Below are positions 1 through 64,000 of a stretch of 64,000 nt of DNA, piece after piece. A program made the position numbers and the translations under genes. The stretch spans positions 7,085 to 71,084 of the forward strand of contig JASGME010000002.1 in the NCBI GenBank assembly GCA_030156615.1. The letters run 5' to 3'. The notes under the pieces were generated by a model, which was not told the origin of the DNA, did not search any database, and saw nothing but the letters and a program-made list of their open reading frames with translations. Numbering within the stretch: position 1 is the first letter of the stretch; each line of letters opens with the position of its first letter. The stretch comes from Candidatus Woesearchaeota archaeon (GTDB taxonomy: Archaea > Nanobdellota > Nanobdellia > Woesearchaeales > UBA119).

Positions 1-76
1 CAGGAATAGTTTAGATTTAAATATTGAAAAGTTAAACATCGAAAGTTTTAAGAACAAATTAAAAGAACGCTTAAGA

Positions 77-1108
77 ATGCCAAAAGTATCTGCAATAGTT
101 GTTTCATGGAATGGCAAACAACACCTGGAAGAGATGATTTCTTCACTTCTTAATCAATCATATAAAGATATGGAGATCATTCTTGTTATTAATGGCTCAA
201 CTGATGGTTCTCAGGATTTTGTCAAGGAGAGATTTCCGGGTGAAAGATTTAAAAATTTAAGAGTTATTGAATTAGAAAAGAATATAGGATTTGGGCCCGG
301 AGTTAATGCAGGAATAAGGAATTCTAATGCAAGGTATATTGCTTTCTTTAACGATGACATGAAGGTTGAAAAGGATTGTATAAAGAACATGGTTGAACTT
401 CTTGAAGAAAGAGAGAAAGATAATGTGGCTGCTTGTTCTGCAAAGTTGCTTTATTATGATAAACCTGATACGATAAACTATGCTGGCGGGGTTTTTAATT
501 ATATGGGCTTTGCATGGCCAAATAGAATGAACGAGAAAGACAGAGAACTTCCAGTTGAAGAGACTGATTATGGTGGGATATGTATGATAAGAAAAAATGT
601 TCTTGACGAAGTCGGACTTTTTGATGAGAATATTCCGATGTATCATTCTGATGTTGATTTGTGCTTCAGAATAAGAATCTATGGCTACAAACTTTTATTC
701 AATCCTAAAGCAGTTGCATATCACAAGTATGATTTCAAGAGGAACCCTGATAAATTCTACGACTTAGAGTTTCACAGACGCTTTATAATAAAGAAGTATT
801 ATTCAAGGAAGAACTTGATATTGATTGCCCCTGCTTCTCTTCTTATAGAAGTTGCTACATTGTATTTTGCTCTTAGCTCTGGCTGGTTCAAAAAGAAAAT
901 AAAGAGTTATTCTGAATTTAAGAGATATAAAGAAGCGATAAAAAAAGAGAGAGAAAAGATACAAAAGGAGAGGAGAATTAAAGATAAGAAATTCATGAAG
1001 AACTTTGTAGGACATCTGAGGTTTGAGATGATTAAAAGCAAAGGAATAGACTGGTTCTTAAGTCCTTTGCTCAATGCATACTGGAAGCTGATCAGGAAGG
1101 TAATTTGA
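77..1108 (+). CDS. Family-2 glycosyltransferase (GT-A fold)
   Basis: Translation shows GT2 hallmarks: N-terminal 'VVSWNG', 'DGSQDF', a DxD-like 'FFNDDM', and a C-terminal amphipathic/K-rich tail. First gene of the glycosylation cluster. Confidence 0.8.
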   Translation: MPKVSAIVVSWNGKQHLEEMISSLLNQSYKDMEIILVINGSTDGSQDFVKERFPGERFKNLRVIELEKNIGFGPGVNAGIRNSNARYIAFFNDDMKVEKDCIKNMVELLEEREKDNVAACSAKLLYYDKPDTINYAGGVFNYMGFAWPNRMNEKDRELPVEETDYGGICMIRKNVLDEVGLFDENIPMYHSDVDLCFRIRIYGYKLLFNPKAVAYHKYDFKRNPDKFYDLEFHRRFIIKKYYSRKNLILIAPASLLIEVATLYFALSSGWFKKKIKSYSEFKRYKEAIKKEREKIQKERRIKDKKFMKNFVGHLRFEMIKSKGIDWFLSPLLNAYWKLIRKVI

Positions 1109-1109
1109 G

Positions 1110-2081
1110 ATGAATCTTGTTAATGAATATATAAGAAGGGTTTTTTGCATTCAACCAAAGATACCTGAGGAAATACAGATTGAGGTTACCAATTTATGTA
1201 ATCTTGATTGCAAGATGTGTCCTAGGAAGAAACTGCCTATTAAGTATAAACAGATGGAACTGAATTTCTTCAAAGAGATAATTAAAAGGCTTGATGGAGT
1301 AAAGGAGATAATCCTTACAGGGTGGGGAGAACCAACTGTGCATAAGGATTTGGCTGAAATGGTTAGCATTGTTAAGAAAAGTGGAAAGAAAGCGAGATTA
1401 ACTACAAACGGCCTGCTCATAAATGAAAAACTTGCGAGAAAGTTAATTGATGCCGGCATAGACAGCATAACCTTCTCAGTAGATTATGTAGATGCAAAAG
1501 AGGAAAATGAATTTGGACATATAAACAAAAAGTCTTTAGAGAATATAAGACGACTTGCAAAACTTGAAGACAGGCCTTCAATAGTCATTCAAAGTATTCT
1601 TGAAAAGCCAACATCAAATATTCTTAGGATTTGCGACTTTGCCAAAGAGATTGGTGCTGAGAGATTAAATATATCCCGTGTTTTTACTTTTTTCTCCGAA
1701 GGAATGCCCCGACCATCTCATGAAGAAGAGAAGATGATGATTAAGGAGATATTTTCTTATGCAAAAAAAAATGGATTGCAAGCAGATATGATTCAGTATG
1801 GCATCGGAAAAGGATTAACTAGATTTTTTTATCCTATAGGGAAGCATGCAATGGGTCTTTTTGACAAGAATTGTTTGAGACTTTTCAACTATGCTTATAT
1901 AAATGTTGATGGCAATATTACTCCATGTTGTCTTCTTCCTTCACTCAGCGTTGGAAACATTATGGAAAAGAGCTTAGAAGAGATTTGGCAAGGAGACGAA
2001 TTAAAAAGATTCATCGCTAATCATAATAAGCATCCTGTGTGCAAGAAGTGTGACCTCTGGAGAATAAAGTATTTTGATTGA
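1110..2081 (+). CDS. Radical SAM protein with C-terminal SPASM-like Cys cluster
   Basis: CNLDCKMC (Cx3Cx2C) radical-SAM motif near the N-terminus, 'GWGEPT' SAM-binding motif, and a C-terminal 'PCCLLP...CKKCDLW' twin-Cys cluster. Start overlaps the upstream GT2 stop, so probably an operon. Confidence 0.8.
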   Translation: MNLVNEYIRRVFCIQPKIPEEIQIEVTNLCNLDCKMCPRKKLPIKYKQMELNFFKEIIKRLDGVKEIILTGWGEPTVHKDLAEMVSIVKKSGKKARLTTNGLLINEKLARKLIDAGIDSITFSVDYVDAKEENEFGHINKKSLENIRRLAKLEDRPSIVIQSILEKPTSNILRICDFAKEIGAERLNISRVFTFFSEGMPRPSHEEEKMMIKEIFSYAKKNGLQADMIQYGIGKGLTRFFYPIGKHAMGLFDKNCLRLFNYAYINVDGNITPCCLLPSLSVGNIMEKSLEEIWQGDELKRFIANHNKHPVCKKCDLWRIKYFD

Positions 2082-2088
2082 ATTTGAT

Positions 2089-2487
2089 TTAATCCTTTTC
2101 TTTATCTTTCTCTTTCTGCTCCTTCTCTTCCTGCTCTTCTTTATTTTCTTGAGGCTGATTTTCTTTATCTAAGGCCAGCTTTCTAACAAGCTTTTCTATA
2201 TTCTGTTTGTTCTTTGAAGCTATTACGAAGTTATGAAATGAAAAAAGTGCTAGGAAGGCAAAGGCTGCAACGCTCATCAGATCAAAAAGCCTTGAAAAAT
2301 TGAATGTTTCTATGACAGGATCAAGAATAGATGGAAATAGAACAATGATGATAAGCATTGCCCAAAGAAGTTCCCATAATGCAAATGAAGTCTTTGAAAG
2401 AAGTTTCCTTTTATAATTCAGATGAACCAAATATGCCATAAACAATGAAAACAAGATTGTCAAAACCTGAACGCCCATCATTTTCAT
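2089..2487 (-). CDS. Small 4-TM membrane protein, DUF2304-like (GT2-associated) with K/E-rich tail
   Basis: About 130 aa, hydrophobic helices, acidic/lysine low-complexity C-terminus. Sits immediately downstream of the Dol-P-sugar synthase-like GT2, as is typical for DUF2304. Family assignment is from memory, not searched. Confidence 0.45.
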   Translation of the reverse strand: MKMMGVQVLTILFSLFMAYLVHLNYKRKLLSKTSFALWELLWAMLIIIVLFPSILDPVIETFNFSRLFDLMSVAAFAFLALFSFHNFVIASKNKQNIEKLVRKLALDKENQPQENKEEQEEKEQKEKDKEKD

Positions 2488-2495
2488 AACCTCCT

Positions 2496-3170
2496 TTAGT
2501 CAAAGAGTCTAAATTTCAATGTGTTGAAAACTATCTTAATTCCATCTAAGGGGGTTGTGCCTTTATAAGCATTGTGGTAAATTGTTTCAATAGGTAATTG
2601 TATATATGAAAGTTTGTTCTTTATCATTCTAACTAAAAATTCAGTTTCAACTGTATAATCTGTTGAATTCCAGCGCAGCAAAGGATATGCCTTTGAGTTG
2701 AATCCTCTAAGACCACACTGACTATCTTTTATCTCCGCATGAAGAATGAGTTTTGAAAAAGCATCCAAAATAAGATTGCCTGCTCTTGATACAAAGGGCA
2801 TTTCAGATGTTCTCTTTCTATAGCCTAAAACGACATCGTATTTATCAAGCATTGATGCAAACTTTGGGATATGATGTGGGGGATGTTGGCCATCACTATC
2901 CATAACAATGATTTTCTTTGCTCTTTTAGAAGCAAAATCGCATCCTGTTTTTAGGGCAGCCCCTTTCCCAAGATTTATTTCATGCCTTATGCATTGCACA
3001 GAGAAAGATTTTGCAATCATAGAGCTATTATCTGTTGAACCATCGTCAACAACAACTACGCATTCTCTTTTAGAATATTTAAGAACATCTTTCAGTACAG
3101 ATGAAAGCATCTCCTCTTCGTTATAAACTGGCAAAACAACGAAAAAATCCTGTTCATTCTTCATTTTCAA
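2496..3170 (-). CDS. GT2 dolichyl-phosphate hexose synthase-like glycosyltransferase (DPM1/AglD-like)
   Basis: 'VVLPVYNEEE', 'VVVVDDGSTDNS' and 'VMDSDGQHPP' motifs are classic DPM1/GtrB family. Overlaps the AglB start by 17 nt (operon). Confidence 0.85.
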   Translation of the reverse strand: MKMKNEQDFFVVLPVYNEEEMLSSVLKDVLKYSKRECVVVVDDGSTDNSSMIAKSFSVQCIRHEINLGKGAALKTGCDFASKRAKKIIVMDSDGQHPPHHIPKFASMLDKYDVVLGYRKRTSEMPFVSRAGNLILDAFSKLILHAEIKDSQCGLRGFNSKAYPLLRWNSTDYTVETEFLVRMIKNKLSYIQLPIETIYHNAYKGTTPLDGIKIVFNTLKFRLFD

Positions 3171-5922
3171 TTTCAGTTATACTAATATTATCATTGATGA
3201 TCTGAAAATTTTCCTTGATTTCTTCAGGATTCCAATTAACCTTCCAGACATAGATGTCATTGCCAAACAAATCTGTTTCGTGTGAAAATAACTCAAAATG
3301 ATTTGTGCCGGCTCCTTCCAAGAAGAATAATCTTGTGAAGATACTATCTGCAAGGGCAGGATCTGACAATAAAAAGTTATATTCATCTCCTTCCTTCTTT
3401 AGAACAACTCCGATATTGAACGAAGATTCCGGATTATTTCTCACATAAACATCTTCAAGATTGCTGAAGACAAACTTCTCTACTTCAATGTAACTTGCTG
3501 AGGAAGTTTGAGCATAAGCCCGCATATTTTCTAAATCAATCATCAATATTACGCCCTGATTTCTTCCTAAATCTTTTATACATCTGAGTGTTGATTCGTT
3601 GAGTTGCTCACATCTTGAAAATGACGATGTTATATAAGTTGGCCATGGTGCTACCCAATAATCCGCATTTGAAACTGCATTTATTTCTGTAACAAGATTC
3701 ATGGCTCCTAACTCATCAAGTCCAAAGTTCTCTTGAAGATATTCCATTGCACCTGATTTGTTTCTTCTCCTAACTTCATAGAATTGTTTTGATTTTGTAA
3801 AGTTCCATGAACCGAAATGTGCCCATACCCCTGCTTTGCTTACCATATCCTCAGAAGCGATGAAATAATTTTCTGGAGGATCACAATGCGTATATTTTAT
3901 AACCTCGCTTGCATTCTGCTCATTAAACATTGATGAAAGATAAGAATATGCCTCTTCCTCGTTCATTTCTAAAATGTCGTATAAAATTGTGATTGCTTCA
4001 AGATCATCGCCAGTTATGTTTAAAATACGATTATACGCTGTATTTGCTCCACAATCCAGCATTCTCAATATTGCAATTGAAAGATTTTCATCATTTGTAA
4101 GCATAAGCTTGCCCAGCCAATGAGCCTGAGGATTATTCTGGACACCTCCATCTAAAGTAACTGGCCTATCTGCTATTGCCTTAAACCAATGACCAAAATC
4201 CCACCATGAATTTATAATTGCATCTTCTTCTGATTCTTCTCTTATTTTAGTTAGGCTTTGATACCATGCATCAGACATCTGGGGCACAGAGCCTTTTGCT
4301 ATTCCAATTGCATTCTGAAGCATTCCTGTCTGAACTCCAGAAGAGGATTGAGGAAGCATTAATATCAATAATAAAAGAGCAAATATTATTATGCCTGCTG
4401 GCAACCGAGGCACTTCAAGTGTTTTGTTTAAGAGTTTAGAACCTTTTTCAATCAAGATTGCTGCTGCAATCCCAAAAGCAATGGAAAAAGCAGGAACTAT
4501 GAGAAGGTTGAACCTTACTCCAGAATAAACTGTATAAATTGTTGCAATAGTCCAGATAACCAATAGAAAGAACTGAGCCATCTTTGGGCCTGTTAAACTG
4601 CCCTTTCTAAATAAAATTAAAGCAATGCCTAAGAATATAATCAATAATGTTAGCCAGCCTCCATTGTTTGCTACTACACTTGCAAAATTGCCGGGATTTA
4701 ACTCGGCAACAGTTGTAAATACATTTGGCCATATTGTACCTTTTGAAACCTCTTTAAGCTCCAATCCCTGGAAAGCAGCAAATGGTGAATTTATAAATGC
4801 GTTAAATCCTGAGAAAAGAGATACAAAAATGCCTGAGAATAAAAGCAAGAGAGCAAAAGAATACAACTGGGAAGTAAATTTCTTGAATACATCTTTAAAA
4901 GAAGAGCGTTTTCCCTTTGAAGCAAGAAGAACAATCAAAAGATATACCAAATAAATGGCATAAGAGCCAACGATTAAATCAAAAGAATACCACCAGCCAC
5001 CCCATGCCTTGGTATATATGCCAAGGAAGAGCCCAAATAAGGCAGAATGAATAATTTTCTTCTTTAAATCATTAGATTCAAGAAGCTTGAAGAAGAAGAA
5101 AAGGAGTATTAACGGAAAGATAACATTAAAGATATCTGTATCGGCGAATCCGCCTACGGTCCTTGTTAAAAGAAAAGGATGTATTGCAATGAATAATGCA
5201 GTGAAAAATCCACCTATTGTGCTCTTTGAGATGTCTTTGCCTATAAAGAAACCTAGAATGACTGCAAGAACTCCTAAGATTACTGGTGTAAAAAATGCAA
5301 CGGCCATTAAATCAACATTAAATCCTAAGAAGGTAAGGAATCTGTATAGATATGCTTCAATCCAGGGCAGGATATTGCTAATCCTTGATTTTGAAGGATT
5401 CCTTTCAGATAATGGCAAACCTCCAAAGACATGAGTATCTATGTATCCCTCTTCAGTTTTGATATCCTGCTCAAAACCATGCTCAATTATATTCTCTGCA
5501 TTTCTGTAGTAATAATAAGGATCTATTGCAAGAAGATACGTTGTTCCATTTTCATTCTTTAATCTTTCACGGAACATATCTGCTGTTTGCTTTTGAACCT
5601 GAGCAATTTCATCAGCTTGCTCATTTAAGATTTTCTGAGTCTCTTGATTAATTAAATCTTCTAATTCTGCCATGCCCAAGCCAGGATATGCTGCCTGAAG
5701 CTGAGAATAAACCTGAAGCATCAGAGAATTGTATATTGTTTGATAAGCCCAATCATCTGCTGCCGGGATAAAATAAGGAGTTGCTCTAAGAAGAAGTGAT
5801 ATAACTACGGGCAAGATAAAAAGAATTATATTTAAAATTACTTTTGTATCATTTTTTGTATCGCTTTTCTTTGATAGTTTTTTTATCTCGTCTCCTTGTT
5901 GGGATTTCTTCTCTTCATCCAT
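3154..5922 (-). CDS. aglB: Archaeal oligosaccharyltransferase AglB (STT3 family)
   Basis: 922-aa multi-TM N-terminal half plus soluble C-terminal half containing 'NSWWDFGHW' (the WWDYG signature of STT3/AglB/PglB). Confidence 0.9.
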   Translation of the reverse strand: MDEEKKSQQGDEIKKLSKKSDTKNDTKVILNIILFILPVVISLLLRATPYFIPAADDWAYQTIYNSLMLQVYSQLQAAYPGLGMAELEDLINQETQKILNEQADEIAQVQKQTADMFRERLKNENGTTYLLAIDPYYYYRNAENIIEHGFEQDIKTEEGYIDTHVFGGLPLSERNPSKSRISNILPWIEAYLYRFLTFLGFNVDLMAVAFFTPVILGVLAVILGFFIGKDISKSTIGGFFTALFIAIHPFLLTRTVGGFADTDIFNVIFPLILLFFFFKLLESNDLKKKIIHSALFGLFLGIYTKAWGGWWYSFDLIVGSYAIYLVYLLIVLLASKGKRSSFKDVFKKFTSQLYSFALLLLFSGIFVSLFSGFNAFINSPFAAFQGLELKEVSKGTIWPNVFTTVAELNPGNFASVVANNGGWLTLLIIFLGIALILFRKGSLTGPKMAQFFLLVIWTIATIYTVYSGVRFNLLIVPAFSIAFGIAAAILIEKGSKLLNKTLEVPRLPAGIIIFALLLLILMLPQSSSGVQTGMLQNAIGIAKGSVPQMSDAWYQSLTKIREESEEDAIINSWWDFGHWFKAIADRPVTLDGGVQNNPQAHWLGKLMLTNDENLSIAILRMLDCGANTAYNRILNITGDDLEAITILYDILEMNEEEAYSYLSSMFNEQNASEVIKYTHCDPPENYFIASEDMVSKAGVWAHFGSWNFTKSKQFYEVRRRNKSGAMEYLQENFGLDELGAMNLVTEINAVSNADYWVAPWPTYITSSFSRCEQLNESTLRCIKDLGRNQGVILMIDLENMRAYAQTSSASYIEVEKFVFSNLEDVYVRNNPESSFNIGVVLKKEGDEYNFLLSDPALADSIFTRLFFLEGAGTNHFELFSHETDLFGNDIYVWKVNWNPEEIKENFQIINDNISITEIENEE

Positions 5923-6048
5923 TTAGAGCACCTTGAAAGCAATTCTGATTCAAAGAAGATTTTGATTGAATATTTAAAAGTTTAGTTTTGTACGGCCCTG
6001 CCTTTTTTAATAGAAGAAGAAAGGAAAAATAAAGAAAAATAGAAAAGA

Positions 6049-6867
6049 TTAATCTTCTGAAGCTTCTATTGGCTTCATGCCTTTCCAAGCAAGTTCAAAA
6101 AACCTTTCAAGAGCTGTGGAAAAAAACTCAGTATTTACCCAGATTCCAACATCAAATGATGGATGAACTTTCTCATCACTCTGGAGCATAAATGTAAGCT
6201 CCGTAGAATCAATTATAATGAATCTTGCATCGATTCCTTCCAAAGCTCTTACCTCTGCAATGCCTTTCAGCTTCTTTGCAGCCTCTTTTGTTGCCTTTGT
6301 TTCTGGAGCAGCAATCCTTATCTTGACTCCACGCCTTGCAACTGCCTGCAAAACATCTCTTATGCTCTCAGAAATCCTCACTAATTCCTGAGCTGTTGAA
6401 ACTATTATAACCTGCTTCTTGGCTGATTTTAGAAGGAACTCAAAATGACTATATATATTATGTCTGCCTTTCAAACTCCCGCTTCTCTCAGCAGGCTCTA
6501 CAAGTTCAATCCCTTGCGAATGTATCAAGTTTAGTTCATCTAAAAGTTCGCCTGAAACAACTTCATCAAGTTTTTCTAACTGTTTATCTGTTTCAAGTTT
6601 AAGATTCTTCTTTACTCTTTCTATTACCTCTGCAGGTGGAATTGCATAATACTTGATTGGCTTTCCAAACTTCATTATAACAAATCCCTTTTTTTCCAGA
6701 CTCTCAAGAACATCATAGCTTCTTGATCTTGGCACATCTGCAATATCTGAAAGTTCTCCTGCAGTTGCCGTTCCCCTTGATAGGAGAGCTGTCCAAATCT
6801 TAACTTCGTACAGGTTTAAAGAAAAATAATGACGAAGTTTGTCCAAAAATTCCTCATCCATTATCAT
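6049..6867 (-). CDS. TrmB-family transcriptional regulator
   Basis: N-terminal winged HTH 'LNLYEVKIWTALLSRGTATAGELSDIADVPRSRSYDVLESLEKKGFV', typical of TrmB. About 270 aa with a C-terminal sugar-binding-like domain. Confidence 0.8.
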   Translation of the reverse strand: MIMDEEFLDKLRHYFSLNLYEVKIWTALLSRGTATAGELSDIADVPRSRSYDVLESLEKKGFVIMKFGKPIKYYAIPPAEVIERVKKNLKLETDKQLEKLDEVVSGELLDELNLIHSQGIELVEPAERSGSLKGRHNIYSHFEFLLKSAKKQVIIVSTAQELVRISESIRDVLQAVARRGVKIRIAAPETKATKEAAKKLKGIAEVRALEGIDARFIIIDSTELTFMLQSDEKVHPSFDVGIWVNTEFFSTALERFFELAWKGMKPIEASED

Positions 6868-7023
6868 ATTATACCACCTTCTTTTTTTCCCTTTAATCTA
6901 TTTTTTATGCCTCAAATAATAAAGGGATTGTTTCGTTCTTGAGTTACAGATGATTACTACTATTAAAAAATTACGCTTTTTTATGATTGAACAATGGTAA
7001 AAATAAGTAACAAAAAATGATAC

Positions 7024-7833
7024 TTAGCCTTTTAGCTTGTTTGATTGTTTGCTTTTATGTAAAAAGAAATTAAAGATTAGAGCAAAGATTATCATTGAAA
7101 TAGAAAGCCATTGTCCCATAGACAGATTGAGCCAGAGCAGGCCTAATTGCTCATCCGGAGCTCTGAGGAATTCAACAAAAAAGCGGAGAATTCCATATAG
7201 CAACACGAAGAGGATGAAAAGAGAACCTTTCCTTCTTTCAACATCATGTATATATTTCTTTTTGTAATATGCAAAGAGTATGAAAAATATCAGTAGATTT
7301 TTTCCTGCTTCATAAAACTGTGAAGGATGTCTTGGGAGCATTAAAGGATCTGTTGTAAATCTTATTGCCCAAGGCACCATTGTAACTCTGCCGTATAATT
7401 CTCCATTTAAGAAGTTGCCAACACGACCAAGTGCAAGTGCCAAAGATGCTGGTATTACAATTAAATCAGCAACCTCTAAAAAAGGAATAGATTTATGTCT
7501 GCAATATAGATATACAAAAAGAACTGCACCAACAAGTCCTCCATGAAACGATAGCCCTCCATTCCAGATGGCAAAAATTTGCATTGGATTTGAAATATAA
7601 TAAGGCAGGTTATAGAACAGGATGTAAAAGATGCGGGCAAATATCAGGCCACCTACTAAACCCCAAAATAGGAGCTCTAAAGCATCTTCTTTTTTTCCTA
7701 GACCTCTCTTTTGATAGAAATGGCTGAATATGAAATAAACTATTAAAAAACCAAGAACATAGAAAAGACCATAATATCTTATTTCAAAACCAAAGAAAGA
7801 GAATAGAACTGGCTGAGGATCATAAGTTATCAT
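7024..7833 (-). CDS. lgt: Prolipoprotein diacylglyceryl transferase (Lgt) homolog
   Basis: Block-by-block match to bacterial Lgt: 'YGLFYVLGF', 'WGLVGGLIFARIFYILFYN', Lgt signature 'WNGGLSFHGGLVGA', 'GRVGNFLNGELYGR', 'LPRHPSQFYEA', 'RFFVEFLRAPDEQ', 'LSMGQWLSISM'. Confidence 0.85.
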   Translation of the reverse strand: MITYDPQPVLFSFFGFEIRYYGLFYVLGFLIVYFIFSHFYQKRGLGKKEDALELLFWGLVGGLIFARIFYILFYNLPYYISNPMQIFAIWNGGLSFHGGLVGAVLFVYLYCRHKSIPFLEVADLIVIPASLALALGRVGNFLNGELYGRVTMVPWAIRFTTDPLMLPRHPSQFYEAGKNLLIFFILFAYYKKKYIHDVERRKGSLFILFVLLYGILRFFVEFLRAPDEQLGLLWLNLSMGQWLSISMIIFALIFNFFLHKSKQSNKLKG

Positions 7834-8051
7834 ACAGACTTGCTTTATTGTTTAATTAATAAGTTTTTCTTATTTTGATTCTGATAAAAATATTTTTAAT
7901 TGTTTTCGAGCTCATCGACTAATATGTCGCCAACCCAGGATTTAACGAAGTCGCCGAAGGCGATTTGAGAAAATTGCGAGCCACGTGATTTTTCTTTTAT
8001 CCATTGCAAGGATATGGTTGAACGAAGGGAGAAGCATAGCGTCTCCACGAG

Positions 8052-8285
8052 TTACGAGTCAGCTTTTTGTTTCCTTACTAAAGAATGTATCCCCCAACCT
8101 AAGAGAAAACCAATAATTCCGAAAAACAAGAATAAAAATATTATTGGTAAGAAATCCGTATTGAATTTAGAAAAATTTATGTGTGTATTAGGTAACCAAA
8201 ATAATGAAGATATCCCAATTAATAATCCCATCCAACTCCCCCACATTTTGAAAGGATCGTATGATTTTTTTATTTTATCCGTCAT
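8052..8285 (-). CDS. Small hypothetical membrane protein
   Basis: 77 aa with two hydrophobic helices. Preferred over the overlapping + strand ORF 8014..8298, which is low-complexity and non-hydrophobic. Confidence 0.3.
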   Translation of the reverse strand: MTDKIKKSYDPFKMWGSWMGLLIGISSLFWLPNTHINFSKFNTDFLPIIFLFLFFGIIGFLLGWGIHSLVRKQKADS

Positions 8286-8572
8286 ATTATTTTATTAAAT
8301 TAAGTTAATATAAATAACTTTTCATCTTAAAATCTGGCTCGTAATTTTGCCTAACATCGCTATTAAGAGAAGTTCTGTTTTCATCGTGAAGCGAAGCAGA
8401 ACATAGTTGAGAATGAATTTAGGTGTAGTGAGGTGTAACCGAATAAAACAATTCAAGCCATGTTAAGTTTGTTTTCCATACAAAGTGTGTTGAACTTGTG
8501 TCAGCAGGTTTGAGTTTTTATCTTCAAGCACGAAACGACATCTAAAATGAGAATACAAGTGTAACATTCTAA

Positions 8573-8854
8573 CTATTTAATTTCCCCTATCCACTTTAAG
8601 AAATATATTAGTACAATTATTAATCCTGCACCTATGATTCTTGGCAAACCAGCCAACCATTCGAATATTCCTAACCACCAAGGAATTGCGGCATCAGTAA
8701 TTAATTCAGTTGCTTTTTCAATATTTTTTTCAGGAGAATTGCTATTCATTGTAAATGACCAGAATGCCATCTTTATCAAAAGAGGAAGAACGAAAATTAT
8801 GAAAACTGCAAGAATCGCAATTTCTTCTTCATCTTTCATTTTAGAATTACTCAA
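8573..8854 (-). CDS. Small hypothetical membrane protein
   Basis: 93 aa, two TM helices. Stop overlaps the start of the upstream gene 8847..9611 (operon-like). Confidence 0.4.
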   Translation of the reverse strand: MSNSKMKDEEEIAILAVFIIFVLPLLIKMAFWSFTMNSNSPEKNIEKATELITDAAIPWWLGIFEWLAGLPRIIGAGLIIVLIYFLKWIGEIK

Positions 8855-9611
8855 AAGTATAAGGGTATACTTTTTGTTCTACAATTTCTGAAGAATCATC
8901 TAAGCAATAACACATAAAGCCATTTTCGGTGGTGCTGTATTCCATAAAATATTGTGTAGCAGAATCAACATAATAACAATAATTGCTACATTTCATTTCA
9001 ATATCTTCTGGGACATAATCAAAATTTGCGCTAATTAATATGCCATATCCGAAACTTAATAGTAAAATAACGATTCCTATAATCAGAGCAATGATAGAAA
9101 TTCCCATTCCTTTGAGTTTGTGATTTTTCGATATTCTATTTAAACTTATTATTGCGAAGATTATTCCAAATATTGGGGATAAAAAAGCGTAAATTATTGA
9201 TAGAATAGGCCATATTTGCATACCTCTTTGAGTTTCCTTTAAATTACCATAAGTCTGTTTTACTCTTTCAGATTTATTCAAATACAAAATCCAAATAATG
9301 AAGTACACTGTCCCATTAAAAAAAAGATAATAATCTAAAAAAATTACTGCATTAGCAATATTCAAAATTAAAGTAGTTATTAAAAAAATCTTTGTGAATT
9401 TGACACCAAAGGGCTTTTTAGTCCATAGGAAAATCCCTGCCAAAATAGATAAGCTCAAAAAAGCGAAACTTTCAATAATTTCAAGAATGGTATAGAATTG
9501 GCATTCAGATAAAATTATGAATAAATTGAAAATTGGATTAATAAAGACTAATGTTATTATAAAGAATAATAACCATCCACCGATGTTTTTTAGTTCGTTT
9601 TTTTCTAACAT
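8847..9611 (-). CDS. Polytopic membrane protein with Cys-rich C-terminal domain
   Basis: 254 aa, about 6 hydrophobic helices, then 'CSNYCYYVDSATQYFMEYSTTENGFMCYCLDD'. No recognisable family. Confidence 0.5.
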   Translation of the reverse strand: MLEKNELKNIGGWLLFFIITLVFINPIFNLFIILSECQFYTILEIIESFAFLSLSILAGIFLWTKKPFGVKFTKIFLITTLILNIANAVIFLDYYLFFNGTVYFIIWILYLNKSERVKQTYGNLKETQRGMQIWPILSIIYAFLSPIFGIIFAIISLNRISKNHKLKGMGISIIALIIGIVILLLSFGYGILISANFDYVPEDIEMKCSNYCYYVDSATQYFMEYSTTENGFMCYCLDDSSEIVEQKVYPYTFE

Positions 9612-9943
9612 CTGCTATGTAAATTTCAAAAGTAGTATATATTTATTTTGTTTTTTAGATTGTAGTCCTCTTCAAGATTTTAGAAAACTAAAACTCAATT
9701 GGAAATAAATCTGGCTTAAGAGAAGTTCAATTTCCTCGAAAAAATTCTCATTGTTAAACAGAGCTGAAATTGAGTTTTGATGGAGAAATCTGCAAGACTT
9801 AGTAACCTCATAATCATTGTTATGCCCCTAGAAGGGCTATTTTGGAATTTTTGGATTATTGATAAATTCGACTACAGGAAGTGTATCTGTCTGAAGGATG
9901 AGAGAGGGGCGTCAGATTTTTTTCTTCTTTTTCTAAAAAGAAT

Positions 9944-10480
9944 CTAAAATTGATTTACAATTCCATAAATAATATCATTATAATATTTACCATCTTTTGA
10001 TTTAATGGCTTCCTTTAATTCTCCTTCTTTTTCATATCCTGCTTTGCTTAATACTCTTTCAACTGCCTTATTAAGTTCATGAAAATGTGCAAATATTCTA
10101 TGATACCGCAATTCTTTGAAAATATAATTTGTCATTATTTTTATTGCTTCAGTCATATAACCTTTATTCCAATAATTCTTGGCAACCCAAAATCCTATTT
10201 CCCCGCTTTTATTTTCATCATCCAAATCAAAAAAACCAATTGTTCCGACAAGTTCATCTGTTCTTTTTTCATAAATTCCAAAAATGTAAGATTTTCTTTC
10301 TAAGATATTTTTTTTGGAATTCTTTATGTATTCTAAGGCTCTCTCTATAGATTCTGAAGCTTTATATGGCCCAGAGAATTCATTCAATTCTGGTTCTTTT
10401 GAATATTCATGAAGCTTTATTGCATCAGTTTCATTAATCTCTTTTAAATAGATTCTATCTCCAATAATCTTTATTTCCAT
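9944..10480 (-). CDS. GNAT family N-acetyltransferase (RimJ/RimL-like)
   Basis: 'VGTIGFFDLDDENKSGEIGFWVAKNYWNKGYMTEAIKIM' acetyl-CoA-binding core typical of GNAT. Confidence 0.8.
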   Translation of the reverse strand: MEIKIIGDRIYLKEINETDAIKLHEYSKEPELNEFSGPYKASESIERALEYIKNSKKNILERKSYIFGIYEKRTDELVGTIGFFDLDDENKSGEIGFWVAKNYWNKGYMTEAIKIMTNYIFKELRYHRIFAHFHELNKAVERVLSKAGYEKEGELKEAIKSKDGKYYNDIIYGIVNQF

Positions 10481-10623
10481 ATTTATTTTTAAGATAGTGC
10501 AGTTTTTATAGTTTATTATTCTGAAAATATTCGTAAAAAACTTTTATCATATTTAAATCAAAAAATATATAACCTGATGAATCTGATTTAATCATAATTA
10601 AATGCAAACTGGTTTTTTAAGAG

Positions 10624-12123
10624 GTGGAAATGATTGTATTTAAGAGGAATGCTCTGGTTTTTGTAACTTTTGTAATTGCTCTTTCCTTCATGCTAAGTGA
10701 GCTTGCCTTATCTTTTAATGTAAATCCTGAACACATAAAAGAAGGAGATCAGGATGTTCTAATAATTCAAACGGATTCTCCAGCTTCCTGCATCCTTGAA
10801 CTGGAGAGCGGAAATCTTAATCTAAGAGCCAGCGATTCGGATAATAAGACTTTCAGATATCCTCTTTCTCCTGTTAATCAAACAATAACAGGAATTTGCG
10901 AGTCTCTGGAAAATCCAAATGAAAAGGAAAGATTCAAGATAGACATTACTGTAGGAATAACTGAAAAAACTGTTTCAGATGATATTGATGAAACAAAGAA
11001 TGAAGCCCCAAAAGAATCTTTTGAAATTCTTTTTGTTGAACCTTCAGAGTATAGTAGTCTTTATGAAAACAGCAGCATAACAATAAAGACAAGTACTGAT
11101 GCTAGTTGTAGCATAAAAATTGGCAATAATAAGTATGGAATGGAAAGCCTTGATAACAGGCAATTTAGAATAAATGTTTCTTCATTTGCAAAAGAATTAA
11201 GAAATGGCAATATCAAACTTGTATTTGAATGCAATACAAAGTATGGATTAAAAACTGAGAGCATAAATTATGTTTTTGACAGCAATGGAAAAACTAGCAC
11301 AAGCATTACTTCAGGAAGCAATGATAACAGAGAGATGACATTTAAAGGATTTGAGGGAGAAGGCATTATGGATTTTTTTAACTGGCTTTTTAATTTATTG
11401 ATTGAATTTCTACCGATTGCACTTCAAGTTGCAAAGGATAATTTAATTATAGTTTTTATTGCAATTGTATTCGTTGTTGTAATTATTAGTTTGGCGATTT
11501 CAAGGAAGTTTTCTCAAAAAAATAACGAAAAGAAAAGGATGAAAATCCCTAAAGAAGATCTTGAGAAAGTTTTCTTTCCTGAGAAATCAGATAAAGAGAA
11601 CAATAAAGGCAATGATGAGAATAGCATACAAAAAAATAAAAATTCTATCAAGAAGCTAAAGCATGAAGGTATTGATATGAGAGCTTTTGCCGAATTTGAT
11701 TATAATGAAGCTAATACTGATGATAAAATGAAAAAGGACATAAAAGAAAAAGATGAAATTGATAAAGAAAAAAACAAAGGAAATAGCAACAGATGGATTA
11801 ATATATACGAATTGATTAGACCAAAGAAAAAGGGGAAACCAAAAATGAAAAATCAAGAAGATCCAATAGGGGCGCTGCAAAAAGAGATTTATCTTGAAGA
11901 GATTAAGGGGAAAACAGAGTTAAATGTAATCTTTGAGAGTCTGAAGAGCATTTATGAAGATAGCCATGATACGAAGATAATTAAATGGGCCATAAACAAG
12001 CTCTTTGAAAACAATCAGATAAAGAAAGGAGATGCTGTTGAGCTGGTTAATATGCTTAAGGAAAAAGAGATTTTAGATGATATGCAGGCTTTGGATATCT
12101 TAAGTGATCTTAATCTTATATGA
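10624..12123 (+). CDS. Type-I-like surface protein (signal peptide, ectodomain, single TM, K/E-rich cytoplasmic tail)
   Basis: N-terminal hydrophobic signal, TM 'LIIVFIAIVFVVVIISLAI' near aa 270, charged low-complexity tail, then a conserved-looking C-terminal alpha-helical segment. Confidence 0.6.
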   Translation: MEMIVFKRNALVFVTFVIALSFMLSELALSFNVNPEHIKEGDQDVLIIQTDSPASCILELESGNLNLRASDSDNKTFRYPLSPVNQTITGICESLENPNEKERFKIDITVGITEKTVSDDIDETKNEAPKESFEILFVEPSEYSSLYENSSITIKTSTDASCSIKIGNNKYGMESLDNRQFRINVSSFAKELRNGNIKLVFECNTKYGLKTESINYVFDSNGKTSTSITSGSNDNREMTFKGFEGEGIMDFFNWLFNLLIEFLPIALQVAKDNLIIVFIAIVFVVVIISLAISRKFSQKNNEKKRMKIPKEDLEKVFFPEKSDKENNKGNDENSIQKNKNSIKKLKHEGIDMRAFAEFDYNEANTDDKMKKDIKEKDEIDKEKNKGNSNRWINIYELIRPKKKGKPKMKNQEDPIGALQKEIYLEEIKGKTELNVIFESLKSIYEDSHDTKIIKWAINKLFENNQIKKGDAVELVNMLKEKEILDDMQALDILSDLNLI

Positions 12124-12160
12124 ACTTGAAGGTTATAATAAAGTATAAAGAAGTCGTTGA

Positions 12161-12820
12161 TTAATGTTTCATAATAAATCTTTCTAGCTCTTCATCTATC
12201 TTTTCATACATAGGATAATTTTTTTCATCTTCTTTAAATCGCTTTGTGTGATATTGCCTATTCAGCGAAGATCCATAACCATGCTTTTTATGAAGAAGTT
12301 CATGATACATAACATAATCTAAAAGATAGGCTGGAGCCTCTTTAAGGATAGATGAGATAATGATTTCATCTGAATCAAAGTTATATTTTCCAAGGATTGT
12401 TTTTGATGGCTTTCCAAATCTTATTCTTGTAACTGCCATTGAAGAATCAAAAAAGTTTTTGTTTACTCTGTGAAAGCTATCCTCTAAGATTTTGTTCTCT
12501 ATTTCTTCATGAATAAGCAATGGAGAATGAACCTTCTTCAGGAAAGAATCCATTAGTGTTATTGAGAGAGTTTTCTTCTTTTTATTAAACAATTTGCACA
12601 TTAAAACTTGTACGGCTCCTTTTTGAATCTCCCAGCTACAATTCTTCCATGGATCGCCGAGTCTGAATTCTATCCTCTTTTTTTCTCGATTAAAGAGTGC
12701 TTTTGACCTGTATCCCCTAATCTTTTTAGAGTATTTTAAAACAAGAATATATTCTTCTAGATTGAGCCCTAGCTCTTCTGCTGCTTCTTTCAATCTTTTG
12801 AAATCATCCGAATCTTCCAT
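12161..12820 (-). CDS. YgjP/DUF45-like HExxH metal-dependent hydrolase
   Basis: C-terminal 'LLDYVMYHELLHKKHGY' fits the DUF45 'YVvvHELaHl.e.nH' zinc-binding block. Size about 220 aa. Confidence 0.5.
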   Translation of the reverse strand: MEDSDDFKRLKEAAEELGLNLEEYILVLKYSKKIRGYRSKALFNREKKRIEFRLGDPWKNCSWEIQKGAVQVLMCKLFNKKKKTLSITLMDSFLKKVHSPLLIHEEIENKILEDSFHRVNKNFFDSSMAVTRIRFGKPSKTILGKYNFDSDEIIISSILKEAPAYLLDYVMYHELLHKKHGYGSSLNRQYHTKRFKEDEKNYPMYEKIDEELERFIMKH

Positions 12821-12863
12821 TTGACTTTAGTATCTTGTATTTTATTGATTTTAGATGTAATAA

Positions 12864-14030
12864 TCAGACTTGATCAGCATCAATATTATACCTCAGAAAA
12901 GCAGCAACCTTCCCTAAATTAACTAATTGAACACCTTCGCTAGTTTCATCAGAAATCATCTCTATGTTTGTTGAGAATTCCTGTGCTTTTTTTTCAAATT
13001 TATCAATTGTTTCATCATCAAGTTCCTCTGAAAGGAGCAACGTTTCTACGGCCCCTCGTTCCAATAAAGAATAAACCTCGTTTATCCCATAAGAAACGGC
13101 CTCCGGATGTTTTGCAAGTGCCTCAAAGAATGTTCTAAGCAATTTCTTTTCTTTCGCAACTTGTTCCTCTGAAAGAACATCTTCACTTTTCTCCAAAAGT
13201 TCTTCCAAGCCATAATCTCCTGTATATCCTACATCCTTGACTGCAATGATTTTGTTTTTTATATACTCAGGCAATATATTACCTTCAACGAATTCATTCT
13301 TTGTATGCCCAGGTCCTCCGATTATGATTCCTTTGAGAGCTGGATCGCTGAAATATTCTTTCATATGCTCGGCAACCCTTTTGAAGAACTCTTTGGTTGC
13401 CCCCTCCCTAAGCCTTTGAAATCTTAACGCAGACTGCCCGCCAGCTCTTGTCTTTCCAGGGACATTTGATGTTGTCTTTGTTAAAGGAATTATTCTTTTC
13501 CCTTTGAGCTGGGCAATATCAGCTTCTCTTTTATCTAAAACAACGAGTCCAAAAACATCATCTGTTTCAAGCATCTCTTTTAAAGGATCTAACACAAAAT
13601 CCTTGTCGCATCTATAGATTCTTACGTTTAGGGGGATTGGCGGCTCGATGCTCCAAACCTTAACATCAATCTGACCTTCCCTTTCAGCAACATTCCCTGC
13701 AAAGACCGCCAGTCCATTTGGAGGCGTAGCTTTGAAAAGCTTCAAATGCTGTATCATCCTTTCAAGTGAAGCAATGACATTCTTCTGCGTTTGTTTTGAT
13801 TTTATGTTTGTAGCAGTTCCCTGCTCATCAAGAAGATGATTGATTATCTTATTCATGTCATAGTCTTTTGGGATATAAACGCTGACTAGCTCAGTATGCC
13901 TTCCCTTATAACCTTCTAACTCTTCAATGAATTTCCTGAGCTTCCTCTTCTGCATTGCTGAAATTTCCATAATTTTTAGAGCAAGATAGAAGTTTATAAA
14001 AGTTTTCCAATGTTCAACTTTATTTAACAA
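12864..14030 (-). CDS. prf1: Archaeal peptide chain release factor aRF1
   Basis: 'TATNIKSKQT' (NIKS stop-codon recognition motif) and 'AGGQSALRFQRLR' (GGQ peptidyl-hydrolase motif). True start may lie slightly upstream. Confidence 0.9.
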   Translation of the reverse strand: MLNKVEHWKTFINFYLALKIMEISAMQKRKLRKFIEELEGYKGRHTELVSVYIPKDYDMNKIINHLLDEQGTATNIKSKQTQKNVIASLERMIQHLKLFKATPPNGLAVFAGNVAEREGQIDVKVWSIEPPIPLNVRIYRCDKDFVLDPLKEMLETDDVFGLVVLDKREADIAQLKGKRIIPLTKTTSNVPGKTRAGGQSALRFQRLREGATKEFFKRVAEHMKEYFSDPALKGIIIGGPGHTKNEFVEGNILPEYIKNKIIAVKDVGYTGDYGLEELLEKSEDVLSEEQVAKEKKLLRTFFEALAKHPEAVSYGINEVYSLLERGAVETLLLSEELDDETIDKFEKKAQEFSTNIEMISDETSEGVQLVNLGKVAAFLRYNIDADQV

Positions 14031-14042
14031 AAAGTGATAGAA

Positions 14043-16064
14043 TCATTGATTTATCTTTTTGTAGATTTCATTTAACTCAGGGAAAATCTTCTTTCTCTCT
14101 GACAATGGTAATGAGTCATATATATTAAGCATATTGATATACATCTTCTTTGCCTTTGCAATATCTGAAGCGGTAAGATGTGGTTTAGATAAAAGATTAT
14201 TGCAATCATCAACAAGACTTCTTAGATATACCATCTGCTTTGATTCCTTTACAAAAACACTCTTGAGCTTTTTCCTTCCTTGTATTTCCTTGCCAGCTAC
14301 CTTAAAAGGAACATGCCTTCTTATGTGGAGGTTTAGGCTTAATCTCTCAAATAAGCCCTGCATAAAGAATACAAGAGAAGCCAGTATCAACAAAAACAAA
14401 GTCATATATCCTAATTCAGATGAGATTGTAGAAAATGTTGATTTAAACAAAATCATATCCCGATACGTATTGTATGTTAATACAAAAGGACTGAATTCCG
14501 TTACCTTTCTTATATTTTGAGGCATAGACTCCAAAGGGATTAATGTGCCTGAGAGAAGCAAGAGAATCAATCCAACTACAAGGGCAGCCATAAGACTTGT
14601 CTCTTCGCTCCTGAATAGATTAGCAATGATAATTCCAAGAAGGATAAAGAATGATGATGAAAGAGCAGAGATTAGCAAGATGAAATGTAAATTTGAGAAT
14701 ATTGCTGTTTTGAACACCAATGCAGTGATTGAAAGAATTATCATTATTTGAATTAAAACCAACAGCAATGTAACTAGGAATGTTCCTAATGAGAATACAG
14801 TCTTATTAGATGGTATGATGAGATTGCGGAAATGTGCCTTTGAATTTCTTTCCATCTGTACAAGGGTTGAAGAAAGAAGAAGACTTACGAACATAACGAT
14901 TAAAACCAAGAGATTAGGGAATAAATATGATAGATGAGTTTCATTAACTAAAACAGGAGACACAGTGGTTTTGATTGGTTGCGATATTAATTCAGAATCT
15001 TTAATTTCAATATCAGCGATCATATCCTCTATTGCATTAATCCCTGCCTGTATCTCCATTATCTTGCTTAATTGATTTACAAGTGTCTGCTTCATTGCCT
15101 GGGTTTGTGAAATTAACTTGTTCCTTGCCTCATTCATTGATGATATCTCAGATGCTAGGGATTCCAATTGATTTTCAATACTACTAACATAAGAAGATAA
15201 CGATGCAATATTTGATTGCACTAATTCAAAAGAATCTTCATTTGATATGTTTGAGGCAAGTTCCTTCGCTGAATCTATTGCTGAGTATAAAGCGCTTTTA
15301 TACGATTCGTTAATATTCAAAGAGGATGCTTCTGATTCAATCTCTTCTAGAGATGACATTAAATCTGATACTGAATCATCTATGATCTCGCCATATTGAG
15401 AGAAAGATCTTGAAGCTGATGAGATTGCCGATGATAACTCTAAAACCTTAAAATCAGAGATGTCGAAATCCACTGTCATTCCCTGAGAAGAAGAAATAAT
15501 TGAGTTTGTTGTCGTTATTAATTCATCATTTTGGGTTGTCAAAGCAATAATAGATTTTTTTCTTATTGTTAATTCATCATTTATATCTTCAAAGACATCT
15601 AAAAGTTTCTGTGATAAGGATTGGGATAGCTCTGTTGTCCTGTTTGATATCTTCTTGAATATCGCATCCTGAATAAGACCTGCAAGATTAAGTTGAGAAT
15701 TATCTATGTAAATGTCTATGCTTGAATTAGAATCTGCCTCTACTCTTAGATCCGGAGAAAAAATAATACAGGCATGATGAGTTCCTGATCTTACTGCTTG
15801 AATACATTCTTCTTGAGAAGAAAGCTTGAAAACCCTATATGCATTATCTGATAGAGCATCTATGTAAGATTCAGTTAATTCAGAATATTCATCAGAATAA
15901 ACAGCAAGTTTTATATTATGATAACCAGATGTGTCAAAAGCAAGCCCTACCATAAACACAATCAAAAGAGGGCCTATTATAACTATTAGAGAAGAGAATC
16001 TTGAACGAATCAATGTGAGGAATTCCTTTTTTATTACTTCTCTAAGCTTTCCCAAGTTTAACAC
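14043..16064 (-). CDS. ABC-2 family permease with YhgE/Pip-type extracellular coiled-coil insert
   Basis: N-terminal TM, about 350-aa Ser/Glu/Ile-rich coiled-coil ectodomain, five C-terminal TMs, cytoplasmic C-extension. Directly downstream of the ABC ATPase. Confidence 0.75.
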   Translation of the reverse strand: MLNLGKLREVIKKEFLTLIRSRFSSLIVIIGPLLIVFMVGLAFDTSGYHNIKLAVYSDEYSELTESYIDALSDNAYRVFKLSSQEECIQAVRSGTHHACIIFSPDLRVEADSNSSIDIYIDNSQLNLAGLIQDAIFKKISNRTTELSQSLSQKLLDVFEDINDELTIRKKSIIALTTQNDELITTTNSIISSSQGMTVDFDISDFKVLELSSAISSASRSFSQYGEIIDDSVSDLMSSLEEIESEASSLNINESYKSALYSAIDSAKELASNISNEDSFELVQSNIASLSSYVSSIENQLESLASEISSMNEARNKLISQTQAMKQTLVNQLSKIMEIQAGINAIEDMIADIEIKDSELISQPIKTTVSPVLVNETHLSYLFPNLLVLIVMFVSLLLSSTLVQMERNSKAHFRNLIIPSNKTVFSLGTFLVTLLLVLIQIMIILSITALVFKTAIFSNLHFILLISALSSSFFILLGIIIANLFRSEETSLMAALVVGLILLLLSGTLIPLESMPQNIRKVTEFSPFVLTYNTYRDMILFKSTFSTISSELGYMTLFLLILASLVFFMQGLFERLSLNLHIRRHVPFKVAGKEIQGRKKLKSVFVKESKQMVYLRSLVDDCNNLLSKPHLTASDIAKAKKMYINMLNIYDSLPLSERKKIFPELNEIYKKINQ

Positions 16065-16072
16065 CTTTCCAC

Positions 16073-17038
16073 TTATTCTTTTTCGGTTATAGTTGCAAAA
16101 TAATCAGCAAGCGATGGCTTGTTCATTTCAATGCTTATTATTCTCTCATTGAGAGAGTTTGCAATTTCAACTATTTCCCTCAATGTTTGCTCTCCGTTTT
16201 GAGTAAAAAGAATCAGGCTTTGACCTTCGTTTCTTATTTGATTTAAAGTTTTCCTTTTTTTAAGAAGCCCTGCAATCTTTTGATAATTGCCGGGTGATGT
16301 CTCTAAGAGAATCCTGCTGCCCAATGCCAGATCATCCCTAATCTCTTTCGGAGTTCCTTCGCGGATTATTTTTCCTTCAGAGAGAATTACAAGCCTCTCA
16401 CAATTCTGCTCTAAATCAGAGACTACATGTGAAGCAATCAGAATCGTTGTTCCCTGCTCATGTATCTTGTTTATAATTGCCCACATCTGATCCTTTAGAA
16501 CAGGATCAAGATTTGCAGTCGGTTCATCAAGAAAAAGAATCTTTGGGTTATTTATTAGGGCACACGCCATATCAAGTCTTTTTTGCATACCTCCAGAAAG
16601 TGTCTCGGCAAGTTTATCCTTAAAGATGTATAATTCAAAGAGATCTAGAAGAATTTTGATTCTTTCTTCTGATGTGTGTTTTGGAAGTCCGTAAAAAGAT
16701 GCGAAAAACCTCAGATTTTCTTCCACGGTTAATTTTTCATAAAAAGAGGCAACCTGACTTGAAAACCCTACTTTTTGCCTAAAGTATTCCTTTAGCAGTG
16801 TAACTGATTTGAAGACTAACTTGCCATCGTTTGTTTTATGAGAAAAATATACATCACCGCTTAGAGGCTTAAAAATGCCTATCAATGAGGAAAGTAAAGT
16901 GGTTTTTCCAGAACCAGACATTCCTATTATGCCTAGCAATTCTCCTTCATAAACATCAAGATTGATTTTATCAAGAATGAGATAGCCTTCAATCTCTATG
17001 CTTAAGTCCTTTGCCTTGAGGATTATCCTGCTTTCCAT
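16073..17038 (-). CDS. ABC transporter ATP-binding protein
   Basis: Walker A 'GMSGSGKTT', signature 'LSGGMQKRLDMACAL', Walker B 'ILFLDEPTANLD', H-loop 'IASHV'. Confidence 0.9.
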   Translation of the reverse strand: MESRIILKAKDLSIEIEGYLILDKINLDVYEGELLGIIGMSGSGKTTLLSSLIGIFKPLSGDVYFSHKTNDGKLVFKSVTLLKEYFRQKVGFSSQVASFYEKLTVEENLRFFASFYGLPKHTSEERIKILLDLFELYIFKDKLAETLSGGMQKRLDMACALINNPKILFLDEPTANLDPVLKDQMWAIINKIHEQGTTILIASHVVSDLEQNCERLVILSEGKIIREGTPKEIRDDLALGSRILLETSPGNYQKIAGLLKKRKTLNQIRNEGQSLILFTQNGEQTLREIVEIANSLNERIISIEMNKPSLADYFATITEKE

Positions 17039-17092
17039 TCTGAATTAATGGATAATTGAGTTTTAAAAAAGTGTGTTATTCCAGAAGAGTAG

Positions 17093-17668
17093 TTAAAAAT
17101 CCTTTTTCTTCATAATGTACAGGATTGCAAAGATTCCTGTTATCACAATAACTTCTATTAATGCTCCAAGGATTGCGTATTTCCAAAGAGGAGGCTGACT
17201 AACGGATTCTTGGATAAGTTCTGCTGACCTAATCATAAGATCTGCTGATTCTAGTTCCACAGATGAAGCTGCCGGGGCATTTGCTAAAAAGCCATATATT
17301 GCAAGGGCAAGAGAAACAATACCAAAAGCAATAAGTATAGGAACAAGATGTTTAACAAAATCAGAGAATCCATTGTTTTTTGTCGGCACAATCAGGAATG
17401 CCTTTTTATTAAGACTATAATGTTCAATTTTCTTTCCTTTCTTTGAATAATGATAGCTGTCTGATTTGACAAGTCCGGCTTCTTTCAGTTTCGTTATGTT
17501 ATAATGAACTGTTGATAAAGGAACTTTAAGCTTATCCGCAATCTCCGATTCTGTTGCTTCCTTTCTCTTTGATAGAAAAGAGATTATTGATTTTGCACTC
17601 TTGCTATTGATTACAGGAAGCAATTCATTAAAATCTTCATCCAGAGAAAGCAAGATTATATCGCTCAT
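17093..17668 (-). CDS. Membrane-anchored winged-HTH (ArsR-like) regulator
   Basis: 'SIISFLSKRKEATESEIADKLKVPLSTVHYNITKLKEAGLV' HTH followed by two TM helices. First gene of the regulator–ABC ATPase–permease operon. Confidence 0.6.
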   Translation of the reverse strand: MSDIILLSLDEDFNELLPVINSKSAKSIISFLSKRKEATESEIADKLKVPLSTVHYNITKLKEAGLVKSDSYHYSKKGKKIEHYSLNKKAFLIVPTKNNGFSDFVKHLVPILIAFGIVSLALAIYGFLANAPAASSVELESADLMIRSAELIQESVSQPPLWKYAILGALIEVIVITGIFAILYIMKKKDF

Positions 17669-17820
17669 TTTGCGAACAAGCGATTAAAGAATATTTAAAG
17701 TTTTGGAAAATAATGCTATCGTTGATTTGAACACCTGATTTTTGACTTTAAAATTTAATATCAAAATGAATATAATATAAGCAAAACAAAAAATATAAAA
17801 AGAAGGGAATTATAATTCAT

Positions 17821-18040
17821 ATGATGATAAATTTGAGAATTGCTATAAGTTCAACTGGAAAAGATTTGGATGCAGATGTTGATTCAAGATTAAGGAGATG
17901 CCCCTTATTTTTTAATTGTTGAAATTGATGAAAACAATACCTGCCAGGAGCCAGAAAATATGAAAAGGAACATTCTTTTGTAGCATTTTTGTTAGGTGTT
18001 GGATTAGCAACAATAATTGTGGCAACTAAAATGTTAGGGT
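17821..18040 (+). pseudogene. Degraded NifX/NifB-family (dinitrogenase FeMo-cofactor-binding, DUF134-like) gene remnant
   Basis: Frame 1 reads 'MMINLRIAISSTGKDLDADVDSR...', matching the family N-terminus 'MKIAIASDDGK..VS.HFGR'. Frame 2 continues, after an in-frame TAA at 17891, with 'GDAPYFLIVEIDENNT', matching 'GRAPYFLIVD.E'. So there is a +1 frameshift near 17890, further stops at 17920 and 17981, and the body is truncated before the downstream phosphatase gene. Confidence 0.45.
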
Positions 18041-18043
18041 GAG

Positions 18044-18634
18044 ATGAAAGGGATGAAAGAATTGAAAATTTATTTGTTCAGGCATGGAAGGACATATTAT
18101 AATGAAAAAGGAATTTTTACTGGATGGAAAGATTCTAAACTAACTCCAAAGGGAATTGAAAATGCTAAAGAAATTGCTAAAAAATTAAAAGATAAAAAAT
18201 TTCAGGTTGCAATACATACTTCTCTTTCACGTTCTAAGGATACTTTAAAAGAAGTTCTTAAGTATCATCCTGAATGTAAAAAGATAATTCAGGATGACAG
18301 GATTATTGAGAGAAGTTATGGCTTTTTGGAAGGAAAAACACATAAGAAGATTATTGAGCAGTATGGAAAAGAAAAATATGACAAATGGCACAGGGCTTGG
18401 GATTATCCTCCAAAAGACGGAGAATCACTTAAGATGGTTGAAAAAAGAGTGAAAAAATTTATTTCATGGTTAAAAAAGTATATGAAAGAAAATAAGGTAA
18501 ATGTTGCTATTTCAGCTCATGGAAATTCAATAAGAGTTTTCAGAAAGATTATGGAAAATTTAACCATAGAAGAAACATGTTCATTAGAAATTCCTTATGA
18601 CAAATATTTTGAATACACTATAAAAGTTGATTAA
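18044..18634 (+). CDS. Histidine phosphatase superfamily protein (phosphoglycerate-mutase-like)
   Basis: 'LFRHGRTYYNEKGIFTGW' RHG catalytic motif and 'SAHGNSIR' second His block. Confidence 0.75.
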   Translation: MKGMKELKIYLFRHGRTYYNEKGIFTGWKDSKLTPKGIENAKEIAKKLKDKKFQVAIHTSLSRSKDTLKEVLKYHPECKKIIQDDRIIERSYGFLEGKTHKKIIEQYGKEKYDKWHRAWDYPPKDGESLKMVEKRVKKFISWLKKYMKENKVNVAISAHGNSIRVFRKIMENLTIEETCSLEIPYDKYFEYTIKVD

Positions 18635-19397
18635 GAAAATGAAAACACTAACAATACTCTCGGGAAAAGGAGGAGCAGGAAAGACAACCCTGTCTTCTAA
18701 TTTAGCAGTTCTCCTTTCAAATGAAAAGAAGATTGTTGCAGCGGATTGCGATGCTGATGCTCCAAATCTTAGTTTAGCATTAGGCATAAAGGAGAATGAT
18801 TTTTCTAAATGGGAAAGAGTTCAGACAAATGAAAAAGCTGTTCTTGATGAGGAAAAATGTGATGGATGTAAGAAATGCTTTTAGGTTTGTAATTTTGGGG
18901 CTATTTCTTGGGATGAAAAAAGGAACAGGCCAATATTTAATTCAATGTTATGTGAAGGATGTGGTGCTTGTCAGTTAGTCTGTCCTAAAAAAGCAATTAA
19001 ATTAGTTAAGGTTTACAATGGTAAGATTTGGGAAGCAGACACGAGATATGGTTTTCCCTTGTTTTCTGGTCAATTAAAGGTAGGTGCTACTGGCTCAGGG
19101 AAGATTTTCTCTTTAATAAAAGAGAAGGCTGAAGAGAGAGCTTTGAAGACTGCTGATCATTTTAGGATTCCTTACGGCATAGTCATTAACAAGTTTGATT
19201 TGAACATCGATTTTTCAAAAAAGATTGAGAGATTTGCAAAAAACAAAGGCATAGATATTCTTGGAAGGATTCCGTATAATAAGAAGATTGTAGAAGCTCT
19301 TGTTGAGCTAAAACCAGCAATTGAATACGACAAAACCCTTGAACCTATATTCAATGAAATTCTAAGCAATATTTTAAAAAAGCTTGAAGAGATATAA
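18627..19397 (+). pseudogene. MinD/Mrp-like P-loop ATPase with 2x[4Fe-4S] ferredoxin insert (MJ0578-like), interrupted by an in-frame TAG
   Basis: ORFs 18627..18884 and 18945..19397 are in the same frame and are separated only by TAG at 18882-18884. Reading through gives 'CDGCKKCF*VCNFGAISWDE...CEGCGACQLVCPKKAI', two intact CxxCxxCxxxC(P) clusters. The N-terminus is 'SGKGGAGKTT', the deviant Walker A of the family. Confidence 0.7.
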
Positions 19398-19510
19398 AGC
19401 AGGGTATGCATTTTTAAATTTTTAAATAAGAAACGAAAGATTAATAAATAATCATTATAATAATGACAATAAAACAATAAAAGAAATCTCAAAAAGAGAG
19501 GGGTTTAAGA

Positions 19511-19894
19511 ATGATAATAACTAAAAAGAGACCTTATAATGGGATAAAGAAGGAGTTATCTAAAAAAGATAAGATTGGGGTAATATCGTGCAATGCCTGT
19601 GCAAGAATGTGCAAAACAGGAGGCAGAGAAGCCCTTGAAGAGCTTGCCGGGAAACTAAAGAATGATGGATTTGAAGTCGTTGATATGGACCTCATAGGAA
19701 CACCATGCAATATTGATATGCTTCAGAAGAATCAATTGCATGGGAATGCTCAAGTGGCTCTCTGCTGTGATGCAGGCATAGAAAATCTAAAACAGATTTT
19801 TCCAAAGAACAAGATAATTCCTGCTTTGAAGACGATTGGATTAGGGGCATATAATAACAAAGGGAAAATATGGCTTATCAGAGAATTCAAATAA
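19511..19894 (+). CDS. Small Cys-containing hypothetical protein (CxxC...C...CC)
   Basis: 127 aa: 'GVISCNACARMCKTGG', 'GTPCNIDML', 'ALCCDAGIENL'. Possibly a metal/Fe-S-binding partner of the upstream module. No family recognised. Confidence 0.5.
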   Translation: MIITKKRPYNGIKKELSKKDKIGVISCNACARMCKTGGREALEELAGKLKNDGFEVVDMDLIGTPCNIDMLQKNQLHGNAQVALCCDAGIENLKQIFPKNKIIPALKTIGLGAYNNKGKIWLIREFK

Positions 19895-19986
19895 AAGAAT
19901 TGTCAATTTTTAAAATAAAGGATTGCTTCCAAAAGGTTTAAATACTAAATAAATTAGACTTGATTAATACCAAGTATCAATGATAG

Positions 19987-20259
19987 GTGAACAAGATGGT
20001 CGATGAGGATAGGAAATTTTCAAAAAAGATTCTTGGATTAACAATCATTAGCAAGACAGGTAGGAAATTTGGTGAGGTTGGGGATTTAGTATTTGAAACA
20101 AAATCAGGAGAATTAATACATCTTCAGGTGCAGAATCCAACACCTTATGCACAAAAGCTTGATTTAGAGAAGAGCAAGGAGGGAGATTTATTAATTCCTT
20201 TCAATGCTGTGCTTGCTATAGGAGATATGGTTGTTGTATCTGAAGAGGACATTATTTAA
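19987..20259 (+). CDS. PRC-barrel domain protein
   Basis: 90 aa: 'ISKTGRKFGEVGDLVFETKSGELIHLQV ... LLIPFNAVLAIGDMVVV' fits the PRC-barrel pattern. Confidence 0.55.
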   Translation: MNKMVDEDRKFSKKILGLTIISKTGRKFGEVGDLVFETKSGELIHLQVQNPTPYAQKLDLEKSKEGDLLIPFNAVLAIGDMVVVSEEDII

Positions 20260-20285
20260 TCCAATCAATTTTTCCTTTTTCTAAA

Positions 20286-21260
20286 ATGGTAGAAGAGTTT
20301 AAGAGTGAGATTTGGATTGAGAAATATAGACCTAAAAGCTTTGATGATGTTAAGGGACAAGAACACATAGTTGAAAAATTGAGAGGCTTTGTTGATAAAA
20401 AAAACATGCCACATCTTCTTTTTGCAGGACCTGCTGGTGTTGGTAAGACTACATTAGCTGTTGTTACGGCAAAAACATTGTTTAAGGAGAACTGGCGAAG
20501 CAACTTTATGGAGTTAAACGCTTCTGATGAGAGGGGCATAGATGTTATAAGAAATAAGGTAAAGGACTTTGCAAGAACAAGAGCTATAGGCGATTTGCCT
20601 TTTAAGATAATATACCTTGATGAAAGCGATGCTCTTACAAGGGATGCTCAACAGGCTTTAAGACGAATAATGGAGAATTATACAAGGACATGCAGGTTTA
20701 TTCTTGCGTGCAATTATTCCAGCATGATTATAGATCCTATACAATCAAGGTGCGCTCTTTTCAGATTCAGGCCTTTATCTAAAGAAAATATTTTTGAAAT
20801 AATTGAAAAGATAGCTAAAGCAGAATCTATTGTTGTAACAGATGATGCAAAAGAGGCACTATATAAGGTTTCTCAGGGAGATTGCAGAAAACTTGAAAAT
20901 ATAATGCAGGCATGCAATGCAATATCAAATAAGATAGGTGAGAATCTTGTTTATTCAATAAGTTCTACTGCAAGGCCAGAAGAAATCAAGAAGATAATTT
21001 CATTGGCCATGAATAACAGATTTATTGAAGCAAGAGACCTCCTTATAGATACTATGCTTCAATACGGCCTCTCAGGTATAGATATTGTGAAACAGATTCA
21101 GAGTGAGGCTGTAAATATGGATGGCATAGAAGATAAAGAAAGACTTGAAGTTATAAGATATTGTGGAGAGGTTGAATTCAGACTTGTAGAAGGCTCTGAT
21201 CCTGTAATTCAGTTAGAAGCCCTCTTAGCCAAGATAGCGACTATTAATCAAAACAAATAG
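20286..21260 (+). CDS. rfcS: Replication factor C small subunit
   Basis: 'IEKYRPKSFDDVKGQEHIV', Walker A 'GPAGVGKTT', 'IIYLDESDALT' (DEAD-like), 'SRCALFRF' sensor motif. 324 aa. Confidence 0.9.
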   Translation: MVEEFKSEIWIEKYRPKSFDDVKGQEHIVEKLRGFVDKKNMPHLLFAGPAGVGKTTLAVVTAKTLFKENWRSNFMELNASDERGIDVIRNKVKDFARTRAIGDLPFKIIYLDESDALTRDAQQALRRIMENYTRTCRFILACNYSSMIIDPIQSRCALFRFRPLSKENIFEIIEKIAKAESIVVTDDAKEALYKVSQGDCRKLENIMQACNAISNKIGENLVYSISSTARPEEIKKIISLAMNNRFIEARDLLIDTMLQYGLSGIDIVKQIQSEAVNMDGIEDKERLEVIRYCGEVEFRLVEGSDPVIQLEALLAKIATINQNK

Positions 21261-21287
21261 AAAAAAAAACATTAAAAAATTATTTCT

Positions 21288-22253
21288 TCAGTCAAAACCT
21301 GAACTTGAACGGACTTCCAGCTGAGTTGATGTAGTATCAGAGTAATCATATTCAACCGTTATTGGAAGAACTTTCACATAATCACCTGCTGCTGAATCAG
21401 CTACCTCAATATTACATCTTACTGATACTAATCCGCCAGAGATTATTCTGGTTGCAAATGATTGACCTGCAGGAACACCATTACATTCTATATTGACTGA
21501 ATCCCATCCCCAATTCACAGGATCTCCTACTGTAACTCTCACCACTCCTTTTGAAGAAAACGAAGATGAGTCACAATCTTCTCCGAGTTTATATATTCCT
21601 CCATTTCCTACATGCTTAATTTCTATTGAAAGAGAATATCTGTTATCTCCTAAAGCCTTCTGAGTTACAGACGATATTTGAACAGGAGCTCCTGAGGAAT
21701 ATACTGGCCTTGCGCCGTTTGGATTACAAACTCTTGTATCGGTAGGATTCTCTGCTATGCAAATAACAGATTCTGCATTTGTTTCATAAGGATAACAAAT
21801 GTCAGCATAGATAGGCATATTCAATCTGGTGTTTATTGATGGAACATATTTAAGTGGGCCAAAAGAGACATCCGCTATATCTCCTGACACGACTTGATTA
21901 TCTATCTTATCTTTTCCTGAGAGTCCGGTATCAATAACCTTGCGCAGATCACTCTCCATTATACCAAAATCTCTATAAGAAAAGCCCGATAAAGAAACAA
22001 CTGCTGAATTCGGAGGGATATCATATTCCCCAAGATTTTCTACCCTCAAAGAAACGAAAATCTCGTTATTTCCTTGATCATATAAAACATAGCCTTCTTC
22101 AGGGATAATCCAGTTCATCACTAAGCCAGAAGTACCACCTATAAAACCGCTCTTGCTTCCTTCCTCGCCAGTTGGTTGAGTGCCGCATCCAGTTAATAGC
22201 ACTAATAGAACAAAAAGAATCCCTAGCCTATAGTATGATTTCATTATTTCCAC
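21288..22253 (-). CDS. Secreted putative lipoprotein (paralog family 1 of 3)
   Basis: Signal peptide ending in lipobox 'LLTGC'. Shares a C-terminal region with 23105..24028 and 24080..25045 ('...GAPVQISSV' / 'GQGAPVEFREV' / 'GQGAPINVVSV'). Confidence 0.6.
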   Translation of the reverse strand: MEIMKSYYRLGILFVLLVLLTGCGTQPTGEEGSKSGFIGGTSGLVMNWIIPEEGYVLYDQGNNEIFVSLRVENLGEYDIPPNSAVVSLSGFSYRDFGIMESDLRKVIDTGLSGKDKIDNQVVSGDIADVSFGPLKYVPSINTRLNMPIYADICYPYETNAESVICIAENPTDTRVCNPNGARPVYSSGAPVQISSVTQKALGDNRYSLSIEIKHVGNGGIYKLGEDCDSSSFSSKGVVRVTVGDPVNWGWDSVNIECNGVPAGQSFATRIISGGLVSVRCNIEVADSAAGDYVKVLPITVEYDYSDTTSTQLEVRSSSGFD

Positions 22254-22362
22254 CCGTTAATTTTTGTATTATTTTTTATTTCTGATTGCTATATTCAATT
22301 TATCTAAAAAGAGTTTATATATTTTTCTGTTTATTGGGCTGTAAAATAAGTTATATCGTGCA

Positions 22363-22965
22363 TTATTTCTTTATCTTTTCATTTTTCTTCGAAGAATGTG
22401 CCAAATGTTTTAACTCCCCAATAGAAAAGTCCTTTAGTTTAAAGCTTTCATCTAAATCAAAATAGCTTATTGCACAAAAACCTGTCTTAAAATGAACATT
22501 TTCTTCTTCAGGCAAGCTTAAGAAAAGCATTATCAAATCAGAAATAAATCCTGCATGAGAAACGATTAACAAATTCTTTGCATTTTCTTTTTTTAACTTC
22601 TCACAAAATATTTTTGCTCTTTCATAAGCATCTTCTCTATTTTCCCCTCCTTCTGGTCTAAATTCATCTTTAGATAAGCCTGAATTTTCAATAGCTTCCT
22701 TAAATTCTCTATCAGATTTCCCTTCAAATATCCCTAACTCTTGTTCGTTAACATCTTGTGTATATTCTACAGAACATTCTTGATATCTTAATATTGGCTT
22801 TAATGTTTCTTTAGTCCTGTTCTTATATCCGCAAATTATTTTATCCAACTTTATTGTTTTAAAAAAATCTGCGGTTCTTCTCGCCTGCTCTTTTCCAATC
22901 TCAGTTAAACTATCCTGCTTTTCACAATGTCCTCTTTGACTATGCCTTAATAGATAAATTTTCAT
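22363..22965 (-). CDS. Histidine phosphatase superfamily protein
   Basis: 'IYLLRHSQRGH' RH(S/G) motif and 'VSHAGFI' second His block. Confidence 0.7.
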   Translation of the reverse strand: MKIYLLRHSQRGHCEKQDSLTEIGKEQARRTADFFKTIKLDKIICGYKNRTKETLKPILRYQECSVEYTQDVNEQELGIFEGKSDREFKEAIENSGLSKDEFRPEGGENREDAYERAKIFCEKLKKENAKNLLIVSHAGFISDLIMLFLSLPEEENVHFKTGFCAISYFDLDESFKLKDFSIGELKHLAHSSKKNEKIKK

Positions 22966-23104
22966 ACTTCACTAAAAGAATAGTTTATTATATAAGTCTA
23001 ATGTCTTATAAAATCATAGATAATCTCATGCCTTTTAACAAGATCAAATTCATCAAATGATAAATCAGACAGCATGATTTCTATTTTTCCTTTTATATTT
23101 CAGA

Positions 23105-24028
23105 TTAAGATTCTTTAAGGAATGTTGCTTTAATTGGGATTGATGTTGAATCAACGTAGATATAATCAACAGTCAGGGTTAACAATCCAGAATAGGGACC
23201 ATCATTTTGAACAGGTTCTCCAAAGCTGCAAAATACATATGTTCCCTGAGAATCAACCTTTGCATTTCTTGGTGAGCATTCAATGGTTTTACCTTCAAAT
23301 GTTGCTCTAACTGTTAGCCTATATGCATCTTTGTTCTCCGAATTCAAAAAAGAACATTGTTGAAGATGAGAAAATCCAAAGAACTTTTCTGGGAATGGAA
23401 TGCCCTTGCCGGCATTTCTAACAAAAACCTGAAATCCTAGTTCGTTTGGTGTTACAACAGGAAGCACTTCTCTAAATTCAACTGGAGCCCCTTGTCCTCC
23501 CGAGAAGCTTAATCTTTGCATCTTACACCCATTAGATTCACCTTGCGAGGGGTCTATGCAAACAATAGTTGATAGCTCAGTTGTATATTTATAGCAATAT
23601 TTAACGAACAGATTCATAGAATACTCAAAATCTTGATCTCGCGACAAAAAAGGAAGATTTATGCTGCCATCAACGGCAATAGAATACGAATCTGGAAGTT
23701 GGTCTGAACTTTCCCTTCCATATAAGACATCATCTCGACTATACAAAGAATTTTGTTCATTCAGATTAAATAAACTTGGATCATAGCCAGAATATGTTAT
23801 ATAAAGATCTTCTGCAGACACATCGGAACTGCCATAATTTATAATATCAAGAATCAGTTCAAAATTAATATTAGAAGAAGTTGTATAAGGATTTTGGTTC
23901 AACATCTTTCCTGTAATCTCTATGCCTTTAGTGCCTAGAGTTGCTTGTGAGGTTTGTTGTTGACAGCCACTTATCAGAAGTGAAGCTAATAATAAAAATG
24001 ATATTAGCATTTGTTTTAATTTTTCCAT
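23105..24028 (-). CDS. Secreted putative lipoprotein (paralog family 2 of 3)
   Basis: Signal peptide with lipobox 'LLISGC'. Paralogous to 21288..22253 and 24080..25045. Confidence 0.6.
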   Translation of the reverse strand: MEKLKQMLISFLLLASLLISGCQQQTSQATLGTKGIEITGKMLNQNPYTTSSNINFELILDIINYGSSDVSAEDLYITYSGYDPSLFNLNEQNSLYSRDDVLYGRESSDQLPDSYSIAVDGSINLPFLSRDQDFEYSMNLFVKYCYKYTTELSTIVCIDPSQGESNGCKMQRLSFSGGQGAPVEFREVLPVVTPNELGFQVFVRNAGKGIPFPEKFFGFSHLQQCSFLNSENKDAYRLTVRATFEGKTIECSPRNAKVDSQGTYVFCSFGEPVQNDGPYSGLLTLTVDYIYVDSTSIPIKATFLKES

Positions 24029-24079
24029 AGCAGATTATTAAATAAAGAAGTTTAAAAAGCTTTGGGAAAGAATTGAAAA

Positions 24080-25045
24080 TCAATGTTTAACTATCCTTAC
24101 CGGAATATTTGTTTGAGCGTAATAACCATAAGCAAGGGGAATTTCTAAGATTGTAGTATAAGAGGCAACATCTTCTTCAAAGACTGCTGTGCACAGGATT
24201 TTGGCTTCATTATTAACAAAAGGAATGGTTTTATAACCAAATCCAAGACCTTCACAATCAAAAGAAATTCCATGCCTAGAAGTGCCCATGAGTATATCGC
24301 CTAATTTTATATTCCCTACAATAATTCTATTCATTTTTGCATCTTCTGGCATTTGTCCTGTTTCACAATAATTGAACGGACTTGGAACAGCGGAGCCTAT
24401 TGGAATTGGTGTTCCTTGCATCATATTCCTTAGTGTAATGACGAATTCAACTTTTCTCTTGCCATTTTCTTCTAAATATGTATTCTGCTCAACTGAAACA
24501 ACATTTATTGGGGCTCCCTGCCCGATTGAAGATATAGACCTAAATGTGCAGGCCTTTTGGTTTGAAGGCAATTCTGGATGAGTATCTATGCAGATTGATG
24601 TTTTAAACACCGTTGAATATGAGTAGCAGAGCAGCATTTCAATATTTGCGATTTTAGATTCTGTTAATGGATCTAAATAAGGAACAACATTTATGCTGTA
24701 TGCTTCTTCAGGCTGGGCAGTAGATATCGCTGATCTTCCATCGAGATTAAAAGAGAATGATTTTGAGACGGATGTCCCTATTGGATCTTTAAATTCAAGA
24801 AATGATGAGGTTCCTTTAACAACAACAACGCCAGAAGCAGGATAATTCCCTGTATTTTTTATCTTAAAAGTTAGAGGAAAGATTTTGCCTCGAATGGCTG
24901 TTGATGGCAAGGTATTCCTGTCAATCTCTATTTCTATTCCCCCTTTGTATTCTTTAATTTCTGGTTCATCATTGCCATTTTGTTGACAAGAAGGGAGAAA
25001 TAATAGAGAAAGGAACACTAAGGCAACCAAAATCTTGATTTTCAT
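24080..25045 (-). CDS. Secreted putative lipoprotein (paralog family 3 of 3)
   Basis: Signal peptide with 'FLPSC' lipobox-like motif. Conserved C-terminal block shared with the two neighbours. Confidence 0.6.
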   Translation of the reverse strand: MKIKILVALVFLSLLFLPSCQQNGNDEPEIKEYKGGIEIEIDRNTLPSTAIRGKIFPLTFKIKNTGNYPASGVVVVKGTSSFLEFKDPIGTSVSKSFSFNLDGRSAISTAQPEEAYSINVVPYLDPLTESKIANIEMLLCYSYSTVFKTSICIDTHPELPSNQKACTFRSISSIGQGAPINVVSVEQNTYLEENGKRKVEFVITLRNMMQGTPIPIGSAVPSPFNYCETGQMPEDAKMNRIIVGNIKLGDILMGTSRHGISFDCEGLGFGYKTIPFVNNEAKILCTAVFEEDVASYTTILEIPLAYGYYAQTNIPVRIVKH

Positions 25046-25132
25046 ATTTCTTTTGTTAACTTTCTCATATATATTTATTTCTTTTTAAATTCAAAGCCCA
25101 ACTTAAAGAAAAAGAATTAAAAAAAGAAAAAA

Positions 25133-25609
25133 TCAAAGAAGCGAGATTAATTCCTTGCTTGATAAAAAGCCCTCTCTCTTTATATCTGAAGTAATGTAAT
25201 GAACATCCATTCTTTTAAATTCAAACTGCTCTTCTAAGTTGTCTATGAATTCTTCTGCCTCTTCAATAGATTTGAAGACTGCTTCAAAAAGGAAATCAAA
25301 TCCGTTGTTGATTTTATAGAGATTGTTAACATTCTCGTGATTTTGTAGATATTTCTTTAAGGCATCTCTTTGTGACGAAGAAACCTTTAACATAATATTT
25401 ACTCTGACTTTGTAACCAAATGCCGCGAAGTTAATTATGCTTGTATGTCTTTCAATCAGCTTGTTCTCCTCAAAATGCTTCAATCTGTCATATAGCGTTG
25501 AAACAGGGATCCTTGTTTGCTTGCTCATCTTTGTTAGCGGTTCTCTTGAGTTATTTCTAAGCTGGCATAACAAAAGCATATCCCTTTTTGGTAATTTCAT
25601 ATTTATCAC
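25133..25609 (-). CDS. Lrp/AsnC family transcriptional regulator
   Basis: HTH 'SREPLTKMSKQTRIPVSTLYDRLKHFEENKLI' plus C-terminal RAM-like domain. Probable true start at the MKLPKRD Met (25597). Confidence 0.8.
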   Translation of the reverse strand: MINMKLPKRDMLLLCQLRNNSREPLTKMSKQTRIPVSTLYDRLKHFEENKLIERHTSIINFAAFGYKVRVNIMLKVSSSQRDALKKYLQNHENVNNLYKINNGFDFLFEAVFKSIEEAEEFIDNLEEQFEFKRMDVHYITSDIKREGFLSSKELISLL

Positions 25610-25740
25610 CTCTTTCTAATAAAAGACATGTGGAGAATATATTTTTGATTGATATAAAATTAATACAAACTATAAAAATTCATAAAACATAAAAAACACA
25701 AAAAATATAAGAAGTATATATCTTGATTTAAATAGATAAA

Positions 25741-26658
25741 ATGATATTTAGAAGTGTACTCAGGCTTGGAGAGAACACCTTTGTGATTTCTCTGCCTAAA
25801 CAATGGGTTGAGGAAAACGGCATCAATAAAGGAGATCAGCTGAATGTTAGGGCAAGGGAAGGCGAGATTTCTTTCTCTTTGTTTGAAGAGAGAACAGTTG
25901 GAAGAGTAGAGATTGATTTAAGAAACAGAAGCAAGAGTGCCTGCTGGAAAGCTATATTCGCTTCTTATATAAAAGGTTATGAAGAGATTGTTTTAAAAGT
26001 CAAAGATGAGCAGGTCCCTTTGATAGAATACATCTCAAATCAATTAATCGGGATGACCATCAGCAGTAAGAAAGATGACTTGATTATATTAAGAGAACTA
26101 TCAAAAGGTAATGAGAAGGAATTAGAAGGAATCTTTAGAAAGATATACCTGCTTGAAAAGGATGTTATAAGAGTAAGAATTGAGGCTTTGCATCAGAGGG
26201 ATTTTGAGACATTAAAGAAAACACAAGAGGTTGACTGGACTGTAAACAAATTTGTTCTCTTTTGCTTGCGAATTGTGAATAAGTCAACAGAGCTTGACTC
26301 AAACGAGAAAATTTTTTATTACACTGCCCTAACAAAATTTGAACAATTAGGAGATGTTTTTGCAGATTTTTTTGTGAAGACTGGAAAGGATAGGATTGCA
26401 TTAACATCTGAAGAAGAAAGAATTCTCAAGAAAATATTTAGTTTGATTGAAGAGTTAAGTATAATTGTTTATAAGCCACAACTTGATAAGATATTGAACA
26501 CTTATGAAGAGAGAAAGAGACTGGAAGGGGAATGCGATATCCTGAATGATAATTTTGTTAAGGCATATTTTCAACGGATGTTGAAAGAAATTGGAAATCT
26601 TATTGAAGCAGTATTGCCATCTTGCATAGAACCGAAGGACATGAGACGCAAGTATTAA
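25741..26658 (+). CDS. Archaeal PhoU-like regulator with N-terminal SpoVT/AbrB domain
   Basis: 'FVISLPKQWVEENGINKGDQLNV' resembles the AbrB swapped-hairpin N-terminus of archaeal PhoU homologs. About 300 aa with a helical remainder. Confidence 0.5.
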   Translation: MIFRSVLRLGENTFVISLPKQWVEENGINKGDQLNVRAREGEISFSLFEERTVGRVEIDLRNRSKSACWKAIFASYIKGYEEIVLKVKDEQVPLIEYISNQLIGMTISSKKDDLIILRELSKGNEKELEGIFRKIYLLEKDVIRVRIEALHQRDFETLKKTQEVDWTVNKFVLFCLRIVNKSTELDSNEKIFYYTALTKFEQLGDVFADFFVKTGKDRIALTSEEERILKKIFSLIEELSIIVYKPQLDKILNTYEERKRLEGECDILNDNFVKAYFQRMLKEIGNLIEAVLPSCIEPKDMRRKY

Positions 26659-26683
26659 ATAAGTATATTCTTTCTTCATCAGA

Positions 26684-27178
26684 ATGATTATTTTGATTAG
26701 TGGAACCCCGGGAACTGGAAAAAGTGAACTGGCTAAGAAGGTTGCTGATTCAATAAATGCTTTAAACATTAATATAACTGATTTTGTTAAAGAGCACGAC
26801 TTATCTGAAGGATACGATGAAATCAGGGAATGCCTAATTGTTGATGAAGACAAACTGGCAAATTTTGTTTCAGACTGGCTTAAAAGCATTAACGAAAAAG
26901 ATATAATTATAGAAGGGCATTTAGTTCATTTCCTTAAGGGAGATTTTGTAGTAGTAATAAGATGTTCTGTTGATGAACTATACAAGAGATTAAAATCAAG
27001 AGGATATAATGAGAATAAAATAAAGGAGAACATAGAAGCTGAGATCTTCGGAATATGCGAAGAAGAAGCTATGATGAGGAATAAGGAGATTTTAATTTTA
27101 GATAGTTCAAAAGAAACTATTGATGAGATGACAAAGAAGGTTTTGTATAAGCTTGAGAAGATGAAAAATGGCAATTGA
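26684..27178 (+). CDS. Fap7/adenylate-kinase-6-like NTPase
   Basis: 'IILISGTPGTGKSELAK' P-loop, about 165 aa, 'RGYNENKIKENIEAEIFGICEEEA' C-terminal block like AK6/Fap7. Confidence 0.7.
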   Translation: MIILISGTPGTGKSELAKKVADSINALNINITDFVKEHDLSEGYDEIRECLIVDEDKLANFVSDWLKSINEKDIIIEGHLVHFLKGDFVVVIRCSVDELYKRLKSRGYNENKIKENIEAEIFGICEEEAMMRNKEILILDSSKETIDEMTKKVLYKLEKMKNGN

Positions 27179-28217
27179 AAAAAAGTTGTCCTGGATAGAG
27201 ATTATGGTTTTGATAAATGAGATAAAAGACAGGGTTGAAAATGCGAGAATTAACAAGATTTCTGCAAGAACGGATGAAAAAAGAATAATTTTGAATATAA
27301 AGGTTCATAAACCGCAAATCGATAGAAAAAATCTTTGTTTTTTAATCCCTGATTGTTTTTTCTTAAACAAAAAGAGCCCAGAGATGCCAACAAATCCCTT
27401 AAGAACAACTATGAGACTAAGGAAGCTTATTGATGGAGGATTTATAAGGGAAATAGAACAATGCGGTTCTGAGAGAGTAATTAAGATGGAGATAGATGCA
27501 AAAGAGAGGTATGTGCTTTTTATTGAATTCATTCCTCCGGGGAACATCATTCTGACTAATAAAGATGGAGAAATCTTGTTTGCCCATTCAAATCAGGAGT
27601 GGAAAGACAGAAAGATAAGCAAGGGTGAGAGATATGAACTGCCTTCTGATGATGATTTCAGAAATATAAAAATGGATGAATTTTTGAATGATATGAAAAA
27701 GCATGATTCTGAGGTTGTTATCGCTCTTGCTAAAGGTTTGAGGGTTGGAGGGGAGTATGCAGAAGAGATTTTGTATAGAGCAGGGATAAATAAGGAATTA
27801 AAACCAACAGAGCTGAATGAATCTGCGCTAATTAAGATATTCGAAGAATTCAAAAAAATGCTGACTGAAGATAGTGCAGGCTACTACTACGAAGAAGGAT
27901 TATTCCCTTTCACGATGAAAAAGTTTGGGAATGTATTAAAAAGATACGACAGCTTTAACGAAGCCCTTGACGATTTATGCTTTCCTTCTTTTGAAAAAAA
28001 ATCCAAGGAAGAAAGAGAAGTTGAGAAACTTAAGAAAATAATTGAAGAACAGGAGAAAAGAATAAAGGAACTTGATGAAGAAAGGGAAAATCTTATTGAC
28101 AAAGGAAACAAGATATATGAAAATTACTCAGAGATTTTAGAGATAATGAAAAAAGAGAAGAGTTCGGGCAAAAGAAGAATAAAGATTGATTTGGATGAGC
28201 TCAAAAAATCATCATAA
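27168..28217 (+). CDS. NFACT-N (FbpA/RqcH N-terminal) domain protein, truncated form
   Basis: 'KISARTDEKRIILNIKV', 'PTNPLRTTMRLRKLIDGGFIREIEQCGSERVIKMEI', 'LFIEFIPPGNIILTNKDGEIL' and HhH-like 'GGEYAEEILYRAGINKE' follow the NFACT-N + HhH pattern. It is followed only by a coiled coil, with no NFACT-R or -C domains. Confidence 0.5.
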   Translation: MAIEKKLSWIEIMVLINEIKDRVENARINKISARTDEKRIILNIKVHKPQIDRKNLCFLIPDCFFLNKKSPEMPTNPLRTTMRLRKLIDGGFIREIEQCGSERVIKMEIDAKERYVLFIEFIPPGNIILTNKDGEILFAHSNQEWKDRKISKGERYELPSDDDFRNIKMDEFLNDMKKHDSEVVIALAKGLRVGGEYAEEILYRAGINKELKPTELNESALIKIFEEFKKMLTEDSAGYYYEEGLFPFTMKKFGNVLKRYDSFNEALDDLCFPSFEKKSKEEREVEKLKKIIEEQEKRIKELDEERENLIDKGNKIYENYSEILEIMKKEKSSGKRRIKIDLDELKKSS

Positions 28218-28716
28218 CTACCACTCTTTGTATCTTATTAAAACGCACTTTTTCAGGGTCCCGCTCATCAAGAGCATCTCCTTCAAAATAAGCATACCAC
28301 CCCTGCTCATCATAGCCAGTCTCAACAACCCTGTGTATGATTACTGTATTTGCAATGTTTGAGTAATAAGATGCAATGTCTCCAACATGTACCTCTTCAG
28401 GAGACTCGGGAACAATCTCAATTGCATTTGCCTCCGAATCAAAGGTTGGTTTCATTGAGTCTGTATCTGTAAACCTCGCGATTACAGGAGAATCAACCGA
28501 AACAATTACTTTATCTTCATAAATCCTTATGTCTTCTTTTTGCAATCTTGAATCTGAAAAAGATGATATTTTTAATTTAGCATTAGAAGAATCCAATTCA
28601 AGAGGAGATTCTAATGAATTCATAGTTCCAAATGATTTTGTGATAGCAATCGTTGCGATAATTACACAGACAAATACAAAGATGTATTTCTTTTTCATAG
28701 CCCTTTGGAAATACAT
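28201..28716 (-). CDS. Signal peptidase I (archaeal/eukaryotic Sec11-type, S26B)
   Basis: N-terminal TM, catalytic Ser box 'TDSMKPTF', downstream His in 'VIIHRV'. About 170 aa. Confidence 0.6.
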   Translation of the reverse strand: MYFQRAMKKKYIFVFVCVIIATIAITKSFGTMNSLESPLELDSSNAKLKISSFSDSRLQKEDIRIYEDKVIVSVDSPVIARFTDTDSMKPTFDSEANAIEIVPESPEEVHVGDIASYYSNIANTVIIHRVVETGYDEQGWYAYFEGDALDERDPEKVRFNKIQRVVVMMIF

Positions 28717-28792
28717 TCAACTAAAAAGGATTGGGATTAAAAATAATGATTTTCTTCTAAAAAACATCAGAAAGATTAAATAAAAGCAATAT

Positions 28793-29191
28793 TTAGAAAT
28801 CTTTGAAGGATTTTCTCAACTCTTCTGCAAGAATCTTTAATTCTTCTGGATTGCCCTCTTTAGAATTTGCAGGATTTAGTTCTCCTGCTACATTTATAGG
28901 AACGAGATGAATATGAACATGTTCAACTTCAAGTCCTTCAATGATCAAGCCGATTCGTTTTGCTTTGAAAAATCTTCTTAGAGGATAAGATAGCTGCTTT
29001 GCTGTTTTCATCAGCTTAATATATTCATCTTCAGGTATTTCAAATACATAAGAATAATGTCTCTTCGGGATTAGTAAAAGATGCCCTTTCATTATCGGTT
29101 TTATGTCCAAAAAGGCAAGGAATTCTTCGTTTTCCCAAACCTTATATGCAGGAATTTTACCTTTTGCAATATTACAAAATACGCATTCCAT
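28793..29191 (-). CDS. HIT family hydrolase
   Basis: 'GHLLLIPKRH' and histidine triad 'HVHIHLVP'. Confidence 0.85.
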   Translation of the reverse strand: MECVFCNIAKGKIPAYKVWENEEFLAFLDIKPIMKGHLLLIPKRHYSYVFEIPEDEYIKLMKTAKQLSYPLRRFFKAKRIGLIIEGLEVEHVHIHLVPINVAGELNPANSKEGNPEELKILAEELRKSFKDF

Positions 29192-29307
29192 TTTGCCATA
29201 AAGAATAATTGAGATTTTTAAAATTTTCTAAAGGACAGCCAGCAGAACCAACCCGAAAAGACAAATCAAGAGAAAAACGAAAGGTTTATTAATAGATTAA
29301 TCCTAAA

Positions 29308-29565
29308 ATGTATAATATGGCCTCAACAAAGAAGGTAAAGGGAACAGTAGCATTGGCTTCGTTGATTTTGAACATGGCCATTCCAGGCATAGGAAGCTTA
29401 GTTGCAGAGAAGAAGAACGAAGGGACTTGGCAACTTATATTATTAATTATTGGAGCTCTCGTCAGCTTAACAGTTGCAGGAGCTGTAATAGGTATTCCCT
29501 TAGTTATAATCGCCTGGATATGGAGTGTTTTAACGGCTATCAAGCTTGTTAAACAAGCTGATTAG
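29308..29565 (+). CDS. Small hypothetical membrane protein
   Basis: 85 aa, two hydrophobic helices (GxxxG-rich). An antisense ORF 29289..29543 overlaps. Strand choice is uncertain. Confidence 0.35.
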   Translation: MYNMASTKKVKGTVALASLILNMAIPGIGSLVAEKKNEGTWQLILLIIGALVSLTVAGAVIGIPLVIIAWIWSVLTAIKLVKQAD

Positions 29566-29700
29566 AAGTCGATGCTTTATTTGGTTTTTTATTTTTTTAT
29601 TTATTTTTTCAGATATAAAAGGAGGAACTAAGAACCGAAATAAAGATGATGTTGTTGAAATAAAGAGCAATAAAAAGGGCTTTTTTTGACAAAAACAACC

Positions 29701-30948
29701 TCAAAGCCCCTTCCTCTTGGTTTTCTTTTGAATTATGAAGAATAGTATTAATCCTATCACCACGATTAGCAATGTGAATATGATAGTAATAATATCGAAA
29801 TCTGTGGTTTTCCTATCATAAGAAGATTTATTATCCACGACATTTAAAATAGAGCCCTTCTCAAATGTAATCTTATCATTATAGTAAACTCTGCCCTTTA
29901 TTTTATATTGACCCTCTTGAGTTGGAGTAAAATACATCTCCAAAGGAATGACTTCTCCTGGACCAACCTCTATTTCTTCTGAATGTAGAATTTCTACTAT
30001 TTCCTCTCCTCGTGAAATGATTCCTTTATAATACGCATTAACCGTCCTGCTACCTTTATTCTTAAACTTCGCCTGAATAGGAACTATCTCATTCACAGAG
30101 GCCCATGGTTCATTCTCAATCCTAATAAGTTCACCATCATCCTTTATCTCCCCTTGATACAATACATCAAAAGTAATTATGTCACCTAAGTTACATTCTT
30201 CAGTTCTAATCCTAGCCCAATATTGTCCCGTTTCTAGATCAACATCAAATTTGGCAGAAATAGACTCGGATGCAGTCGGCAATATATCAAAAGGAGGAGT
30301 GTACTCCAAGTGTTCTACTTTAATGTCTTGTTGTTGATTTAATATTTCTATAATGAATGTTGGTCTTACCCTTACATTGCCTTTATTAATAACATTTGCA
30401 TAGAATACAAGGGGCTCATTCACCTCTGAACTCTGAATAGAGAATCCGCCGGCATCACAACTAAAAATCTGAGTATCATTTATATTTACATTTATTGTAA
30501 TTTCAAAGGCGGCCATAACATTTGCTCCCATCCTTTCAGTTATATTCCCAAGGTTACCTGTTGAAACTAAAACTTTTCCTTTATAATTCCCTACCGCAGC
30601 ATCCAGAGGAGGTTCTACTATTACCTTTATTTCTTTAGGAGAATCTTCATTAACCAAGACTGTCTGATTTGATGGCTCAAACCTAATCCAATCAGCAATT
30701 TCTCCTCTTGCTTCATAGGAAACCGCAACAGGTTTTTCAGTGCCAATAGAAACCTTAAAGGTATTTTCCGCATAACCACCTCTTAGCACATTATTGAAAG
30801 ATATTTCAGCTCTATTAACCCCAAGAAGAGCTGCTTCTGAGAAATTGCTATTGAATGGAAGGATCAATAAAAAAAGTGTTACTAACGCAAAAAGAAACTT
30901 GTTAGATATTTTCATGAACATTACCTCCCAAAATGAATAAGTCCTCAA
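29701..30948 (-). CDS. Cell-surface protein (signal peptide, beta-rich ectodomain, C-terminal TM anchor)
   Basis: Signal 'LFLLILPFNSNFSEA|A', C-terminal 'IITIIFTLLIVVIGLILFFIIQKKTKRKGL'. First gene of duplicated cassette A. Confidence 0.6.
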   Translation of the reverse strand: MRTYSFWEVMFMKISNKFLFALVTLFLLILPFNSNFSEAALLGVNRAEISFNNVLRGGYAENTFKVSIGTEKPVAVSYEARGEIADWIRFEPSNQTVLVNEDSPKEIKVIVEPPLDAAVGNYKGKVLVSTGNLGNITERMGANVMAAFEITINVNINDTQIFSCDAGGFSIQSSEVNEPLVFYANVINKGNVRVRPTFIIEILNQQQDIKVEHLEYTPPFDILPTASESISAKFDVDLETGQYWARIRTEECNLGDIITFDVLYQGEIKDDGELIRIENEPWASVNEIVPIQAKFKNKGSRTVNAYYKGIISRGEEIVEILHSEEIEVGPGEVIPLEMYFTPTQEGQYKIKGRVYYNDKITFEKGSILNVVDNKSSYDRKTTDFDIITIIFTLLIVVIGLILFFIIQKKTKRKGL

Positions 30949-30982
30949 AATAGTTATAATATACTTAAAACTTTTTATTTAA

Positions 30983-31885
30983 TCAAGGAGCAGTTGCTGT
31001 GAACCTTATTATTCCAGTACATCCCCCAAAAGGATTTGGAGGGACATATAACTGCCAATATGTGTTTTGAGTGATAGGATTATCTTCCGATGTTGGCTTT
31101 TGGATGGTGAATCCCATATCTTGAGATGTAGAAGCTAAAGGAATTTTGCTGTCCCATGCAACAAGAGATGATGAGAAACGCTGGTTTTCAACTGATATGT
31201 TCGAGCCCTGCTCGCAGACAAGACCAATTCCATCTCCCTCAACTTCTCCATAACCAAGAACACTAACGTTTATATACATATTGCCAAGGTTTGTTAATGT
31301 TGCAGTTATATTATCGCTAATATCGGTAACACTTAGTTCTCCATAATCAATTACATCTGTAACATTTAAAGCATAGAGAGCGTTTATACTTCCGTTCTCT
31401 GCTAATGAATCTTCATAACTTAGAGTATCGTTTACAGACACATTACAAGTCCAAGTTCCATTTTTAGCAAAGTATCGAACATCAAAAGTGCAGGTATAAT
31501 TAGCAAGGTATTGTCCATCATTACTAATTTCCACACATGTTGAGTCGGTGTAATGTTCATCTTCATCATCCGGATCAGACGATTTATTTAGGTAATAGTA
31601 TAAGGTAGCATTCACATTATCAATGTCATTGAAGCCGTTCCAATCCCTAATAGTTGCATTGCATGTAACTGTTTTGTACCCTCCAGCAGAGAGAACTACG
31701 GAATCCTCTGGCCTTACCTCTAAAACCTCTGGCCCGGCATTTGTAACATTTACTTTAGAAGTAACATTTACATGCTCATAGTTGTAAGCCAAAGAGGACG
31801 GAATTTCTAAGAAAGTTAAAACAAAGCTTAAGAGGAATATACCTAACAATGTTCTTCTCGTTTCCTTTTCAATTAATAGCTCCAT
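30983..31885 (-). CDS. Secreted protein, family A (~300 aa, conserved '...IRFTATAP' C-terminus)
   Basis: Sec-type signal peptide, many N-x-S/T sequons. About 65% identical to 43256..44152 over the full length ('YVNVTSKVNVT', 'TCNATIRDWNGFNDI', 'GDGIGLVCE', 'YWQLYVPPNPFG'). Confidence 0.65.
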   Translation of the reverse strand: MELLIEKETRRTLLGIFLLSFVLTFLEIPSSLAYNYEHVNVTSKVNVTNAGPEVLEVRPEDSVVLSAGGYKTVTCNATIRDWNGFNDIDNVNATLYYYLNKSSDPDDEDEHYTDSTCVEISNDGQYLANYTCTFDVRYFAKNGTWTCNVSVNDTLSYEDSLAENGSINALYALNVTDVIDYGELSVTDISDNITATLTNLGNMYINVSVLGYGEVEGDGIGLVCEQGSNISVENQRFSSSLVAWDSKIPLASTSQDMGFTIQKPTSEDNPITQNTYWQLYVPPNPFGGCTGIIRFTATAP

Positions 31886-31957
31886 TTTAACACCCTCTAC
31901 TATTTTCCACTTGTAAATTCTACTCTTATAAAAAAATAAAAAAATGTATGTCTCGAA

Positions 31958-32689
31958 TTACTCTATCTGGACATAAAAGTAATATGGAGTCGTTGCTTCA
32001 TCTGTTCCTTTTTCTCCAACCAATAGCTCGAAATGCCAAGGCAGATTGTTGAAGCCTGATATTGCAGAATCTTCAATGATTGTTGAATAAACTGTGTTAA
32101 CGCCATCACTCAAAAGTATCTGCCAGAATTCATCCGCTCCTTGTCCACCAGATGAATCATATGCCTTTGTTGAATAGCATCCTGCGATATTGGTTGAACC
32201 AATAATAAAGCTTGGATGACTAGTCAATGTGAAGGTGTTAGATACACTGTCTGGATCTGTTGAAGTCTGACCCAAAAAAGTCTCTTCCTGACTTACATGA
32301 GTATCGTTTGAGCAGTTTATTGTTGTCCAAGTTACTCCATTGCTTCTGCTAGCAAACACCTGTCCCGAAGGAACAGTTAGATTCCAATTATAAAAGTTGT
32401 TGCCAGATGCATCCGCTAATATTATCTCTCCAGTAACATTTCCGTAGAAACCCTGCCAATATTTTGTAACAGCTGTAGCATTCAAGGAAAGCTCTGTAAC
32501 ATTTCCTGCCACTGCATCCACCTGCTTCGGCGAGATTGCTGATGTGTCGTATCTCTCAGAGTTCTTTACCGTCGCGCTATCCACACCATATGGCTCATCC
32601 GCGGCAAATGCATTCCCAAAAGAAAATACAAAAAACAGGGATAACATTATGCCCAAAGTCGTCTTTCTCATCATAAATCTAAATTCCAT
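31958..32689 (-). CDS. Secreted protein, family B (~245 aa, 'W(Q/K)GY.GNVTG...L.DASG..(Y/F).W' core, 'YYF..(E/Q)I' C-terminus)
   Basis: Signal peptide 'GNAFA|ADEP'. Paralogous to 33609..34337, 44182..44961 and 45034..45795. Confidence 0.65.
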   Translation of the reverse strand: MEFRFMMRKTTLGIMLSLFFVFSFGNAFAADEPYGVDSATVKNSERYDTSAISPKQVDAVAGNVTELSLNATAVTKYWQGFYGNVTGEIILADASGNNFYNWNLTVPSGQVFASRSNGVTWTTINCSNDTHVSQEETFLGQTSTDPDSVSNTFTLTSHPSFIIGSTNIAGCYSTKAYDSSGGQGADEFWQILLSDGVNTVYSTIIEDSAISGFNNLPWHFELLVGEKGTDEATTPYYFYVQIE

Positions 32690-32737
32690 TCTTTATACAC
32701 CCCCTACTTTAATTTAAAAAAGCCAATTCCAATTCTA

Positions 32738-33361
32738 TTAGCTTTTCTCACCCCCTCTAAACTTAAGAGGATCGTAAATTGCATATAGCGAAGAAATTTT
32801 CTTCTTTGCTTCATTTTTTTTTAGTTCGGAAAACTCTATTTTCTTCTTTATCCCATGGAATGTCTTTATGATATCCGAAGGCAGTTCCTTCAATGTTTCA
32901 TTCTTAGGCAAAACAACAATTGAGATTTCGTTAGATGAAGAATTCTTATCATAATATATGCCAGAAATATCATCCAAGAAAGGAAGAAGTGCATTCAAAG
33001 CTTCTTCCATAAAAAACTGGGTTATTTCATCGTCATAAAGCCATATTCTCAGAATAGATTTCTTTCTAGGATCTAATTCAAGCAACTTCTTTTCAGCAAA
33101 TTCTTTAGTAACAACGACAAGATAAGCAAAATCCTTCTGCAATGAATATACTACTCTGGGCTGTCCCTTATCCCTATTAGGTATTCTCTTGCTTTTAACA
33201 AGCCCAGCAATCTCAAGCAAACGAAGAGCCTGACTTATGTTGGACATTGAAGTAGAACTTTTTGATGAAAGCTCGATTGGAGACATATCGGATTGTGAAA
33301 GCTCTTTGAGTACATCCCATTTAACTGAAGTAAAAAGCACTCCTTGTTCCATCATTACCAC
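32738..33361 (-). CDS. Winged-HTH transcriptional regulator embedded in cassette A
   Basis: 'MSNISQALRLLEIAGLVKSKRIPNRDKGQPRVVYSL' HTH-wing pattern. About 200 aa. Confidence 0.55.
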   Translation of the reverse strand: MVMMEQGVLFTSVKWDVLKELSQSDMSPIELSSKSSTSMSNISQALRLLEIAGLVKSKRIPNRDKGQPRVVYSLQKDFAYLVVVTKEFAEKKLLELDPRKKSILRIWLYDDEITQFFMEEALNALLPFLDDISGIYYDKNSSSNEISIVVLPKNETLKELPSDIIKTFHGIKKKIEFSELKKNEAKKKISSLYAIYDPLKFRGGEKS

Positions 33362-33608
33362 ATTGAGGTTCTTTTGGGTTACCAGTATGGTTTATAGTAT
33401 CCCCGTTACCTTCTGAGTGCAACTCTTATTTAAATATTTCTGTTTTACAGAACCACAATAAAAAGAGAATTTTTAGACTATTGAGCTTAAAGTATCATTA
33501 TAATAACACTAAAAAAGAATTTCAGTAAATAGACAAAATCAGTAATTCAATAAATATTGAATTTGAAGAGATAGAGCATCTCGTATCAAAAAATGAAGAA
33601 AAATAGAA

Positions 33609-34337
33609 TTAAGAGATCTCTGCAAAGAAATAATATGTATTGTCTATATTAGTATCAGGGTTATCTGGCACAATCAATTGAAAATCGTAGGCTTTGTCAT
33701 CAAAGCCAGAAACAGAGGATTCTATAATTGTTGCATAAACTACATTCTGATTGTTATCTTCTAAAAGGATCTCCTGAAAGTTTGCATCTTCTGAAGATGA
33801 TTGTGCTTGGCTACTTATGTATGTAGCGATTGCCCTGCATGAACTTGGTTCTATTTTTTTAGTGCCTACAAAAAAACTCTTATGAACGGTTTCATTAAAT
33901 GTCTTGTTTATATTATCTGAGTTATCAGAGGAAATATTAAGAGCTGCCTGCTCTGCAAGAATAGTAGCATCGCTCAAACATTTTATCTCACTCCAACTGA
34001 TTGATGGGGAACGGGAAACATATACCTCTCCTGCTACTGAAACAAGATTCCAATCATAAATTGTGCTTCCTGATGCATCATCTAATGTTAATTTACCTGT
34101 TACATTTCCTACATAAGCTTTCCATCTAGGGGTTTGAAATGAACCATTCAACACCATTGTTGTGAAGCTTCCACCAGGAGTTGTGATAGAAGATGCTTCT
34201 GATTTTGGAGCTTCTTCAGTCACATTAGAAGAAAAACCTATTCCTTCAGGTTGTGCGAGGACAGAATAAGGAAATAATAAGAAAAACATTGCTAATATAC
34301 TAAACAAACCTATCAAAAAAACCTTTCCTCTTATCAC
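33609..34337 (-). CDS. Secreted protein, family B paralog
   Basis: Signal 'FPYSVLA|QPEG', 'WKAYVGNVTGKLTLDDASGSTIYDWNL', C-terminal 'YYFFAEIS'. Confidence 0.65.
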   Translation of the reverse strand: MIRGKVFLIGLFSILAMFFLLFPYSVLAQPEGIGFSSNVTEEAPKSEASSITTPGGSFTTMVLNGSFQTPRWKAYVGNVTGKLTLDDASGSTIYDWNLVSVAGEVYVSRSPSISWSEIKCLSDATILAEQAALNISSDNSDNINKTFNETVHKSFFVGTKKIEPSSCRAIATYISSQAQSSSEDANFQEILLEDNNQNVVYATIIESSVSGFDDKAYDFQLIVPDNPDTNIDNTYYFFAEIS

Positions 34338-34498
34338 TCTTTGCCTCCACCAAAAGATATAAAAATCAATTTAGAGTGAATCCGGATTCAACCCCTAAAC
34401 TTACAACCTCCCATTAATCTTAAATCAGAACAGATAAATAAATCTTTTGAATTTTTAAATAAACATAAAATAACAAGGAAAAAAGAAGAGTACTTTGA

Positions 34499-35104
34499 TT
34501 ATTTTTGAAATATGAAAAGCTGGCCAATTGAGGTCTTAGAAGCACTATATTCTGTTCCATTCCTTGCATAACTGACAGAAAACAGAAGTATCTTTTCTAC
34601 TCCCTTTTCCATTTGGCTAGGACAATTAAATACCTGAGAATTCATGACATCAAGTGAGATATTTGTTGGTTTACAGTATTCCTCACCTAATTTGACATTT
34701 ACATAATCCAAAGGAAAATCATAGCGATTTGTAAGTTCAAGAGCAACAGAATTTTCGGACATATTTGATAGAGAACAATAGAAACCAATTACGCTGCAAC
34801 TTCCATGTCTTGCATACAACTCTTCAACAGGAGTCAAAAAATAATGTATCTTTTCGTATATCAGATATGAAAAAAGACATAAAACAAAGATAGATATGAA
34901 AAGAGCAACCCATACCTGTTTCTTTAAGGAGGTAGTGAGTGATTCTCTCTGATGCAACATAGAGATTGCTAAAACAATGCCTATTGGAGGGAAAATAAAG
35001 GCAAAAAGGTACATAAGTCTTACCTTCTTATCTAATAATCTTCTTTTCTTATTATAATGTTTCTTAGATTCAGCCATCTTAGCACCATTTGTTATAATTG
35101 ACAA
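34499..35104 (-). CDS. Hypothetical membrane protein (2 TM plus extracytoplasmic Cys-containing domain)
   Basis: Basic N-terminus, two TM helices, C-terminal domain containing 4 Cys. Confidence 0.5.
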   Translation of the reverse strand: MSIITNGAKMAESKKHYNKKRRLLDKKVRLMYLFAFIFPPIGIVLAISMLHQRESLTTSLKKQVWVALFISIFVLCLFSYLIYEKIHYFLTPVEELYARHGSCSVIGFYCSLSNMSENSVALELTNRYDFPLDYVNVKLGEEYCKPTNISLDVMNSQVFNCPSQMEKGVEKILLFSVSYARNGTEYSASKTSIGQLFIFQK

Positions 35105-35149
35105 AATCCATTCCTTATATATAACTATTTTGGAAATCTATTCTCTATT

Positions 35150-36850
35150 TTAAGTCTTAGTTTGTTTCTTTTTGTTCTTAAGACTTTTGGAATCATCAAT
35201 GGACATATTTATTTCATTTTCTGATTCTTTCTTTGCTTCTTCTAATTCTTCATATAAGTCCAGTTTGGAATTGTATGCCTGAGAGATTACCTTAAGGTTT
35301 GAAAGTAACTTTGAAAGCTCTGGATATTTCTCTGCACTAATCTGAACATCTTTATTATACTCAAGTTGATTTATATCATCAAGAAGTTCCTTCTCCAAAG
35401 ACTTTTGAGTCATCTCAGATTTATAAAGAACATATAACTTCTGAAGTTTTGTATATATGTCCATCAGAGCAGGTGTTGTTCTCATAAGCTCTGCAAACTC
35501 AGGCTTTTCCTCTAACTCTTTTATAGTCTCCATAATTTCCTTCTCAGTTTTCATAAGATGATGATCAACTATGCGGATCATGTTTTCTATGGCTTTTTCA
35601 TGCGTTGATGAGAGCCCCCTAATATTCTGTTTTTTTCTCTGTTCATTATACCCAAAGAGCCAAATGAAAAATGTCATCAGGATAGGGAAAAGCATTACTG
35701 ATAAAAGCAAATACCAGATGTACCCGAAGAAGCGATCTGGACAAGAAATAAAGAAATAGAAGTAGAGATAAGTTACAAATGCGATTCCGAATGCATTTAG
35801 CAAGAAGAGTCTATTCTTTCTTTTAAGGGAAGCAATCTCCCTTAGCTTTTCAAGCTCTTCTCCTTCTTCTTGATTTCTTATTTCTAAGAAAAGTTTTCTA
35901 ATCTTTCTTTTATTAAAAAGCACAAAAGAAGCAATAAAGGTAAAGAGTATTACGAAGAATAGAATAGAAGGCAAACTAAAAATATCCATTCGCAGCTCAC
36001 AGAAATCTATTGAACTCCTAGAAAAGATTCTTCTAGGCTCCTCTTCAACAACAGTTTTATTCCCTTCTTCAGTCTCATTCACAGGAGGCTGATAAACACA
36101 ATCTTCAATCTCTGGAGGTTTTGATTTGTTTGTACCACATTCATTCAAGTCAATGCATTCTCTTTTCCTTATGCCTTCAGGCAGGCAGGGACCCCAATCA
36201 GAACAAATCCAGTTCTCAACGCATTCTTCTTCCTCCTCCTTGACAAAAGTCGGGCCTTCTAATTCACCACCTTTTGTTGAACTTCCTTCTAAAGAACCTT
36301 CGGGTCTTTCTCCTCCAGAGGGTACTTTCTCCAACCCTTCTGCTTCTCCAGGAACAAATTGACAAGGACCGCAATCCTCTGGACAATTATTACAATTCTC
36401 TACCCTAATATCACAAAATCCATCACCGCAAACAGCAGGCGGAGCAGTTAAATCTACTCGCTGAAAGGCTCCCTCAGACCAAATTACATCTACTGTCAGA
36501 TTATTTATTGAGGCAGACGCCGGATATGTTCCTATCTTGAAACGAATTTTCTCTCCTGAAGAGGGACCAGTATTGTCATTTAGTAGCATAGCACCCTTAC
36601 AGGTAAGAACACCATAATGACCTTCATTAACTATTTCAAATGTTCCGCAGATATTTCCATCAGCATCTAAAGCAGTTATTTTGGTTCCAACCTGAGCCGG
36701 TTCGTTAAAAAGAAAAGCATCACCATAAAGCTCCATAGGCAAAGGAGGATGGATTGCATAAGAAGAAAAAGAAGTCAAAGGGATTAAAAACAAAAGCCCA
36801 ACTAGGAAAAAGAACATATTCTCCTTCCTTTTGGCTATTTTTGTTTTCAT
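35150..36850 (-). CDS. Cys-rich surface protein with TM and cytoplasmic coiled-coil tail
   Basis: Signal peptide; compact Cys modules 'CGDGFCDIRVENCNNCPEDCGPC' and 'CVENWICSDWGPCLPEGIRKRECIDLNEC'; TM 'ILFFVILFTFIASFVLF', a second hydrophobic pair, then a K/E-rich coiled coil. Confidence 0.6.
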   Translation of the reverse strand: MKTKIAKRKENMFFFLVGLLFLIPLTSFSSYAIHPPLPMELYGDAFLFNEPAQVGTKITALDADGNICGTFEIVNEGHYGVLTCKGAMLLNDNTGPSSGEKIRFKIGTYPASASINNLTVDVIWSEGAFQRVDLTAPPAVCGDGFCDIRVENCNNCPEDCGPCQFVPGEAEGLEKVPSGGERPEGSLEGSSTKGGELEGPTFVKEEEEECVENWICSDWGPCLPEGIRKRECIDLNECGTNKSKPPEIEDCVYQPPVNETEEGNKTVVEEEPRRIFSRSSIDFCELRMDIFSLPSILFFVILFTFIASFVLFNKRKIRKLFLEIRNQEEGEELEKLREIASLKRKNRLFLLNAFGIAFVTYLYFYFFISCPDRFFGYIWYLLLSVMLFPILMTFFIWLFGYNEQRKKQNIRGLSSTHEKAIENMIRIVDHHLMKTEKEIMETIKELEEKPEFAELMRTTPALMDIYTKLQKLYVLYKSEMTQKSLEKELLDDINQLEYNKDVQISAEKYPELSKLLSNLKVISQAYNSKLDLYEELEEAKKESENEINMSIDDSKSLKNKKKQTKT

Positions 36851-37576
36851 TTACCAGTCCACAACAAGTTCAACATCTTTTGTAAGGTTTATCCAATAGG
36901 CTTCTCCTGGCTCCATTGTTGAAAGATTTCCTTCTTCTGTTAATGGATTATAGTACATCCAGTTTCCATTCCGATAGGTTTCGATAATTGTATAGTTTCC
37001 TTCAATAGAAGAAAGAACTTCAGATATGTTTTTTTGAATGCCAATTGGATAACTCAGAAGGTTCCAACCTTTATTGAGACTCATTCGAGTAACCTTGAAA
37101 TGATAACCTTGATTAAAGAATGTTTGATTTTCTTCCATAATAATAATGTAACCATGTTTCCTATCAATCTCACCAAGAGCCTGAATTGTCCAGTTAGGTA
37201 GAACTGGATTGTAACTATGCCAAGGATCATCTGCTTCATCAGAAACATAAGAATAAATTGCTAAATAATTCAGGGATTCATTGTTGATGTCTCTAAGAGT
37301 TGAGTTTAACTGAGATCCATCGGGGATACAATAAAAACTTACAAGATTAATACCTTCTTTAAGATTAATTGAACAATTGTATGGCTTGGTTTCGTATATG
37401 AATGCTCTGGCAGTAATAAAGCCAGTTATGGATGAATGAATTTGCTCTTTAAAGACAAAATAAAAGAATGAGAGGGTCAATACAATCAAAATTAACATAG
37501 TCAAGGTTATCTTAAGACGCATTTTAAGCACACCTACATTTCTTATTGAATAACAGAGAAGGGATAATTTAAACAT
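36851..37576 (-). CDS. Secreted/anchored hypothetical protein
   Basis: N-terminal TM/signal 'ITLTMLILIVLTLSFFYFVF', beta-rich sequon-rich body. Abuts the upstream gene with no spacer. Confidence 0.55.
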   Translation of the reverse strand: MFKLSLLCYSIRNVGVLKMRLKITLTMLILIVLTLSFFYFVFKEQIHSSITGFITARAFIYETKPYNCSINLKEGINLVSFYCIPDGSQLNSTLRDINNESLNYLAIYSYVSDEADDPWHSYNPVLPNWTIQALGEIDRKHGYIIIMEENQTFFNQGYHFKVTRMSLNKGWNLLSYPIGIQKNISEVLSSIEGNYTIIETYRNGNWMYYNPLTEEGNLSTMEPGEAYWINLTKDVELVVDW

Positions 37577-37715
37577 TTCGTTTGTTCTTGAACAAGAAAA
37601 TCATAAAAATCCTGGCTAATATCACATCAGCGTTGGTATGAATTTCAGGAAACAGGAATTTGTATAAGTAAGAATGCGCTAGATTTAAAACAAAAATTGT
37701 GAATTTGTGCCTAAG

Positions 37716-39488
37716 TTATCTCAAAGGTTGCTTGCATTTCTTGCATGTTTTTCTTAAAATCGGATTTTTATATCCACAATTCTTGCATTTTTTCTTTGGC
37801 AAGATCAATAAAAGCAGGATAACAATAAGAGCTATCAGAACATATACTGCAAAGTCAGGAGAAGAGTACTTAAATTCAAACACAGAGATAATACTCTTGA
37901 TTAAAGCAGTTTCCCTTTGACCATAGAGAACCCTGACATTTATTTTTTCATTGTTTGCTATATCTTCTTCAGCAAGTTCAACAGGAACAAATATTTCTCC
38001 AGATTTGCCTTTTTCAATGGAAATAGTCTTCTCTGAGCCATATACTCCATACTGCGTATTTACATATAAATCAAATATCTCAGCTGCAGCATACGCATCA
38101 ACTTCTCCTATATTCTTAACTTTTATATAGAAGCCCTTATCTCTTTTAGAATAAACTACTTCAAGAAGTTCAATAGATGCCTCATCCATAACATTCACTT
38201 TCTCAACAACAAGTGTCTTTTCCAGAGTTTGCTCTAAAGATTTTGCAGATTCTCCATAGATAATGCTTATATCAAGGGTAATATTATCAGAGCCCTGGAA
38301 AGGTATGTCATTTCCTTCAGCATCTTTCAAATCAAAGACTGTGGTTTTAAATGAATTACCATCAATAAAAGTCGGATCTGAGTCATCAGGGATAACATAG
38401 GATTCTTCATCAAGATTAAGCCTGATAAGGATATTCTGAAAATAGCTACCAATCTCAGCCAGATTATGATATGTAATTTCCAACTGAGCTGTGGCAGTAT
38501 TAATCGTAGCTGCGATAACATCAATATTTAAGTTATAAACAGGTAAGGGGAACCTATCTAAATCTTCTACACTTGCTACAGGACCTGTTGGAGCCCTTGC
38601 TCCCTGACCGAATTTGACAAAGACACTCAATCCAGTCTGACGCTTAACAAATGTCGCTGTTCCTATGAGTTCATTTCCAATCAAGGTCCCTACTTCAAAG
38701 GCACTTTTTTCAATATAATCTCTCACCTGTTGAGGAACATTTGAGTAACCAATAAACAGAACTGGGTCTACCCCTGTAAAAAAACTTGCTTCAATAAATT
38801 CGCCATTGGTAAGCAACACCTGTTTCCTCGGGCCACCTTTCAATTCCTCATGAAGCTCCTGATACATCTTTGTAATCTCTATATTATCGTCAAAGCGATC
38901 GCCAGTATTTATAATAATCGGATCATATTTGGCAAATCTCTCTCTTACAGTCCTATCTAATATTCCATATAAAATCATCTCTTCAACAGTTCTATCTGAA
39001 AGGGCAGCATCAACCCTTGGAAGATTGGTTTCATCAACGAACAATACATAATAATTACCAAGAACAGCAAAAGGTGCTACAGAGATTGCATTATATCCGT
39101 AAGATGGATCAATAATTATAAAACGGGTAATTTCTGGTAGTTCTTCTAATAAGTCAAGATTGAATTCGTTAGAACGAATCTCTACAACATTATCAAAACC
39201 ATCAGACATAAGAATACTTTGATAATTATTTACAAAAGGATTTCTTATAGAGCTATAAATCCTTATTTCTTCAACATCCCTCGGGATTTGATTAACCATT
39301 AATTTAGCATGACTTGTGCTTGTAAGAAAATTGGCATTATAACTTTTAAGACTACCGAATAACATTACTGAGTAGACATCTTTCCAATCAGCGGAGTTGG
39401 CTATCAGTCGAGGAGCAGCATACACACCAGGTAAAAATTGAAGGCCTAAAAGAAAGACAAAAATCAAAATCCATGCTCTTTTATTCAC
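37716..39488 (-). CDS. Surface protein with C-terminal TM followed by a cytoplasmic zinc-ribbon
   Basis: Signal 'LLGLQFLPGVYA|A', about 540-aa ectodomain, TM 'FAVYVLIALIVILLLLIL', then 'PKKKCKNCGYKNPILRKTCKKCKQPL' (CxxC...CxxC). Confidence 0.6.
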   Translation of the reverse strand: MNKRAWILIFVFLLGLQFLPGVYAAPRLIANSADWKDVYSVMLFGSLKSYNANFLTSTSHAKLMVNQIPRDVEEIRIYSSIRNPFVNNYQSILMSDGFDNVVEIRSNEFNLDLLEELPEITRFIIIDPSYGYNAISVAPFAVLGNYYVLFVDETNLPRVDAALSDRTVEEMILYGILDRTVRERFAKYDPIIINTGDRFDDNIEITKMYQELHEELKGGPRKQVLLTNGEFIEASFFTGVDPVLFIGYSNVPQQVRDYIEKSAFEVGTLIGNELIGTATFVKRQTGLSVFVKFGQGARAPTGPVASVEDLDRFPLPVYNLNIDVIAATINTATAQLEITYHNLAEIGSYFQNILIRLNLDEESYVIPDDSDPTFIDGNSFKTTVFDLKDAEGNDIPFQGSDNITLDISIIYGESAKSLEQTLEKTLVVEKVNVMDEASIELLEVVYSKRDKGFYIKVKNIGEVDAYAAAEIFDLYVNTQYGVYGSEKTISIEKGKSGEIFVPVELAEEDIANNEKINVRVLYGQRETALIKSIISVFEFKYSSPDFAVYVLIALIVILLLLILPKKKCKNCGYKNPILRKTCKKCKQPLR

Positions 39489-39658
39489 GATTTATCTCCC
39501 CCATTTTCTCTCAGAAATCATTTCTTTATTATTTAAAATTTTCGTTTTAATAAAAGGTGCTAGCAAAATAGAAAAATACTTTAATATAAAGAAATAGAAA
39601 TATTTAAATAGCAACAAAATATTGTTCTGTTAAAAGAAAGACCTCTCGTGTTACAAAG

Positions 39659-39832
39659 ATGGGAAGAAAGCAATTAAATATCAGACTTGACGAAAAGATT
39701 CACAAAAGAGCAAAGATAGCTGCAATTCTTAAAGGAGAGACTCTTAATTCTTACATAGAAAAAGCCATTCTTGATGCTCTAGAAAAAGATGATAATAAAG
39801 ATAAGATAGACAATATTGAAAATGAAAATTAG
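39659..39832 (+). CDS. Ribbon-helix-helix (CopG/antitoxin-like) small protein
   Basis: 57-aa ORF not in the supplied track: 'MGRKQLNIRLDEKIHKRAKIAAILKGETLNSYIEKAILDALEKDD...', the RHH pattern (beta-strand 'LNIRLDE', then two helices). Its stop overlaps the start of the giant gene. Confidence 0.45.
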   Translation: MGRKQLNIRLDEKIHKRAKIAAILKGETLNSYIEKAILDALEKDDNKDKIDNIENEN

Positions 39833-42800
39833 GATAAAAGAGAAGAAGGAATCAGAGAAAGGGATAGCATACAAAGAAATAACATTCTTGCCATTCTTAA
39901 TTCTCTTTTCATTAGTTTTTATTCCTTCATTAGGCTTAGGATTGGAAATAAACATCATAAATTCATCTTTAAACAGCTCAGGTAATATATTTGATATAGA
40001 ACCTACTGATTTATATTACATCATAAATGAAAGTGATATTTTGAACATAGAGTTAAATGTTTCAAATTCTAATGGAAATGTTAATTTCTCTGTCAACTCT
40101 ACAGACGCAAATATTAGTAATTCCAATACAACTGCAAATTTGAACTTTACCTTAGAAGAATTCTGCGAAATAGGCACAGATGAGAAAAACTATACAATCA
40201 AAGTTATAGCTAAAGACAGCACTAATTCACCTGCTTATAAGGATATTAACATAACAGTTTTAAGGGTGAATGAAGAGCCAATTATAAACAATACTTACAT
40301 AAACGATGATCCTTATGAGAATGATGTAGAGGTAATTTCTGACGAAATAACAATCAGGCTTTCAACCAACTCTAGTTATGAATGCAGATATGATTATTCA
40401 AATAAGAGCTTTGAGGAGATGAAATATGAATTCGAATTCCAATCAACATCAAACACAGAATACGAATACGAAGCAATATTTAAAAATCTAGAGCAGAAAT
40501 CCTATTCAATTTTTATCAGGTGTATTGACGAATGTGGCAATTATATGAAAGAACCAAAAGAGATTAAGTTTGATGTAAATCTTCCTCCAAGTGCAATGAT
40601 AAGTCTATATCCTAAACCGCCTTTAAAGGAGGGGAGAGTTAACGTAGAATTGAGCGCTTCGGAGCCCCTTGCTTCTGCACCTGAACTTACATATACTTTT
40701 GATAATGACAGAACTCCAAAGCCAGTATATCTTGAAGGTGAAGGAAAATACTGGAAAGGCTACCTAGTAATAAGAGAAGAGAATGTTGAGAAAATAGGAA
40801 GTTTCAGTTTCAAAGGCTATGATACAACTGGGATTGAAGGAACAGAAATAAAAGATGGAAAAATCTTCTTGGTTGATACAATACCGCCAGAAAGAATTGA
40901 AAGCTTGAGGATCGAAAATCAGCAAGACAGAATAAGATTGGTATGGAGCTACCACACTGATAACGACATTGAAGAATATAAGATATACAGAAGGAAGGGA
41001 AGTGGAGGCACTGATGTCATTGATTACTATGATACAACAGACGACACATATTACTATGATAAAGATGTTGAATTTAACGAGGCATATTATTATAGGATAA
41101 GTGCTGTTGATGAAGCTGGAAATGAAGGAGAACTTTCCAAGGAAATCTTTATTACATTCAGACCTGAAAAACTTGAAGAACTAGAGGAAAGCGATGAAGA
41201 TGAAAAAGAAGAAATTGCGAAGGAAGAAGAAAAACTTAAGCCAACATTGATGACAGAGTTAGAGAACATATTATCTGAGATTGATACTTTTCTATTAGAT
41301 ATAAGAGGGAAAATTGAAGAGTTTAAAAGAACAAAAGACAAAGATAAGATAACTGTTATTGAGAACCTTATGATTCTGGAAGAACTTAAAGGAACAGAAC
41401 AAAGACTTTCCACATTGAGAAACGAGATGGCGAAGCTCGAGAACCAGAGTCTAAGCGATAGTGAATTTGATAGCATTACCAAAAATTTAATTGAAGAAGC
41501 AAGAGAAGAATGGGAGAACTCTATAAAGTACATAAGTATTGAAGATTCTGAGAAATATGAAGAGGATATTGATGATGAAAAGACTACATTGGTTTTTAAA
41601 GAATACCTTGCTGAAGAGGATATTGAAGCAGATGAGAAGATAATAAAAGAGGTTGCAATAGCACAAGATAGTATAACAATTGAAACTCAGATATTTGATG
41701 TTATATTAAATACCTTTGGGAATCAATCAAAAAATTATCTATTAGTTAAGAAGGACATAAGCAGTTCACAAAAGATATCAGAAGCGATAATATTGGAATG
41801 GATTCCAGTTGAATTGAAAGGAAAGATTCAAGAGGTAGAGCTATTGGTTCAGGGAGAGGAGGTTATAAAAAATAATCTATATCGTTGGAATAAAAAAGGA
41901 CTCACAAGTTTTTCATTGGCATACATTATTAAAGGAGATATTCGGCCAGTTGATTTGAAAGACTCAAAGGCAATAATATTCAACAATGAACTACTAAAGA
42001 ACATTTCAAATGCTAATGAAAATCAGATAACTGGAGCACACTCAACAGATGTTGAAAAAAATGAAGAGCTGCATCCACTTTTCATACCAACAATTACTGC
42101 GATTATTATTGCTGCATTCTTACTTTTATATTACTTATTCGTTGTCAAAAAAGAGAATTCTATTGGGAAAATAAAAAGAGAAGAAAGAGAGGAATCAGAC
42201 AAAAGACTTAAGATAAATGATTCAAAAGAAGAGGAAATTAGAGAAGATGAAAAGATTGCAACAACGAAAGAAAAGACTTCAAAAGATGTAAAAGATATAA
42301 TATTACAAAGAGGTGATATAAAAATGAAAAAAGAAGATGAACATCCTATGATTAGTATATACTCTTACTTAGAGAATTTTAAAGAGAATCTTGAGAACAA
42401 GGACGAAATAGGATTAAACGAGAGTGAGATTATAAAAGAGAATGCAAAGAAGATACAACTGCTCTGCAAGGAAATTATTGCTATAAATACAGAAAAGCAT
42501 GCAGAGACCACTAAAAGATACATACTAAAAGCACTTAAACAGATTGAGGAAAATAAAGAATATAAACCTAAAGAAGAAAATAATGCAACAAAGCACAAGA
42601 TAGGATTAGAGAAAAGAAAGCTCCTTGTGAAAAAAGGGATTGAAAAAAAGAATAAAGAAGAAAATGCTAAAAATGGAACTAAAAAAGATAACAATTTTGA
42701 AGAAAAGAATAAAGAAAATAAAAAAGATAGGATTATGATCTCTCCTGAAGGCAAGGAGTTTAGACTAGCGAACGGAGAGCTTATCAGGAGCACAAATGAG

Positions 42801-42989
42801 TTGGTTGAAAAGCTTGAAAAGATGAAAGACGAAACATTCTCCCACCACATCCGTGAAATTAATGGAGAAACAAGAAACGACTTTGCAATATGGTTAAGAG
42901 ATGTATTTGGCTTTGAAGATGACTTCCCAAATATGAATAAAATAAAAGACAGAGTTGAATTCTTAGAAAAGATAAAGGAAATTTTATAG
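39816..42989 (+). CDS. Giant single-pass surface protein (ectodomain with FN3 domain, coiled coil, TM, K/E-rich cytoplasmic tail with conserved C-terminal module)
   Basis: Track start 39816 is TTG; ATG at 39822 is more likely. FN3-like block 'IENQQDRIRLVWSYHTDNDIEEYKIYRRKG...YYYRISAVDEAGNEGELSKEIFITF'. TM 'ITAIIIAAFLLLYYLFVV' at about aa 750. C-terminal module 'EGKEFRLANGELIRSTNELVEKLEKMKDETFSHHIREINGETRNDFAIWLRDVFG' is shared with the 52584..56531 ATPase. Confidence 0.7.
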   Translation: MKMKIRIKEKKESEKGIAYKEITFLPFLILFSLVFIPSLGLGLEINIINSSLNSSGNIFDIEPTDLYYIINESDILNIELNVSNSNGNVNFSVNSTDANISNSNTTANLNFTLEEFCEIGTDEKNYTIKVIAKDSTNSPAYKDINITVLRVNEEPIINNTYINDDPYENDVEVISDEITIRLSTNSSYECRYDYSNKSFEEMKYEFEFQSTSNTEYEYEAIFKNLEQKSYSIFIRCIDECGNYMKEPKEIKFDVNLPPSAMISLYPKPPLKEGRVNVELSASEPLASAPELTYTFDNDRTPKPVYLEGEGKYWKGYLVIREENVEKIGSFSFKGYDTTGIEGTEIKDGKIFLVDTIPPERIESLRIENQQDRIRLVWSYHTDNDIEEYKIYRRKGSGGTDVIDYYDTTDDTYYYDKDVEFNEAYYYRISAVDEAGNEGELSKEIFITFRPEKLEELEESDEDEKEEIAKEEEKLKPTLMTELENILSEIDTFLLDIRGKIEEFKRTKDKDKITVIENLMILEELKGTEQRLSTLRNEMAKLENQSLSDSEFDSITKNLIEEAREEWENSIKYISIEDSEKYEEDIDDEKTTLVFKEYLAEEDIEADEKIIKEVAIAQDSITIETQIFDVILNTFGNQSKNYLLVKKDISSSQKISEAIILEWIPVELKGKIQEVELLVQGEEVIKNNLYRWNKKGLTSFSLAYIIKGDIRPVDLKDSKAIIFNNELLKNISNANENQITGAHSTDVEKNEELHPLFIPTITAIIIAAFLLLYYLFVVKKENSIGKIKREEREESDKRLKINDSKEEEIREDEKIATTKEKTSKDVKDIILQRGDIKMKKEDEHPMISIYSYLENFKENLENKDEIGLNESEIIKENAKKIQLLCKEIIAINTEKHAETTKRYILKALKQIEENKEYKPKEENNATKHKIGLEKRKLLVKKGIEKKNKEENAKNGTKKDNNFEEKNKENKKDRIMISPEGKEFRLANGELIRSTNELVEKLEKMKDETFSHHIREINGETRNDFAIWLRDVFGFEDDFPNMNKIKDRVEFLEKIKEIL

Positions 42990-43042
42990 AACAGTTTTAT
43001 AATGTTATCTATATAGAAAGGTTGATAATGATAAATGCACAG

Positions 43043-43215
43043 TTTAACTGATTTAATAATGATTGAATTATAGAAATTATATAATCAACGGCATCATGCC
43101 TAAAATCATCATTGCTTCTGCATATCCAAACAATCCAAAGCGTCGAAGTTTTCAGCGCTCCTGCATTTGTTTCTTCCTTGTTTCTCTTGATTTAACTGAT
43201 TTAATAATGATTGAA
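43043..43215. repeat. Perfect 25-bp direct repeat pair (TTTAACTGATTTAATAATGATTGAA) separated by 123 bp
   Basis: Copies at 43043..43067 and 43191..43215 in the convergent intergenic region between 39816..42989 (+) and 43256..44152 (-). Confidence 0.8.
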
Positions 43216-43255
43216 GTACAATAATAGACATAAAAGAAATTTTAAGTTAATACAT

Positions 43256-44152
43256 TCATGGAGCAGTGGCCGTGAACCTTATTGTTCCGCTACATTCTCC
43301 AAATGGATTAGGTGGAACATATAACTGCCAATAGCTTGACCATATCACGGGATTTATTTCCTCTGTTGCCTGCGGTATTGTAATATTCATATCCTGCGCC
43401 GTTGAAGCAAGAGGAATTTTGTTGTCCCAAGGCACATCATAACCAGAGAATCTTTCGTTCTCAACACTGATATTATCGCCATGTTCACACACCAAGCCAA
43501 TACCATCTCCTTCTATCATTCCATAGCCAAGAACACTTACATTTATGTCCATATTACCAAAGTTTGTGATATTGGCTGTTATATTGTCACTTGTTTCCAT
43601 GACCGCCAGATCTCCGAAGTCAATCACATCAGTTACATTCAAAGCGTAAAGGGCATTTATAATGGTTGAATTATCGGCTGAATCTGTGAATCCGTATGTA
43701 TCCTCTGCAGTTACATTGCAACTCCAACTCCCATTATTTGCAAAATACGCTAATGTAAAAGAACAGGCATAGTTTGCTATGAATTCGCCATCATTACTAA
43801 TCTCAACGCAGCTTCCATTAGTATAATGCACATTCCTATGATCAGGATCGGATGATTCATTTAGATAGTAATAAAAAGTACCATTAACTTTGGAGATGTC
43901 ATTGAAGCCGTTCCAATCCCTGATTGTCGCGTTGCATGTTATTGTTGTATTACCTCCTGCATTCAATGTAATGTCCTGCTCAGCCTCAACAGAAAGAATC
44001 TCCGGCATTGCATCTGTTACATTGACTTTGGAAGTTACATTAACATACTCATATTTATAGGCTTCAACAAATGAAGGGAAAAGGAAAAACAGGCAAAATA
44101 ACAAAGCTAACACTCCAAGCATCCTAAATTTGTTTTTTGTATTTATTCCCAT
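43256..44152 (-). CDS. Secreted protein, family A paralog (cassette B)
   Basis: About 65% identity to 30983..31885, same C-terminal '...GTIRFTATAP'. Confidence 0.65.
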   Translation of the reverse strand: MGINTKNKFRMLGVLALLFCLFFLFPSFVEAYKYEYVNVTSKVNVTDAMPEILSVEAEQDITLNAGGNTTITCNATIRDWNGFNDISKVNGTFYYYLNESSDPDHRNVHYTNGSCVEISNDGEFIANYACSFTLAYFANNGSWSCNVTAEDTYGFTDSADNSTIINALYALNVTDVIDFGDLAVMETSDNITANITNFGNMDINVSVLGYGMIEGDGIGLVCEHGDNISVENERFSGYDVPWDNKIPLASTAQDMNITIPQATEEINPVIWSSYWQLYVPPNPFGECSGTIRFTATAP

Positions 44153-44181
44153 TTCAAATGCCTCTAGTTGAATTGTTTATT

Positions 44182-44961
44182 TTAATCAGCAATCTCCGCG
44201 AAAAAGTAATATGTTGTCGTGGCATCAACTTTATCTGGAATCATTATCTGAAAATCTACTTTTGCCCCTGTACGATACGAATCGCTTCCTTGATTTATTG
44301 GGGAAGCATATACTACATCTGTTTCAGATGCTAACAGCACAACAGGGAAATCGGCTGAGGCTTGGGCCTGAACACTATCATTTACATAGGTACTGGTACT
44401 TCTACAGCTATCTGACGGGATTGTGACTGATCCTACAATTAATTCAGGATGCTTTGTTTCGTTGAATGTTCTATTTATGCTGTATGCTGAGGCTGAGGAA
44501 AAACCCATATATGTATCTTCACTTGCAAGAACCGTTTCGTTTGAACACTCGATTGATGTCCAACTTGGCTCCATCTGTCTTGAAACATATACCTCTCCTG
44601 TTAGATCGGTGGATTCAAGTTCCCATTGATAAATAGAGTAACCAGATGCATCTTGTAAGACTAATGTTCCGGTAATGTTTCCTACATAAGCTTTCCAATA
44701 ATCATTCTGCTGTGTAAAATCCACTCCTAAAGTAGTTATGGTTCCTCCTTCATCAGAACGATTGTCTGGGGAAGCAGTTTGTTTGGATTCTGTGAAGTTT
44801 GAAACAATAGACATTCCCTCTGGTTCTGCAGTTACAAAACTAGTGATTAAAGACATTACAGAAATTACAGAGAGCATAATCAAAAATAAAGAAGATGACA
44901 CTCCGTCGTTGACAAGAGATGCTCCTTTTTTCCTCTCCGTTTCTTTTAAAGCATTATTCAT
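44182..44961 (-). CDS. Secreted protein, family B paralog (cassette B)
   Basis: 'WKAYVGNITGTLVLQDASGYSIYQWEL', C-terminal 'YYFFAEIAD'. Confidence 0.65.
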   Translation of the reverse strand: MNNALKETERKKGASLVNDGVSSSLFLIMLSVISVMSLITSFVTAEPEGMSIVSNFTESKQTASPDNRSDEGGTITTLGVDFTQQNDYWKAYVGNITGTLVLQDASGYSIYQWELESTDLTGEVYVSRQMEPSWTSIECSNETVLASEDTYMGFSSASAYSINRTFNETKHPELIVGSVTIPSDSCRSTSTYVNDSVQAQASADFPVVLLASETDVVYASPINQGSDSYRTGAKVDFQIMIPDKVDATTTYYFFAEIAD

Positions 44962-45033
44962 TTTTATACCCCGCCGACCTATTTCACTTTAAAATATTAA
45001 AATTAAATAAAAAAATAAAAAAATAAAGGAGAT

Positions 45034-45795
45034 TTATTCAATCTCCAACCAAAAGTAATATGGAGTCACTTGATTATCTGCGTTGTGACCATTCTCTGCA
45101 ACTAATATCTGGAAATCATAGTTTTTTCCATCATAACCAGTAATGCCTTGTCTTTGTCCTTCAGTTTTATCTTCCAAAATAGCTGTAAAGATTAATGTTG
45201 AGTTGGAATCGCTGGCTAGAAGTACTGCCGGAAAATCTGTGCTTTGGCTTGCGTTGTTTATGAATGTATAAGCTGTTTGGCAGTTGTTTAAGGTAGTATA
45301 CCCAACATAAAACTCTGGATGATTAGTATAATTATAGGTATCGTTTATATCATCATAATCGCTTTCTATCATTCCGTAGAAGTTATACCAATTGGCCCTA
45401 TAATTAGGATCATCGCTAATAGGAGCGCAGTTGATATCTGTCCATGTAATAGTACTGTTTACTGAAGTAAAGACCTCTCCCTGAGGCTCGGCAACAGACC
45501 AATCATAAAACCTAAATCCAGATGCATCTGCTAAGATTATCTCGCCTGTAACATTTCCGAAGTAACCTTGCCATGATTGCGTCTGAGAAACACCAGTTAT
45601 ATCAAGTTCTGTTAGGTTACCTGCAATAGCATCCACTGAATCAGGGATATATAAGCTGTTGTTTGAATGCTCACTTCTTACAACATCAGCTTTTTCTGCT
45701 CCTAATGGAACATTCTGAGCTGTTCCTAAATAAACTGAAAAAAGCCCTATCAGAACAAAAGAAATTACAAAAACCGTTCTATTATCCATTTCCAT
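45034..45795 (-). CDS. Secreted protein, family B paralog (cassette B)
   Basis: Track ORF extends to 45960. The internal Met at 45795 ('MEMDNRTVFVISFVLIGLFSVYLGTAQN') gives a family-typical size (about 253 aa) and signal peptide. 'WQGYFGNVTGEIILADASGFRFYDWSV', C-terminal 'YYFWLEIE'. Confidence 0.6.
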   Translation of the reverse strand: MEMDNRTVFVISFVLIGLFSVYLGTAQNVPLGAEKADVVRSEHSNNSLYIPDSVDAIAGNLTELDITGVSQTQSWQGYFGNVTGEIILADASGFRFYDWSVAEPQGEVFTSVNSTITWTDINCAPISDDPNYRANWYNFYGMIESDYDDINDTYNYTNHPEFYVGYTTLNNCQTAYTFINNASQSTDFPAVLLASDSNSTLIFTAILEDKTEGQRQGITGYDGKNYDFQILVAENGHNADNQVTPYYFWLEIE

Positions 45796-46022
45796 AATAT
45801 CCACCTCTTTTATCTTGTTTTTGATTTTAAAAGTCAGTTTTTGAGGAATTCCAAGGAGCACATAGGCTCTCTCGACTTTTCTCAAAACTGCTTTAATCAA
45901 CAGATATACATAAAAGCACACCAATATATAAATTTTTCTGTTTTGGAGACTCATATACAAAATCTTCTCATAAAATTAAAAAGATATACAAGAGAAACTA
46001 AGAAAATAACTTTTGAAAAGGA

Positions 46023-47708
46023 TTAATTCTTAGCGAGATAGAAGTATCGGGATTTCAAGAGCATTAAGGAGAGAACTACAAGAATCATCAATCCAGCAAT
46101 ATAAAACAACAAAGGACAAAGAGAAGGAAATATAGAAGAAATAGAATCTCCGAACAAGAGAGAGCGTCTCAACGACTCTGAACCAATAACATAGGGGTTG
46201 AAATGAGCAATCTTCTGCACAACAGGAGACAGATTTTCTAACGAAAGAACAAGATTAGAAAGGAAAAGAAATACAGAGCCCAAGGCAATTGATATCATCG
46301 TTATGCCTTCAAAAGTATTTAAGAGATTTCCCAAAAACAAACCTAGCAATGAGAAAACTGTTATACTTAAAAATAGTATCAACAGAGTTGACCCTATGTT
46401 AGCTATAAGAGGGATATCAAAGCAAAAATAGGCAACAAGAAACACTATAAACATCTGTATAGATATAAGTATTATAGAAGTAACATAAATCATAAAGGAA
46501 AAGAAAGATAATCTTACTGGCGTAACGAAGTTTCTAAAGAAGGCTTTTGATTTCTTTTCCATAAGCATCATCGTGCTAGGTAGCATCATTCCTACAAAAA
46601 GTACGATTAGCATCAGAAGGTATGGAAAGGTATAAACAAGCTTCCTTCTGTCTGCATTAACAGGTTTAATATTGGTTTCAACAGGAGAAGCAATAAGCTC
46701 TGGATTAGTTAATTCAAAAGAAGCAATCTCGCCAGAGATTTTATATAGATTCTCATCTAAAGTTGATAAAACAGGTTCCTGCTCGTCTAAACCTGACTTA
46801 ATATCCCGAGCAATTATTTGAAGTTTGGCTTTATCTTCTTCAAGTCCCTCAATTCTATTTCCAATTGAATCAATCTTTATTTGGGTTGAATTAATGCCCT
46901 CATTAAGAGATGAAACATAAACGAAGTAAGAGATGCTATTTTTCCATTCTTCTTCTAACTTAGATATGTCTGATTTTAGTTCGTCAAATTCGCTCTCATT
47001 CATATCAGAAAGAACTTCCTCTGCACTATCTATAACATCCTTGCTGGCATGTCTAACTGAGTAGAGATAATCATTAAGTTTTTCTACATCATATTTCATG
47101 TCTGAAACATCAATGTCAATAGTTGGAAGATTAAATGAACTTAACTCTTTTTCAAGCTCCTGCTGTAGTTGCTTATTCTGTTGCTGTTTTTCTTCTAGCT
47201 CATTCAGTTGTGAGATGCTTTCATCAACCATTTGCTGAGACATTTGTAATATAGAAATAAGCTTAGATCCAATCTCCTCAGTTATTTCTTTACTCTCTGA
47301 CTGAACATCTGTCTGAATTGAATTAATTACCTCGTATACAAGATTCATACGAGATTCATCTACATAAAAGTCCAATACATTTCTTGCGTTATGATCTAAA
47401 GAAAGATTCTGAGGGATATTAACACAAGCACTAACCACGCCAAGTTCTATGGCTCTTTTACAAGAAAAGATTTCAGGGAAATAAATTAAATCATTATCAG
47501 AGGAGTTTAAACTATCAAGAATCCTTTGACTAAGTTCTCCTGTGGAATTTCCAGAGAAACCAATATTTAATTTTGTAGTTTCAGAAGAAGATAGACTTGC
47601 TCCAATAATCAATACAATGAGCAGAGGAGCAATCAAAACTATCAAGGCCGAGCCCCATGACCTAAAAAGAATTTTTAGGTTCTTGAAAAATATTGTAAAA
47701 AATATCAT
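46023..47708 (-). CDS. ABC-2 family permease with YhgE/Pip-type coiled-coil ectodomain (second copy)
   Basis: Same architecture as 14043..16064: N-terminal TM, about 330-aa coiled-coil loop, C-terminal TM bundle. Confidence 0.75.
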   Translation of the reverse strand: MIFFTIFFKNLKILFRSWGSALIVLIAPLLIVLIIGASLSSSETTKLNIGFSGNSTGELSQRILDSLNSSDNDLIYFPEIFSCKRAIELGVVSACVNIPQNLSLDHNARNVLDFYVDESRMNLVYEVINSIQTDVQSESKEITEEIGSKLISILQMSQQMVDESISQLNELEEKQQQNKQLQQELEKELSSFNLPTIDIDVSDMKYDVEKLNDYLYSVRHASKDVIDSAEEVLSDMNESEFDELKSDISKLEEEWKNSISYFVYVSSLNEGINSTQIKIDSIGNRIEGLEEDKAKLQIIARDIKSGLDEQEPVLSTLDENLYKISGEIASFELTNPELIASPVETNIKPVNADRRKLVYTFPYLLMLIVLFVGMMLPSTMMLMEKKSKAFFRNFVTPVRLSFFSFMIYVTSIILISIQMFIVFLVAYFCFDIPLIANIGSTLLILFLSITVFSLLGLFLGNLLNTFEGITMISIALGSVFLFLSNLVLSLENLSPVVQKIAHFNPYVIGSESLRRSLLFGDSISSIFPSLCPLLFYIAGLMILVVLSLMLLKSRYFYLAKN

Positions 47709-47749
47709 TCAAATCATCTTCTCATATTATATTTTTGTTAATTTTTGCA

Positions 47750-48733
47750 TTAATCATGAAGGAATGCCTGATCCAAAGAAGGATTCTTTAATCCTAACTC
47801 AATTATCTCATCTCCCTGAGATTCAACCATTTCTTCTATATAATTCATAAGTTCTAAAGGATTATTACATATAAAAACGACCTCAACAAGGTCATCATGC
47901 CCTTCTACTACTTTGCTCGCAAGAATGCTTTGCTTAAATTTCCTTTCCACTTTATTTATCAAAGAATCGTAATTCCCTTCTCGTGTTCTTAGAATTATTT
48001 TATGGCCACGCGAGAATCGTTCTCGTAACTCAACCGGCGAACCTATTTCCTTAATCATACCATCTTCAAGGAGGGCTACCCTAGAGCATACTCTCTCTAA
48101 ATCATTTACCAAATGACTTGAGAGAAGTATGGTTGTGCCAGTCTTATTTATCCGACGAATAAGATCCCATATCTTCTCAATAAGTAGAGGATCTAAATCA
48201 GATGTTGGTTCATCTAAAATAAGAAGTTTTGGATTATGGATAAGAGCACACGCAATATCAAGTCTTCTTTTCATTCCCCCGGAGAGATTACGAGCAAGCA
48301 TCTGCTTTGAATCTGAAAGAGACATTAAATCCAATAAAAGGGTGATATTTGATTTAAGCGTATCGCTAGAAAGTCCGTATAACTTTCCAAAGTATCTAAG
48401 ATTCTCCAAAACATTCATATTGTCATAAAAGCTCGGGGTTTGAGCTGCAAAGCCAAAGAACTCTTTAAATTCCCTGCCATGCTTTAATATAGAACGAAAC
48501 TCAGAGGCATAAGAACCATTTTGAGTTTTCTTCTGCACAAGATACTTAACATCGCCTTTATCAGGCTTGAGAAAACCAATTATACAACTCAAAAGGGTAG
48601 TTTTTCCTGCTCCACTTGCTCCCATAATACCTAAAATTTCACCTTCATCAAGAGAAAAAGAGACCCCCTTTAAAACAGGAAGCTTGCCAAAAGTCTTGCT
48701 CATCCCTTCCACCGTTAATAAAGGATTCCCCAT
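47750..48733 (-). CDS. ABC transporter ATP-binding protein (second copy)
   Basis: Walker A 'GASGAGKTT', signature 'LSGGMKRRLDIACAL', Walker B 'LLILDEPTSDLD'. Confidence 0.9.
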   Translation of the reverse strand: MGNPLLTVEGMSKTFGKLPVLKGVSFSLDEGEILGIMGASGAGKTTLLSCIIGFLKPDKGDVKYLVQKKTQNGSYASEFRSILKHGREFKEFFGFAAQTPSFYDNMNVLENLRYFGKLYGLSSDTLKSNITLLLDLMSLSDSKQMLARNLSGGMKRRLDIACALIHNPKLLILDEPTSDLDPLLIEKIWDLIRRINKTGTTILLSSHLVNDLERVCSRVALLEDGMIKEIGSPVELRERFSRGHKIILRTREGNYDSLINKVERKFKQSILASKVVEGHDDLVEVVFICNNPLELMNYIEEMVESQGDEIIELGLKNPSLDQAFLHD

Positions 48734-48821
48734 TATTTGATTAATGTAAATACTCAGTTTTTAAATTTTGTTGTTAGACTTACGATGTCTGTTTTGATAT
48801 ATAAAACAGGTTATTTCTTTT

Positions 48822-48929
48822 AAACAAACAAAAGTTTTAAATAGTGAAACAAACAAGGAAGAACAAAACGCATACATAACAATTACAAATAGGCAGTTTA
48901 AGACTACAAGAACATACAAAAACAAACAA
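48822..48929. promoter_or_regulatory. Divergent intergenic region with three AAACAAACAA motifs (48822, 48847, 48920) in an ACA-rich, strand-skewed tract
   Basis: Seen directly. It lies between the ABC ATPase (-) and the tandem RHH genes (+), a candidate operator/promoter region. Confidence 0.3.
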
Positions 48930-48987
48930 ATAAAACGCTTTTTGAATACATAAAGCATACAAAAAGATTACAAAAACATAAGAATAA

Positions 48988-49182
48988 TTGATTAGAATGG
49001 CTAAGATAGAAACTGTAAATGTAAGAATCCCAAGGAAGGTGGTGGATTGGTTAGATAGTTTAATCAGGGAAGGGCTCTACAAATCTCGTTCTGAAGCAAT
49101 ACGAGCCATTCTAAGAGAATATGTTTTAAGCGAAGAGAAAGCTGAAAAATCTGTTTCTTTGGAGGATGAGAGAAATGAATGA
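48988..49182 (+). CDS. Ribbon-helix-helix (CopG/NikR-N-like) DNA-binding protein
   Basis: 'KIETVNVRIPRKVVDWLDSLIREGLYKSRSEAIRAILREYV' is the canonical RHH strand-helix-helix. Confidence 0.55.
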   Translation: MIRMAKIETVNVRIPRKVVDWLDSLIREGLYKSRSEAIRAILREYVLSEEKAEKSVSLEDERNE

Positions 49183-49429
49183 TGTATTAGTTACGATTAG
49201 GATGCCCTCTCCTCTAGTTAAAAGACTTAATTCTTTATGTGAAAAAAACTTTTATATGGACCTTTCTGAGCAGATAAGAGATGTGCTAAACAAGAAGTTT
49301 CTGGAGCATGAAAATCAGAAATCTAATGCCACTAAGAAGAGCTCAAATAAAAAAGAACTAGCATACATGCTTGAAAGGAACGAACAATTACTGAGAGAAT
49401 TAAAAGAATCTTTGAGGAATTTAAAATGA
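49166..49429 (+). CDS. Second small RHH-like protein
   Basis: 'VLVTIRMPSPLVKRLNSLCEKNFYMDLSEQIRDVLNKKFLEH' has the same beta-alpha-alpha pattern. Overlaps both the upstream RHH gene and the downstream giant gene. Confidence 0.4.
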   Translation: MREMNDVLVTIRMPSPLVKRLNSLCEKNFYMDLSEQIRDVLNKKFLEHENQKSNATKKSSNKKELAYMLERNEQLLRELKESLRNLK

Positions 49430-52400
49430 GGAGAAAAATAAAGGGTTTTGGAAAGAGGAATCGTTTTGAAAGAAGGGCCCTTTTTGTTTTCCTTGCATTA
49501 ATTATCGGAATTAACATTTTTTCTGAGATTGATTTGGTTTATTGTGAAGAACCCCAACAAAATCAACAAAGTGAAACCACTCTTGAGCAAGAATCAACGG
49601 ATACAGAGATAAAGTGGACTGGAGAGTATGGCCCTTTGAACAATACAAATATAATCTATTCTCCTGAAGAAGAGATTGTCTTATGGAGCATATGGAACAT
49701 TTCGTCTGAAGGAGATATCGACATTCCAATTAGTCCTGATGGAAATATTTCAGATATAGAAGGGTTAACATGGAATTGTAGGAATGAAATCAATACTGAC
49801 AGCCAATACAACATTTCTTGTAATGCTACAGGAATACCCGCAGGGAACTATACTTGGAGTATATCATTAAACTATGAAAGCGAAGTATATTCTACTCCTT
49901 TATTTAACTTGGGGATTGAGAGAGCTGAGCCAAACATAACATTGAATGTCTCGAAGGAAACTATATATCAAAATGAAACCATAGAGATCTTTGCTAAGAA
50001 TTTTGAAGATGAAGGAACACTCTACCTTTTCAGAAACGGTTCTGAAATTAAGAATTCAACATATAAAATATCAATCAACCAAACATTTGAAGAGCCAGTA
50101 GAATACGAGATAAAATTAGTTTATAATGGCTCCGAGAACTATTTAGAAAAAACTAAAACTGAAACGATTAAGGTGCTACCCCTTGTATTCTCTCTCAATC
50201 TGACAAAAGGAAACTATTATAATTTGGGAGATGAAGTCGAATTTATTTTAGTAGCACCGAATGGATCTAATTCAAAGATAACTATTTACAGACATCTTGA
50301 ACAAAATATTGGATGGTTAAAAACCGAAATGTACATCAATATTGAGAATGAAACATATCCGAAAATAATATCCTTGGGATGCACGAATAAGACTGGTAAT
50401 TATTCAATAGATGCAGAAATAGAATATCTAAACATAACAAAAGAAATTACAAAAGAATACTTTGTATCAAATAGTATTGAAATTGAGATAGATGTTGAGG
50501 TAGAGGGGGATGAAATTGAAATAGATGAGGGAGAAGAGGTATTAATAGGAGAAGAAATAGAATTGGATGCTCTGGTTTCTGGAGGAATTCCTGGTTATAA
50601 TTATACATGGAGATTAGATAACGGGACCTCTCTGACAGGAAGGAGAATTGAACTGGTTTACAATGAGAAAGGAATACATGAAATCAACCTTACTGTAGAA
50701 GACGCAGAAAAAAACAGCAAAAGTAAGTCTATTACGATTGATGTAGATGAAGGGAAAGAGATAACTGTTAGGGTAAAAGATCCTGCTGGGAGGGCTATTG
50801 AATCAGCTTACGTTTCAATTGGAAATAGAAGGGATTATACAAACGAAAATGGAGAAGTAAAGATAAAAGCTCCACTAGGAGAACAAACACTAAGAGTAGA
50901 TAAGGGAAATTATGAAATGTATAGAAGGGTAATTAAAGTTGAAAATGAAGATACAATTGATGTTGTTCTCAAATTAGAAAAACATATTGCAAATAAAATC
51001 AACAGAATAATCCTATTTAATCCAAAAGACAATGTTACTCTGGACTCTAATGAAGTTACATTTTTAGCAGGTGTTAGCAGTTCTGAACCTGCCAAGTGCA
51101 GCGTTTTAATTAAATCAACGGAATCAGACTGGTTTGAAGAGATAAAAAAGTTTGAGGTTGAAGAAAGCTATGCTTTAGAGCTTAATAAGGAATTAGCAAA
51201 AGGAAAGTATCAATGGAAAATAGAATGCCGTATCAACAATCAATATTTTTCATCAGATATTGCGAGTTTTGAAGTTATAACCAGCAAAGAAACTAAAAAT
51301 CAGGAAACAACCATAAAAAGTGAAAAAATTGATGAGAATATTGACATCGGTTCCTTGAGAACTAAGATAGAGGCAGGATTTGAAAATCTTGATAACCTCA
51401 ACATGGAATCAAAAGAAGTAGCAGAAGTGCTTTCTGTTAAAAAAGAGCTTGAGAAGGCACTTCAAACATTTGAAAGAAAGATGCGGGACTTGAACAATCT
51501 ACAATATAGAGATGACTTAAGCAGCGATGAAAAGAAAGAAAAAGCAGAGGGATACCAAGAAGAGTTGAAGGAATTAGAGAAGAAAACAATATCTTTCGTT
51601 GAAGTAATAGACTCAGAAAACTATGTAAATTATCCAAAGAATGAGAAGCTTATCCAGATTGCCTCAACCTATCAAAATGAGAAAAGCATTTTAGGCAAAA
51701 TAGACGAAGATAAACTAAAAGAACTACAGAATAAGCTGTCTGTTGAAACTAAAGTAAGCCATGTTATGCTAAGCTTTCTCGACAATCAAACAAAGAATAT
51801 TACGCTTGTAGAAAAGACTATAACCTATTCGGGAGAAGAAGACAGTAGAATATTCATCTTAGAAGAGATATCAAAAGATTTTGCAGAATCTACAAATGCA
51901 ATTACATTCCTTGAAGAACAAGAAACAATTAAAAAAGATCCTTTAGTAAAATTTGAATTAGAAGAAAAAATAATCTATTACGCTGAGGGATTCAAGGATT
52001 TTGAGAGTATTAAAGAAAGCAACACAATCCTATTCTCAAACAATCTTATCTCTAATGATAAAAACAGAAATCTTATTACTGGAGCCTTCACCATGCAGGA
52101 AGTTGATTTTACCTCACCTATTTTTGGAATAGTATTTATTTCCATTGTAATTGTCATATACATACTCTTTTCAACAGAAGCAGGAGAAAAGATTATCAGT
52201 TTTGCAAGGATCTCCAAGAAGAGAAAGATGAATAAAATAAATTCTTTGATAAATGATTCCTTAAATTATATTGAAGAAGGCGATCTGAACAACGCCAATC
52301 TCGTTTTCAAAGAGATAAAACTCCTATATGAAAAGATGCCTCAACGGATTAAAAAGGAAGCATATGAAAGTGCAATAGGAGTATATGATAAGATAAACAA

Positions 52401-52575
52401 AGCTTACCTCTCAAAACTAATAGATCAGACAATTGATAAAATTAGGAAAGGTGAAAAGTTGAACAAAATAGAAATAATTGAAAGATTAGACCAAGCGTAC
52501 GATATACTTAATGAAGAAGATAAAAAAGAAATGCAAGATGAAGTTGAAAATCTGCTTAAGATAATCAACAAATAA
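49426..52575 (+). CDS. Giant single-pass surface protein (PKD-like and CarbopepD-reg-like domains, coiled coil, TM, cytoplasmic tail)
   Basis: N-terminal TM/signal 'ALFVFLALIIGINIF'. PKD-like 'GYNYTWRLDNGTSLTGRRIELVYNEKGIHEINLTVEDAEKN'. Cna-B/CarbopepD-like 'ITVRVKDPAGRAIESAYVSIGNRRDYTNENGEVKIKAPLGEQTLRV'. TM 'IFGIVFISIVIVIYILF' at about aa 890. About 140-aa helical tail. Confidence 0.7.
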   Translation: MRRKIKGFGKRNRFERRALFVFLALIIGINIFSEIDLVYCEEPQQNQQSETTLEQESTDTEIKWTGEYGPLNNTNIIYSPEEEIVLWSIWNISSEGDIDIPISPDGNISDIEGLTWNCRNEINTDSQYNISCNATGIPAGNYTWSISLNYESEVYSTPLFNLGIERAEPNITLNVSKETIYQNETIEIFAKNFEDEGTLYLFRNGSEIKNSTYKISINQTFEEPVEYEIKLVYNGSENYLEKTKTETIKVLPLVFSLNLTKGNYYNLGDEVEFILVAPNGSNSKITIYRHLEQNIGWLKTEMYINIENETYPKIISLGCTNKTGNYSIDAEIEYLNITKEITKEYFVSNSIEIEIDVEVEGDEIEIDEGEEVLIGEEIELDALVSGGIPGYNYTWRLDNGTSLTGRRIELVYNEKGIHEINLTVEDAEKNSKSKSITIDVDEGKEITVRVKDPAGRAIESAYVSIGNRRDYTNENGEVKIKAPLGEQTLRVDKGNYEMYRRVIKVENEDTIDVVLKLEKHIANKINRIILFNPKDNVTLDSNEVTFLAGVSSSEPAKCSVLIKSTESDWFEEIKKFEVEESYALELNKELAKGKYQWKIECRINNQYFSSDIASFEVITSKETKNQETTIKSEKIDENIDIGSLRTKIEAGFENLDNLNMESKEVAEVLSVKKELEKALQTFERKMRDLNNLQYRDDLSSDEKKEKAEGYQEELKELEKKTISFVEVIDSENYVNYPKNEKLIQIASTYQNEKSILGKIDEDKLKELQNKLSVETKVSHVMLSFLDNQTKNITLVEKTITYSGEEDSRIFILEEISKDFAESTNAITFLEEQETIKKDPLVKFELEEKIIYYAEGFKDFESIKESNTILFSNNLISNDKNRNLITGAFTMQEVDFTSPIFGIVFISIVIVIYILFSTEAGEKIISFARISKKRKMNKINSLINDSLNYIEEGDLNNANLVFKEIKLLYEKMPQRIKKEAYESAIGVYDKINKAYLSKLIDQTIDKIRKGEKLNKIEIIERLDQAYDILNEEDKKEMQDEVENLLKIINK

Positions 52576-52583
52576 AAAGGAAG

Positions 52584-55500
52584 ATGGAAAAAAGAAAGAG
52601 AAAGGATGTTTTAAACAAGGACATTGAACATATTATAGAAAGAGAACCTGCCTTAGAGAAATTTTTAGATGAAAGAAACAAAAGAAGAATTGAGAGTAAA
52701 AACAACTGGACAATTATTATCTTTCTTATAGTATTCGCAATAATTCTAATAACTGCCTCAATCCTGAAATATGAAGGGATTACCGGATTATTTGTATATC
52801 ATGAGGGCAAAGGCGGATATATATATAATATGAATTTAGAATATAGAAGACCAACCTTTAATTGGGTAGCTCTCTATGGAGCTGCATTCGGAGTCGGATT
52901 TTCACAGCCTTGGGAATTTACCTTTGAACCAGGAGAAACAGAAGAAGCCAATATGTTCTTTGAGTGTGTAGAACAAGGAAAGGATAACCTCTTGTTTGCA
53001 TCTACTGTGCCGCCTGAAGAGATAAATGTGCAGGAACTTGCTCCAATGTCAACATACGATATTGATGCATTTATAAACACAGACCCAAACAATTATGATT
53101 CTGCTTCAAACACATTTACCGAAACAATGAGTATAGAGATTGGCTCTACTGTTATAAACAACATTCCGACCGCTACAACTAAGGTTGGTGATGATACAGA
53201 AGAAGGAACATTTAAAACAGGTCTTTTGAAGGACACAAATGGGAATCCTGTTATAGTAACCATCCTTAATGATAAACTAGTCAAAGGATTCAACAACCGT
53301 TACTATAACTACCAATTTCTACTTCCAGTACATAACAATGAAACCACCAAATATTACATTTTCATTGATCCAACGAATGTTTGTATGTCAGGAACAGAAG
53401 AGCCTTATATAGAAGGAACAGTATATGGAACAGTTAATGACATAAGTGGGAATCCATTAGAGGATGTGCTAATTACCTCAGGCCCAAAATCAACGGTCAC
53501 TGATGAAAAAGGATTTTATAATCTGACAACAGCGGCGGGGGAGACTCTGATTATTGCGATAAAAGAGAGGTATCAGGTTTATGAGAGCAATATTACCATC
53601 CCAGAACTAAATTCTACAGAGCATAACATCATTATGGAACTTGAGACTGAAAAGCAGAAAGAGTATGAAACCCCGCCGATGGAACAAAATGTTGGACCTG
53701 ATTTTGGGCCTGGGGTTGGTCCTGGCGAGATCCCTTATGTAGAAGAGAGACCTTCAGAGATTGAGGGAAAGGAATTTTGGGTTTCTGTCAAAGAGATAAT
53801 CAAGAAGATTAGAGAAGATGAGTTTGCTCAGGAGGTCATTCACATACAGAATTTTAAGAATACTGGGATGCTACTTCAATTCAACATAACCGGTGACGTA
53901 AGAAAACTTGCAATGCTGGATAAAAAGGATATGTTTATCGGTGCAAAAGATTTAGACGATTTAACCATTACTTTCTTTGGCAATAGTTCTCCCGGGATAT
54001 ATAATGGAAGCCTAGATATTAGTGGCGAGATTAATCATAGTATACCAATAAAGATTGAGATTCTAGATAAAGATAAAACTCAAGTCCAAGCATTGCTGAT
54101 GGAAGTCCGTGTGCCTGATAAGAGTTATTATCCGAGTTCGCTTGTTAGATTTGAGACTGCACTTACGAATATGCTTACTGACCAGCAGTATCCAGTTGGA
54201 CTTACATATACTATACAGAATATTGATGGAAATGAAACATTATGGACTCATCAGACAAATGTATTCCTTAGAACCTCTATGTCTATCCTAAAGAACTACG
54301 AATTGCCTCCGAATGTATCCCCTGGAGAATACATCATACGGGTTAGCGCAAGTTATCTTGATTTAACGAGCAGTTCTACTGCTCTGTTCACAGTTACAGA
54401 ACCATTCTTACAACATCTTCTGTTTGGAAAGATAAGGGTTTGGCAGGCGTTAGTTGGTGGGATTGGCTTGGCTCTCTTGATATTTGGTATATTATTGATT
54501 AAGAAGGAGAGAGAATCTAAGAAGAAGTACAATCTCAAAGTTGAATATTCACAACTCCCAAAGCCCGGGACTGGCACGATTTTTGTTGGAAAGATTGCTG
54601 AGACTAACAACAAAGCCTATTTTGAGGTTGATAATTTTAAGACTCACACGATTGTTGCTGGTAGTACTGGTAGTGGTAAGAGCTTTGCAGCTCAAGGGCT
54701 TGTCGAAGAATTGCTGGAGAAGGGGGTATCAGTTATTGTCTTTGATCCAACTGCCCAATGGACTGGTTTCTTGAGGAAGCTTGAGGACAAGGGACTTCTC
54801 AACCTTTATCCAGGGTTTGGAATGAAACCTAATGAAGCGAAGTCTTTTAAGGGCAATATTAGAGAGATTACTGATCCAAGGGAAATTATAAACATCAAAG
54901 AGTACATGAAACCGGGGGAAATTCAGGTTTTCGCACTCCATAAGCTTGATCCAAAAGATATGGATATTTTTGTAGCAAACACGGTTAGAGAGGTTTTCCA
55001 CGAGAATTTTGATGAATCGCGGGAGCTAAGGCTTTGCCTTGTTTACGATGAGGTCCATAGATTGCTTTCAAAGTTTGGCGGTAGCGGTGAGGGCTTCATA
55101 CAGATTGAAAGGGCTTGCAGAGAGTTTAGGAAGTGGGGCATAGGTGTAATCCTTATCAGTCAGGTTTTGGCGGACTTTGTTGGACAGATTAAAGCTAATA
55201 TCAATACAGAAGTGCAAATGAGAACTAGGGATGAAGGAGATCTTGAAAGGATTAAAACAAAGTATGGAGATGATGTATTGAAGAGTTTGGTTAAAGCGAG
55301 TGTAGGAACTGGAATGGTTGAGAATGCTGCATACAACAGGGGCCGCCCTTACTTCATTACATTCAAGCCAATCAGACATTCGGTAGAGAGGCTATCCGAT
55401 GAGGAGATTGAAAAATATAATGAGTATAATGACATTATAGATCAGATGCAGTATGAACTGGAACAGCTTGAAAAACTTGGCCAAGATGTATTTGACTTGA

Positions 55501-56531
55501 AATTGGAGTTAAAGCTTGCTCTTGATAAAGTAAAGGCAGGCGGATTCAACATGGCACAGATTTACATCGATGGCTTGAAGCCGAGGATTGAGAAGCTCTG
55601 GAAGAAGCTTGGAAAGGAGCCAAAGAAGTTGGAGAGGAAGAAGGTTTCTGAAGAAGAGATGAAGGAAGAGTTAGAGAAGGCTAAGAAAGAAAGAGAAGAA
55701 GCTATGGCCAAAGAAAAGAATAAAGGAGACAAAGATGAGAAGAAGGAGGAATCTCCAATTGAACGGTTTAACGAAGATGTTCCACCGGATAAAATGCTGA
55801 AGCTCAATAATGGAATGCTTGTAGTTAACCCAAGAAACTTGTATGCAGAGATTGAAGCGATGAAAGAATCTGTATTCAAATCTCATGTGAATGAGAATAA
55901 GAACGACTTCGCCGAATGGTTTAGAGATGCGGTAGGAGATTATGAGCTCGCAGAACTCCTTGAATCAACCAGAGACAAGAAGAAGATTTTGGAATTGTTG
56001 GACAGGAGAAGCAAAGGAGAGAAACTGTCTGAAGTGGAAATGAAGAAAGAAGATGAGAAGGAAGCGGATATTGAGCAATCAGGTGATAAGACAAAAGAGA
56101 AAGTGGAGAAAGAGAGAGATGAAGAAGGAGATAAAGAGAAAAAAGACGATGAAGAAAACAAAGAAAGAAAGGAAGATAATGAAAGAAATATAAGCAAAGA
56201 TGATGAGAAAAAAGATAATGAAAAGGATGCCTCTTCCAACTCAAAAGGTGACATAGAACTTGATGAGATACTTAAAAAGAGGGCTCCAAAAGGCAAGGAA
56301 TTCAAGTTCTCAAACGGCAAAGAGGCATCTAATCTTGAGGAGTTAGTTGAAACTCTGAAGGATATGCCCGAAGAGGAATTCATTAGTTATGTTAATAAAG
56401 ATAAGCACGATTTCTCAAACTGGGTAAGATATTCTTTAGAGAATGATGAGCTCGCTGATAAGCTATCAAAGATTATGAGCAAGGACAAGCTCATAGAGGC
56501 GTTGTCAAATGGTAGAAGAAAAGAAGAGTGA
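52584..56531 (+). CDS. Bitopic membrane protein: N-terminal TM, about 560-aa ectodomain, second TM, cytoplasmic HerA/FtsK-superfamily (DUF87-like) P-loop ATPase, and 2x repeated C-terminal module
   Basis: TM1 'IIIFLIVFAIILITASIL'. Ectodomain with CarbopepD-reg-like 'YGTVNDISGNPLEDVLITSG...TDEKGFYNL'. TM2 'ALVGGIGLALLIFGILLI' (about nt 54438-54503). Walker A 'TIVAGSTGSGKSFAAQGLVEELLEKGVSVIVFDPTAQW' (HerA 'GxTGSGKS...DPhGEY' pattern). Walker B 'CLVYDEVHRLL'. Two tail modules ('LKLNNGMLVVNP...KNDFAEWFRDAVGDYELAELL' and 'FKFSNGKEASNLEEL...KHDFSNWVRYSLENDELADKL') separated by K/E/D-rich linkers. Confidence 0.75.
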   Translation: MEKRKRKDVLNKDIEHIIEREPALEKFLDERNKRRIESKNNWTIIIFLIVFAIILITASILKYEGITGLFVYHEGKGGYIYNMNLEYRRPTFNWVALYGAAFGVGFSQPWEFTFEPGETEEANMFFECVEQGKDNLLFASTVPPEEINVQELAPMSTYDIDAFINTDPNNYDSASNTFTETMSIEIGSTVINNIPTATTKVGDDTEEGTFKTGLLKDTNGNPVIVTILNDKLVKGFNNRYYNYQFLLPVHNNETTKYYIFIDPTNVCMSGTEEPYIEGTVYGTVNDISGNPLEDVLITSGPKSTVTDEKGFYNLTTAAGETLIIAIKERYQVYESNITIPELNSTEHNIIMELETEKQKEYETPPMEQNVGPDFGPGVGPGEIPYVEERPSEIEGKEFWVSVKEIIKKIREDEFAQEVIHIQNFKNTGMLLQFNITGDVRKLAMLDKKDMFIGAKDLDDLTITFFGNSSPGIYNGSLDISGEINHSIPIKIEILDKDKTQVQALLMEVRVPDKSYYPSSLVRFETALTNMLTDQQYPVGLTYTIQNIDGNETLWTHQTNVFLRTSMSILKNYELPPNVSPGEYIIRVSASYLDLTSSSTALFTVTEPFLQHLLFGKIRVWQALVGGIGLALLIFGILLIKKERESKKKYNLKVEYSQLPKPGTGTIFVGKIAETNNKAYFEVDNFKTHTIVAGSTGSGKSFAAQGLVEELLEKGVSVIVFDPTAQWTGFLRKLEDKGLLNLYPGFGMKPNEAKSFKGNIREITDPREIINIKEYMKPGEIQVFALHKLDPKDMDIFVANTVREVFHENFDESRELRLCLVYDEVHRLLSKFGGSGEGFIQIERACREFRKWGIGVILISQVLADFVGQIKANINTEVQMRTRDEGDLERIKTKYGDDVLKSLVKASVGTGMVENAAYNRGRPYFITFKPIRHSVERLSDEEIEKYNEYNDIIDQMQYELEQLEKLGQDVFDLKLELKLALDKVKAGGFNMAQIYIDGLKPRIEKLWKKLGKEPKKLERKKVSEEEMKEELEKAKKEREEAMAKEKNKGDKDEKKEESPIERFNEDVPPDKMLKLNNGMLVVNPRNLYAEIEAMKESVFKSHVNENKNDFAEWFRDAVGDYELAELLESTRDKKKILELLDRRSKGEKLSEVEMKKEDEKEADIEQSGDKTKEKVEKERDEEGDKEKKDDEENKERKEDNERNISKDDEKKDNEKDASSNSKGDIELDEILKKRAPKGKEFKFSNGKEASNLEELVETLKDMPEEEFISYVNKDKHDFSNWVRYSLENDELADKLSKIMSKDKLIEALSNGRRKEE

Positions 56532-57012
56532 GGAGGTTCAAAACTCGGAAGAGAATAAAGAAGATGATGGAGACAAGAAAGAAAAAAGAGATCTAGGAAA
56601 AATGGAGCTTGACAGAGTAATGAACATTTCGGAGAAATACTTAGAGAAAGTCAATAGAATGAAGATGCTTGCTGGAAAGGATTTACGAGAGAACATCGAA
56701 AAGGTAGAAGAGCTAAAGGAAAAACTTAGAGAGTTTGAAGGAGAGATTTCAGCAGCCAGAAAAACAGGAAAGAATATGTTCCATTCTTCATCCTTTTTAA
56801 AACTGGCTAAAGGAAAGATTGGAATACTTGAGATTGAATATAATGAAGAAGAGATAGATAAAATGATTGAGCTTATAAATGAGATTGGGGAGCAAATCAA
56901 GGAGGATAAAGATAGGAAGGTGTTTGATTTGAGGAGCGAAATAATGATGAAGGCAAAGGATAATATAAGCAAAGAGTCAAAAGAAGAATCACAAGAAAAG
57001 ACAGATGAATAA
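56509..57012 (+). CDS. Acidic coiled-coil protein (possible start at internal Met 56602)
   Basis: K/E-rich helical sequence with heptad character. 5' end overlaps the ATPase gene in another frame. No family recognised. Confidence 0.45.
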   Translation: MVEEKKSEEVQNSEENKEDDGDKKEKRDLGKMELDRVMNISEKYLEKVNRMKMLAGKDLRENIEKVEELKEKLREFEGEISAARKTGKNMFHSSSFLKLAKGKIGILEIEYNEEEIDKMIELINEIGEQIKEDKDRKVFDLRSEIMMKAKDNISKESKEESQEKTDE

Positions 57013-57065
57013 AGATAGATAAAAAAGGTTATAATAAAAGATGATATGAGAAAGGGGGTGAGATT

Positions 57066-57953
57066 ATGTGGCCATTTAAAAGGAAACCGAGCGATGAGGA
57101 ACTGATTCAGCAGAATCTGGAAAATGAAAAAAAAAGAGTGGAGGTTGGAAATAGCTCTGAAGAGAACAACTTTGATGAGTCAAAGTTGGGTATAGAACTG
57201 ATAAAACTCAGTGCTAAGGTTGAAGGATTGAGTGAAGAAAGAAAAGCCATTAATGAAAGGTTTTCCAAGATAAATGAAGAGATTGGAGAGCTGAGAGGCA
57301 TTCTGACAGATACATCAAAAACTATTGCAAATCTTGAAACTGCTGCCACTAAGGCAATTGATCTTGTTGAATCAGTCAAACCCGAGACCCTGATGGTTGA
57401 AGTCAGAAAGGTTGATTCAAAGACAGAGGCTCTAAAGGCAAATATTGAAAGCAATGAGTCTCTTGCCAAGAATGTATTGGAGCAACTGAAACAGATGCAG
57501 AACAAGATAAATTTCTATAAGGGGGTTGAACAGGTAACTAAGCTTAATGATGAAATTAAGGATGAGTTGATTGAGATAAAGAAAAGAGAAGCCACAGTAG
57601 AGAGGCATTCTAATAAGGTTGAGTCTATGTTTGTTGAGGTTGAGAAGAGATTCTCTGAATTTGATAAGTTCAATGATGTTACTAAGAATCTTCAAAGGAG
57701 TTTTGACAAGCTTCAGGGTGATTTTGATAAGCTAAAGGTTGAGATAGACAAGAAAGCTGACAAGAATGAGATGGTTACATTCATCAAGAAATTCAACAAG
57801 TTTGAGAAGCACACTACTAATCTAATAAACATGCTTGACGACAAGACAAAATCAACGATGGAAGAATTAAAGAATAAGTTTTCAAAACTCTCCAAAGAGA
57901 TTAAAGAGGAGGTTGAAGATTCCCTTAAGAAGATAAAGGAAAATAGCAAATAG
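57066..57953 (+). CDS. Coiled-coil protein (295 aa)
   Basis: Continuous heptad-rich helical sequence ('...KTIANLETAATKAIDLVESV...'), cytoplasmic in character. Encoded between the ATPase and the giant adhesin. Confidence 0.5.
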   Translation: MWPFKRKPSDEELIQQNLENEKKRVEVGNSSEENNFDESKLGIELIKLSAKVEGLSEERKAINERFSKINEEIGELRGILTDTSKTIANLETAATKAIDLVESVKPETLMVEVRKVDSKTEALKANIESNESLAKNVLEQLKQMQNKINFYKGVEQVTKLNDEIKDELIEIKKREATVERHSNKVESMFVEVEKRFSEFDKFNDVTKNLQRSFDKLQGDFDKLKVEIDKKADKNEMVTFIKKFNKFEKHTTNLINMLDDKTKSTMEELKNKFSKLSKEIKEEVEDSLKKIKENSK

Positions 57954-57968
57954 AAATAAGGATTTCAG

Positions 57969-60900
57969 ATGCAAAAAAGAAAAATTATTGGAGGTTTGTT
58001 AGTTTTAATCATATTCCTGATTTTAGGTAATCAGGGCTCTTTTTCTGAGATTCAGGATTCTGCTGTTTCTTTTGCCCCTCTTGAAAAGGAGGCATATGGA
58101 ATTAATGAAAGTATAGAGATTGAGCTACTTCCTAAAGAGATTAATGGAATTGATGTTTCCAACGAATATGATTTGGTGATGGTTAAAGAAGATCTGAGAA
58201 GCAAGTATTTTGGTGAGCTGTTTTTTCCTCTTGTGCTAAGTTTTTCTGAGCCGGGAGAATATATAATGTTTTTAATTAATAATCAAGGGGAAGAGATTAG
58301 TCGTCTGAAATTTGTTGTTTCTGATGATAAAGATAGCAATGTGACGAAAAAAGAGGCAGATAATGATAGGTATCCTGTGCTTAAGATAAGCTCAAACATG
58401 CTTGCTAAGGGAGAAGAATTGATAATTTCGCTTTTGGAAGGCGATATTACCGATTCCTCATTGGATCTATATATCACCCATGAAAATAAGAATTTCAAGT
58501 TGTTAGAGCTTTCCAGAGAGGTTAGATTTACTCCTTCTAAAGAGGGAGAATATCGAGTTCAGCTCAGGGATGATGAAAAGGTTGTTGATGAGATGATTTT
58601 TTATGTTGAAGAAAAAAGCAATAACGAAAAAAGCGAGAATAAAGAGATGTTGCCTAAAAGAGAAACTGGAGGAGAATTTAACCTTTCTTCTTTGAATCAA
58701 GAAAAAAGGCTTGCAACTATTCCAGTTAGGGCAAAGAATCACAAAGGGCAAACGAAAGAGCTTATTGGAGTCCTAGGGAGCTCTTTTCGAGGAGAATTTG
58801 TTGAAGTTGTTAATGCAACAAACAATATAAAAAGAATCAGAGTCTATGATCTGAAGCTGAACAACATTAATGAACTGAAGATAGAGGATATTGATAATAA
58901 AGAGGTTTGGGTAAACCGGGAGAAGAGCGTACAATCCTTTGCAATTGATCCACGGGCTTTGAATTTCTCATTTGCTCAGATTGAACTTGAGGCAAAAGGA
59001 ACTGCATTGTATAAATGCGAGGAGTATGATTTCGATACACAAGAATGTTTTGGTGGCTGGAAGAAAGAAAGGAACATTGTTCCTGGAGAGAATTATACTA
59101 TTGTGCTTACCCCTGAGGATCCTTTGTACAGCGAAATAAACACTTCTGTCGGATGCAGCTGCTCTGATTCGGCAAATCGGCAGACTAGCGGAACACTCTC
59201 CTGTTCTACTTTCTGCCCTTTTAACATAGACATCCCTGAAGATGCAATGAGTTTTTTCCTTCAAGAGATTTATTATGACATTACTGTTACTGTGAATAAC
59301 GATAGATGTACAATGACAAATGCTCAGCAGAGAGGATATTTTGACCATGATCAAAATCAAGGGGATGGTGATGAAGCTATTATAGGGAGCAGTTCTTATA
59401 CTTCAACCACATCAACAACATGGACAAATTCAAGCATTGCACAATCAGGTTCTTATTCTTTCACTAACCTTGATTGCAGCAATTGGCCTAATTATTGCAC
59501 TTATTATGTATACATTAATTCAAGCATGGATTTTACTTCGCCATTTGGGTTACTTAGGAGAAGTCCTAGTATGACTATTTCTGTTGATGCTATAAATTAT
59601 ACTATCAACTATACAGAAGCAGGCTCCTTCTCAGTATCCCTTGATTCGCCATTTCACCTATACAGGACGAATGCAACTATACAAGAATTTACATATACCC
59701 CAAGCAATGAAGATTATTCTATCAGCAACTGTTCTATATATACTAATGAAACAAGCTGGAGCGTGAAGAATACTACTTATTCTATCACAAACGGAAGTCA
59801 GAACACAATAACAGCAGAGTTCAATAATGAAGGACATTATGCCTGGAATGTGAGGTGCTGGGATTCTAATGGGAATAACGCTACTTCTGCAACAAACAGA
59901 ACTATTATTATCGATAGGACTGGTCCTGAGATTGCTCTTGTTTCTCCAGCAAACGAAGAAACATATACAGATTCAAATGTTGTTTCCTTTACCTATAATG
60001 TGAGCGATGATTCAGATATTGATAATTGCACTTTATACATAAATGGAATTGCTAAGAAAACAGACAGTTCTATATCAAAGGGCCAAAACCAGATTATATA
60101 TTATAACCTTAACAATGGAGATTATACTTGGTCCATTGGCTGCATTGATGAAGCAGGGAATTTTAATCAAAGCAGCTCACGAGATCTCACTGTAGCAGCG
60201 ATCAAGCCAATTTATTATGGAAGCTGGTATGAATCTTCTTCCAATGATTGCACAATATTCCCTTGTGAAATTTCTTTACAGCAGCAGAACGATGGAACCC
60301 AGAATTCTATTTCTGGAACAATACCTGCTTCTGCTTCTGAGCTGATAATCAAAGCAGAATCTCCTTTTATGGGAGCGAACGGTGCAGAAATATCTACTTC
60401 AAATGTACTTTTCAGCACTTATTTTCAAACATCTAATAGCAGAGTAGAAGTAAGCTGGTGGTTATATATCCTGAACAGCTCTGATGGAAAAGAGTTGATA
60501 TGCTCAAATACATTAGGAACAGCAAGTTCTTCTGGAGCAGCTACAACAGGGAGTTGTACACCTTCTAGCGACAAGAGACTTCTTAGCACTGACAGGTTAT
60601 ACTATGAAATAGAACTTACAAACACATTTCCCATATTTTCAAGGAATTTCAATCATCTTATTGATCATGTCTCAAGCTTTGTAAATATTACTGGTTTTAC
60701 CCAGTTGGGAAATCTTGAAGCAACAAAAACCTCTCCATCTTCTACATTATACATTAATCAAGGTGAATCTTTTATATTATCATGTGATGTGAATTGCAGT
60801 GCTGGAAGTTGTCTTAATACAAATGTAACAGCAGAGACCAATGAATCGGGAAGCTGGAACGTCATATCTTCTTCAGGGATTGTATCGCTTAATGGAAGCG

Positions 60901-63900
60901 AGAACAATCCTCATGTCATGGGCAATATCTTCAACACTTCCAATTCAACCTCTTTCAGCTTGAATGGCTCTTCTCCGGGCTCTACTTATGTTAGGTGTGC
61001 TGCTCAAAGTAAGTATTCTACTTCTTATACAGAACCTGTTAAGATAAATGTAATAAGTACTGAAGCACCAGAGGTAAATCTTATTTCTCCTGAGAATGAA
61101 AGCTGGATAAACAGTTCAAGCGTTATCCTTAAATATATCCCATCATCATATAACGAGATTGCCAACTGCAGTCTATATATTGATGGAATTTTTAATCAGA
61201 CCAATTCCAGCCAGATAAACAATGGAGGAACTAATACTTTCACCATCTCATCACTTGAGCAAAAAGAATACAATTGGAGCGTCTCCTGTACTGATACTTA
61301 TTCAAGAACAGGGAATTCTTCTACATGGAAGTTCAATGTAGATTATAATAAGCCTTATATGATTGAGCTTAACGAACCTATTGATGAGTTTAGCACTACC
61401 TCTCCAGATATTGAATTTAACTGGACCGCATATGATAATATTGCTTCTAACATGAGCTGTGATTTAAGAATTAACGGATCTGTCAACAAATCCATTATTG
61501 CATATAATGGAAGCCCTGCAAATACCACAATTTATGATTTAGATATTGGTCATTATGTCTGGGATGTTGTATGCATGGATTGGGCAAATAATTCAAATAC
61601 CTCAGAAACAAGAAGCTTTAATATCTCTGATGAACCTCCTTATGTCTCTTTATATTCCCCTGAGAATGAAAGCGGGACAAACGAGACAACTGTTGAATTT
61701 ACATATAATGCTTATGATAATTTTGCTCTGGCGGAATGTAAATTGTATATCAATGGGGAATATAATCAAAGCAATCAAACTGAGCTGATAAATGGATTGA
61801 ACAATTTTAGTGTTAGTTTTGAGGAAGGAATATATAATTGGAGCGTTAGTTGTTACGATAACAAAGACAATAGTGCTTCAACAGGAAATGCAACCCTTTA
61901 TGTTGATTTCACTAAACCAGAGATTGGCCTTCAGGCTCCTGCTCCTGAAGCCTATTTCACTGATTCGAAGATTAGTTTTTCTTATACACCAACTGACAAC
62001 TATCAAGAGTTAAATTGCACTTTGTATGTTGACGGAATTGAGAATGATCATTCGGAAGTAATCAGCGGAAGCCAGTACGATGTTACCTTGACTGGATATA
62101 AAGACGGAGTTCATTATTGGAATGTGAGCTGCACGGATATTGGAGGAAATATCAATTATTCTGAGACAAGGAATTTTACTATAAACCAAACCCCTATTGT
62201 TGAGCCCATATCTCCATTAAATAATACACATACGAATCAGGACAATGTAATCATAGAATATAATGTAAGCGATAATGATGAGATTGGGAGTTGCAGCTTG
62301 TTCATTAATGGAAGTTTTAATCAGACTAATTCTACAGCGATATCAAAGGATCAGGTAAACAACTTTACACTTTCTTTCCCTTCAGAAGGAGAATATAACT
62401 GGTCAGTGGAATGCAACGATAGTGGGACATATAGCAATTCTAATGAATCTTATGTTTGGAATTTTATCGTAGATAGGACGGGTCCAAAAGTCTCATTAAA
62501 CCATCCTGAGAATGACTATACAATTAACACTCCGCTCTACACATTTAATTGGACAGTTGAGGATAATTTCGCTACTGGGCTTCTCTGTAACATTACTATA
62601 AACGATAGCGTTAATGGGAGCAATATTGAAAGCAATAATGGAGCTCCTACCTTGTTTAATGTGACTGGACTAAGGAACGGAGATTTTAATTGGAGTGTTA
62701 CCTGCGCAGACAATGCAACTAATACTAATACCTCTGAGACTTGGAATTTTACAGTACTTCTTATTCCTAGGGTTGACCTTACAAGCCCAGAAGACGGAGA
62801 CGGTGATTTATTTCATGATGTAACATTTAAGTATATACCAAGTTTGGGGAGCGAGAATTTTATCAATTGCAGCCTTTGGTTAAATGGAGAGGAAAACGAA
62901 ACAAGTTATGATATAACTGCTAATGCAGAGAATAACTTTACTGTTAATCTGCCTGATGGAAAATATGAATGGAATGTAAAATGTTATGACAGCAACAATC
63001 TTGATGGAATGGCTAAAGAGAACTGGACTTATTATGTGGATTCAGAAGTGCCTTATGATATAGAATTGTTATATCCTGAAAATGATTCTATTGTTGAAAG
63101 AAACAATGTATCCTTCAAGTTTATACCAAAGGATAAGGTTTCAGATGAGTTAAGCTGTGATATTTATCTAACTGATGAGGAATTCACTTATAAAATAGGG
63201 TCTGATTTGAATGCAACCAATGGAAGTGAATATGTCTATTATTCTGTTTTAGAAGATGGAAGTTATAATTGGAGCGTGGACTGCACTGATAAGGCAGGAA
63301 ACTTTAATGTATCTGATACCTTTTACTTTGATGTTTTGGCGCCACCAAATGTTACTTTAGTTGCACCTGATAATGAAACCTGGTTCAATGAAACAGATGT
63401 GAATCTTACTTATTTTCCTTCAGATGACATACTAATAACTGGCTGTGCTCTATACATAAATGGGAGCTATGAGAAGTCGGCATCTTTTGTATTGAACAAC
63501 CAGAACAATACCTTTGAGCTAAACGATATTTCACAGGGGGAATATCTATGGAGTGTAAAATGTTATGACAGCGATGGAAACAGTTTTATGCCTGTGAATA
63601 AGACTTTCTATGTGGATAATCAGACTCCTAAGATTTTCCTAAATCATCCAACTAATTCAGAAGAGCTGGACTCAAGCTCTGTAACGTTTAATTGGACTGT
63701 AAATGATAATCTTGCAAAAAAGCTTAGTTGCGACCTCTTGATTAATAATAGTCCCAAAGAAACGAATATAATGAGCAACAATGGAGAGCCGACTAACTTT
63801 ACCATTGAAGGAATGGATGACGGAGATTATAACTGGAGCATTGTATGTAGGGACAATGCTCAGAATTCAAATCAAAGCAGCACTGAGGACTTTTCAGTGC

Positions 63901-64000
63901 AGGAGCCACCAAAGATAAGCTTAGGAGATCCTGTTGAAAATAATAGAAACAATTCTGTTAATATGACTCTGTATTTTACGGCAACAGACAACTCCGGTGA
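57969..64000 (+). CDS. Giant repeat adhesin-like surface protein, 3' partial (>2010 aa, continues beyond window)
   Basis: ATG at 57969, preceded by in-frame TAA at 57957. N-terminal signal 'IIGGLLVLIIFLILG'. Traced codon by codon with no in-frame stop to the window end. Not in the supplied track because it has no stop codon. Confidence 0.75.
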   Translation, partial: MQKRKIIGGLLVLIIFLILGNQGSFSEIQDSAVSFAPLEKEAYGINESIEIELLPKEINGIDVSNEYDLVMVKEDLRSKYFGELFFPLVLSFSEPGEYIMFLINNQGEEISRLKFVVSDDKDSNVTKKEADNDRYPVLKISSNMLAKGEELIISLLEGDITDSSLDLYITHENKNFKLLELSREVRFTPSKEGEYRVQLRDDEKVVDEMIFYVEEKSNNEKSENKEMLPKRETGGEFNLSSLNQEKRLATIPVRAKNHKGQTKELIGVLGSSFRGEFVEVVNATNNIKRIRVYDLKLNNINELKIEDIDNKEVWVNREKSVQSFAIDPRALNFSFAQIELEAKGTALYKCEEYDFDTQECFGGWKKERNIVPGENYTIVLTPEDPLYSEINTSVGCSCSDSANRQTSGTLSCSTFCPFNIDIPEDAMSFFLQEIYYDITVTVNNDRCTMTNAQQRGYFDHDQNQGDGDEAIIGSSSYTSTTSTTWTNSSIAQSGSYSFTNLDCSNWPNYCTYYVYINSSMDFTSPFGLLRRSPSMTISVDAINYTINYTEAGSFSVSLDSPFHLYRTNATIQEFTYTPSNEDYSISNCSIYTNETSWSVKNTTYSITNGSQNTITAEFNNEGHYAWNVRCWDSNGNNATSATNRTIIIDRTGPEIALVSPANEETYTDSNVVSFTYNVSDDSDIDNCTLYINGIAKKTDSSISKGQNQIIYYNLNNGDYTWSIGCIDEAGNFNQSSSRDLTVAAIKPIYYGSWYESSSNDCTIFPCEISLQQQNDGTQNSISGTIPASASELIIKAESPFMGANGAEISTSNVLFSTYFQTSNSRVEVSWWLYILNSSDGKELICSNTLGTASSSGAATTGSCTPSSDKRLLSTDRLYYEIELTNTFPIFSRNFNHLIDHVSSFVNITGFTQLGNLEATKTSPSSTLYINQGESFILSCDVNCSAGSCLNTNVTAETNESGSWNVISSSGIVSLNGSENNPHVMGNIFNTSNSTSFSLNGSSPGSTYVRCAAQSKYSTSYTEPVKINVISTEAPEVNLISPENESWINSSSVILKYIPSSYNEIANCSLYIDGIFNQTNSSQINNGGTNTFTISSLEQKEYNWSVSCTDTYSRTGNSSTWKFNVDYNKPYMIELNEPIDEFSTTSPDIEFNWTAYDNIASNMSCDLRINGSVNKSIIAYNGSPANTTIYDLDIGHYVWDVVCMDWANNSNTSETRSFNISDEPPYVSLYSPENESGTNETTVEFTYNAYDNFALAECKLYINGEYNQSNQTELINGLNNFSVSFEEGIYNWSVSCYDNKDNSASTGNATLYVDFTKPEIGLQAPAPEAYFTDSKISFSYTPTDNYQELNCTLYVDGIENDHSEVISGSQYDVTLTGYKDGVHYWNVSCTDIGGNINYSETRNFTINQTPIVEPISPLNNTHTNQDNVIIEYNVSDNDEIGSCSLFINGSFNQTNSTAISKDQVNNFTLSFPSEGEYNWSVECNDSGTYSNSNESYVWNFIVDRTGPKVSLNHPENDYTINTPLYTFNWTVEDNFATGLLCNITINDSVNGSNIESNNGAPTLFNVTGLRNGDFNWSVTCADNATNTNTSETWNFTVLLIPRVDLTSPEDGDGDLFHDVTFKYIPSLGSENFINCSLWLNGEENETSYDITANAENNFTVNLPDGKYEWNVKCYDSNNLDGMAKENWTYYVDSEVPYDIELLYPENDSIVERNNVSFKFIPKDKVSDELSCDIYLTDEEFTYKIGSDLNATNGSEYVYYSVLEDGSYNWSVDCTDKAGNFNVSDTFYFDVLAPPNVTLVAPDNETWFNETDVNLTYFPSDDILITGCALYINGSYEKSASFVLNNQNNTFELNDISQGEYLWSVKCYDSDGNSFMPVNKTFYVDNQTPKIFLNHPTNSEELDSSSVTFNWTVNDNLAKKLSCDLLINNSPKETNIMSNNGEPTNFTIEGMDDGDYNWSIVCRDNAQNSNQSSTEDFSVQEPPKISLGDPVENNRNNSVNMTLYFTATDNSG
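61065..64000 (+). repeat. At least 11 tandem ~285-290-nt (~95-aa) protein-coding repeats inside the giant adhesin gene
   Basis: Repeat units begin near 61065, 61350, 61630, 61915, 62190, 62480, 62770, 63050, 63340, 63620 and 63905. Each has 'P(E/D)N..(T/S)...', 'NC(S/T)L(Y/W)ING..N(Q/E)(T/S)' and '(Y/F)NWSV.C.D..(G/N)N'. Two earlier, more divergent copies lie near 59,900-60,190. Confidence 0.75.

What the first reader, a model, noticed from the sequence alone, without database searches (positions are those of the whole stretch)
7024..25045. Bacterial-type lipoprotein pathway in an archaeal context: bona fide Lgt plus a triplet of paralogous lipobox proteins
The 269-aa ORF matches Lgt signature blocks residue-for-residue, yet the neighbours (aRF1, RFC, AglB, TrmB) are archaeal. 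Three adjacent paralogs (21288..22253, 23105..24028, 24080..25045) have signal peptides ending in 'LTGC', 'ISGC' and 'LPSC' with Cys as the predicted +1 residue. These are likely substrates. Lgt is rare in archaea and probably arrived by horizontal transfer. Here it coexists with AglB N-glycosylation, so surface proteins may be both lipid-anchored and N-glycosylated.
Basis: partly seen in the sequence, partly recalled or inferred. Interest (0 to 1): 0.68.

Follow-up and report, generated by a model that had tools for sequence, protein, structure and literature searches.

The report
Bacterial-type Lgt lipoprotein enzyme in Woesearchaeota
A DPANN (Woesearchaeota) archaeon carries an intact copy of Lgt, the bacterial enzyme that lipid-anchors surface proteins, together with three likely substrate proteins, although recent archaeal literature says no archaeon has this enzyme.

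Summary
ORF 7024-7833(-) is a canonical Lgt. It passes the curated Pfam and NCBIfam cut-offs, keeps 11 of 11 functional residues of E. coli Lgt, and its model matches only 5AZB in the PDB (TM 0.79).

It lies among archaeal genes (aRF1, RFC, AglB, TrmB) with no compositional break. The same gene order recurs in six independent assemblies, so the contig is not chimeric.

The three lipobox ORFs are real but distant paralogs. They are the only lipobox ORFs in the 64 kb. They belong to a large family (2308 cluster representatives) whose named members are all Woesearchaeota or Nanoarchaeota. The lipobox Cys is invariant, and 147 of 150 top members pass a signal-peptide plus lipobox test.

- Lgt is common in this lineage. 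All named hits among the 120 best are Woesearchaeota, Nanoarchaeota or 'archaeon'. This is not a one-off transfer.
- The three proteins carry no N-glycosylation sequons (8.3 expected), so they are not dual-modified.

No Lsp was found in the window or in about 30 related loci. Elsewhere in the lineage, lgt is tightly linked to an unknown membrane protein and to a lipobox gene.

Reviews from 2018 and 2025 state that no archaeal Lgt homolog exists. The lipid donor is unknown.

The parts
7024..7833 (-). lgt: prolipoprotein diacylglyceryl transferase homolog, 269 aa. Motifs: HGGL at 7534-7545, GRVGNFLNGELYG at 7390-7428, RHPSQFYE at 7309-7332, YGILRFFVEFLR at 7162-7197.
   Evidence: PF01790 E=1.9e-75. 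TIGR00544 204.3 bits, cut-off 118.9. 5AZB E=2.2e-44. 11 of 11 functional residues conserved, and conserved in its 120 closest homologs. AF2 model pLDDT 90.3, and Foldseek finds only 5AZB, TM 0.79/0.75, E=1e-14. Motif coordinates.
21288..22244 (-). Lipobox protein 1, 318 aa from the ATG (an alternative GTG lies at 22253). Signal peptide plus lipobox LTGC is encoded at 22185-22244; Cys+1 is residue 20.
   Evidence: Family profile hit at 282.9 bits. AF2 model pLDDT 93.4, an all-beta two-domain ectodomain. No sequons.
23105..24028 (-). Lipobox protein 2, 307 aa. Lipobox ISGC at 23963-23974; Cys+1 is residue 22.
   Evidence: Paralog of protein 1 (E=7e-11) and of protein 3 (E=2e-8).
24080..25045 (-). 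Lipobox protein 3, 321 aa. Lipobox LPSC at 24986-24997 (Pro at -2 is atypical); Cys+1 is residue 20.
   Evidence: Paralog of protein 1 (E=6e-6). Identical to P0121, a 'hypothetical protein [Candidatus Woesearchaeota archaeon]'.

Best explanation
The window comes from a Woesearchaeota (DPANN) archaeon. Its lineage stably maintains a canonical, catalytically intact Lgt.

Proposed mechanism:
1. Proteins with an N-terminal Sec-type signal peptide ending in [L/I/V][A/S/T][G/A/S]-Cys are exported. None of the three has a twin-arginine motif.
2. The seven-helix membrane enzyme Lgt transfers the diradylglyceryl moiety of a phosphatidylglycerol-type lipid onto the thiol of the invariant Cys, forming a thioether.
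3. The signal peptide is then removed by a peptidase that has not been identified.

The three paralogs here are members of a very large family that appears restricted to this lineage. They are disulfide-rich, two-domain beta-sandwich surface proteins held on the membrane by this lipid anchor, and they avoid N-glycosylation.

Shown here: homology, fold and active-site integrity of Lgt; its archaeal genomic context; its breadth in the lineage; conservation of the lipobox across the family; and operon linkage of lgt to a lipobox gene in relatives.

Inferred, not shown: enzymatic activity, the enzyme-substrate pairing, the nature of the lipid donor (archaeal ether or bacterial-type ester lipid), and signal-peptide cleavage.
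For: Lgt identity. The residues Y26, H103, D129, R143, N146, E151, G154, Y235, R239, E243 and R246 of E. coli Lgt correspond to Y20, H97, D123, R137, N140, E145, G148, Y213, R217, E221 and R224 here. Ten of them are invariant in all 121 sequences (window plus its 120 closest homologs); E243 is kept in 120 of 121. The structure model matches 5AZB uniquely, TM 0.79.

Archaeal context and non-chimerism. In relatives, lgt sits beside Spt5-NGN and NFACT-R and beside Fibrillarin and Nop5.

Breadth: every named hit among the 120 best is Woesearchaeota, Nanoarchaeota or 'archaeon'. About 25 archaeal species genomes carry it, including one single-cell genome. An HMM built only from the other archaeal Lgts scores the window protein at 329 bits, against 271-295 bits for bacterial HMMs.

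Substrates: the three are the only lipobox ORFs in 64 kb. The family profile finds 2308 cluster representatives at E<=1e-3. Of the best 150, 147 pass the signal-peptide plus lipobox test; position -1 is G, A or S in 146 of those 147. The lipobox Cys is invariant in a 104-sequence alignment, as are six further Cys. All named members are Woesearchaeota or Nanoarchaeota.

Functional linkage: in L006 and L095/L096, a 167-aa lipobox ORF (…FVIAGCSAQ…) overlaps the lgt stop codon. A DsbA-like oxidoreductase lies in the same cluster.
Against: There is no biochemical evidence. In this window lgt is 13.5 kb from the lipobox genes, so there is no local operon link.

No Lsp homolog was found in the window or in about 30 archaeal lgt loci, so the canonical second step of the pathway is unaccounted for.

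The usual donor lipid, sn-1,2-diacyl phosphatidylglycerol, has the opposite glycerol stereochemistry to archaeal lipids. Whether these cells contain a usable donor is unknown.

The archaeal AliA route (PMC12462473) could not be excluded for this genome, because only 64 kb is available.
Confidence: 0.8

Rival explanations
1. Assembly or binning artefact: a bacterial lgt fragment was joined to archaeal sequence.
For: Lgt is otherwise a hallmark bacterial gene. A 1.96-kb strain-variable insertion begins 120 bp upstream of lgt, and one contig breaks there.
Against: An identical or 62%-identical Lgt lies in the same archaeal gene order in six independent assemblies from different samples. GC, GC3 and codon usage are indistinguishable from the neighbours. 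The strain lacking the insertion still has lgt between the GNAT and TrmB genes. Dozens of other archaeal contigs carry lgt next to Fibrillarin/Nop5 or Spt5.
Confidence: 0.01
2. The Lgt homolog is real, but the lipobox proteins are lipidated by the archaeal AliA-type system. Lgt then has another role, or a redundant one.
For: AliA (arCOG02177) is reported in DPANN 'with some gaps', and it is the only experimentally supported archaeal route (PMC12462473). The stereochemistry of archaeal lipids differs from Lgt's known donor.
Against: All functional residues of Lgt are held invariant across the lineage. lgt is translationally coupled to a lipobox gene in relatives. The 2025 paper itself notes archaea with many lipoproteins but no AliA or AliB. 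No AliA-like gene was recognised in the window, but no AliA profile was available to test this.
Confidence: 0.1
3. The gene is a recent, one-off horizontal acquisition by this organism, which is essentially the first reader's view.
For: The closest non-archaeal relatives reach 42% identity (Gracilibacteria). NJ bootstraps do not recover a single archaeal clade (10 of 200).
Against: Composition is fully ameliorated. Homologs at 45-64% identity occur throughout Woesearchaeota and Nanoarchaeota. The window protein fits an archaeal-only HMM better than bacterial ones. Synteny is conserved in a 62%-identical relative.
Confidence: 0.04
4. The 'lipobox' is only a signal-peptidase I site, followed by a Cys that forms a disulfide. 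No lipidation occurs.
For: The proteins have six other invariant Cys. An SPase I-like gene lies nearby. LP3 has an atypical Pro at -2.
Against: Counting the lipobox Cys there are seven invariant Cys, an odd number. Cys always follows G, A or S at -1 and L, I, V or F at -3, directly after the hydrophobic core, in 147 of 150 diverged members. This is the bacterial lipobox consensus, and the lineage encodes an intact Lgt.
Confidence: 0.05

Closest known systems
Bacterial Lgt (phosphatidylglycerol:prolipoprotein diacylglyceryl transferase; E. coli Lgt, PDB 5AZB/5AZC; PF01790, TIGR00544)
   Same: It matches full-length above the curated cut-offs. All 11 residues important in E. coli Lgt are present. 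The predicted fold is the same (TM 0.79, 33% identity). It co-occurs with lipobox-bearing secreted proteins.
   Different: The host is an archaeon, so the membrane lipids are expected to be, or could be, G1P ether lipids. The periplasmic head region is about 20 residues shorter than in E. coli (alignment). No Lsp was detected nearby. In many relatives it is coupled to an uncharacterised membrane protein that is unrelated to Lsp or Lgt.
Archaeal AliA/AliB lipoprotein biogenesis proteins (arCOG02177/02178; Hfx. volcanii HVO_2859 and HVO_2611; PMC12462473)
   Same: The presumed outcome is the same: lipidation of a lipobox Cys on archaeal surface proteins. AliA is also reported in DPANN.
Other bacterial systems reported in Woesearchaeota (sigma-70, GroEL/ES, DnaK, MEP pathway, bacterial G3P dehydrogenase and fatty-acid genes; PMC8204110)
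   Same: This is another bacterial-type module stably embedded in Woesearchaeal genomes.
   Different: Lgt and lipoproteins are not mentioned in that paper's text or in its two supplementary files held here.

Membership tests
Lgt (PF01790 / TIGR00544) | Full-length sequence match above the curated family thresholds | tested here: met
   PF01790 253.7 bits (cut-off 24.9). TIGR00544 equivalog 204.3 bits (cut-off 118.9).
Lgt (PF01790 / TIGR00544) | Functionally important residues of E. coli Lgt (Y26, H103, D129, R143, N146, E151, G154, Y235, R239, E243, R246) | tested here: met
   All 11 are present in the window protein, and at least 120 of 121 sequences keep each one across the window protein and its closest homologs. 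The residue numbering was mapped from the 5AZB alignment; which residues matter functionally is taken from my own knowledge of the Lgt literature.
Lgt (PF01790 / TIGR00544) | Seven-helix membrane fold of 5AZB | tested here: met
   AF2 model with pLDDT 90.3. Foldseek finds only 5AZB at E<=0.001, with TM 0.79/0.75. The head region is shorter than in E. coli.
Lgt (PF01790 / TIGR00544) | Catalyses diacylglyceryl transfer from phosphatidylglycerol to the lipobox Cys | not testable with these tools
   This needs complementation or an in vitro assay. The donor lipid in an archaeal cell is unknown.
Complete bacterial lipoprotein pathway (Lgt-Lsp-Lnt) | Signal peptidase II (Lsp, PF01252) present | tested here: inconclusive
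   An HMM built from 22 Lsp genes that neighbour lgt in bacterial loci finds nothing in the 64-kb window or in any archaeal locus. Only about 20 kb per genome was available, so Lsp could lie elsewhere.
Complete bacterial lipoprotein pathway (Lgt-Lsp-Lnt) | Apolipoprotein N-acyltransferase (Lnt) present | not tested
   No systematic scan was made. None of the window ORFs I scanned gave a nitrilase/Lnt-type hit.
Complete bacterial lipoprotein pathway (Lgt-Lsp-Lnt) | Substrates with a signal peptide ending in the lipobox [LVI][ASTVI][GAS]C | tested here: met
   LTGC and ISGC fit the consensus; LPSC fits except for Pro at -2. 147 of 150 family representatives carry the motif, and the Cys is invariant in 104 of 104 aligned sequences.
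AliA/AliB archaeal lipidation system | Membership of arCOG02177/02178 | not testable with these tools
   No AliA sequence or profile was available. The paper reports only HHpred probability 29% between AliA and PF01790, so a 1e-75 PF01790 hit is not AliA. Whether the genome also encodes AliA is unknown.

The most novel reading that the evidence does not exclude
Woesearchaeota may run a third kind of lipoprotein biogenesis. In this reading, a bacterial-family Lgt has crossed the 'lipid divide' and works either on archaeal G1P ether lipids or on G3P or scavenged bacterial lipids in an archaeal cell. It would work without Lsp, and signal-peptide removal or another step would be carried out by the uncharacterised polytopic membrane protein ('mp261') found directly upstream of lgt in every one of the nine lineages where it was found. 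This would also fill the gap noted in 2025, of archaea with many lipoproteins but no AliA or AliB.
Probability: 0.3. Interest if true: 0.85.

Novelty: new member of a known kind. Interest (0 to 1): 0.62.

Why it matters
The standard statement in the archaeal cell-surface field is that no archaeal genome encodes a homolog of Lgt, Lsp or Lnt (PMC6098224 from 2018; PMC12462473 from 2025). That premise motivated the search that found AliA and AliB.

This window, and hundreds of related sequences, show that a whole DPANN lineage carries a textbook Lgt plus a very large family of lipobox proteins. NCBI's annotation pipeline already names these genes, but no paper in the searchable library discusses them.

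Three things follow:
- It corrects the premise.
- It offers a candidate for the lipidation route that the 2025 paper says remains to be discovered in archaea lacking AliA and AliB.
- It makes an open question directly testable: can an Lgt-family enzyme use archaeal-type lipids, or do these archaea hold bacterial-type lipids? Some Woesearchaeota encode bacterial G3P dehydrogenase and fatty-acid genes and may be episymbionts of bacteria (PMC8204110).

Tried and rejected
- **Lsp search.** A motif scan and an HMM built from 22 bacterial Lsp genes next to lgt gave no hit in the window or in any archaeal locus. A genome-wide search was not possible.
- **Phylogeny.** NJ trees with 200 bootstraps did not resolve archaeal monophyly (10 of 200). 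The result is a trichotomy of window+P0002, the other Woesearchaeal Lgts, and a bacterial set. No maximum-likelihood tool was available, and bacterial sampling was limited to loci that matched the peptide patterns.
- **Synteny around lgt in distant relatives.** It is not conserved with this window, only in close relatives.
- **Linkage of the lipobox family to lgt.** A family HMM gave only two marginal, sub-threshold hits (E about 2e-4 and 8e-4) near lgt, in L003 and L004, and none elsewhere.
- **mp261 identity.** It has no Pfam or NCBIfam family. hhalign against Lsp and against Lgt profiles gives probability 0.1% each, so it is neither a divergent Lsp nor an Lgt paralog.
- **AliA presence.** Supplementary data of the AliA paper are not held, and no AliA sequence was available.
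- **Single-cell genome locus L064.** A Pfam scan of its neighbours found housekeeping genes that are not diagnostic of domain.
- **RNA genes.** There are no tRNA or Rfam hits in the window.
Full report
**What is in the window.** The 64-kb window has uniformly low GC, 0.29-0.40 in 2-kb windows. Its informational genes are archaeal. RFC small subunit scores 466 bits against NF001679 (cut-off 303), and aRF1 scores 421.8 bits against TIGR03676 (cut-off 234.7). STT3/AglB and TrmB are also present. Proteins identical or 99% identical to ORFs of the window are deposited as hypothetical proteins of 'Candidatus Woesearchaeota archaeon' MAGs.

**The Lgt ORF.** ORF 7024-7833(-) encodes 269 aa.
- It matches Pfam LGT (PF01790) at E=1.9e-75 over nearly the whole profile.
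- It scores 204.3 bits against the NCBIfam equivalog TIGR00544, whose cut-off is 118.9.
- Its only sequence relative in the PDB is E. coli Lgt 5AZB/5AZC, E=2.2e-44.
- Using that alignment, the E. coli residues Y26, H103, D129, R143, N146, E151, G154, Y235, R239, E243 and R246 map to Y20, H97, D123, R137, N140, E145, G148, Y213, R217, E221 and R224. All are conserved here, and each is kept in at least 120 of 121 sequences among the window protein and its 120 closest homologs. The functional importance of these residues is from my knowledge of the Lgt literature, not from a tool result.
- An AlphaFold2 model built on 67 homologs (pLDDT 90.3) has a single significant Foldseek match in the PDB, 5AZB, with TM 0.79/0.75 and E=1e-14.
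- The region corresponding to the E. coli head subdomain is about 20 residues shorter.

By every sequence and structure criterion I could test, this is a member of the Lgt family.

**Not a chimera.**
- Lgt has GC 0.351 against 0.347±0.029 for 44 window genes, and GC3 0.289 against 0.296±0.043. Eight of the 44 genes deviate more in codon usage.
- The exact Lgt protein is found on two other contigs from different sequencing runs, in the same gene order (L081 and L082).
- A 62%-identical ortholog in NCBI assembly GCA_002505945.1 and three further runs sits in the same order: aRF1-SprT-hypothetical-Lgt-TrmB-AglB-GT2-DUF2304-radical SAM-GT2.
- In more distant relatives, lgt lies next to Spt5-NGN and NFACT-R or Fibrillarin and Nop5.

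**How common it is.**
- Of 5984 database hits, the 120 best are one 99%-identical copy (P0001) plus homologs at 45-64% identity. Every one that carries a name is Woesearchaeota, Nanoarchaeota or 'archaeon'.
- A scan of one genome per species returned about 25 archaeal species-level genomes with the gene, including one labelled as a single-cell genome, alongside bacteria.
- Six of the archaeal contigs are labelled 'uncultured Methanosarcinales' but have 28-38% GC and a Woesearchaeal-type Lgt. I regard these labels as doubtful.
- The window protein averages 47% identity to the archaeal set and 35% to the sampled bacteria, with a maximum of 42% to a Gracilibacteria genome.
- An HMM built from archaeal Lgts, excluding the window protein and its close kin, scores it at 329 bits. 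Bacterial HMMs score it at 271-295 bits.
- NJ bootstrapping does not recover a single archaeal clade (10 of 200). The window+P0002 pair (200 of 200), the remaining archaeal sequences and a bacterial group form an unresolved trichotomy.

The gene is therefore old and widespread in this lineage. A bacterial origin is plausible but not demonstrated here.

**The lipobox proteins.** The three ORFs begin MKSYYRLGILFVLLVLLTGC, MEKLKQMLISFLLLASLLISGC and MKIKILVALVFLSLLFLPSC.
- A PROSITE-style lipobox rule, applied to all ORFs and all start codons, returns only these three in 64 kb. The window encodes many other secreted proteins.
- They are distant paralogs at 20-27% identity, with E-values of 7e-11, 2e-8 and 6e-6.
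- A profile of the three finds 2308 cluster representatives at E<=1e-3 and 1782 at E<=1e-10 among 1.84 billion proteins.
- Of the best 150, 147 pass the signal-peptide plus lipobox test. Position -1 is G (106), A (22) or S (18), and position -3 is mostly L, I, V or F. The other three are truncated or narrowly miss my filter.
- In a 104-sequence alignment the lipobox Cys is invariant, together with six other Cys. This suggests three disulfides plus one free, modifiable Cys; that is inference.
- All named members are Woesearchaeota or Nanoarchaeota.
- The AF2 model (pLDDT 93.4) is an all-beta, two-domain ectodomain following a helical signal peptide and a linker. Foldseek gives only generic Ig-like or beta-sandwich similarity with TM <=0.23, so its molecular function stays open.

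**Link between Lgt and lipobox proteins.** In this window the genes are 13.5 kb apart. In a widespread marine Woesearchaeal lineage, however, a 167-aa ORF beginning MKIKIKFILFIAFLFVIAGCSAQ overlaps the lgt stop codon by 4 nt (L095/L096 and L006). The cluster also encodes a DsbA-like oxidoreductase with a CPFC site. That arrangement fits a module for maturation of exported, disulfide-bonded, lipid-anchored proteins.

**What is missing or unknown.**
- An Lsp HMM built from 22 bacterial lsp genes that flank lgt in the fetched bacterial loci finds nothing in the window or in any archaeal locus. This covers only about 20 kb per genome, so absence from the genomes is not shown.
- The lipid donor is unknown.
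- The literature reports that the early Woesearchaeota genomes lacked G1P dehydrogenase while some encode bacterial GpsA (PMC5059525 and PMC6431249).
- It also reports that some Woesearchaeota have bacterial fatty-acid and G3P dehydrogenase genes, and large murein-lytic surface proteins suggesting bacterial hosts (PMC8204110).

**An unexpected partner.** An uncharacterised polytopic membrane protein of about 260 aa ('mp261') lies directly upstream of lgt in six of the 24 distinct archaeal genome loci and in three further lineages looked up through the protein itself. It ends 0-290 nt before the lgt start, or overlaps it. Every occurrence I found, in nine lineages, is next to lgt.
- It has no Pfam or NCBIfam family.
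- It is unrelated to Lsp or Lgt by profile-profile comparison, probability 0.1% each.
- Its named homologs are all Woesearchaeota or 'archaeon'.
- Invariant residues include D33, S79, K82, K90, N156 and R248.
- It is absent from this window.

Its role is unknown. A function in the lipoprotein pathway is a hypothesis only.

**N-glycosylation.** The three proteins contain no N-X-S/T sequons, against 8.3 expected from composition; none of 2000 shuffles was as low. Family-wide the mean is 0.45 against 2.74 expected, and 102 of 150 members have none. Other secreted proteins of the window carry 2-3 times more sequons than expected, for example 14 against 4.7, 16 against 4.8 and 26 against 11.4. So these lipoproteins appear to avoid AglB, in a genome whose other surface proteins appear to be heavily glycosylated.

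[quoted passage not shown] The 2025 AliA/AliB paper repeats that no archaeal Lgt or Lsp homologs were identified. It also notes archaea that have many predicted lipoproteins but lack AliA and AliB (PMC12462473). Full-text searches combining Woesearchaeota or DPANN with diacylglyceryl transferase found no paper reporting the gene. The DPANN 'bacterial systems' paper does not mention it in its text or in its two held supplementary files. NCBI's pipeline already names these proteins, so the gene is known to databases but not, as far as I could find, to the literature.

**Verdict.** The ORF is a canonical Lgt family member in an archaeal lineage, with conserved candidate substrates. It is ordinary as an enzyme and notable for where it is, so I file it as a new member of a known kind. 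Interest is 0.62. The upside depends on the lipid donor, on Lsp-independent processing, and on the mp261 partner.

Noticed in passing
window 21288-25045 (the three lipobox ORFs), compared with 29701-52575: The lipobox family is strongly depleted of N-glycosylation sequons: 0 against 8.3 expected in the three ORFs, and a family mean of 0.45 against 2.74 expected. The other secreted proteins of the window are 2-3 times enriched. This suggests selective avoidance of AglB by these lipoproteins.
   Followed up: partly
L087 9214-9999, L023, L006 874-1659, L008 9205-9996, L002 759-1604, L003 3044-3829, L010 9158-9967, L092 4001-4777, L093 4001-4780, L095 4001-4783: A polytopic membrane protein of about 260 aa with no known family ('mp261') lies immediately upstream of lgt, often overlapping it, in all nine lineages where it was found. 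It is usually preceded by a 69-aa ORF, a TM plus thioredoxin-like ORF of about 145 aa, and sometimes a DsbA-like gene. It is followed after lgt by a lipobox ORF in L006 and L095. It is unrelated to Lsp or Lgt by hhalign, and it is not present in this window.
   Followed up: partly
window 7954-9916: A 1.96-kb segment of about 28% GC carries a DUF2569/DUF4190 membrane ORF (8847-9611). It begins 120 bp upstream of lgt. It is absent from the 99.2%-identical contig L081, which has 159 bp there instead, and the 100%-identical contig L082 ends inside it at window position 8043. It is a strain-variable insertion.
   Followed up: partly
L003 9276-10136: One Nanoarchaeota MAG contig carries a second, divergent Lgt paralog 5 kb from the first. 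It scores 105 bits against the window Lgt and branches apart from the others. It lies beside homologs of the 69-aa and thioredoxin-like ORFs.
   Followed up: no
window 30983-34337 and 43256-45960; also 14043-17038 and 46023-48733: There are duplicated surface-protein modules. One pair of paralogs of about 300 aa is 64% identical (30983-31885 and 43256-44152). A four-member family of about 245-310 aa occupies 31958, 33609, 44182 and 45034. All are sequon-rich with signal peptides but no lipobox and no Pfam family. There are also two paralogous ABC ATPase plus ABC-2 permease pairs.
   Followed up: partly
window 57966-64000 (+), running off the end: A giant ORF of more than 2011 aa carries Big_13, Big_7 and other Ig-like domains. 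Relatives have ORFs of 900 to more than 3000 aa beyond the start of this window, the end where the AglB cluster lies. This recalls the very large extracellular proteins described for Woesearchaeota (PMC8204110).
   Followed up: no
window 52584-56531 (+): A 1315-aa protein has an N-terminal TM segment, a CarboxypepD_reg-like domain and a HerA/FtsK-type P-loop ATPase domain (DUF87, E=1e-11). It follows two coiled-coil-rich surface proteins of about 1050 aa.
   Followed up: no
By eye the sequence has an SM-P type serine motif (TDSMKPT) and an IIHRV motif, so the call is plausible but below threshold.
   Followed up: partly
L002, L005, L010, L011, L034, L036: These MAG contigs are titled 'uncultured Methanosarcinales archaeon'. 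They carry Woesearchaeal-type Lgt (41-50% identity to the window) and have 28-38% GC. The taxonomic labels look unreliable.
   Followed up: no
window 27168-28217 (+): This 349-aa ORF matches only the N-terminal half (positions 2-337 of 645) of the archaeal RqcH profile, at 228 bits, below the cut-off of 400. It may be a short or split RqcH.
   Followed up: no

Follow-up and report, generated by a model that had tools for sequence, protein, structure and literature searches.

The interval that begins at position 17821 of the 64,000-nucleotide stretch analysed here (the window) is, with a probability of about 0.9, the wreck of a conserved anaerobe operon that decayed in a Candidatus Woesearchaeota genome. 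Judged from relatives, the ancestral operon would have carried, in order, genes for a NifX-like protein, MinD-ferredoxin ATPase 1, a small ORF, a ZIP transporter, a histidine phosphatase and MinD-ferredoxin ATPase 2; these genes would have overlapped or been closely spaced, under a promoter ahead of the first one. Among the 35 related loci with enough upstream sequence, a NifX-like gene was found beside the MinD-ferredoxin orthologue in 28 and a second MinD-ferredoxin gene in 30, which bears out the statement of a preliminary description of this DNA that NifX-like genes accompany MinD-ferredoxin ATPases. Two MinD-ferredoxin paralogues and a PF02579 protein are co-located in relatives, and the window keeps only remnants of two of these three.

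The first remnant, about 35 codons from the 5′ end of a NifX-like gene (Nitro_FeMo-Co, PF02579), is located at 17833–17935 on the plus strand and was recognised by blastn, alignment, tblastn and Pfam. It is 85.8% identical over 106 nt to positions 3853–3957 of the related contig L008 (blastn, E = 8e-29), which are the 5′ end of an intact NifX-like gene of 125 aa (3852–4226), and 76.9% identical to positions 1038–1140 of contig L009 (blastn, E = 9e-16); the products of both matched genes contain PF02579. In a tblastn search of the whole window with the intact L008 protein, the remnant was the sole match, split into two segments that lie in different frames (E = 6e-10). Translation from 17821 gives MMINLRIAISSTGKDLDADVDSRLRRCPLFFNC followed by a stop in frame 1, and frame 2 of the same stretch reads GDAPYFLIVEIDENNT... 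Both NifX-like peptides reported earlier before the phosphatase gene were therefore present at the place described, and the significant match fell in the expected frames. The frameshift between them, as seen in the alignment to intact genes, is a single extra C in the C-run 17901–17904; the ancestral peptide at this point was ...DSRFGRC/PYFLIVEID (the slash marks the frameshift), and "GDA" is an out-of-frame reading. The description of the stretch as a frameshifted and truncated NifX-family remnant thus stands, with two corrections. Its start had been put at 17821, and the homologous start is the TTG at 17833; the 4-codon ATG extension at 17821–17832 is absent from intact NifX-like genes (alignment and tblastn) and forms, with an AT-rich divergent intergenic region, the segment 17669–17832 (plus strand), of which the intergenic region is presumed to be the promoter of the former operon. 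In addition, "DUF134-like" had been used as a synonym of NifX-like, and DUF134 (PF02001) is a separate, co-occurring family.

Neither half alone gave a significant Pfam match to PF02579, and a frame-corrected fusion was needed; the window allele then scored 17.6–19.6 bits (E = 1.2e-3 to 4.8e-3), under the gathering score of 26.3, and the better preserved allele of strain L001 scored 26.0 bits (E = 1.2e-5), with the match spanning profile positions 2–25 of 94 only. A homologue search with the fused 53-aa peptide found nothing, as no candidate had three 5-residue words in common with it. A complete domain (about 94 positions, in a protein of about 125 aa) is absent, since about 35 codons are left, one base is inserted and the rest is deleted. 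From these alignments, the stretch is judged to be a remnant of a member of the PF02579/COG1433 family, and not itself a member.

The 220-bp stretch before the phosphatase gene had been read as NifX-derived. This holds for its first part, and the rest of the NifX gene is indeed missing; the second half, however, had been overlooked and is the 3′ remnant of a ZIP-family metal transporter gene (17936–18042, plus strand; tblastn, blastn and alignment), about 35 codons that end in the original TGA stop at 18040–18042. Residues 211–243 of the L008 ZIP protein, the product of a gene matching PF02535 and ZupT, are 64% identical to the translation of 17941–18039 (tblastn, E = 1.9e-7), and the DNA matches L008 positions 5899–5993 (blastn, E = 1e-7). 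The C-terminal 33 residues are matched, and the other ~210 are missing. These matches bear directly on the view that an ordinary AT-rich spacer merely happens to translate into NifX-like peptides, as the sub-threshold Pfam scores of the window allele and of the separate halves would allow. A chance resemblance would have to produce 86% DNA identity precisely at the 5′ end of an intact NifX-like gene, together with an independent second match in which the next 95 nt correspond to the 3′ end of ZIP, a gene of that operon, and the fitting context of a MinD-ferredoxin 2 orthologue downstream; its probability is negligible.

The junction between the NifX and ZIP remnants lies at about 17935 ± 5. 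In L008 the counterparts of the two remnants are at 3957 and 5899 on one strand, and between them are the rest of the NifX-like gene, MinD-ferredoxin 1, a 67-aa ORF and most of ZIP. In the simplest scenario, a deletion of about 1.9 kb would have fused the 5′ end of NifX, at about codon 35, to the last ~35 codons of ZIP, with the loss of MinD-ferredoxin ATPase 1. A single deletion is only the simplest scenario, because the ancestral order is inferred from relatives with differing orders (L008, L044 and L096).

The gene that follows is intact. It encodes a histidine phosphatase of 196 aa (His_Phos_1, dPGM/CobC-like; 18044–18634, plus strand) that matches PF00300 with 133.9 bits (E = 7.4e-39, cut-off 21.7) and carries the motifs LFRHGRT near the N-terminus and SAHGNS later. 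Relatives align from residues 4–9 onward, and translation probably begins at the ATG at 18053. The protein scored 108 bits against the NCBIfam pgm_1 subfamily (cut-off 81.7) and fell under the cut-off of every equivalog model, so that dPGM and other phosphatases are not separated by these scores. The best match in a scan of the genome collection was 73% identical. Module genes were found at five of the eight closest phosphatase loci, and the phosphatase gene lies inside the module in L044, L096, L098/99, L012 and L014. The order in L044 is NifX, MinD-ferredoxin 1, phosphatase, MinD-ferredoxin 2, with overlapping stop and start codons, and that in L096 is ZIP, phosphatase, NifX, NifX, MinD-ferredoxin 1, MinD-ferredoxin 2; such embedding with overlapping start and stop codons is seen in several Woesearchaeota and Nanoarchaeia. 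We conclude that in related Woesearchaeota the phosphatase gene belongs natively to the operon, at an internal position, and is not a bystander. Loss of the whole module, as first proposed, is upheld, although that proposal missed both the native, intact phosphatase gene and the deletion of the first MinD-ferredoxin gene. That genes for a ZIP transporter and a histidine phosphatase recur within this module, which is otherwise uncharacterised, offers a modest clue to what the module does.

Downstream of the phosphatase gene, the gene for the second MinD-type P-loop ATPase, in which a 2x[4Fe-4S] ferredoxin domain is inserted (COG1149-type, Orp3/Orp4-like), survives as a pseudogene (18639–19397, plus strand). 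Its best homologues are intact proteins of 299 aa (E = 2e-146), and Pfam recognised CbiA and Fer4 (E = 1.5e-11 for Fer4). The preliminary description had noted a disrupted MinD-ferredoxin gene here, and comparison with the intact orthologues located two lesions. The first is an in-frame TAG at 18882–18884 (plus strand), where the window reads TTT TAG GTT and L006 reads TTT GAG GTT (Glu, the ancestral residue); the protein alignment shows E, D or K here in relatives. The second is an in-frame deletion of 141 bp (47 codons), identified by codon alignment to the intact L006 gene, with its junction at 19139|19140 (feature 19130–19150, plus strand). It is flanked by the imperfect direct repeats GCTCTGAAAGAC and GCTTTGAAGAC, and the blastn segments share 11 nt there. 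The deviant Walker A motif (GKGGxGKT) is still present as SGKGGAGKTT at residues 8–17 of the conceptual translation, and both CxxCxxCxxxC motifs are recognisable, the first being broken by the TAG (C-D-G-C-K-K-C-F-stop-V-C); the Walker B/switch II segment (hhhhDsxxG) was lost with the 47 codons, and no uninterrupted ORF of about 300 aa remains.

Retention of Walker A and of all Cys codons of both ferredoxin motifs, the small number of variable sites in the 3′ 190 bp, and the annotation of the 150-aa ORF as a hypothetical protein by gene callers and GenBank could also be accommodated by recoding, that is, by a programmed frameshift in NifX, read-through of the TAG (or pyrrolysine), or a MinD-ferredoxin that functions as two separate pieces, the P-loop part of 81 aa and the C-terminal part of 150 aa. 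TAG terminates four of the 45 long ORFs in the window; therefore the genetic code is standard, and recoding of the TAG in MinD-ferredoxin was rejected. The NifX reading, moreover, ends after about 35 codons in any frame, and the split ATPase would have to work with its Walker B/switch II deleted and with a 5′ piece that has a 2-bp deletion in three strains and a second nonsense codon in one. With non-synonymous divergence in the pseudogene about ten times that of neighbouring genes as well, recoding is very unlikely.

The L006/L007 lineage, with 93% nucleotide identity, has an intact 299-aa MinD-ferredoxin 2 gene directly after the same phosphatase gene. Since a lineage this close keeps an intact copy, the loss in the window is dated as recent. 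A metagenome scan with the intact orthologue P0001 gave no longer contig of this lineage, and no intact second copy of the module was found within the 64-kb window.

In this account, decay of the operon involved four lesions: the ~1.9 kb deletion; a one-base insertion that put the leftover NifX out of frame; the GAG to TAG nonsense change in ATPase 2; and the loss of 141 bp in frame from the same gene between short direct repeats, which took away Walker B/switch II. These lesions are fixed in the population; the remnants would now drift neutrally, and strains have added frameshift and nonsense mutations of their own.

The window was compared with five assemblies from five other samples, 97.4–99.0% identical to it. 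All four lesions are common to these six strains, and none of the five independent assemblies restores the ORFs. Private lesions are also present in four of the five assemblies: a 2-bp deletion at 18654–18655 in L002, L004 and L005, and a TCG to TAG change at 18661 in L003. Replacement of FGR by LRR in the NifX remnant of the window, L002 and L003 is a further sign of continuing decay. A sequencing or assembly artefact, in which the genes are intact and the frameshift, stop and deletion are errors, might be suspected from the metagenomic origin of the data and from the position of the frameshift in a CCCC run, a classic error site. The same lesions would then have to recur in assemblies from other samples that differ by 1–2.6%, and L002 retains the extra base although its C-run is broken up (GACTC). 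Repair of the frameshift would in any case leave only 35 of 125 NifX codons, and deletions of 141 bp and ~1.9 kb are impossible as base-calling errors, which makes an artefact extremely unlikely.

Across 982 bp of remnants 62 sites vary, whereas five intact neighbouring genes together have 37 variable sites over 3492 bp; the density per base in the remnants is about six times as high (Fisher p = 1.3e-18). The pseudogene accounts for 40 variable sites in 759 bp and has private indels among strains; between the window and L002 it has diverged by 0.029 at non-synonymous positions, compared with 0.003 for intact genes. Within the population its dN/dS is 0.23–0.49, not 1. Its synonymous divergence is 0.05–0.10, compared with ~0.02 in neighbouring genes, and L002-specific changes are grouped in tracts; therefore recombination or strain mixing in the assemblies may inflate part of the polymorphism signal. 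The phosphatase gene has four variable sites in 591 bp among the six strains and a dN/dS of 0.05 relative to L006. Among the operon genes, only the phosphatase gene remains under purifying selection.

The 220-bp remnant has 0.099 variable sites per bp, the highest density among the segments examined except for one surface-protein gene. This bears on whether it is neutral debris or has been kept by selection in a new role for the phosphatase gene, be it as a promoter, an upstream ORF or a regulatory leader. In relatives the phosphatase gene is an internal operon gene without a spacer of its own, and the window copy therefore probably depends on an upstream promoter; the ZIP stop and a Shine-Dalgarno-like GGGTGA motif abut its start, and 17830–17891 is invariant among five strains. 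True intergenic DNA, however, has only 0.046 variable sites per bp; the 33-codon ORF is not conserved, with an earlier stop in L002 (strain alignment); and a scan of 17600–19600 matched no Rfam family, nor was any other known RNA element found. Selection on the remnant itself is thus unlikely. Under operon decay, the phosphatase gene is most likely still transcribed from the old operon promoter, with the 220-nt remnant as its leader, which would explain why the 5′ end of the operon and the ZIP stop by the phosphatase start have survived.

A more speculative and rather unlikely proposal is that the phosphatase is a functional partner of an archaeal ORP-like NifX/MinD-ferredoxin module and has outlived it. 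If true, the locus would be a natural experiment in which a partner survives its module by taking over the operon promoter, and it would more broadly show a living DPANN population shedding an "anaerobe-specific" ORP-type complex, with strain-level intermediates.

The intact gene at 19511–19894 (plus strand) had been included within the coordinates of the decaying module, and it lies outside it. It encodes a 127-aa cysteine-rich protein of a DPANN-wide family without a Pfam domain (0 of 57 homologues, which are 124–131 aa long and 46–98% identical), with five invariant cysteines (C27, C30, C34, C66 and C86) and five variable sites in 384 bp among strains. In one relative (L093) it follows MinD-ferredoxin 2; membership of the module was rejected, as elsewhere the gene adjoins genes for 2-oxoacid:ferredoxin oxidoreductase (POR) and acetyl-CoA synthetase (ACS), and not MinD-ferredoxin genes.

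We conclude that this is genuine operon decay, an ordinary gene loss in a small archaeal genome that is cleanly documented. The 33-aa, 81-aa and 150-aa "hypothetical proteins" called by annotation pipelines are pieces of pseudogenes that do not belong in a gene count, and metabolic reconstructions should not credit this Woesearchaeon with a NifX/MinD-ferredoxin (ORP-like) module. The locus also offers a snapshot of how a DPANN operon may be shed: an internal deletion that spares the promoter and a needed gene, then point lesions, then strain-specific secondary lesions.

DPANN genomes are generally regarded as compact and poor in pseudogenes. As in operon erosion in other reduced genomes, adjacent linked genes carry several independent inactivating lesions, the remnants evolve at a neutral-like rate and one needed gene is kept; the difference is that intermediate stages are still visible here and polymorphic among co-existing strains.

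Little literature was found on COG1149, COG1433 and DUF134. The stand-alone NifX/NafY/NifB-C-like proteins of non-diazotrophs (COG1433; MJ0327, MTH1175 and TM1290 are examples) are functionally uncharacterised outside nitrogenase biosynthesis (PMC2954228). They have an N-terminal motif in common with the window gene (…IA…S…G…D…V…FGRCPYF…V…D), and they match its intact relatives (123–125 aa) in size class, whereas the window keeps 24–35 of ~94 domain positions, frameshifted.

The closest known system is the orange protein (ORP) complex of Desulfovibrio vulgaris Hildenborough, which comprises Orp3/Orp4 (DVU2103/2104), paralogous MinD-like ATPases with Fe-S clusters, Orp8 (DVU2108), a small metal-cluster protein of the NifX fold, and Orp9/MrpORP (DVU2109) (PMC6345978). 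By its parts list the lost module resembles the Orp3/Orp4/Orp8 complex, a likeness that does not imply orthology to the DVU proteins. In both, two MinD-like P-loop ATPases, each with two [4Fe-4S] motifs, are combined with a small protein of the PF02579 fold, and the components are encoded side by side in anaerobes (PMC6345978); the NifX-like protein of an intact relative matches the C-terminal domain of the NCBIfam MrpORP model with E = 3.7e-11. The archaeal module differs in its host, without sigma-54/OrpR control; no MrpORP fusion or Orp5 is seen in it, and DUF134 and DUF5320 accompany it, joined in Woesearchaeota by the ZIP transporter and the histidine phosphatase. The module in the window differs further in being dead, with one ATPase gene deleted, the other a pseudogene, and the NifX-like gene reduced to 35 codons.

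The window, part of a metagenome-assembled genome of Candidatus Woesearchaeota, is AT-rich (34% G + C). Within the interval 17821–19894, a 150-aa ORF matches the GenBank entry 'hypothetical protein PWQ87_106 [Candidatus Woesearchaeota archaeon]' at 100% identity, and the window also carries archaeal neighbours such as eRF1 and the RFC small subunit. The stop codons of 45 long ORFs in the window (26 TAA, 15 TGA and 4 TAG) showed that the genetic code is standard. The divergent neighbour of the interval (17093–17668, minus strand) encodes an ArsR/HTH_20-type winged-helix protein with fused C-terminal transmembrane segments and is followed by an ABC transporter (ATPase and ABC-2 permease), an arrangement that suggests a membrane-anchored regulator/transporter unit.

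The two NifX-like peptides of the preliminary description were found in frames 1 and 2 of 17821–18043. As separate Pfam queries they had no significance; fused, they matched PF02579 (Nitro_FeMo-Co; E=1.2e-3). The decisive evidence for a NifX remnant is comparison with relatives, which carry intact orthologues (299–301 aa) of the downstream MinD-ferredoxin gene and were identified with its conceptual translation as query. Against the NifX-like genes of two related contigs, nucleotides 17834–17939 show 85.8% identity to the first 105 nt in L008 (E=8e-29) and 76.9% identity to the 5′ end in L009 (E=9e-16). A tblastn search of the whole 64-kb window with the L008 protein found this place only, in two frames (E=6e-10). 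The sole indel in the alignment is one extra C in the C-run 17901–17904, hence the ancestral peptide reads …DSRFGRC|PYFLIVEIDENN…, and 'GDA' as first described is an out-of-frame reading.

The adjoining segment 17944–18038 matches L008:5899–5993 (E=1e-7), the 3′ end of a ZIP-family transporter gene located directly upstream of MinD-ferredoxin 2 in L008; its translation, YLPGARKYEKEHSFVAFLLGVGLATIIVATKMLG*, shares 64% aa identity with the ZIP C-terminus (E=1.9e-7), and the original stop codon lies at 18040–18042. Given the NifX match at the 5′ side and the ZIP match at the 3′ side, the 220 bp are a fusion of the two gene ends. In L008, 1.94 kb separates the corresponding breakpoints, a stretch occupied by the remainder of the NifX-like gene, MinD-ferredoxin 1, a 67-aa ORF and the bulk of the ZIP gene. 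No further copy of any of these genes was found in the 64-kb window. No Rfam RNA family matched in 17600–19600.

The MinD-ferredoxin gene described as disrupted is indeed a pseudogene (MinD-ferredoxin 2, 18639–19397), with two lesions relative to intact orthologues: an in-frame GAG to TAG change at 18882–18884, within the first CxxCxxCxxxC motif, and an in-frame loss of 47 codons (141 bp) that took with it the Walker B/switch II segment found in MinD/ParA-type ATPases. Imperfect direct repeats, both encoding 'RALK', flank the deletion junction (19139|19140), suggesting that the codons were lost by slippage or through microhomology. A separate lineage (about 93% nucleotide identity to the window), represented by the short contigs L006 and L007, encodes the same phosphatase (97% aa identity) and, 4 bp further on, an intact 299-aa MinD-ferredoxin 2, which marks the loss as recent. 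Between this lineage and the window, dN/dS is 0.11 for MinD-ferredoxin 2 versus the pseudogene and 0.05 for the phosphatase, and most of the divergence is therefore older than the inactivation.

The exact phosphatase protein is also encoded on contigs of five other samples (L001–L005), 97.4–99.0% identical to the window across the interval. The C insertion, the NifX–ZIP junction, the TAG and the 141-bp deletion are common to all five, and the lesions are not an artefact. L002, L004 and L005 additionally have a 2-bp deletion at 18654–18655, and L003 a TCG to TAG change at 18661; the NifX motif reads FGR in L001 and L005, and LRR in the window, L002 and L003. The remnants are thus still decaying within the population. 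The NifX/ZIP remnant has 0.099 variable sites per base and the pseudogene 0.053, against about 0.045 in true intergenic DNA and 0.007–0.013 in the phosphatase, ArsR-like, ABC ATPase, RFC and 127-aa protein genes (pooled, 62/982 in remnants versus 37/3492 in intact genes; Fisher p=1.3e-18). Comparison of the window with L002 gave a non-synonymous divergence of 0.029 in the pseudogene versus 0.003 in intact genes; the pseudogene dN/dS is 0.23–0.49, not 1, with synonymous divergence raised too. Substitutions specific to L002 are packed in two tracts, 17997–18052 (about 10 in 50 bp) and 19005–19208 (about 22 in 200 bp), with almost none in the 590-bp phosphatase gene between them. This clustering exceeds the expectation of a uniform neutral clock. 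It suggests that L002 has recombined with a diverged lineage or that strains were assembled into a chimera, and part of the polymorphism signal may come from recombination or strain mixing.

The surviving gene encodes a histidine phosphatase (18044–18634; His_Phos_1, PF00300, E=7e-39). Its relatives align from residues 4–9 and L002 reads GTG at 18044, so the true start is probably the ATG at 18053. Module genes are present at 5/8 of the closest phosphatase loci. The order is NifX, MinD-ferredoxin 1, phosphatase, MinD-ferredoxin 2 in L044, with overlapping stop and start codons, and DUF134, ZIP, phosphatase, NifX, NifX, MinD-ferredoxin 1, MinD-ferredoxin 2 in L096; further phosphatase–module or ZIP–phosphatase adjacencies occur in L098/99, L012, L014, L010, L011, L017 and L052. 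A foreign insertion is ruled out by this module membership. In relatives the phosphatase lacks a spacer of its own, so in the window it is most likely expressed from a promoter upstream of the NifX remnant; this would explain why both ends of the upstream block escaped the surviving deletion. A dPGM/CobC-like histidine phosphatase and ZIP recurrently lie in or beside the DUF134/NifX-like/MinD-ferredoxin cluster, sometimes with overlapping start and stop codons (L044:5952–8745, L096:450–4423, L098:2829–8891, L017:6804–8987 and L052:2456–3789), in Woesearchaeota, Nanoarchaeia and one Bathyarchaeota MAG. A second His_Phos_1 paralogue (22363–22965, minus strand; 200 aa, 32% identity to the first) also looks to be decaying across the population: a 5-bp deletion (22889–22893) shifts the frame after codon ~23 in L001, L003 has a nonsense codon at position 24, and the window and L004 alleles read RHS, not the catalytic RHG motif.

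The Cys-rich 127-aa protein gene (19511–19894) lies within the interval first described but falls outside the decaying module: the gene is intact, with 5 variable sites in 384 bp, and in other genomes adjoins 2-oxoacid:ferredoxin oxidoreductase and ADP-forming acetyl-CoA synthetase genes. Its family is spread across DPANN, with 57 homologues of almost constant length (126–128 aa), and has no Pfam domain but five invariant cysteines (C27-x2-C30-x3-C34, C66 and C86); the protein may be an uncharacterised Fe-S or redox partner. Further on, a predicted 321-aa lipoprotein-like protein (21288–22253, minus strand; signal peptide and Cys, no Pfam hit on record) is encoded by the segment with the highest polymorphism of those examined, where strains differ at 127 sites in 966 bp. 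Its amino acid changes form patches, above all in L001, and may reflect diversifying selection or recombination acting on a surface protein.

Operon decay, as originally proposed, was essentially right and the finding a true positive. Four lesions eroded the operon (the large deletion inside it, the frameshift, the nonsense mutation and the in-frame deletion), with one internal gene surviving. Such decay is ordinary biology (pseudogenes, reductive evolution) and of low novelty; its value lies in annotation correction and a population-level picture of gene loss in a DPANN archaeon.

The canonical cluster in L008 and L009 comprises DUF134, NifX-like (123–125 aa), MinD-ferredoxin 1, a variable gene and MinD-ferredoxin 2. 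It is widely conserved: among 35 related loci that have 3 kb or more of upstream sequence, NifX-like genes were found at 28, a second MinD-ferredoxin at 30 and DUF134 at 21. Stand-alone COG1433 proteins are still functionally uncharacterised (PMC2954228). The closest characterised counterpart, by a likeness that is architectural, appears to be the 'orange protein' complex of Desulfovibrio, in which the paralogous ferredoxin-motif ATPases Orp3 and Orp4, with Fe-S clusters supplied by MrpORP and 'putatively involved in cell division', co-purify with the PF02579-type Orp8 (PMC6345978; PMC3897727).

Follow-up and report, generated by a model that had tools for sequence, protein, structure and literature searches.

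MinD/ParA ATPases of the COG1149 type, which combine a CbiA domain (PF01656) with Fer4 modules, are typically encoded by two adjacent paralogues that lie beside genes for DUF134 and Nitro_FeMo-Co proteins. A literature search on the COG1149 family returned nothing specific; a role related to Fe-S or cofactor metabolism is presumed from the domain architecture and the gene neighbours. The paired arrangement was also found in distant relatives of the locus described here. In these relatives a 282-284-aa paralogue that shares its architecture directly precedes the intact orthologue (296-301 aa), and the cluster further holds genes for DUF134, Nitro_FeMo-Co (NifX-like), small ferredoxins and a methyltransferase. 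For SIMIBI-class P-loop NTPases, the Walker B/switch II segment is indispensable for nucleotide hydrolysis.

The family member analyzed here is located on a 64-kb stretch of DNA (the window), and its features are listed in Table 1. It resembles the COG1149-type proteins in the P-loop GKGGAGKT, in the two CX2CX2CX3C motifs inserted after switch I and in a C-terminal half that is collinear with the homologues, with 57-92% identity over the aligned columns. Unlike these proteins, it carries a premature TAG, lacks the 47 residues of the Walker B/switch II region and has lost the adjacency to its paralogue. We are highly confident that this locus is a fixed, non-functional and progressively decaying pseudogene in a population of Candidatus Woesearchaeota (DPANN).

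Table 1. Features of the MinD-ferredoxin locus and of its direct neighbours (positions refer to the window).
Feature	Position	Strand	Remark
Histidine phosphatase (His_Phos_1), upstream neighbour	18044..18634	+	Synteny anchor, selection control
MinD/CbiA-family P-loop ATPase pseudogene with inserted 2x[4Fe-4S] ferredoxin domain	18639..19397	+	Pfam, homologues, alignments
Residual 81-aa ORF	18639..18884	+	Deposited as hypothetical protein MDK2907647.1 / MDI3543830.1
Deviant Walker A / P-loop SGKGGAGKTT, codons 8-17	18660..18689	+	Intact in the window copy
First CX2CX2CX3C motif (C74, C77, C80, C84)	18858..18890	+	Broken by stop at codon 82
Premature TAG, codon 82	18882..18884	+	GAG (Glu) in intact syntenic relative; TAG in all ten assembled contigs
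Residual 150-aa ORF	18945..19397	+	Hypothetical protein PWQ87_106 (MDK2907648.1), Candidatus Woesearchaeota
Second cluster motif CEGCGACQLVCP, codons 105-116	18951..18986	+	Intact
Deletion junction, hybrid repeat AGAGA|GCT|TTGAA	19135..19147	+	By comparison with intact relative
127-aa Cys-rich protein, no Pfam family, downstream neighbour	19511..19894	+	Synteny anchor

The identity of the gene was deduced from its read-through product. Translation of 18627-19397 in a single frame gave one internal stop only, and the product with an X at this stop was recognized by Pfam as CbiA (1.3e-19) as well as ParA, Fer4, Fer4_7 and Fer4_21. A protein search with the same product revealed 739 homologues (E = 2e-146 for the best, ranging to 1e-78), almost all of which are 291-323 aa long and which carry the JGI label "MinD superfamily P-loop ATPase". 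Since this homology is far beyond chance, the in-frame TAG within the first cluster motif is not a chance pattern. The first-pass annotation of this DNA had reported that TAG and proposed that reading through it yields CDGCKKCF-X-VCNFGAI followed by CEGCGACQLVCPKKAI, that is, two CX2CX2CX3C motifs in one frame; the sequence and the single-frame translation bear out both statements. The same annotation had placed the start at TTG 18627. This codon overlaps the end of the upstream gene, and all homologues begin with MKTLTIL..., so the true start is the ATG at 18639, 4 bases past the TAA of the upstream gene. With its own stop codon at 19395-19397 the pseudogene comprises 252 codons plus the stop, versus ~299 codons in the intact homologues.

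The N-terminal SGKGGAGKTT follows the Walker A pattern GKGGxGK[ST] and aligns to the P-loop of Pyrococcus MinD (1g3q). All eight cysteine codons of the two cluster motifs are retained, and the stop falls between C80 and C84, so that the first motif is interrupted. Instead of a single uninterrupted ORF of ~290-300 codons, the locus is split into an 81-aa and a 150-aa ORF. The latter begins at an internal Met inside the second Fe-S motif and possesses neither P-loop nor Walker B; no Pfam match was obtained for it by itself.

The letters at 18876-18890 read TGC TTT TAG GTT TGT. A single G-to-T change separates the TAG from the GAG of the closest intact relative. In the 15 aligned homologues this position is mostly occupied by E, D or K, with N and H occurring once each. 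The first-pass annotation had expected E, Q or K; of these, E and K were found and Q was absent, and D, which it had not named, is common. It had further suggested a very recent nonsense mutation. A nonsense mutation from GAG to TAG by one substitution is indeed what the comparison indicates. The words "very recent" do not hold in the sense of a private event, as the TAG is fixed in all ten contigs (the window plus nine others, from ten sequencing samples) of a population with roughly 98-99.8% identity. The gene is, moreover, otherwise damaged.

This further damage is a deletion. Compared with 15 full-length homologues (~299 aa), the window copy lacks 141 nt (47 codons) in frame at 19139/19140. 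In the alignment it shows one gap of 47 columns, in which residues are present in all 15 homologues and which takes in nearly invariant D, G, G, C, P, V, I, S, T, E and P columns. The missing stretch encodes the Walker B/switch II core. It aligns to FILIDCPAG...ALLVTNPE of Pyrococcus MinD 1g3q, a solved structure, in which this block forms the Walker B/switch II strand and the next strand; both the Walker B/switch II strand (hhhhDxxxG) and the following TEPTP strand of the family are deleted. As this segment is lost, the gene cannot be called "otherwise intact" and free of other decay, as had been stated at first. In the intact relative the additional 141 nt are flanked by AGAGAGCTCTGAA and AAAGGGCTTTGAA, two imperfect direct repeats of 13 nt which lie 141 nt apart and are identical at 10 of 13 positions. 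Both are kept in that relative, and the junction in the window is a hybrid of the two. Hybrid junctions of this kind are typically left by deletions between short direct repeats, and the 141 nt appear to have been lost by slippage or recombination between these 13-nt repeats.

Two short Logan contigs, L001 and L002, encode the closest intact homologue (P0001, 299 aa). Their flanking genes are those of the window, with the histidine phosphatase upstream and the 127-aa protein downstream, and at the DNA level they are ~93% identical to the window. Shared flanking genes and this degree of identity identify P0001 as the orthologue in a sister lineage. L001 and L002 have GAG at the stop site and contain the full 141 nt; measured against this intact syntenic orthologue, both changes in the window are disabling lesions. 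No intact allele closer than this ~93% relative was present among the homologues found. The locus is compact, and its retained residues are ~92% identical to those of the intact relative at the protein level, which indicates that the decay is young. Pairwise dN/dS versus the intact relative was 0.106 overall; the part before the TAG gave 0.066 and the part behind it 0.116. Such low values show that most of the divergence accumulated under constraint, before inactivation; by itself the pairwise 0.106 shows no relaxation, and the comparison within the population is more informative. The inactivation is therefore young compared with the divergence from the sister lineage, and it preceded the diversification of the present population.

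In order to follow the locus through the population, related loci were collected by exact-protein look-ups of the residual ORFs. Exact-pattern scans of genome and metagenome contigs with the 38-nt site (N at the first codon base) gave no match. The look-ups led to nine other contigs (L003-L011) from nine other sequencing samples, with NCBI, Logan and JGI as sources, which share 97.5-99.8% identity with the window over the locus. TAG at codon 82 was present in 9/9 of these contigs and the 141-nt deletion in 8/8 that reach the junction. The same split ORFs of 81 and 150 aa occur as exact copies in the NCBI metagenome-assembled genomes PWQ87 and PWQ28, both Candidatus Woesearchaeota archaeon, and were further found in several Logan assemblies from different SRA runs and in two JGI metagenomes. 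The population contigs vary among themselves at ~30 further sites within the gene. Because of these differences, the contigs represent independent sampling of a natural population and not copies of one assembly, and the lesions are reproduced in independent data by nine other assembled contigs. Some strains carry additional, private lesions. In L009 and L010 (JGI 3300005067 and 3300005882) codon 8, which belongs to the P-loop, has changed from TCG to TAG. Two further contigs are frameshifted, L011 through the loss of 2 bp at codon 6 and L005 through an extra base near 19058.

Polymorphism was counted in seven full-length copies. The MinD-ferredoxin pseudogene showed 16 nonsynonymous and 14 synonymous changes (pN/pS 0.30), plus one nonsense site and one codon with an indel. 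The corresponding nonsynonymous:synonymous counts were 1:4 for the His-phosphatase (pN/pS 0.06), 1:10 for the PRC-barrel gene (0.03) and 8:23 for the RFC small subunit (0.09). The ratio of 16:14 in the pseudogene differs from the pooled 10:37 of the three neighbours (Fisher p = 0.006). The private nonsense codon, the two frameshifts and the raised pN/pS show continuing decay and relaxed selection. The population value of 0.30 lies below the neutral value of ~1, which means that relaxation set in recently or is masked in part; some of the polymorphisms may be older than the inactivation or have been moved by recombination.

The polymorphism is distributed unevenly. The 5' 469 nt (18639-19107) contain 26 segregating sites, and the 199 nt at 19108-19306 contain none. 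Despite the absence of polymorphism within the population, the latter segment differs normally from the sister lineage. It could be read as residual constraint. By its position at the junction it might also be due to the deletion allele having spread recently, but the sample is too small to say. Because both lesions are fixed in every assembly of the population, across many samples, and polymorphism is lower at 19108-19306 than in the 5' part, a loss driven by selection was considered, with a sweep or recombinational spread of the deletion allele and adaptive inactivation of one partner. We regard this as rather unlikely, and the pattern is equally compatible with chance and a small sample. 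If it were true, the locus would represent the adaptive inactivation of one of two paired MinD-ferredoxin ATPases in a genome-reduced DPANN archaeon.

The 127-aa Cys-rich gene downstream (SCNACARMC..., CCDAG) is conserved at this place in the population and in the sister lineage. It showed 5 nonsynonymous versus 3 synonymous changes (pN/pS 0.42) and might be under relaxed constraint too.

The first-pass annotation had named recoding and a sequencing error besides a nonsense mutation, and had ranked recoding as the least likely of these. Decoding of the UAG as pyrrolysine or a different amino acid, or readthrough that yields a full-length protein, has indeed next to no probability. In its favour, the frame stays open with strong homology for 170 codons past the TAG, and the TAG is conserved throughout the population. 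Against it stands the ordinary use of TAG in the window. The 49 other non-overlapping long ORFs end in TAA (29), TGA (16) or TAG (4), and after the four TAG-ending ORFs the next in-frame stop follows at 23, 4, 8 and 1 codons. One of the four is RFC (20286-21260), which had already been cited as ending in a genuine TAG and is followed by TAA four codons on. A count of in-frame TAGs in other conserved genes, which had been proposed as a check, gave none in the window; the sole long read-through past a TAG is the pseudogene. A canonical aRF1 (TIGR03676, E = 2.4e-126) with NIKS, YxCxxxF and GGQ motifs is encoded at 12864-14030 (-). No tRNA and no Rfam match were detected within the 64-kb window, Pfam scans of 46 of its predicted ORFs found no Pyl-related gene, and a literature search found no report of Pyl in Woesearchaeota or DPANN. 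Furthermore, the site holds GAG in the sister lineage and E, D, K, N or H in other homologues, the read-through product would still be devoid of Walker B, some strains have extra stops and frameshifts in the same gene, and selection on the locus is relaxed. The low rank given to recoding thus holds, on account of TAG terminating elsewhere, the other lesions and the relaxed selection.

A sequencing or assembly error, with a real genome that has GAG and perhaps a full-length gene, is just as improbable. The TAG is a single base from GAG and the window stems from a metagenome-assembled genome, both of which would fit such an error. The identical TAG was however recovered in nine other contigs from nine samples and three data sources, every junction-spanning contig has the same deletion, the copies differ at the ~30 other sites, and no intact allele is on record in the population. 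This recurrence of TAG and deletion in independent assemblies excludes the error that had been kept as an option. Slightly more weight is due to a split or shortened gene of which the 81-aa P-loop fragment, the 150-aa C-terminal fragment (as a whole or in its ~110 invariant last residues) or both still work, e.g. as partner or regulator of the surviving paralogue, and this too we consider very improbable. Gene calls for the two ORFs recur in many assemblies, the last 113 residues hardly differ among ten variants, and 19108-19306 is free of polymorphism. The low diversity can equally stem from the deletion allele having spread recently. The N-terminal piece is destroyed in L009 and L010 by the stop and in L011 by the frameshift, and the C-terminal ORF is frameshifted in L005. 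Moreover, the 150-aa ORF starts within the second Fe-S motif without P-loop, Walker B or a Pfam match of its own, and the homologue search showed no full-length split homologues elsewhere. A decaying pseudogene remains by far the preferred explanation.

Two lesions of this pseudogene are thus common to the whole population, the GAG to TAG change at codon 82 and the 141-nt in-frame deletion of Walker B/switch II, and individual strains have added a second nonsense codon and two frameshifts. No functional product would be expected, since translation would end at the TAG and a read-through product would lack the core for nucleotide hydrolysis. Tolerance of the loss may be due to the persistence of the usual partner of the gene, an intact 281-aa paralogue retained by at least one strain, or to the pathway having become dispensable. 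This paralogue was found in L004, 1.5 kb upstream of the pseudogene, and possesses a P-loop, both Cys motifs and Walker B (ILYDTSPG). In the window no MinD-ferredoxin paralogue occurs elsewhere within the 64 kb, and the upstream region contains an HTH regulator and an ABC transporter in place of the paralogue.

A strain-level rearrangement breakpoint lies at the 5' end of the histidine-phosphatase gene, at 18044-18060 (compare L004 2100-2120, and L010). The window, L003, L006 and L011 have the HTH regulator and the ABC transporter upstream of the phosphatase. L004 has a Zip transporter and the 281-aa paralogue at this place, and its phosphatase comprises 193 aa with a different N-terminus. L010 shares the 193-aa form, and its contig is too short upstream to show the Zip and paralogue genes. 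Two His_Phos_1 paralogues are encoded within 5 kb in the window, at 22363-22965 (-) and at 18044-18634 (+).

Several other features of the window were recorded. Three further long "read-throughs" (14043 TGA, 31958 TAA, 36851 TAA) proved to be adjacent genes sharing a frame, none of them with TAG. The aRF1 gene lies in the same frame, 12 nt past the TGA of an ABC-2 permease ORF (14043-16064); its listed TTG start probably lies too far upstream, and MEISAMQKRK... looks like the real N-terminus. The ORF at 7024-7833 (-) on this archaeal contig strongly matches the bacterial-type prolipoprotein diacylglyceryl transferase Lgt (PF01790, E = 1.9e-75), and the 321-aa product of 21288-22253 (-) has a lipobox-like signal (...LVLLTGCG) at its N-terminus. 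Judged by these two sequences, a bacterial-style lipoprotein pathway could have been acquired by a DPANN archaeon. In the 16-kb block at 29701-45960, ~15 ORFs in a row gave no Pfam match at E<=1e-6. Most of these ORFs are on the minus strand, and proteins of 566, 590 and 1057 aa are among their products; they possibly encode lineage-specific surface proteins or belong to an integrated element. The open frame at 57960-64000 (+) has a signal/TM-like start and continues past the end of the window; it spans 2013 codons or more and probably encodes a giant surface protein.

The residual ORFs that are deposited as hypothetical proteins would be by-products of annotation. MDK2907647.1 and MDK2907648.1 together with their PWQ28 counterparts seed a small cluster of pseudogene fragments and ought to be annotated as a single pseudogene. 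Where TAG serves as a normal terminator elsewhere in the window, its occurrence in frame within the gene of an archaeal Fe-S protein does not constitute evidence of pyrrolysine or read-through. The locus offers a snapshot of gene decay in a DPANN population, with a nonsense mutation, a repeat-mediated deletion and private frameshifts, by mechanisms that are already known.

With pyrrolysine decoding, as it occurs in Methanosarcinales, Methanomassiliicoccales and some other archaea, the locus has only a superficial likeness, namely an in-frame UAG in a conserved archaeal gene. Unlike the Pyl systems, the window contains neither Pyl genes nor the tRNA, UAG is a normal terminator, the site is occupied by E, D, K, N or H in homologues, and the gene carries other lethal lesions. 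Close counterparts are bacterial and archaeal pseudogenes that arose by a nonsense mutation plus a deletion between short direct repeats. The locus shares with them the one-base nonsense change, the deletion between imperfect 13-nt repeats with a hybrid junction, the independent extra lesions in sister strains and the raised nonsynonymous fraction, and it shows no essential difference from them.

Follow-up and report, generated by a model that had tools for sequence, protein, structure and literature searches.

Conserved triads of secreted proteins in a cell-envelope gene supercluster of Woesearchaeota, candidate subunits of a lineage-specific surface assembly

Woesearchaeota are tiny, uncultured DPANN archaea, and the window analysed here (a 64,000-nucleotide stretch of DNA from one of them) carries a cell-envelope gene supercluster of about 50 kb that is common to the group and holds two old, well-conserved three-gene cassettes. 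The cassettes encode secreted proteins of two families, A and B, neither previously described, and are accompanied by Ig-like proteins anchored in the membrane, by small regulators and a giant adhesin, and by a HerA/FtsK-type membrane ATPase that bears half a B module in its outer domain. We hypothesize that A and B may be the subunits, and in larger proteins the plug-in modules, of a lineage-specific cell-surface assembly, a reading to which we give an even chance. The features of the window are:

28201..28716, minus strand: signal peptidase I candidate of divergent archaeal/SipW type, 171 aa, with 'TDSMKPTF' and 'IIHRVV' motifs
29701..30948, minus strand: p415, with signal peptide, Ig-like ectodomain and C-terminal membrane anchor
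30983..31885, minus strand: A copy 1 (A1, PWQ87_122), 300 aa, matching a protein of a Ca. Woesearchaeota MAG at 100%
31958..32689, minus strand: B-alpha of cassette 1 (B-alpha1), 243 aa, orthogroup 'wHTH-linked B-alpha1'
32738..33361, minus strand: winged-helix regulator (wHTH), 207 aa, with ArsR/Lrs14-like N-terminal domain
33609..34337, minus strand: B-gamma, 242 aa, placed by NJ tree, gene context and gene orders
34499..39488, minus strand: upstream genes of the cassette-1 unit, namely p590 (ectodomain behind a signal peptide, then a TM and a Zn-ribbon tail), p241 (sequon-rich domain and a TM at the N-terminus), p566 (Cys-rich ectodomain behind a signal peptide, with TMs and a coiled coil in the cytoplasm) and p201 (small membrane protein)
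39659..42989, plus strand: divergent unit of an RHH gene and p1057
43256..44152, minus strand: A copy 2 (A2), 298 aa, ancient paralogue of A1
44182..44961, minus strand: B-beta of cassette 2 (B-beta2), 259 aa, 29 bp upstream of A2
45034..45795, minus strand: B-alpha of cassette 2 (B-alpha2), 253 aa, starting at the ATG at 45795
46023..48733, minus strand: ABC-2 exporter pair, a DrrA-like ATPase and a permease whose extracytoplasmic coiled-coil loop is large
49166..56531, plus strand: operon of c27 (87 aa), p1049 and p1315
57969..64000, plus strand: giant Ig-repeat surface protein, >2010 aa, running past the window end

The six A and B reading frames lie where the initial annotation had placed them, all on the minus strand, and both of its families are real. 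A1 and A2, described there as about 65% identical, align end to end over 298 codons at 65.0% nucleotide and 63.4% amino acid identity (phmmer E 4e-127), and the four stand-alone B genes form one family (32–40% identity, 32–39% to the first copy; pairwise E 1e-26 to 1e-48). When all ORFs of the window were scanned with the family HMMs, exactly two A and four B genes were recovered, together with part of a B domain in the protein of 1315 aa encoded at 52584–56531. A TTG at 45960 was rejected as the start of B-alpha2, since the family alignment favours the ATG.

Both families carry export signals, hydrophobic N-terminal helices followed by AxA-like sites, and invariant cysteines (six in A, two in B), and their sequon densities per 100 aa (4.7–5.4 in A, with 4.7 for A1, and 2.5–3.6 in B) exceed the window median of 0.84; all three properties point to a surface assembly. 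A1 consists of a signal peptide, a conserved N-terminal arm (residues 33–50) and two tandem Ig-like beta-sandwich domains in an AlphaFold2 model with pLDDT 93 and pTM 0.76, and has 14 N-glycosylation sequons and six cysteines, in invariant columns. B is modelled as a flexible arm followed by a single beta-sandwich of about 180 aa; B-alpha1, for example, has a signal peptide, a low-confidence arm and a sandwich ending in 'YYFYVQIE'. A has no match in Pfam, NCBIfam or PDB sequences, and its Foldseek matches are all generic adhesin or matrix proteins with two domains (FimH, CfaE, CsuE, RbmA, integrin; TM 0.2–0.38). Likewise, 60 B members match nothing in Pfam or NCBIfam at E up to 10, B matches no PDB sequence, and its structure finds no match in PDB or in the viral structures of BFVD (best E 0.44 and 0.33); its predicted fold is without a recognisable relative. 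The absence of Pfam, NCBIfam and PDB sequence matches argues for structural proteins, and we conclude that A and B are Sec-exported, disulfide-bonded and non-enzymatic, and probably heavily N-glycosylated; the earlier description of secreted surface proteins is upheld, and no known function covers them.

The weak Foldseek neighbours of B, with glycan-binding or jelly-roll folds (PL7 alginate lyase, CBM3c of GH9 cellulases and adenovirus fibre knobs), would fit a glycan-binding domain equally well, which raises the quite improbable alternative that B is a carbohydrate-binding sandwich for host or self glycans, soluble or C-terminal on adhesins, that does not polymerise. Conserved aromatic and polar residues (W78, Y100, W102, W121, D93, R115, H158, Q183) are consistent with this, as is the C-terminal site of B on beta-helix and Ig-repeat proteins, which resembles the placement of carbohydrate-binding modules. 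However, the fold matches stand at probability ≤0.08 and TM ≤0.22, the strict association of two B subtypes with A and with membrane-anchor genes would not be expected of a simple lectin, and five fixed orthogroups favour distinct structural positions.

The initial annotation had seen in the cassettes a segmental duplication and a diversifying surface repertoire. Two paralogous cassettes do exist, but they are neither colinear nor recent: the order is B-alpha, B-beta, A in cassette 2 and B-gamma, wHTH regulator, B-alpha, A, p415 in cassette 1, and substitutions between A1 and A2 reach pS 0.74 (synonymous sites saturated) with dN 0.29. A1, A2, B-alpha1, B-alpha2, B-beta2 and B-gamma each cluster with orthologues from other genomes and not with their window twin; A2, for instance, groups with the A2-type genes of loci L007, L011, L009 and L010, all followed by the divergent p1057 gene. 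Given the saturation and these separate orthologues, the duplication is ancient, and the orthologues together with the retention of A at 45–85% identity across Woesearchaeota imply purifying selection and fixed, distinct roles. An antigenically variable repertoire arising by recent segmental duplication and tied to the ABC transporters could draw on the presence of two cassettes and five B-type domains within a single window, and on copy numbers that differ between lineages (up to three tandem A genes and six or seven B genes per locus), but the same substitution and orthology data largely refute it, and we consider it very improbable.

The tie to the transporters fares no better. Cassette 2 does lie directly downstream of the ABC pair at 46023–48733, on the same strand, and this pair is, as annotated, a paralogue of the pair at 14043–17038 (ATPases 41%, permeases 27% identical). 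The latter, said to be near cassette 1, is 12.7 kb from it, with RFC, NFACT and histidine phosphatases among the genes between, and the permeases, labelled YhgE/Pip, match ABC2_membrane_3 and ABC2_membrane, with no YhgE/Pip NCBIfam model among the matches. Of 64 loci, only two, the window and L011, its closest relative, have an ABC pair next to a cassette; in L069 the pair lies divergently beside the ATPase operon and not beside a cassette. The ABC pair is a local neighbour and no conserved part of the cassette system.

The conserved unit is instead the triad B-alpha, B-beta, A, which keeps this order in nearly every locus, with short same-strand gaps in the window (29–72 bp). It occurs in 61 loci of GTDB species genomes, with at least two copies per genome, and these genomes are nearly all labelled Woesearchaeota or Nanoarchaeota. 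Word-indexed searches found 245 A and 851 B relatives, and an exhaustive search for B found 1417 cluster representatives; those with a source name are almost all Woesearchaeota, Nanoarchaeia or Nanoarchaeota, with one B match labelled Bacteroidota. The gene at 33609..34337 was rejected as the B-beta1 of cassette 1 (NJ tree, gene context): it is the orthologue of a B gene that other genomes pair with the c7 HTH protein, and B-beta1 is missing from the window. In most genomes the cassette-1 triad begins with the wHTH gene (NCBIfam ArsR/SmtB 2e-6 and Lrs14 3e-6, each short of the cut-off), and 'wHTH B B A' was found in 31 loci. A1 is followed after 34 bp by p415, as in most loci; p415 is a constant downstream partner of A (adjacent in 22 loci) with a weak, below-cut-off CARDB match in its ectodomain, and is the candidate membrane tether. 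The genes at 34499..39488 match no Pfam or NCBIfam family above cut-off; p590, p241 and p566 are syntenic in 29–32 loci. The divergent unit is likewise kept, both in its 57-aa, HicB-like ribbon-helix-helix gene (HicB 2.6e-8; 21 loci) and in p1057 (28 loci), which is bitopic, with an Ig/FN3-like ectodomain, a cytoplasmic coiled coil and, as read from the sequence, a DUF5752-like end motif, 'NDFAIWLRDVF'. Such maintained gene order suggests, short of proof, that the products may interact.

A shared assembly role, at which the initial annotation had seen a hint in strictly conserved C-terminal strands (donor strands being one example), survives in the triad but not in those motifs. They are conserved between the window copies, yet family-wide no more than other core strands: only 21 of 67 A proteins have 'RFTATxP', with F295 and A297 invariant among 73 aligned sequences, and the B C-terminus carries 2.4–2.7 bits against 2.0–2.65 in the core. 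In the AlphaFold2 models 'IRFTATAP' (E292–298, pLDDT 96) and 'YYFxxEI' (E237–242, pLDDT about 84–89) form the last intramolecular strand of their own sandwich; there they are ordinary core strands and no donor strands. Any candidates for strand exchange would be the N-terminal arms. Residues 30–63 of B have pLDDT <50, yet P33 and G35 are invariant, and the PxG motif is kept in fusion proteins ('PSGANVTF', 'PVGATVDF'). The A arm ('NYxNVxVxTxVNITN') is conserved at core level (2.5 bits) but lacks secondary structure in the monomer model; in 12 of 14 larger proteins the A match begins only at HMM position 36, so the arm is largely or wholly missing there.

These arms speak for a strand-complemented filament, which we regard as possible but rather unlikely. 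B-alpha and B-beta would polymerise head to tail without a chaperone, like TasA, AbpA, thread and cannula filaments, each N-terminal arm entering its neighbour, A would cap or tip the fibre like a chaperone-usher tip adhesin, and a dedicated SipW-like signal peptidase would mature the subunits. Several paralogous, small, Sec-exported beta-sandwich subunits per locus fit this proposal, as do the high Foldseek rank of FimH, CfaE and CsuE for A and the fact that this filament class needs no assembly ATPase. The signal peptidase type represented at 28201..28716 (TIGR02228 E 2.5e-7, below cut-off) adjoins cassettes in six loci, with homologues in L004, L005, L009 (TIGR02228 3e-11, SipW 3e-6), L010 and L021, and archaeal TasA-like genes have been reported adjoining signal peptidase I genes (PMC12518558). 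On the other hand, the B profile aligns with TasA (sequence verified as PDB 8AUR) at an hhalign probability of 0.4%, none of the 60 B members matches Peptidase_M73, no TasA, AbpA, thread or cannula structure is among the best 50 of 150 Foldseek PDB matches, and none of the 150 for B reaches E 0.001. The B arm is poorly conserved outside PxG (1.0–1.6 bits) and in fusion proteins is an internal linker with no free N-terminus, and the monomer models of A and B each show a complete sandwich fold whose terminal strands are confident.

The ATPase operon bears on another alternative, that a new trans-envelope contact or conduit apparatus, driven by p1315, is built from the triads together with the giant adhesin and the bitopic coiled-coil proteins; if so, this presumed symbiont would use it to fasten itself to a partner cell and to transfer macromolecules, for example DNA. 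The bitopic p1315 combines a cytoplasmic DUF87/HerA-FtsK P-loop ATPase (DUF87 1e-11) and two DUF5752-like C-terminal repeats (4e-8) with an ectodomain in which residues 160–262 match B HMM positions 130–240 (E 1e-12), and p1049 is a bitopic protein with PKD (8e-9) and CarboxypepD_reg domains. The ATPase is 53–74% identical across most listed Woesearchaeota homologues, the operon is kept in L067–L069 (RHH, small protein, PKD protein, ATPase, two genes, giant adhesin), and on one JGI contig it lies with cassette 1 within about 52 kb. The giant protein of the window (Big_13 1e-28 over seven stretches, Big_7 1e-12; 5.0 sequons per 100 aa) is the counterpart of 3000–7000-aa adhesins that in other genomes come after the ATPase operon, and in L002 and L014 a giant Ig-repeat protein directly precedes cassette 2, in the order C-long, B-alpha, B-beta, A; the DUF5752-like cytoplasmic motif is common to p1057, p1315 and C-long. 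We nevertheless think such a machine unlikely: the Sec signals of A and B are ordinary and call for no dedicated exporter, neither a pilin nor a VirB-like or Ced-like partner is present, p1315 resembles known translocases around the P-loop only (best NCBIfam matches weak, CedD and TraC), and co-localisation could mean a general 'surface island'.

The surface-assembly reading draws further on the fixed gene order, purifying selection, a separate orthogroup for every paralogue, the taxonomic distribution, bitopic Ig/PKD/FN3 neighbours, the giant adhesin and the use of both modules at C-termini. A is the C-terminal domain of larger proteins of 485–1583 aa, and B the extreme C-terminal domain in 29 of 149 top representative matches (350–2359 aa), with a beta-helix or a Nup98-like autopeptidase as the passenger. 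The cassettes are ancient paralogous copies of one B-alpha, B-beta, A module of the supercluster, and we propose that, most likely, B-alpha, B-beta and A, one of each, would join outside the cell to build a repeating scaffold, a lattice or fibre. The scaffold would be held to the membrane by the co-encoded bitopic proteins (p415 directly after A, plus p590, p566 and p1057), modules at the extreme C-terminus of larger surface proteins would dock their passengers onto it, and the two triads would yield two fixed, non-interchangeable variants. Archaeal S-layer or filament genes usually stand alone or in simple operons; beside them a 50-kb cluster with several regulators and a pumping ATPase is unusual, a difference that counts against the scaffold.

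The ORFs named in an initial annotation of this DNA are all present in an ORF listing of the window (part of a Candidatus Woesearchaeota MAG, ~34% GC), on the minus strand and in the places assigned to them, and those forming its two families of secreted proteins are the following.

30983-31885, minus strand: A1, family A gene of cassette 1
31958-32689, minus strand: B-alpha1
33609-34337, minus strand: B-gamma
43256-44152, minus strand: A2, family A gene of cassette 2
44182-44961, minus strand: B-beta2
45034-45795, minus strand: B-alpha2

The two family A copies, described as about 65% identical end to end, are 63.4% identical in amino acids and 65.0% in nucleotides (codon alignment) with no meaningful gaps (phmmer E 4e-127), and A1 is a 100% match to an NCBI protein with locus tag PWQ87_122. 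The grouping of the remaining genes into a second family also holds, as the four B proteins are 32-39% identical to the first copy and share 39 invariant columns (pairwise E-values 1e-26 to 1e-48); the alignments thus reveal real homology rather than the merely compositional similarity that the initial annotation had allowed for. Family HMMs run over all window ORFs recover exactly two A and four B genes, as well as a partial B domain inside a 1315-aa protein (52584-56531).

The same annotation had read these copies as a segmental duplication giving rise to a diversifying surface repertoire, and here the data point elsewhere. A1 and A2 differ at pS 0.74, such that synonymous sites are saturated, with dN 0.29, while the B pairs show pS 0.65-0.72 and dN 0.62-0.78. 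When 67 A proteins of related genomes were placed in a neighbour-joining tree (midpoint rooting, as for all trees), A1 fell with the A genes located ahead of p415 (neighbouring proteins being named by length in aa) at the related loci L004, L006 and L008, and A2 fell with those of L007, L009, L010 and L011, each of which is followed by a divergent p1057 gene. Similarly, the window's B clade resolves into five orthogroups (B-alpha1, B-alpha2, B-beta1, B-beta2 and B-gamma, the last normally paired with a small HTH protein, c7), and the order B-alpha, B-beta, A recurs in almost every locus examined. Together, the saturated sites, the orthogroups and this canonical order argue for an ancient duplication of the triad, after which each copy is under long purifying selection. 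A recent duplication is contradicted by the saturated pS and the paralogue-specific orthogroups, and the copies, each with its own orthogroup, do not behave as a diversifying repertoire. In some other lineages a genome's two A paralogues are mutual closest relatives in the tree (for example L020/L021), which leaves room for lineage-specific re-duplication or gene conversion.

Cassette 1 departs from the canonical layout (33609-34337 and 34499-35104, minus strand): B-beta1 is absent from the window and likewise from L004 and L005, its two nearest relatives, which share the cassette 1 arrangement, and the B gene upstream of the wHTH regulator is of the c7-linked B-gamma type. A 201-aa membrane protein, p201 (34499-35104), occupies the place that c7 holds in other genomes.

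Neither A nor B matches any Pfam or NCBIfam model, and the concern that they might be widespread ordinary domains of known function finds no support in these databases. No recurrent Pfam family emerged when 60 members of the B alignment were scanned at E up to 10, and searches of PDB sequences with the A and B family profiles, and with p590 and p415, returned noise only. AlphaFold2 models A with high confidence (pLDDT 93, 73-sequence alignment) as an N-terminal hydrophobic helix, taken to be a signal peptide, followed by a conserved arm without secondary structure (33-50) and two beta-sandwiches (about 52-167 and 173-298), the last strand of the second being the 'IRFTATAP' segment. Its Foldseek matches in the PDB are generic tandem-sandwich proteins only (FimH, CfaE, CsuE, RbmA, integrins and transglutaminases; TM ~0.2-0.38). 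The B model (60-sequence alignment; pLDDT 79 overall, >90 for most of the core 111-230) has a signal peptide, a low-confidence arm (30-63) with an invariant PxG (P33 and G35) and a beta-sandwich that ends in the 'YYFxxEI' strand. For B, the best Foldseek E-values are 0.44 in the PDB and 0.33 among viral structures (BFVD). A viral capsid or fibre jelly-roll, or a viral origin, was rejected on that BFVD value and on the finding of no A or B relatives on IMG/VR viral contigs.

Sequons for N-glycosylation are dense in A (4.7-5.4 per 100 aa) and B (2.5-3.6) relative to the window median of 0.84, and the family alignments contain six invariant cysteines in A and two in B. As predicted from sequence, A and B bear features of exported, glycosylated, disulfide-bonded structural proteins. 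The special role that had been proposed for their C-termini fares less well. Per-column information content is no higher in the terminal motifs than in other core strands, the most conserved segment of A being 'TYWQLYVPPNPFGxC'; 'RFTATxP', thought to be strictly conserved, does not extend past the clade of the window and matches just 21 of 67 A proteins; and the idea of donor-strand-like C-termini sits poorly with models in which both proteins are predicted to close with confident intramolecular terminal strands. Type IV pilin- or archaellin-like filaments were also considered and rejected, in that the hydrophobic N-terminal segments are followed by AxA-like sites of the Sec type, not class III; the gene cluster yielded no PilB/FlaI or PilC family.

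Scanning GTDB species genomes with the A alignment yielded 61 loci, usually two per genome and nearly all from Woesearchaeota or Nanoarchaeota MAGs with some mislabelled bins, and clustering all ORFs of these loci revealed a conserved supercluster (~50 kb), found in nearly all related genomes sampled, with the following typical gene order.

Left part: giant Ig-repeat protein, C-long, B-alpha, B-beta, A and onward
Then, on the opposite strand: p1057, RHH and, only in some genomes, the pair B-gamma and c7
Then: p590, AbrB-like 53-aa protein, p241, p566, wHTH, B-alpha, B-beta, A, p415
Window counterpart of the ATPase operon described next, 49166-56531, plus strand: followed by two coiled-coil proteins and the giant Ig-repeat ORF

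In other genomes, upstream of the giant protein lies an operon in which an RHH gene and a small protein (82-89 aa) are joined by a ~1000-aa PKD protein, a HerA/FtsK-type membrane ATPase of ~1200-1440 aa and two further genes. One JGI contig holds this ATPase operon from ~252 kb and cassette 1, p415 included, up to ~304 kb, giving the system a span of roughly 52 kb. C-long is a cytoplasmic coiled-coil protein with a DUF5752-like tail, while p415, p590, p566 and p1057 are anchored in the membrane, have beta-rich ectodomains and match no curated family above threshold. When the A and B profiles were aligned to 14 other supercluster families (hhalign), only marginal matches were obtained, on which we do not rely (A to p241, 76% probability over 53 columns in the N-terminal part of A; B to p566, 56%, in a stretch that overlaps the signal peptides). 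Searches of the literature on Woesearchaeota S-layers, DPANN donor strands, DPANN DUF87 and archaeal Nup98 found no description of these genes.

Several smaller genes accompany the supercluster. A 57-aa ribbon-helix-helix gene (39659-39832, plus strand; HicB-like, 2.6e-8) lies directly upstream of p1057, overlaps its start and occurs in 21 loci. In other genomes the ATPase operon begins with a second pair, an RHH and an 87-aa gene, of which the window retains the 87-aa gene (49166-49429). With 3.7 sequons per 100 aa, the p241 protein (36851-37576, minus strand) ranks fourth in the window for sequon density. A 171-aa gene (28201-28716, minus strand) matches the archaeal signal peptidase I model TIGR02228 at E 2.5e-7 and 30.7 bits, below the cut-off of 51.85; it has no Pfam match and carries the motifs 'TDSMKPTF' and 'IIHRVV'. 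Homologues lie beside the cassettes in only 6 of 64 loci (five besides the window), and longer ones (322-339 aa) that also match SipW sit within cassette 2 of L009, L010 and L021.

Each cassette had also been placed near an ABC transporter pair, and the two pairs (14043-17038 and 46023-48733) are indeed duplicates, as old paralogues whose ATPases are 41% and permeases 27% identical. Proximity holds for pair 2, which abuts cassette 2, but not for pair 1, which lies 12.7 kb from cassette 1 with housekeeping functions among the genes scanned in between. Nor did the YhgE/Pip identity survive: the permeases of both pairs have ABC-2 architecture (Pfam ABC2_membrane_3 and ABC2_membrane), match no YhgE/Pip NCBIfam model and give only weak matches to the SagH, DrrB and RbbA permeases. 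Among 64 loci, a pair adjoins a cassette only in the window and in L011, so that no conserved tie exists and the ABC transporter is no conserved partner of the cassettes; at L069 it is the ATPase operon that has an ABC pair as its divergent neighbour. Pair 1 has an ArsR-type wHTH gene directly upstream (17093-17668, minus strand; HTH_20 2e-11) and abuts an eRF1 gene (12864-14030), a setting that supports the view of an independent, separately regulated exporter.

The ATPase of the window, p1315 (52584-56531, plus strand), is a 1315-aa bitopic protein in which two TMs, the first of them N-terminal, enclose an ectodomain and are followed by a DUF87 P-loop domain, which belongs to the DUF87/HerA family (PF01935, E 1.1e-11, 45.7 bits against a cut-off of 23.2). 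It is 53-74% identical to most of the Woesearchaeota homologues listed, and its homologues carry PF01935 and in some cases also PF05872. Residues 160-262 of the ectodomain resemble the C-terminal half of the B HMM (E 1e-12), and the extracellular part also contains a CarboxypepD_reg domain. At its cytoplasmic end p1315 has two DUF5752-like repeats, a motif that recurs at the C-termini of p1057 and C-long and may serve these three proteins as a common docking module. Its consensus, '(F/L)xxxNGxxxxxxxELxxxLxxMxxxxFxxHVxxxKNDF(A/S)xW(I/F)R', is a weak DUF5752 match and is found at these sites.

42800-42989: C-terminus of p1057
55800-56531: C-terminus of p1315
6993-7901 at L002: C-long

The p1315 operon ends in a giant adhesin. 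The giant ORF (57969-64000, plus strand) runs off the end of the window after >2010 aa; its Ig repeats comprise seven Big_13 and three Big_7 stretches, its sequon density is 5.0 per 100 aa, and it is the counterpart of the 3000-7000-aa adhesins that adjoin the ATPase operon elsewhere. Single-linkage clustering drew three proteins into the wrong families: the giant ORF was joined to family A by BLAST through its generic Ig repeats and has no A HMM match, and neither the 171-aa peptidase candidate nor C-long, both drawn into the B cluster, is a B member, the latter having apparently entered via the DUF5752-like tail that it shares with p1315.

Both modules extend well beyond the stand-alone genes. 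An exhaustive B profile search returned at least 1417 cluster representatives (50% identity) at E <=0.001, 491 of them at <=1e-30, and a word-indexed search returned 245 relatives of A. In 29 of the best 149 B matches the module, with its PxG arm, is the extreme C-terminal domain of a protein of 350-2359 aa, the passengers upstream including beta-helix/NosD domains. Such fusions (P0281, P0292, P0299, P0328 and P0339) come from other metagenomes and Nanoarchaeota MAGs; of eight looked up, the two bearing an organism name belong to an 'archaeon' MAG and a Nanoarchaeota MAG. The two with context examined lie outside the supercluster; B-module fusion loci are L065 and L066. In deeper Woesearchaeota lineages the A module likewise forms the C-terminal domain of larger proteins (485-1583 aa), in which the match mostly begins at HMM position 36-54, meaning that most of these fusions are missing the N-terminal arm. 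The armless module (HMM ~45-300) stands at the extreme C-terminus in L022, L028, L031, L034, L038, L040, L049, L059-L061 and L063, often in the order A, A-long, p415. On large surface proteins, A and B would best fit a role as C-terminal docking modules.

Some B-module fusions invite comparison with the autoproteolytic domain of Nup98/Nup96. A PF04096-like (Nup98-type Peptidase S59) domain lies upstream of the B module in 8 of 10 larger proteins scanned, and the strict motif 'HFSxYS', identical to the Nup98 HF|S self-cleavage site, occurs in 5 of 29 large B-module proteins. However, PF04096 is matched at borderline strength (21-31 bits; cut-off 28.4), some 120-160 residues separate the motif from the B module after it, and the domain was found neither in the window nor in 64 loci. 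We found no literature description of a Nup98-type autopeptidase domain on archaeal surface proteins.

Given the fixed, co-encoded gene order, export, absence of enzymatic signatures, strong constraint, candidate membrane-anchor neighbours and reuse of C-terminal modules, the reading that fits best, to which we give an even chance, is that A, B-alpha and B-beta serve as structural subunits of a cell-surface assembly specific to this lineage. A more ambitious version, which we consider unlikely, is that the triads form the extracellular blocks of a Woesearchaeota-specific trans-envelope apparatus not described before, in which the HerA/FtsK-type ATPase with its partial B domain and the bitopic coiled-coil proteins with their shared DUF5752-like cytoplasmic module would nucleate or drive an A/B conduit with a giant-adhesin tip, such that the symbiont docks onto its host and exchanges DNA or other macromolecules; if true, family B, as a self-assembling surface module, would also stand for a new class of fold. 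Woesearchaeota, which rank with the most widespread of the uncultured DPANN archaea, are thought to live attached to other microbes, and to our knowledge nothing is known of their envelope or contact structures. What had been 'duplicated hypothetical proteins' is now a defined candidate system of two undescribed families, a fixed three-gene module and a ~50-kb supercluster, which gives genome annotators two new family definitions and structural biologists concrete targets (co-expression of B-alpha, B-beta and A; the p1315 ectodomain). If the assembly is a device for symbiont cell-cell contact, the DPANN-host connection becomes directly testable; if it is simply an S-layer or matrix fibre, a gap in the known diversity of archaeal envelopes is filled all the same.

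Among known systems, the type IX secretion CTD offers an analogy in that a compact beta-sandwich is always found at the extreme C-terminus of diverse large passengers (here beta-helix and Ig repeats), but the modules here are 200-250 aa rather than about 80-100 aa, are also abundant as stand-alone proteins, and occur without an outer membrane or T9SS genes. The two-component S-layer of Sulfolobales consists of heavily N-glycosylated Ig-like/beta-sandwich proteins, with an anchorless outer component (SlaA) and a C-terminally TM-anchored partner (SlaB). By analogy, anchorless A followed by p415 with its C-terminal TM anchor could be the counterpart here; in contrast, the subunits here are small (~240-300 aa), are of three types, occur in at least two sets of paralogues and have regulators within the cluster, and no sequence relationship of A or B to archaeal S-layer proteins was found. 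Chaperone-usher pili (FimH, CfaE, CsuE) share with A the two tandem beta-sandwiches, rank among its best Foldseek matches (E about 2e-5 to 2e-4) and likewise encode small single-domain subunits beside a two-domain one. However, TM is only 0.31-0.38 at an rmsd of 9.5-15 Å, integrins, transglutaminases and RbmA score alike, and the archaeon has a single membrane and neither chaperone nor usher, PapD-like chaperone and usher families being absent among the neighbours but for one weak CooC_C match below cut-off. Membership among chaperone-usher subunits was rejected, as the A and B models have confident terminal strands and are not incomplete Ig folds.

The TasA superfamily includes B. subtilis TasA and, in archaea, the AbpA/AbpX bundling pili, the Sulfolobus 0406 threads and the CanA/CanX cannulae of Pyrodictium. 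It shares with our system Sec-exported subunits of ~20-30 kDa that fold as a beta-sandwich or jelly-roll and, in archaea, are glycosylated, and several paralogous subunits per locus without an assembly ATPase. Archaeal TasA-like genes are reported to adjoin genes for signal peptidase I, often so, as well as further TasA-like paralogues (PMC12518558), and here a divergent candidate for a SipW-like gene lies beside the cassettes, its TIGR02228 match being below cut-off. The N-terminal arms of A and B, unfolded in the monomer models, may be a further point of resemblance, and the low-confidence B arm with its invariant PxG is an indirect hint of donor-strand complementation through an N-terminal strand. 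In contrast, a third partner (the two-domain A) is obligatory here, the surrounding 50 kb, with its bitopic proteins and ATPase, finds no counterpart there, and the monomers are already predicted to be complete sandwiches. Membership in the superfamily was rejected, within the limits of sensitivity of the methods, for want of sequence, profile or Foldseek likeness: no jelly-roll structure of TasA, AbpA, a thread or a cannula such as CanA figured among the 50 best Foldseek PDB matches, aligning the B profile to TasA with hhalign (PDB 8AUR, sequence verified) gave a probability of 0.4%, and no Peptidase_M73 match was found among 60 B members (Pfam, E up to 10). Of the known classes, the system most resembles the chaperone-free, strand-complemented filaments of this superfamily, and, although not a member, it may work like such a filament.
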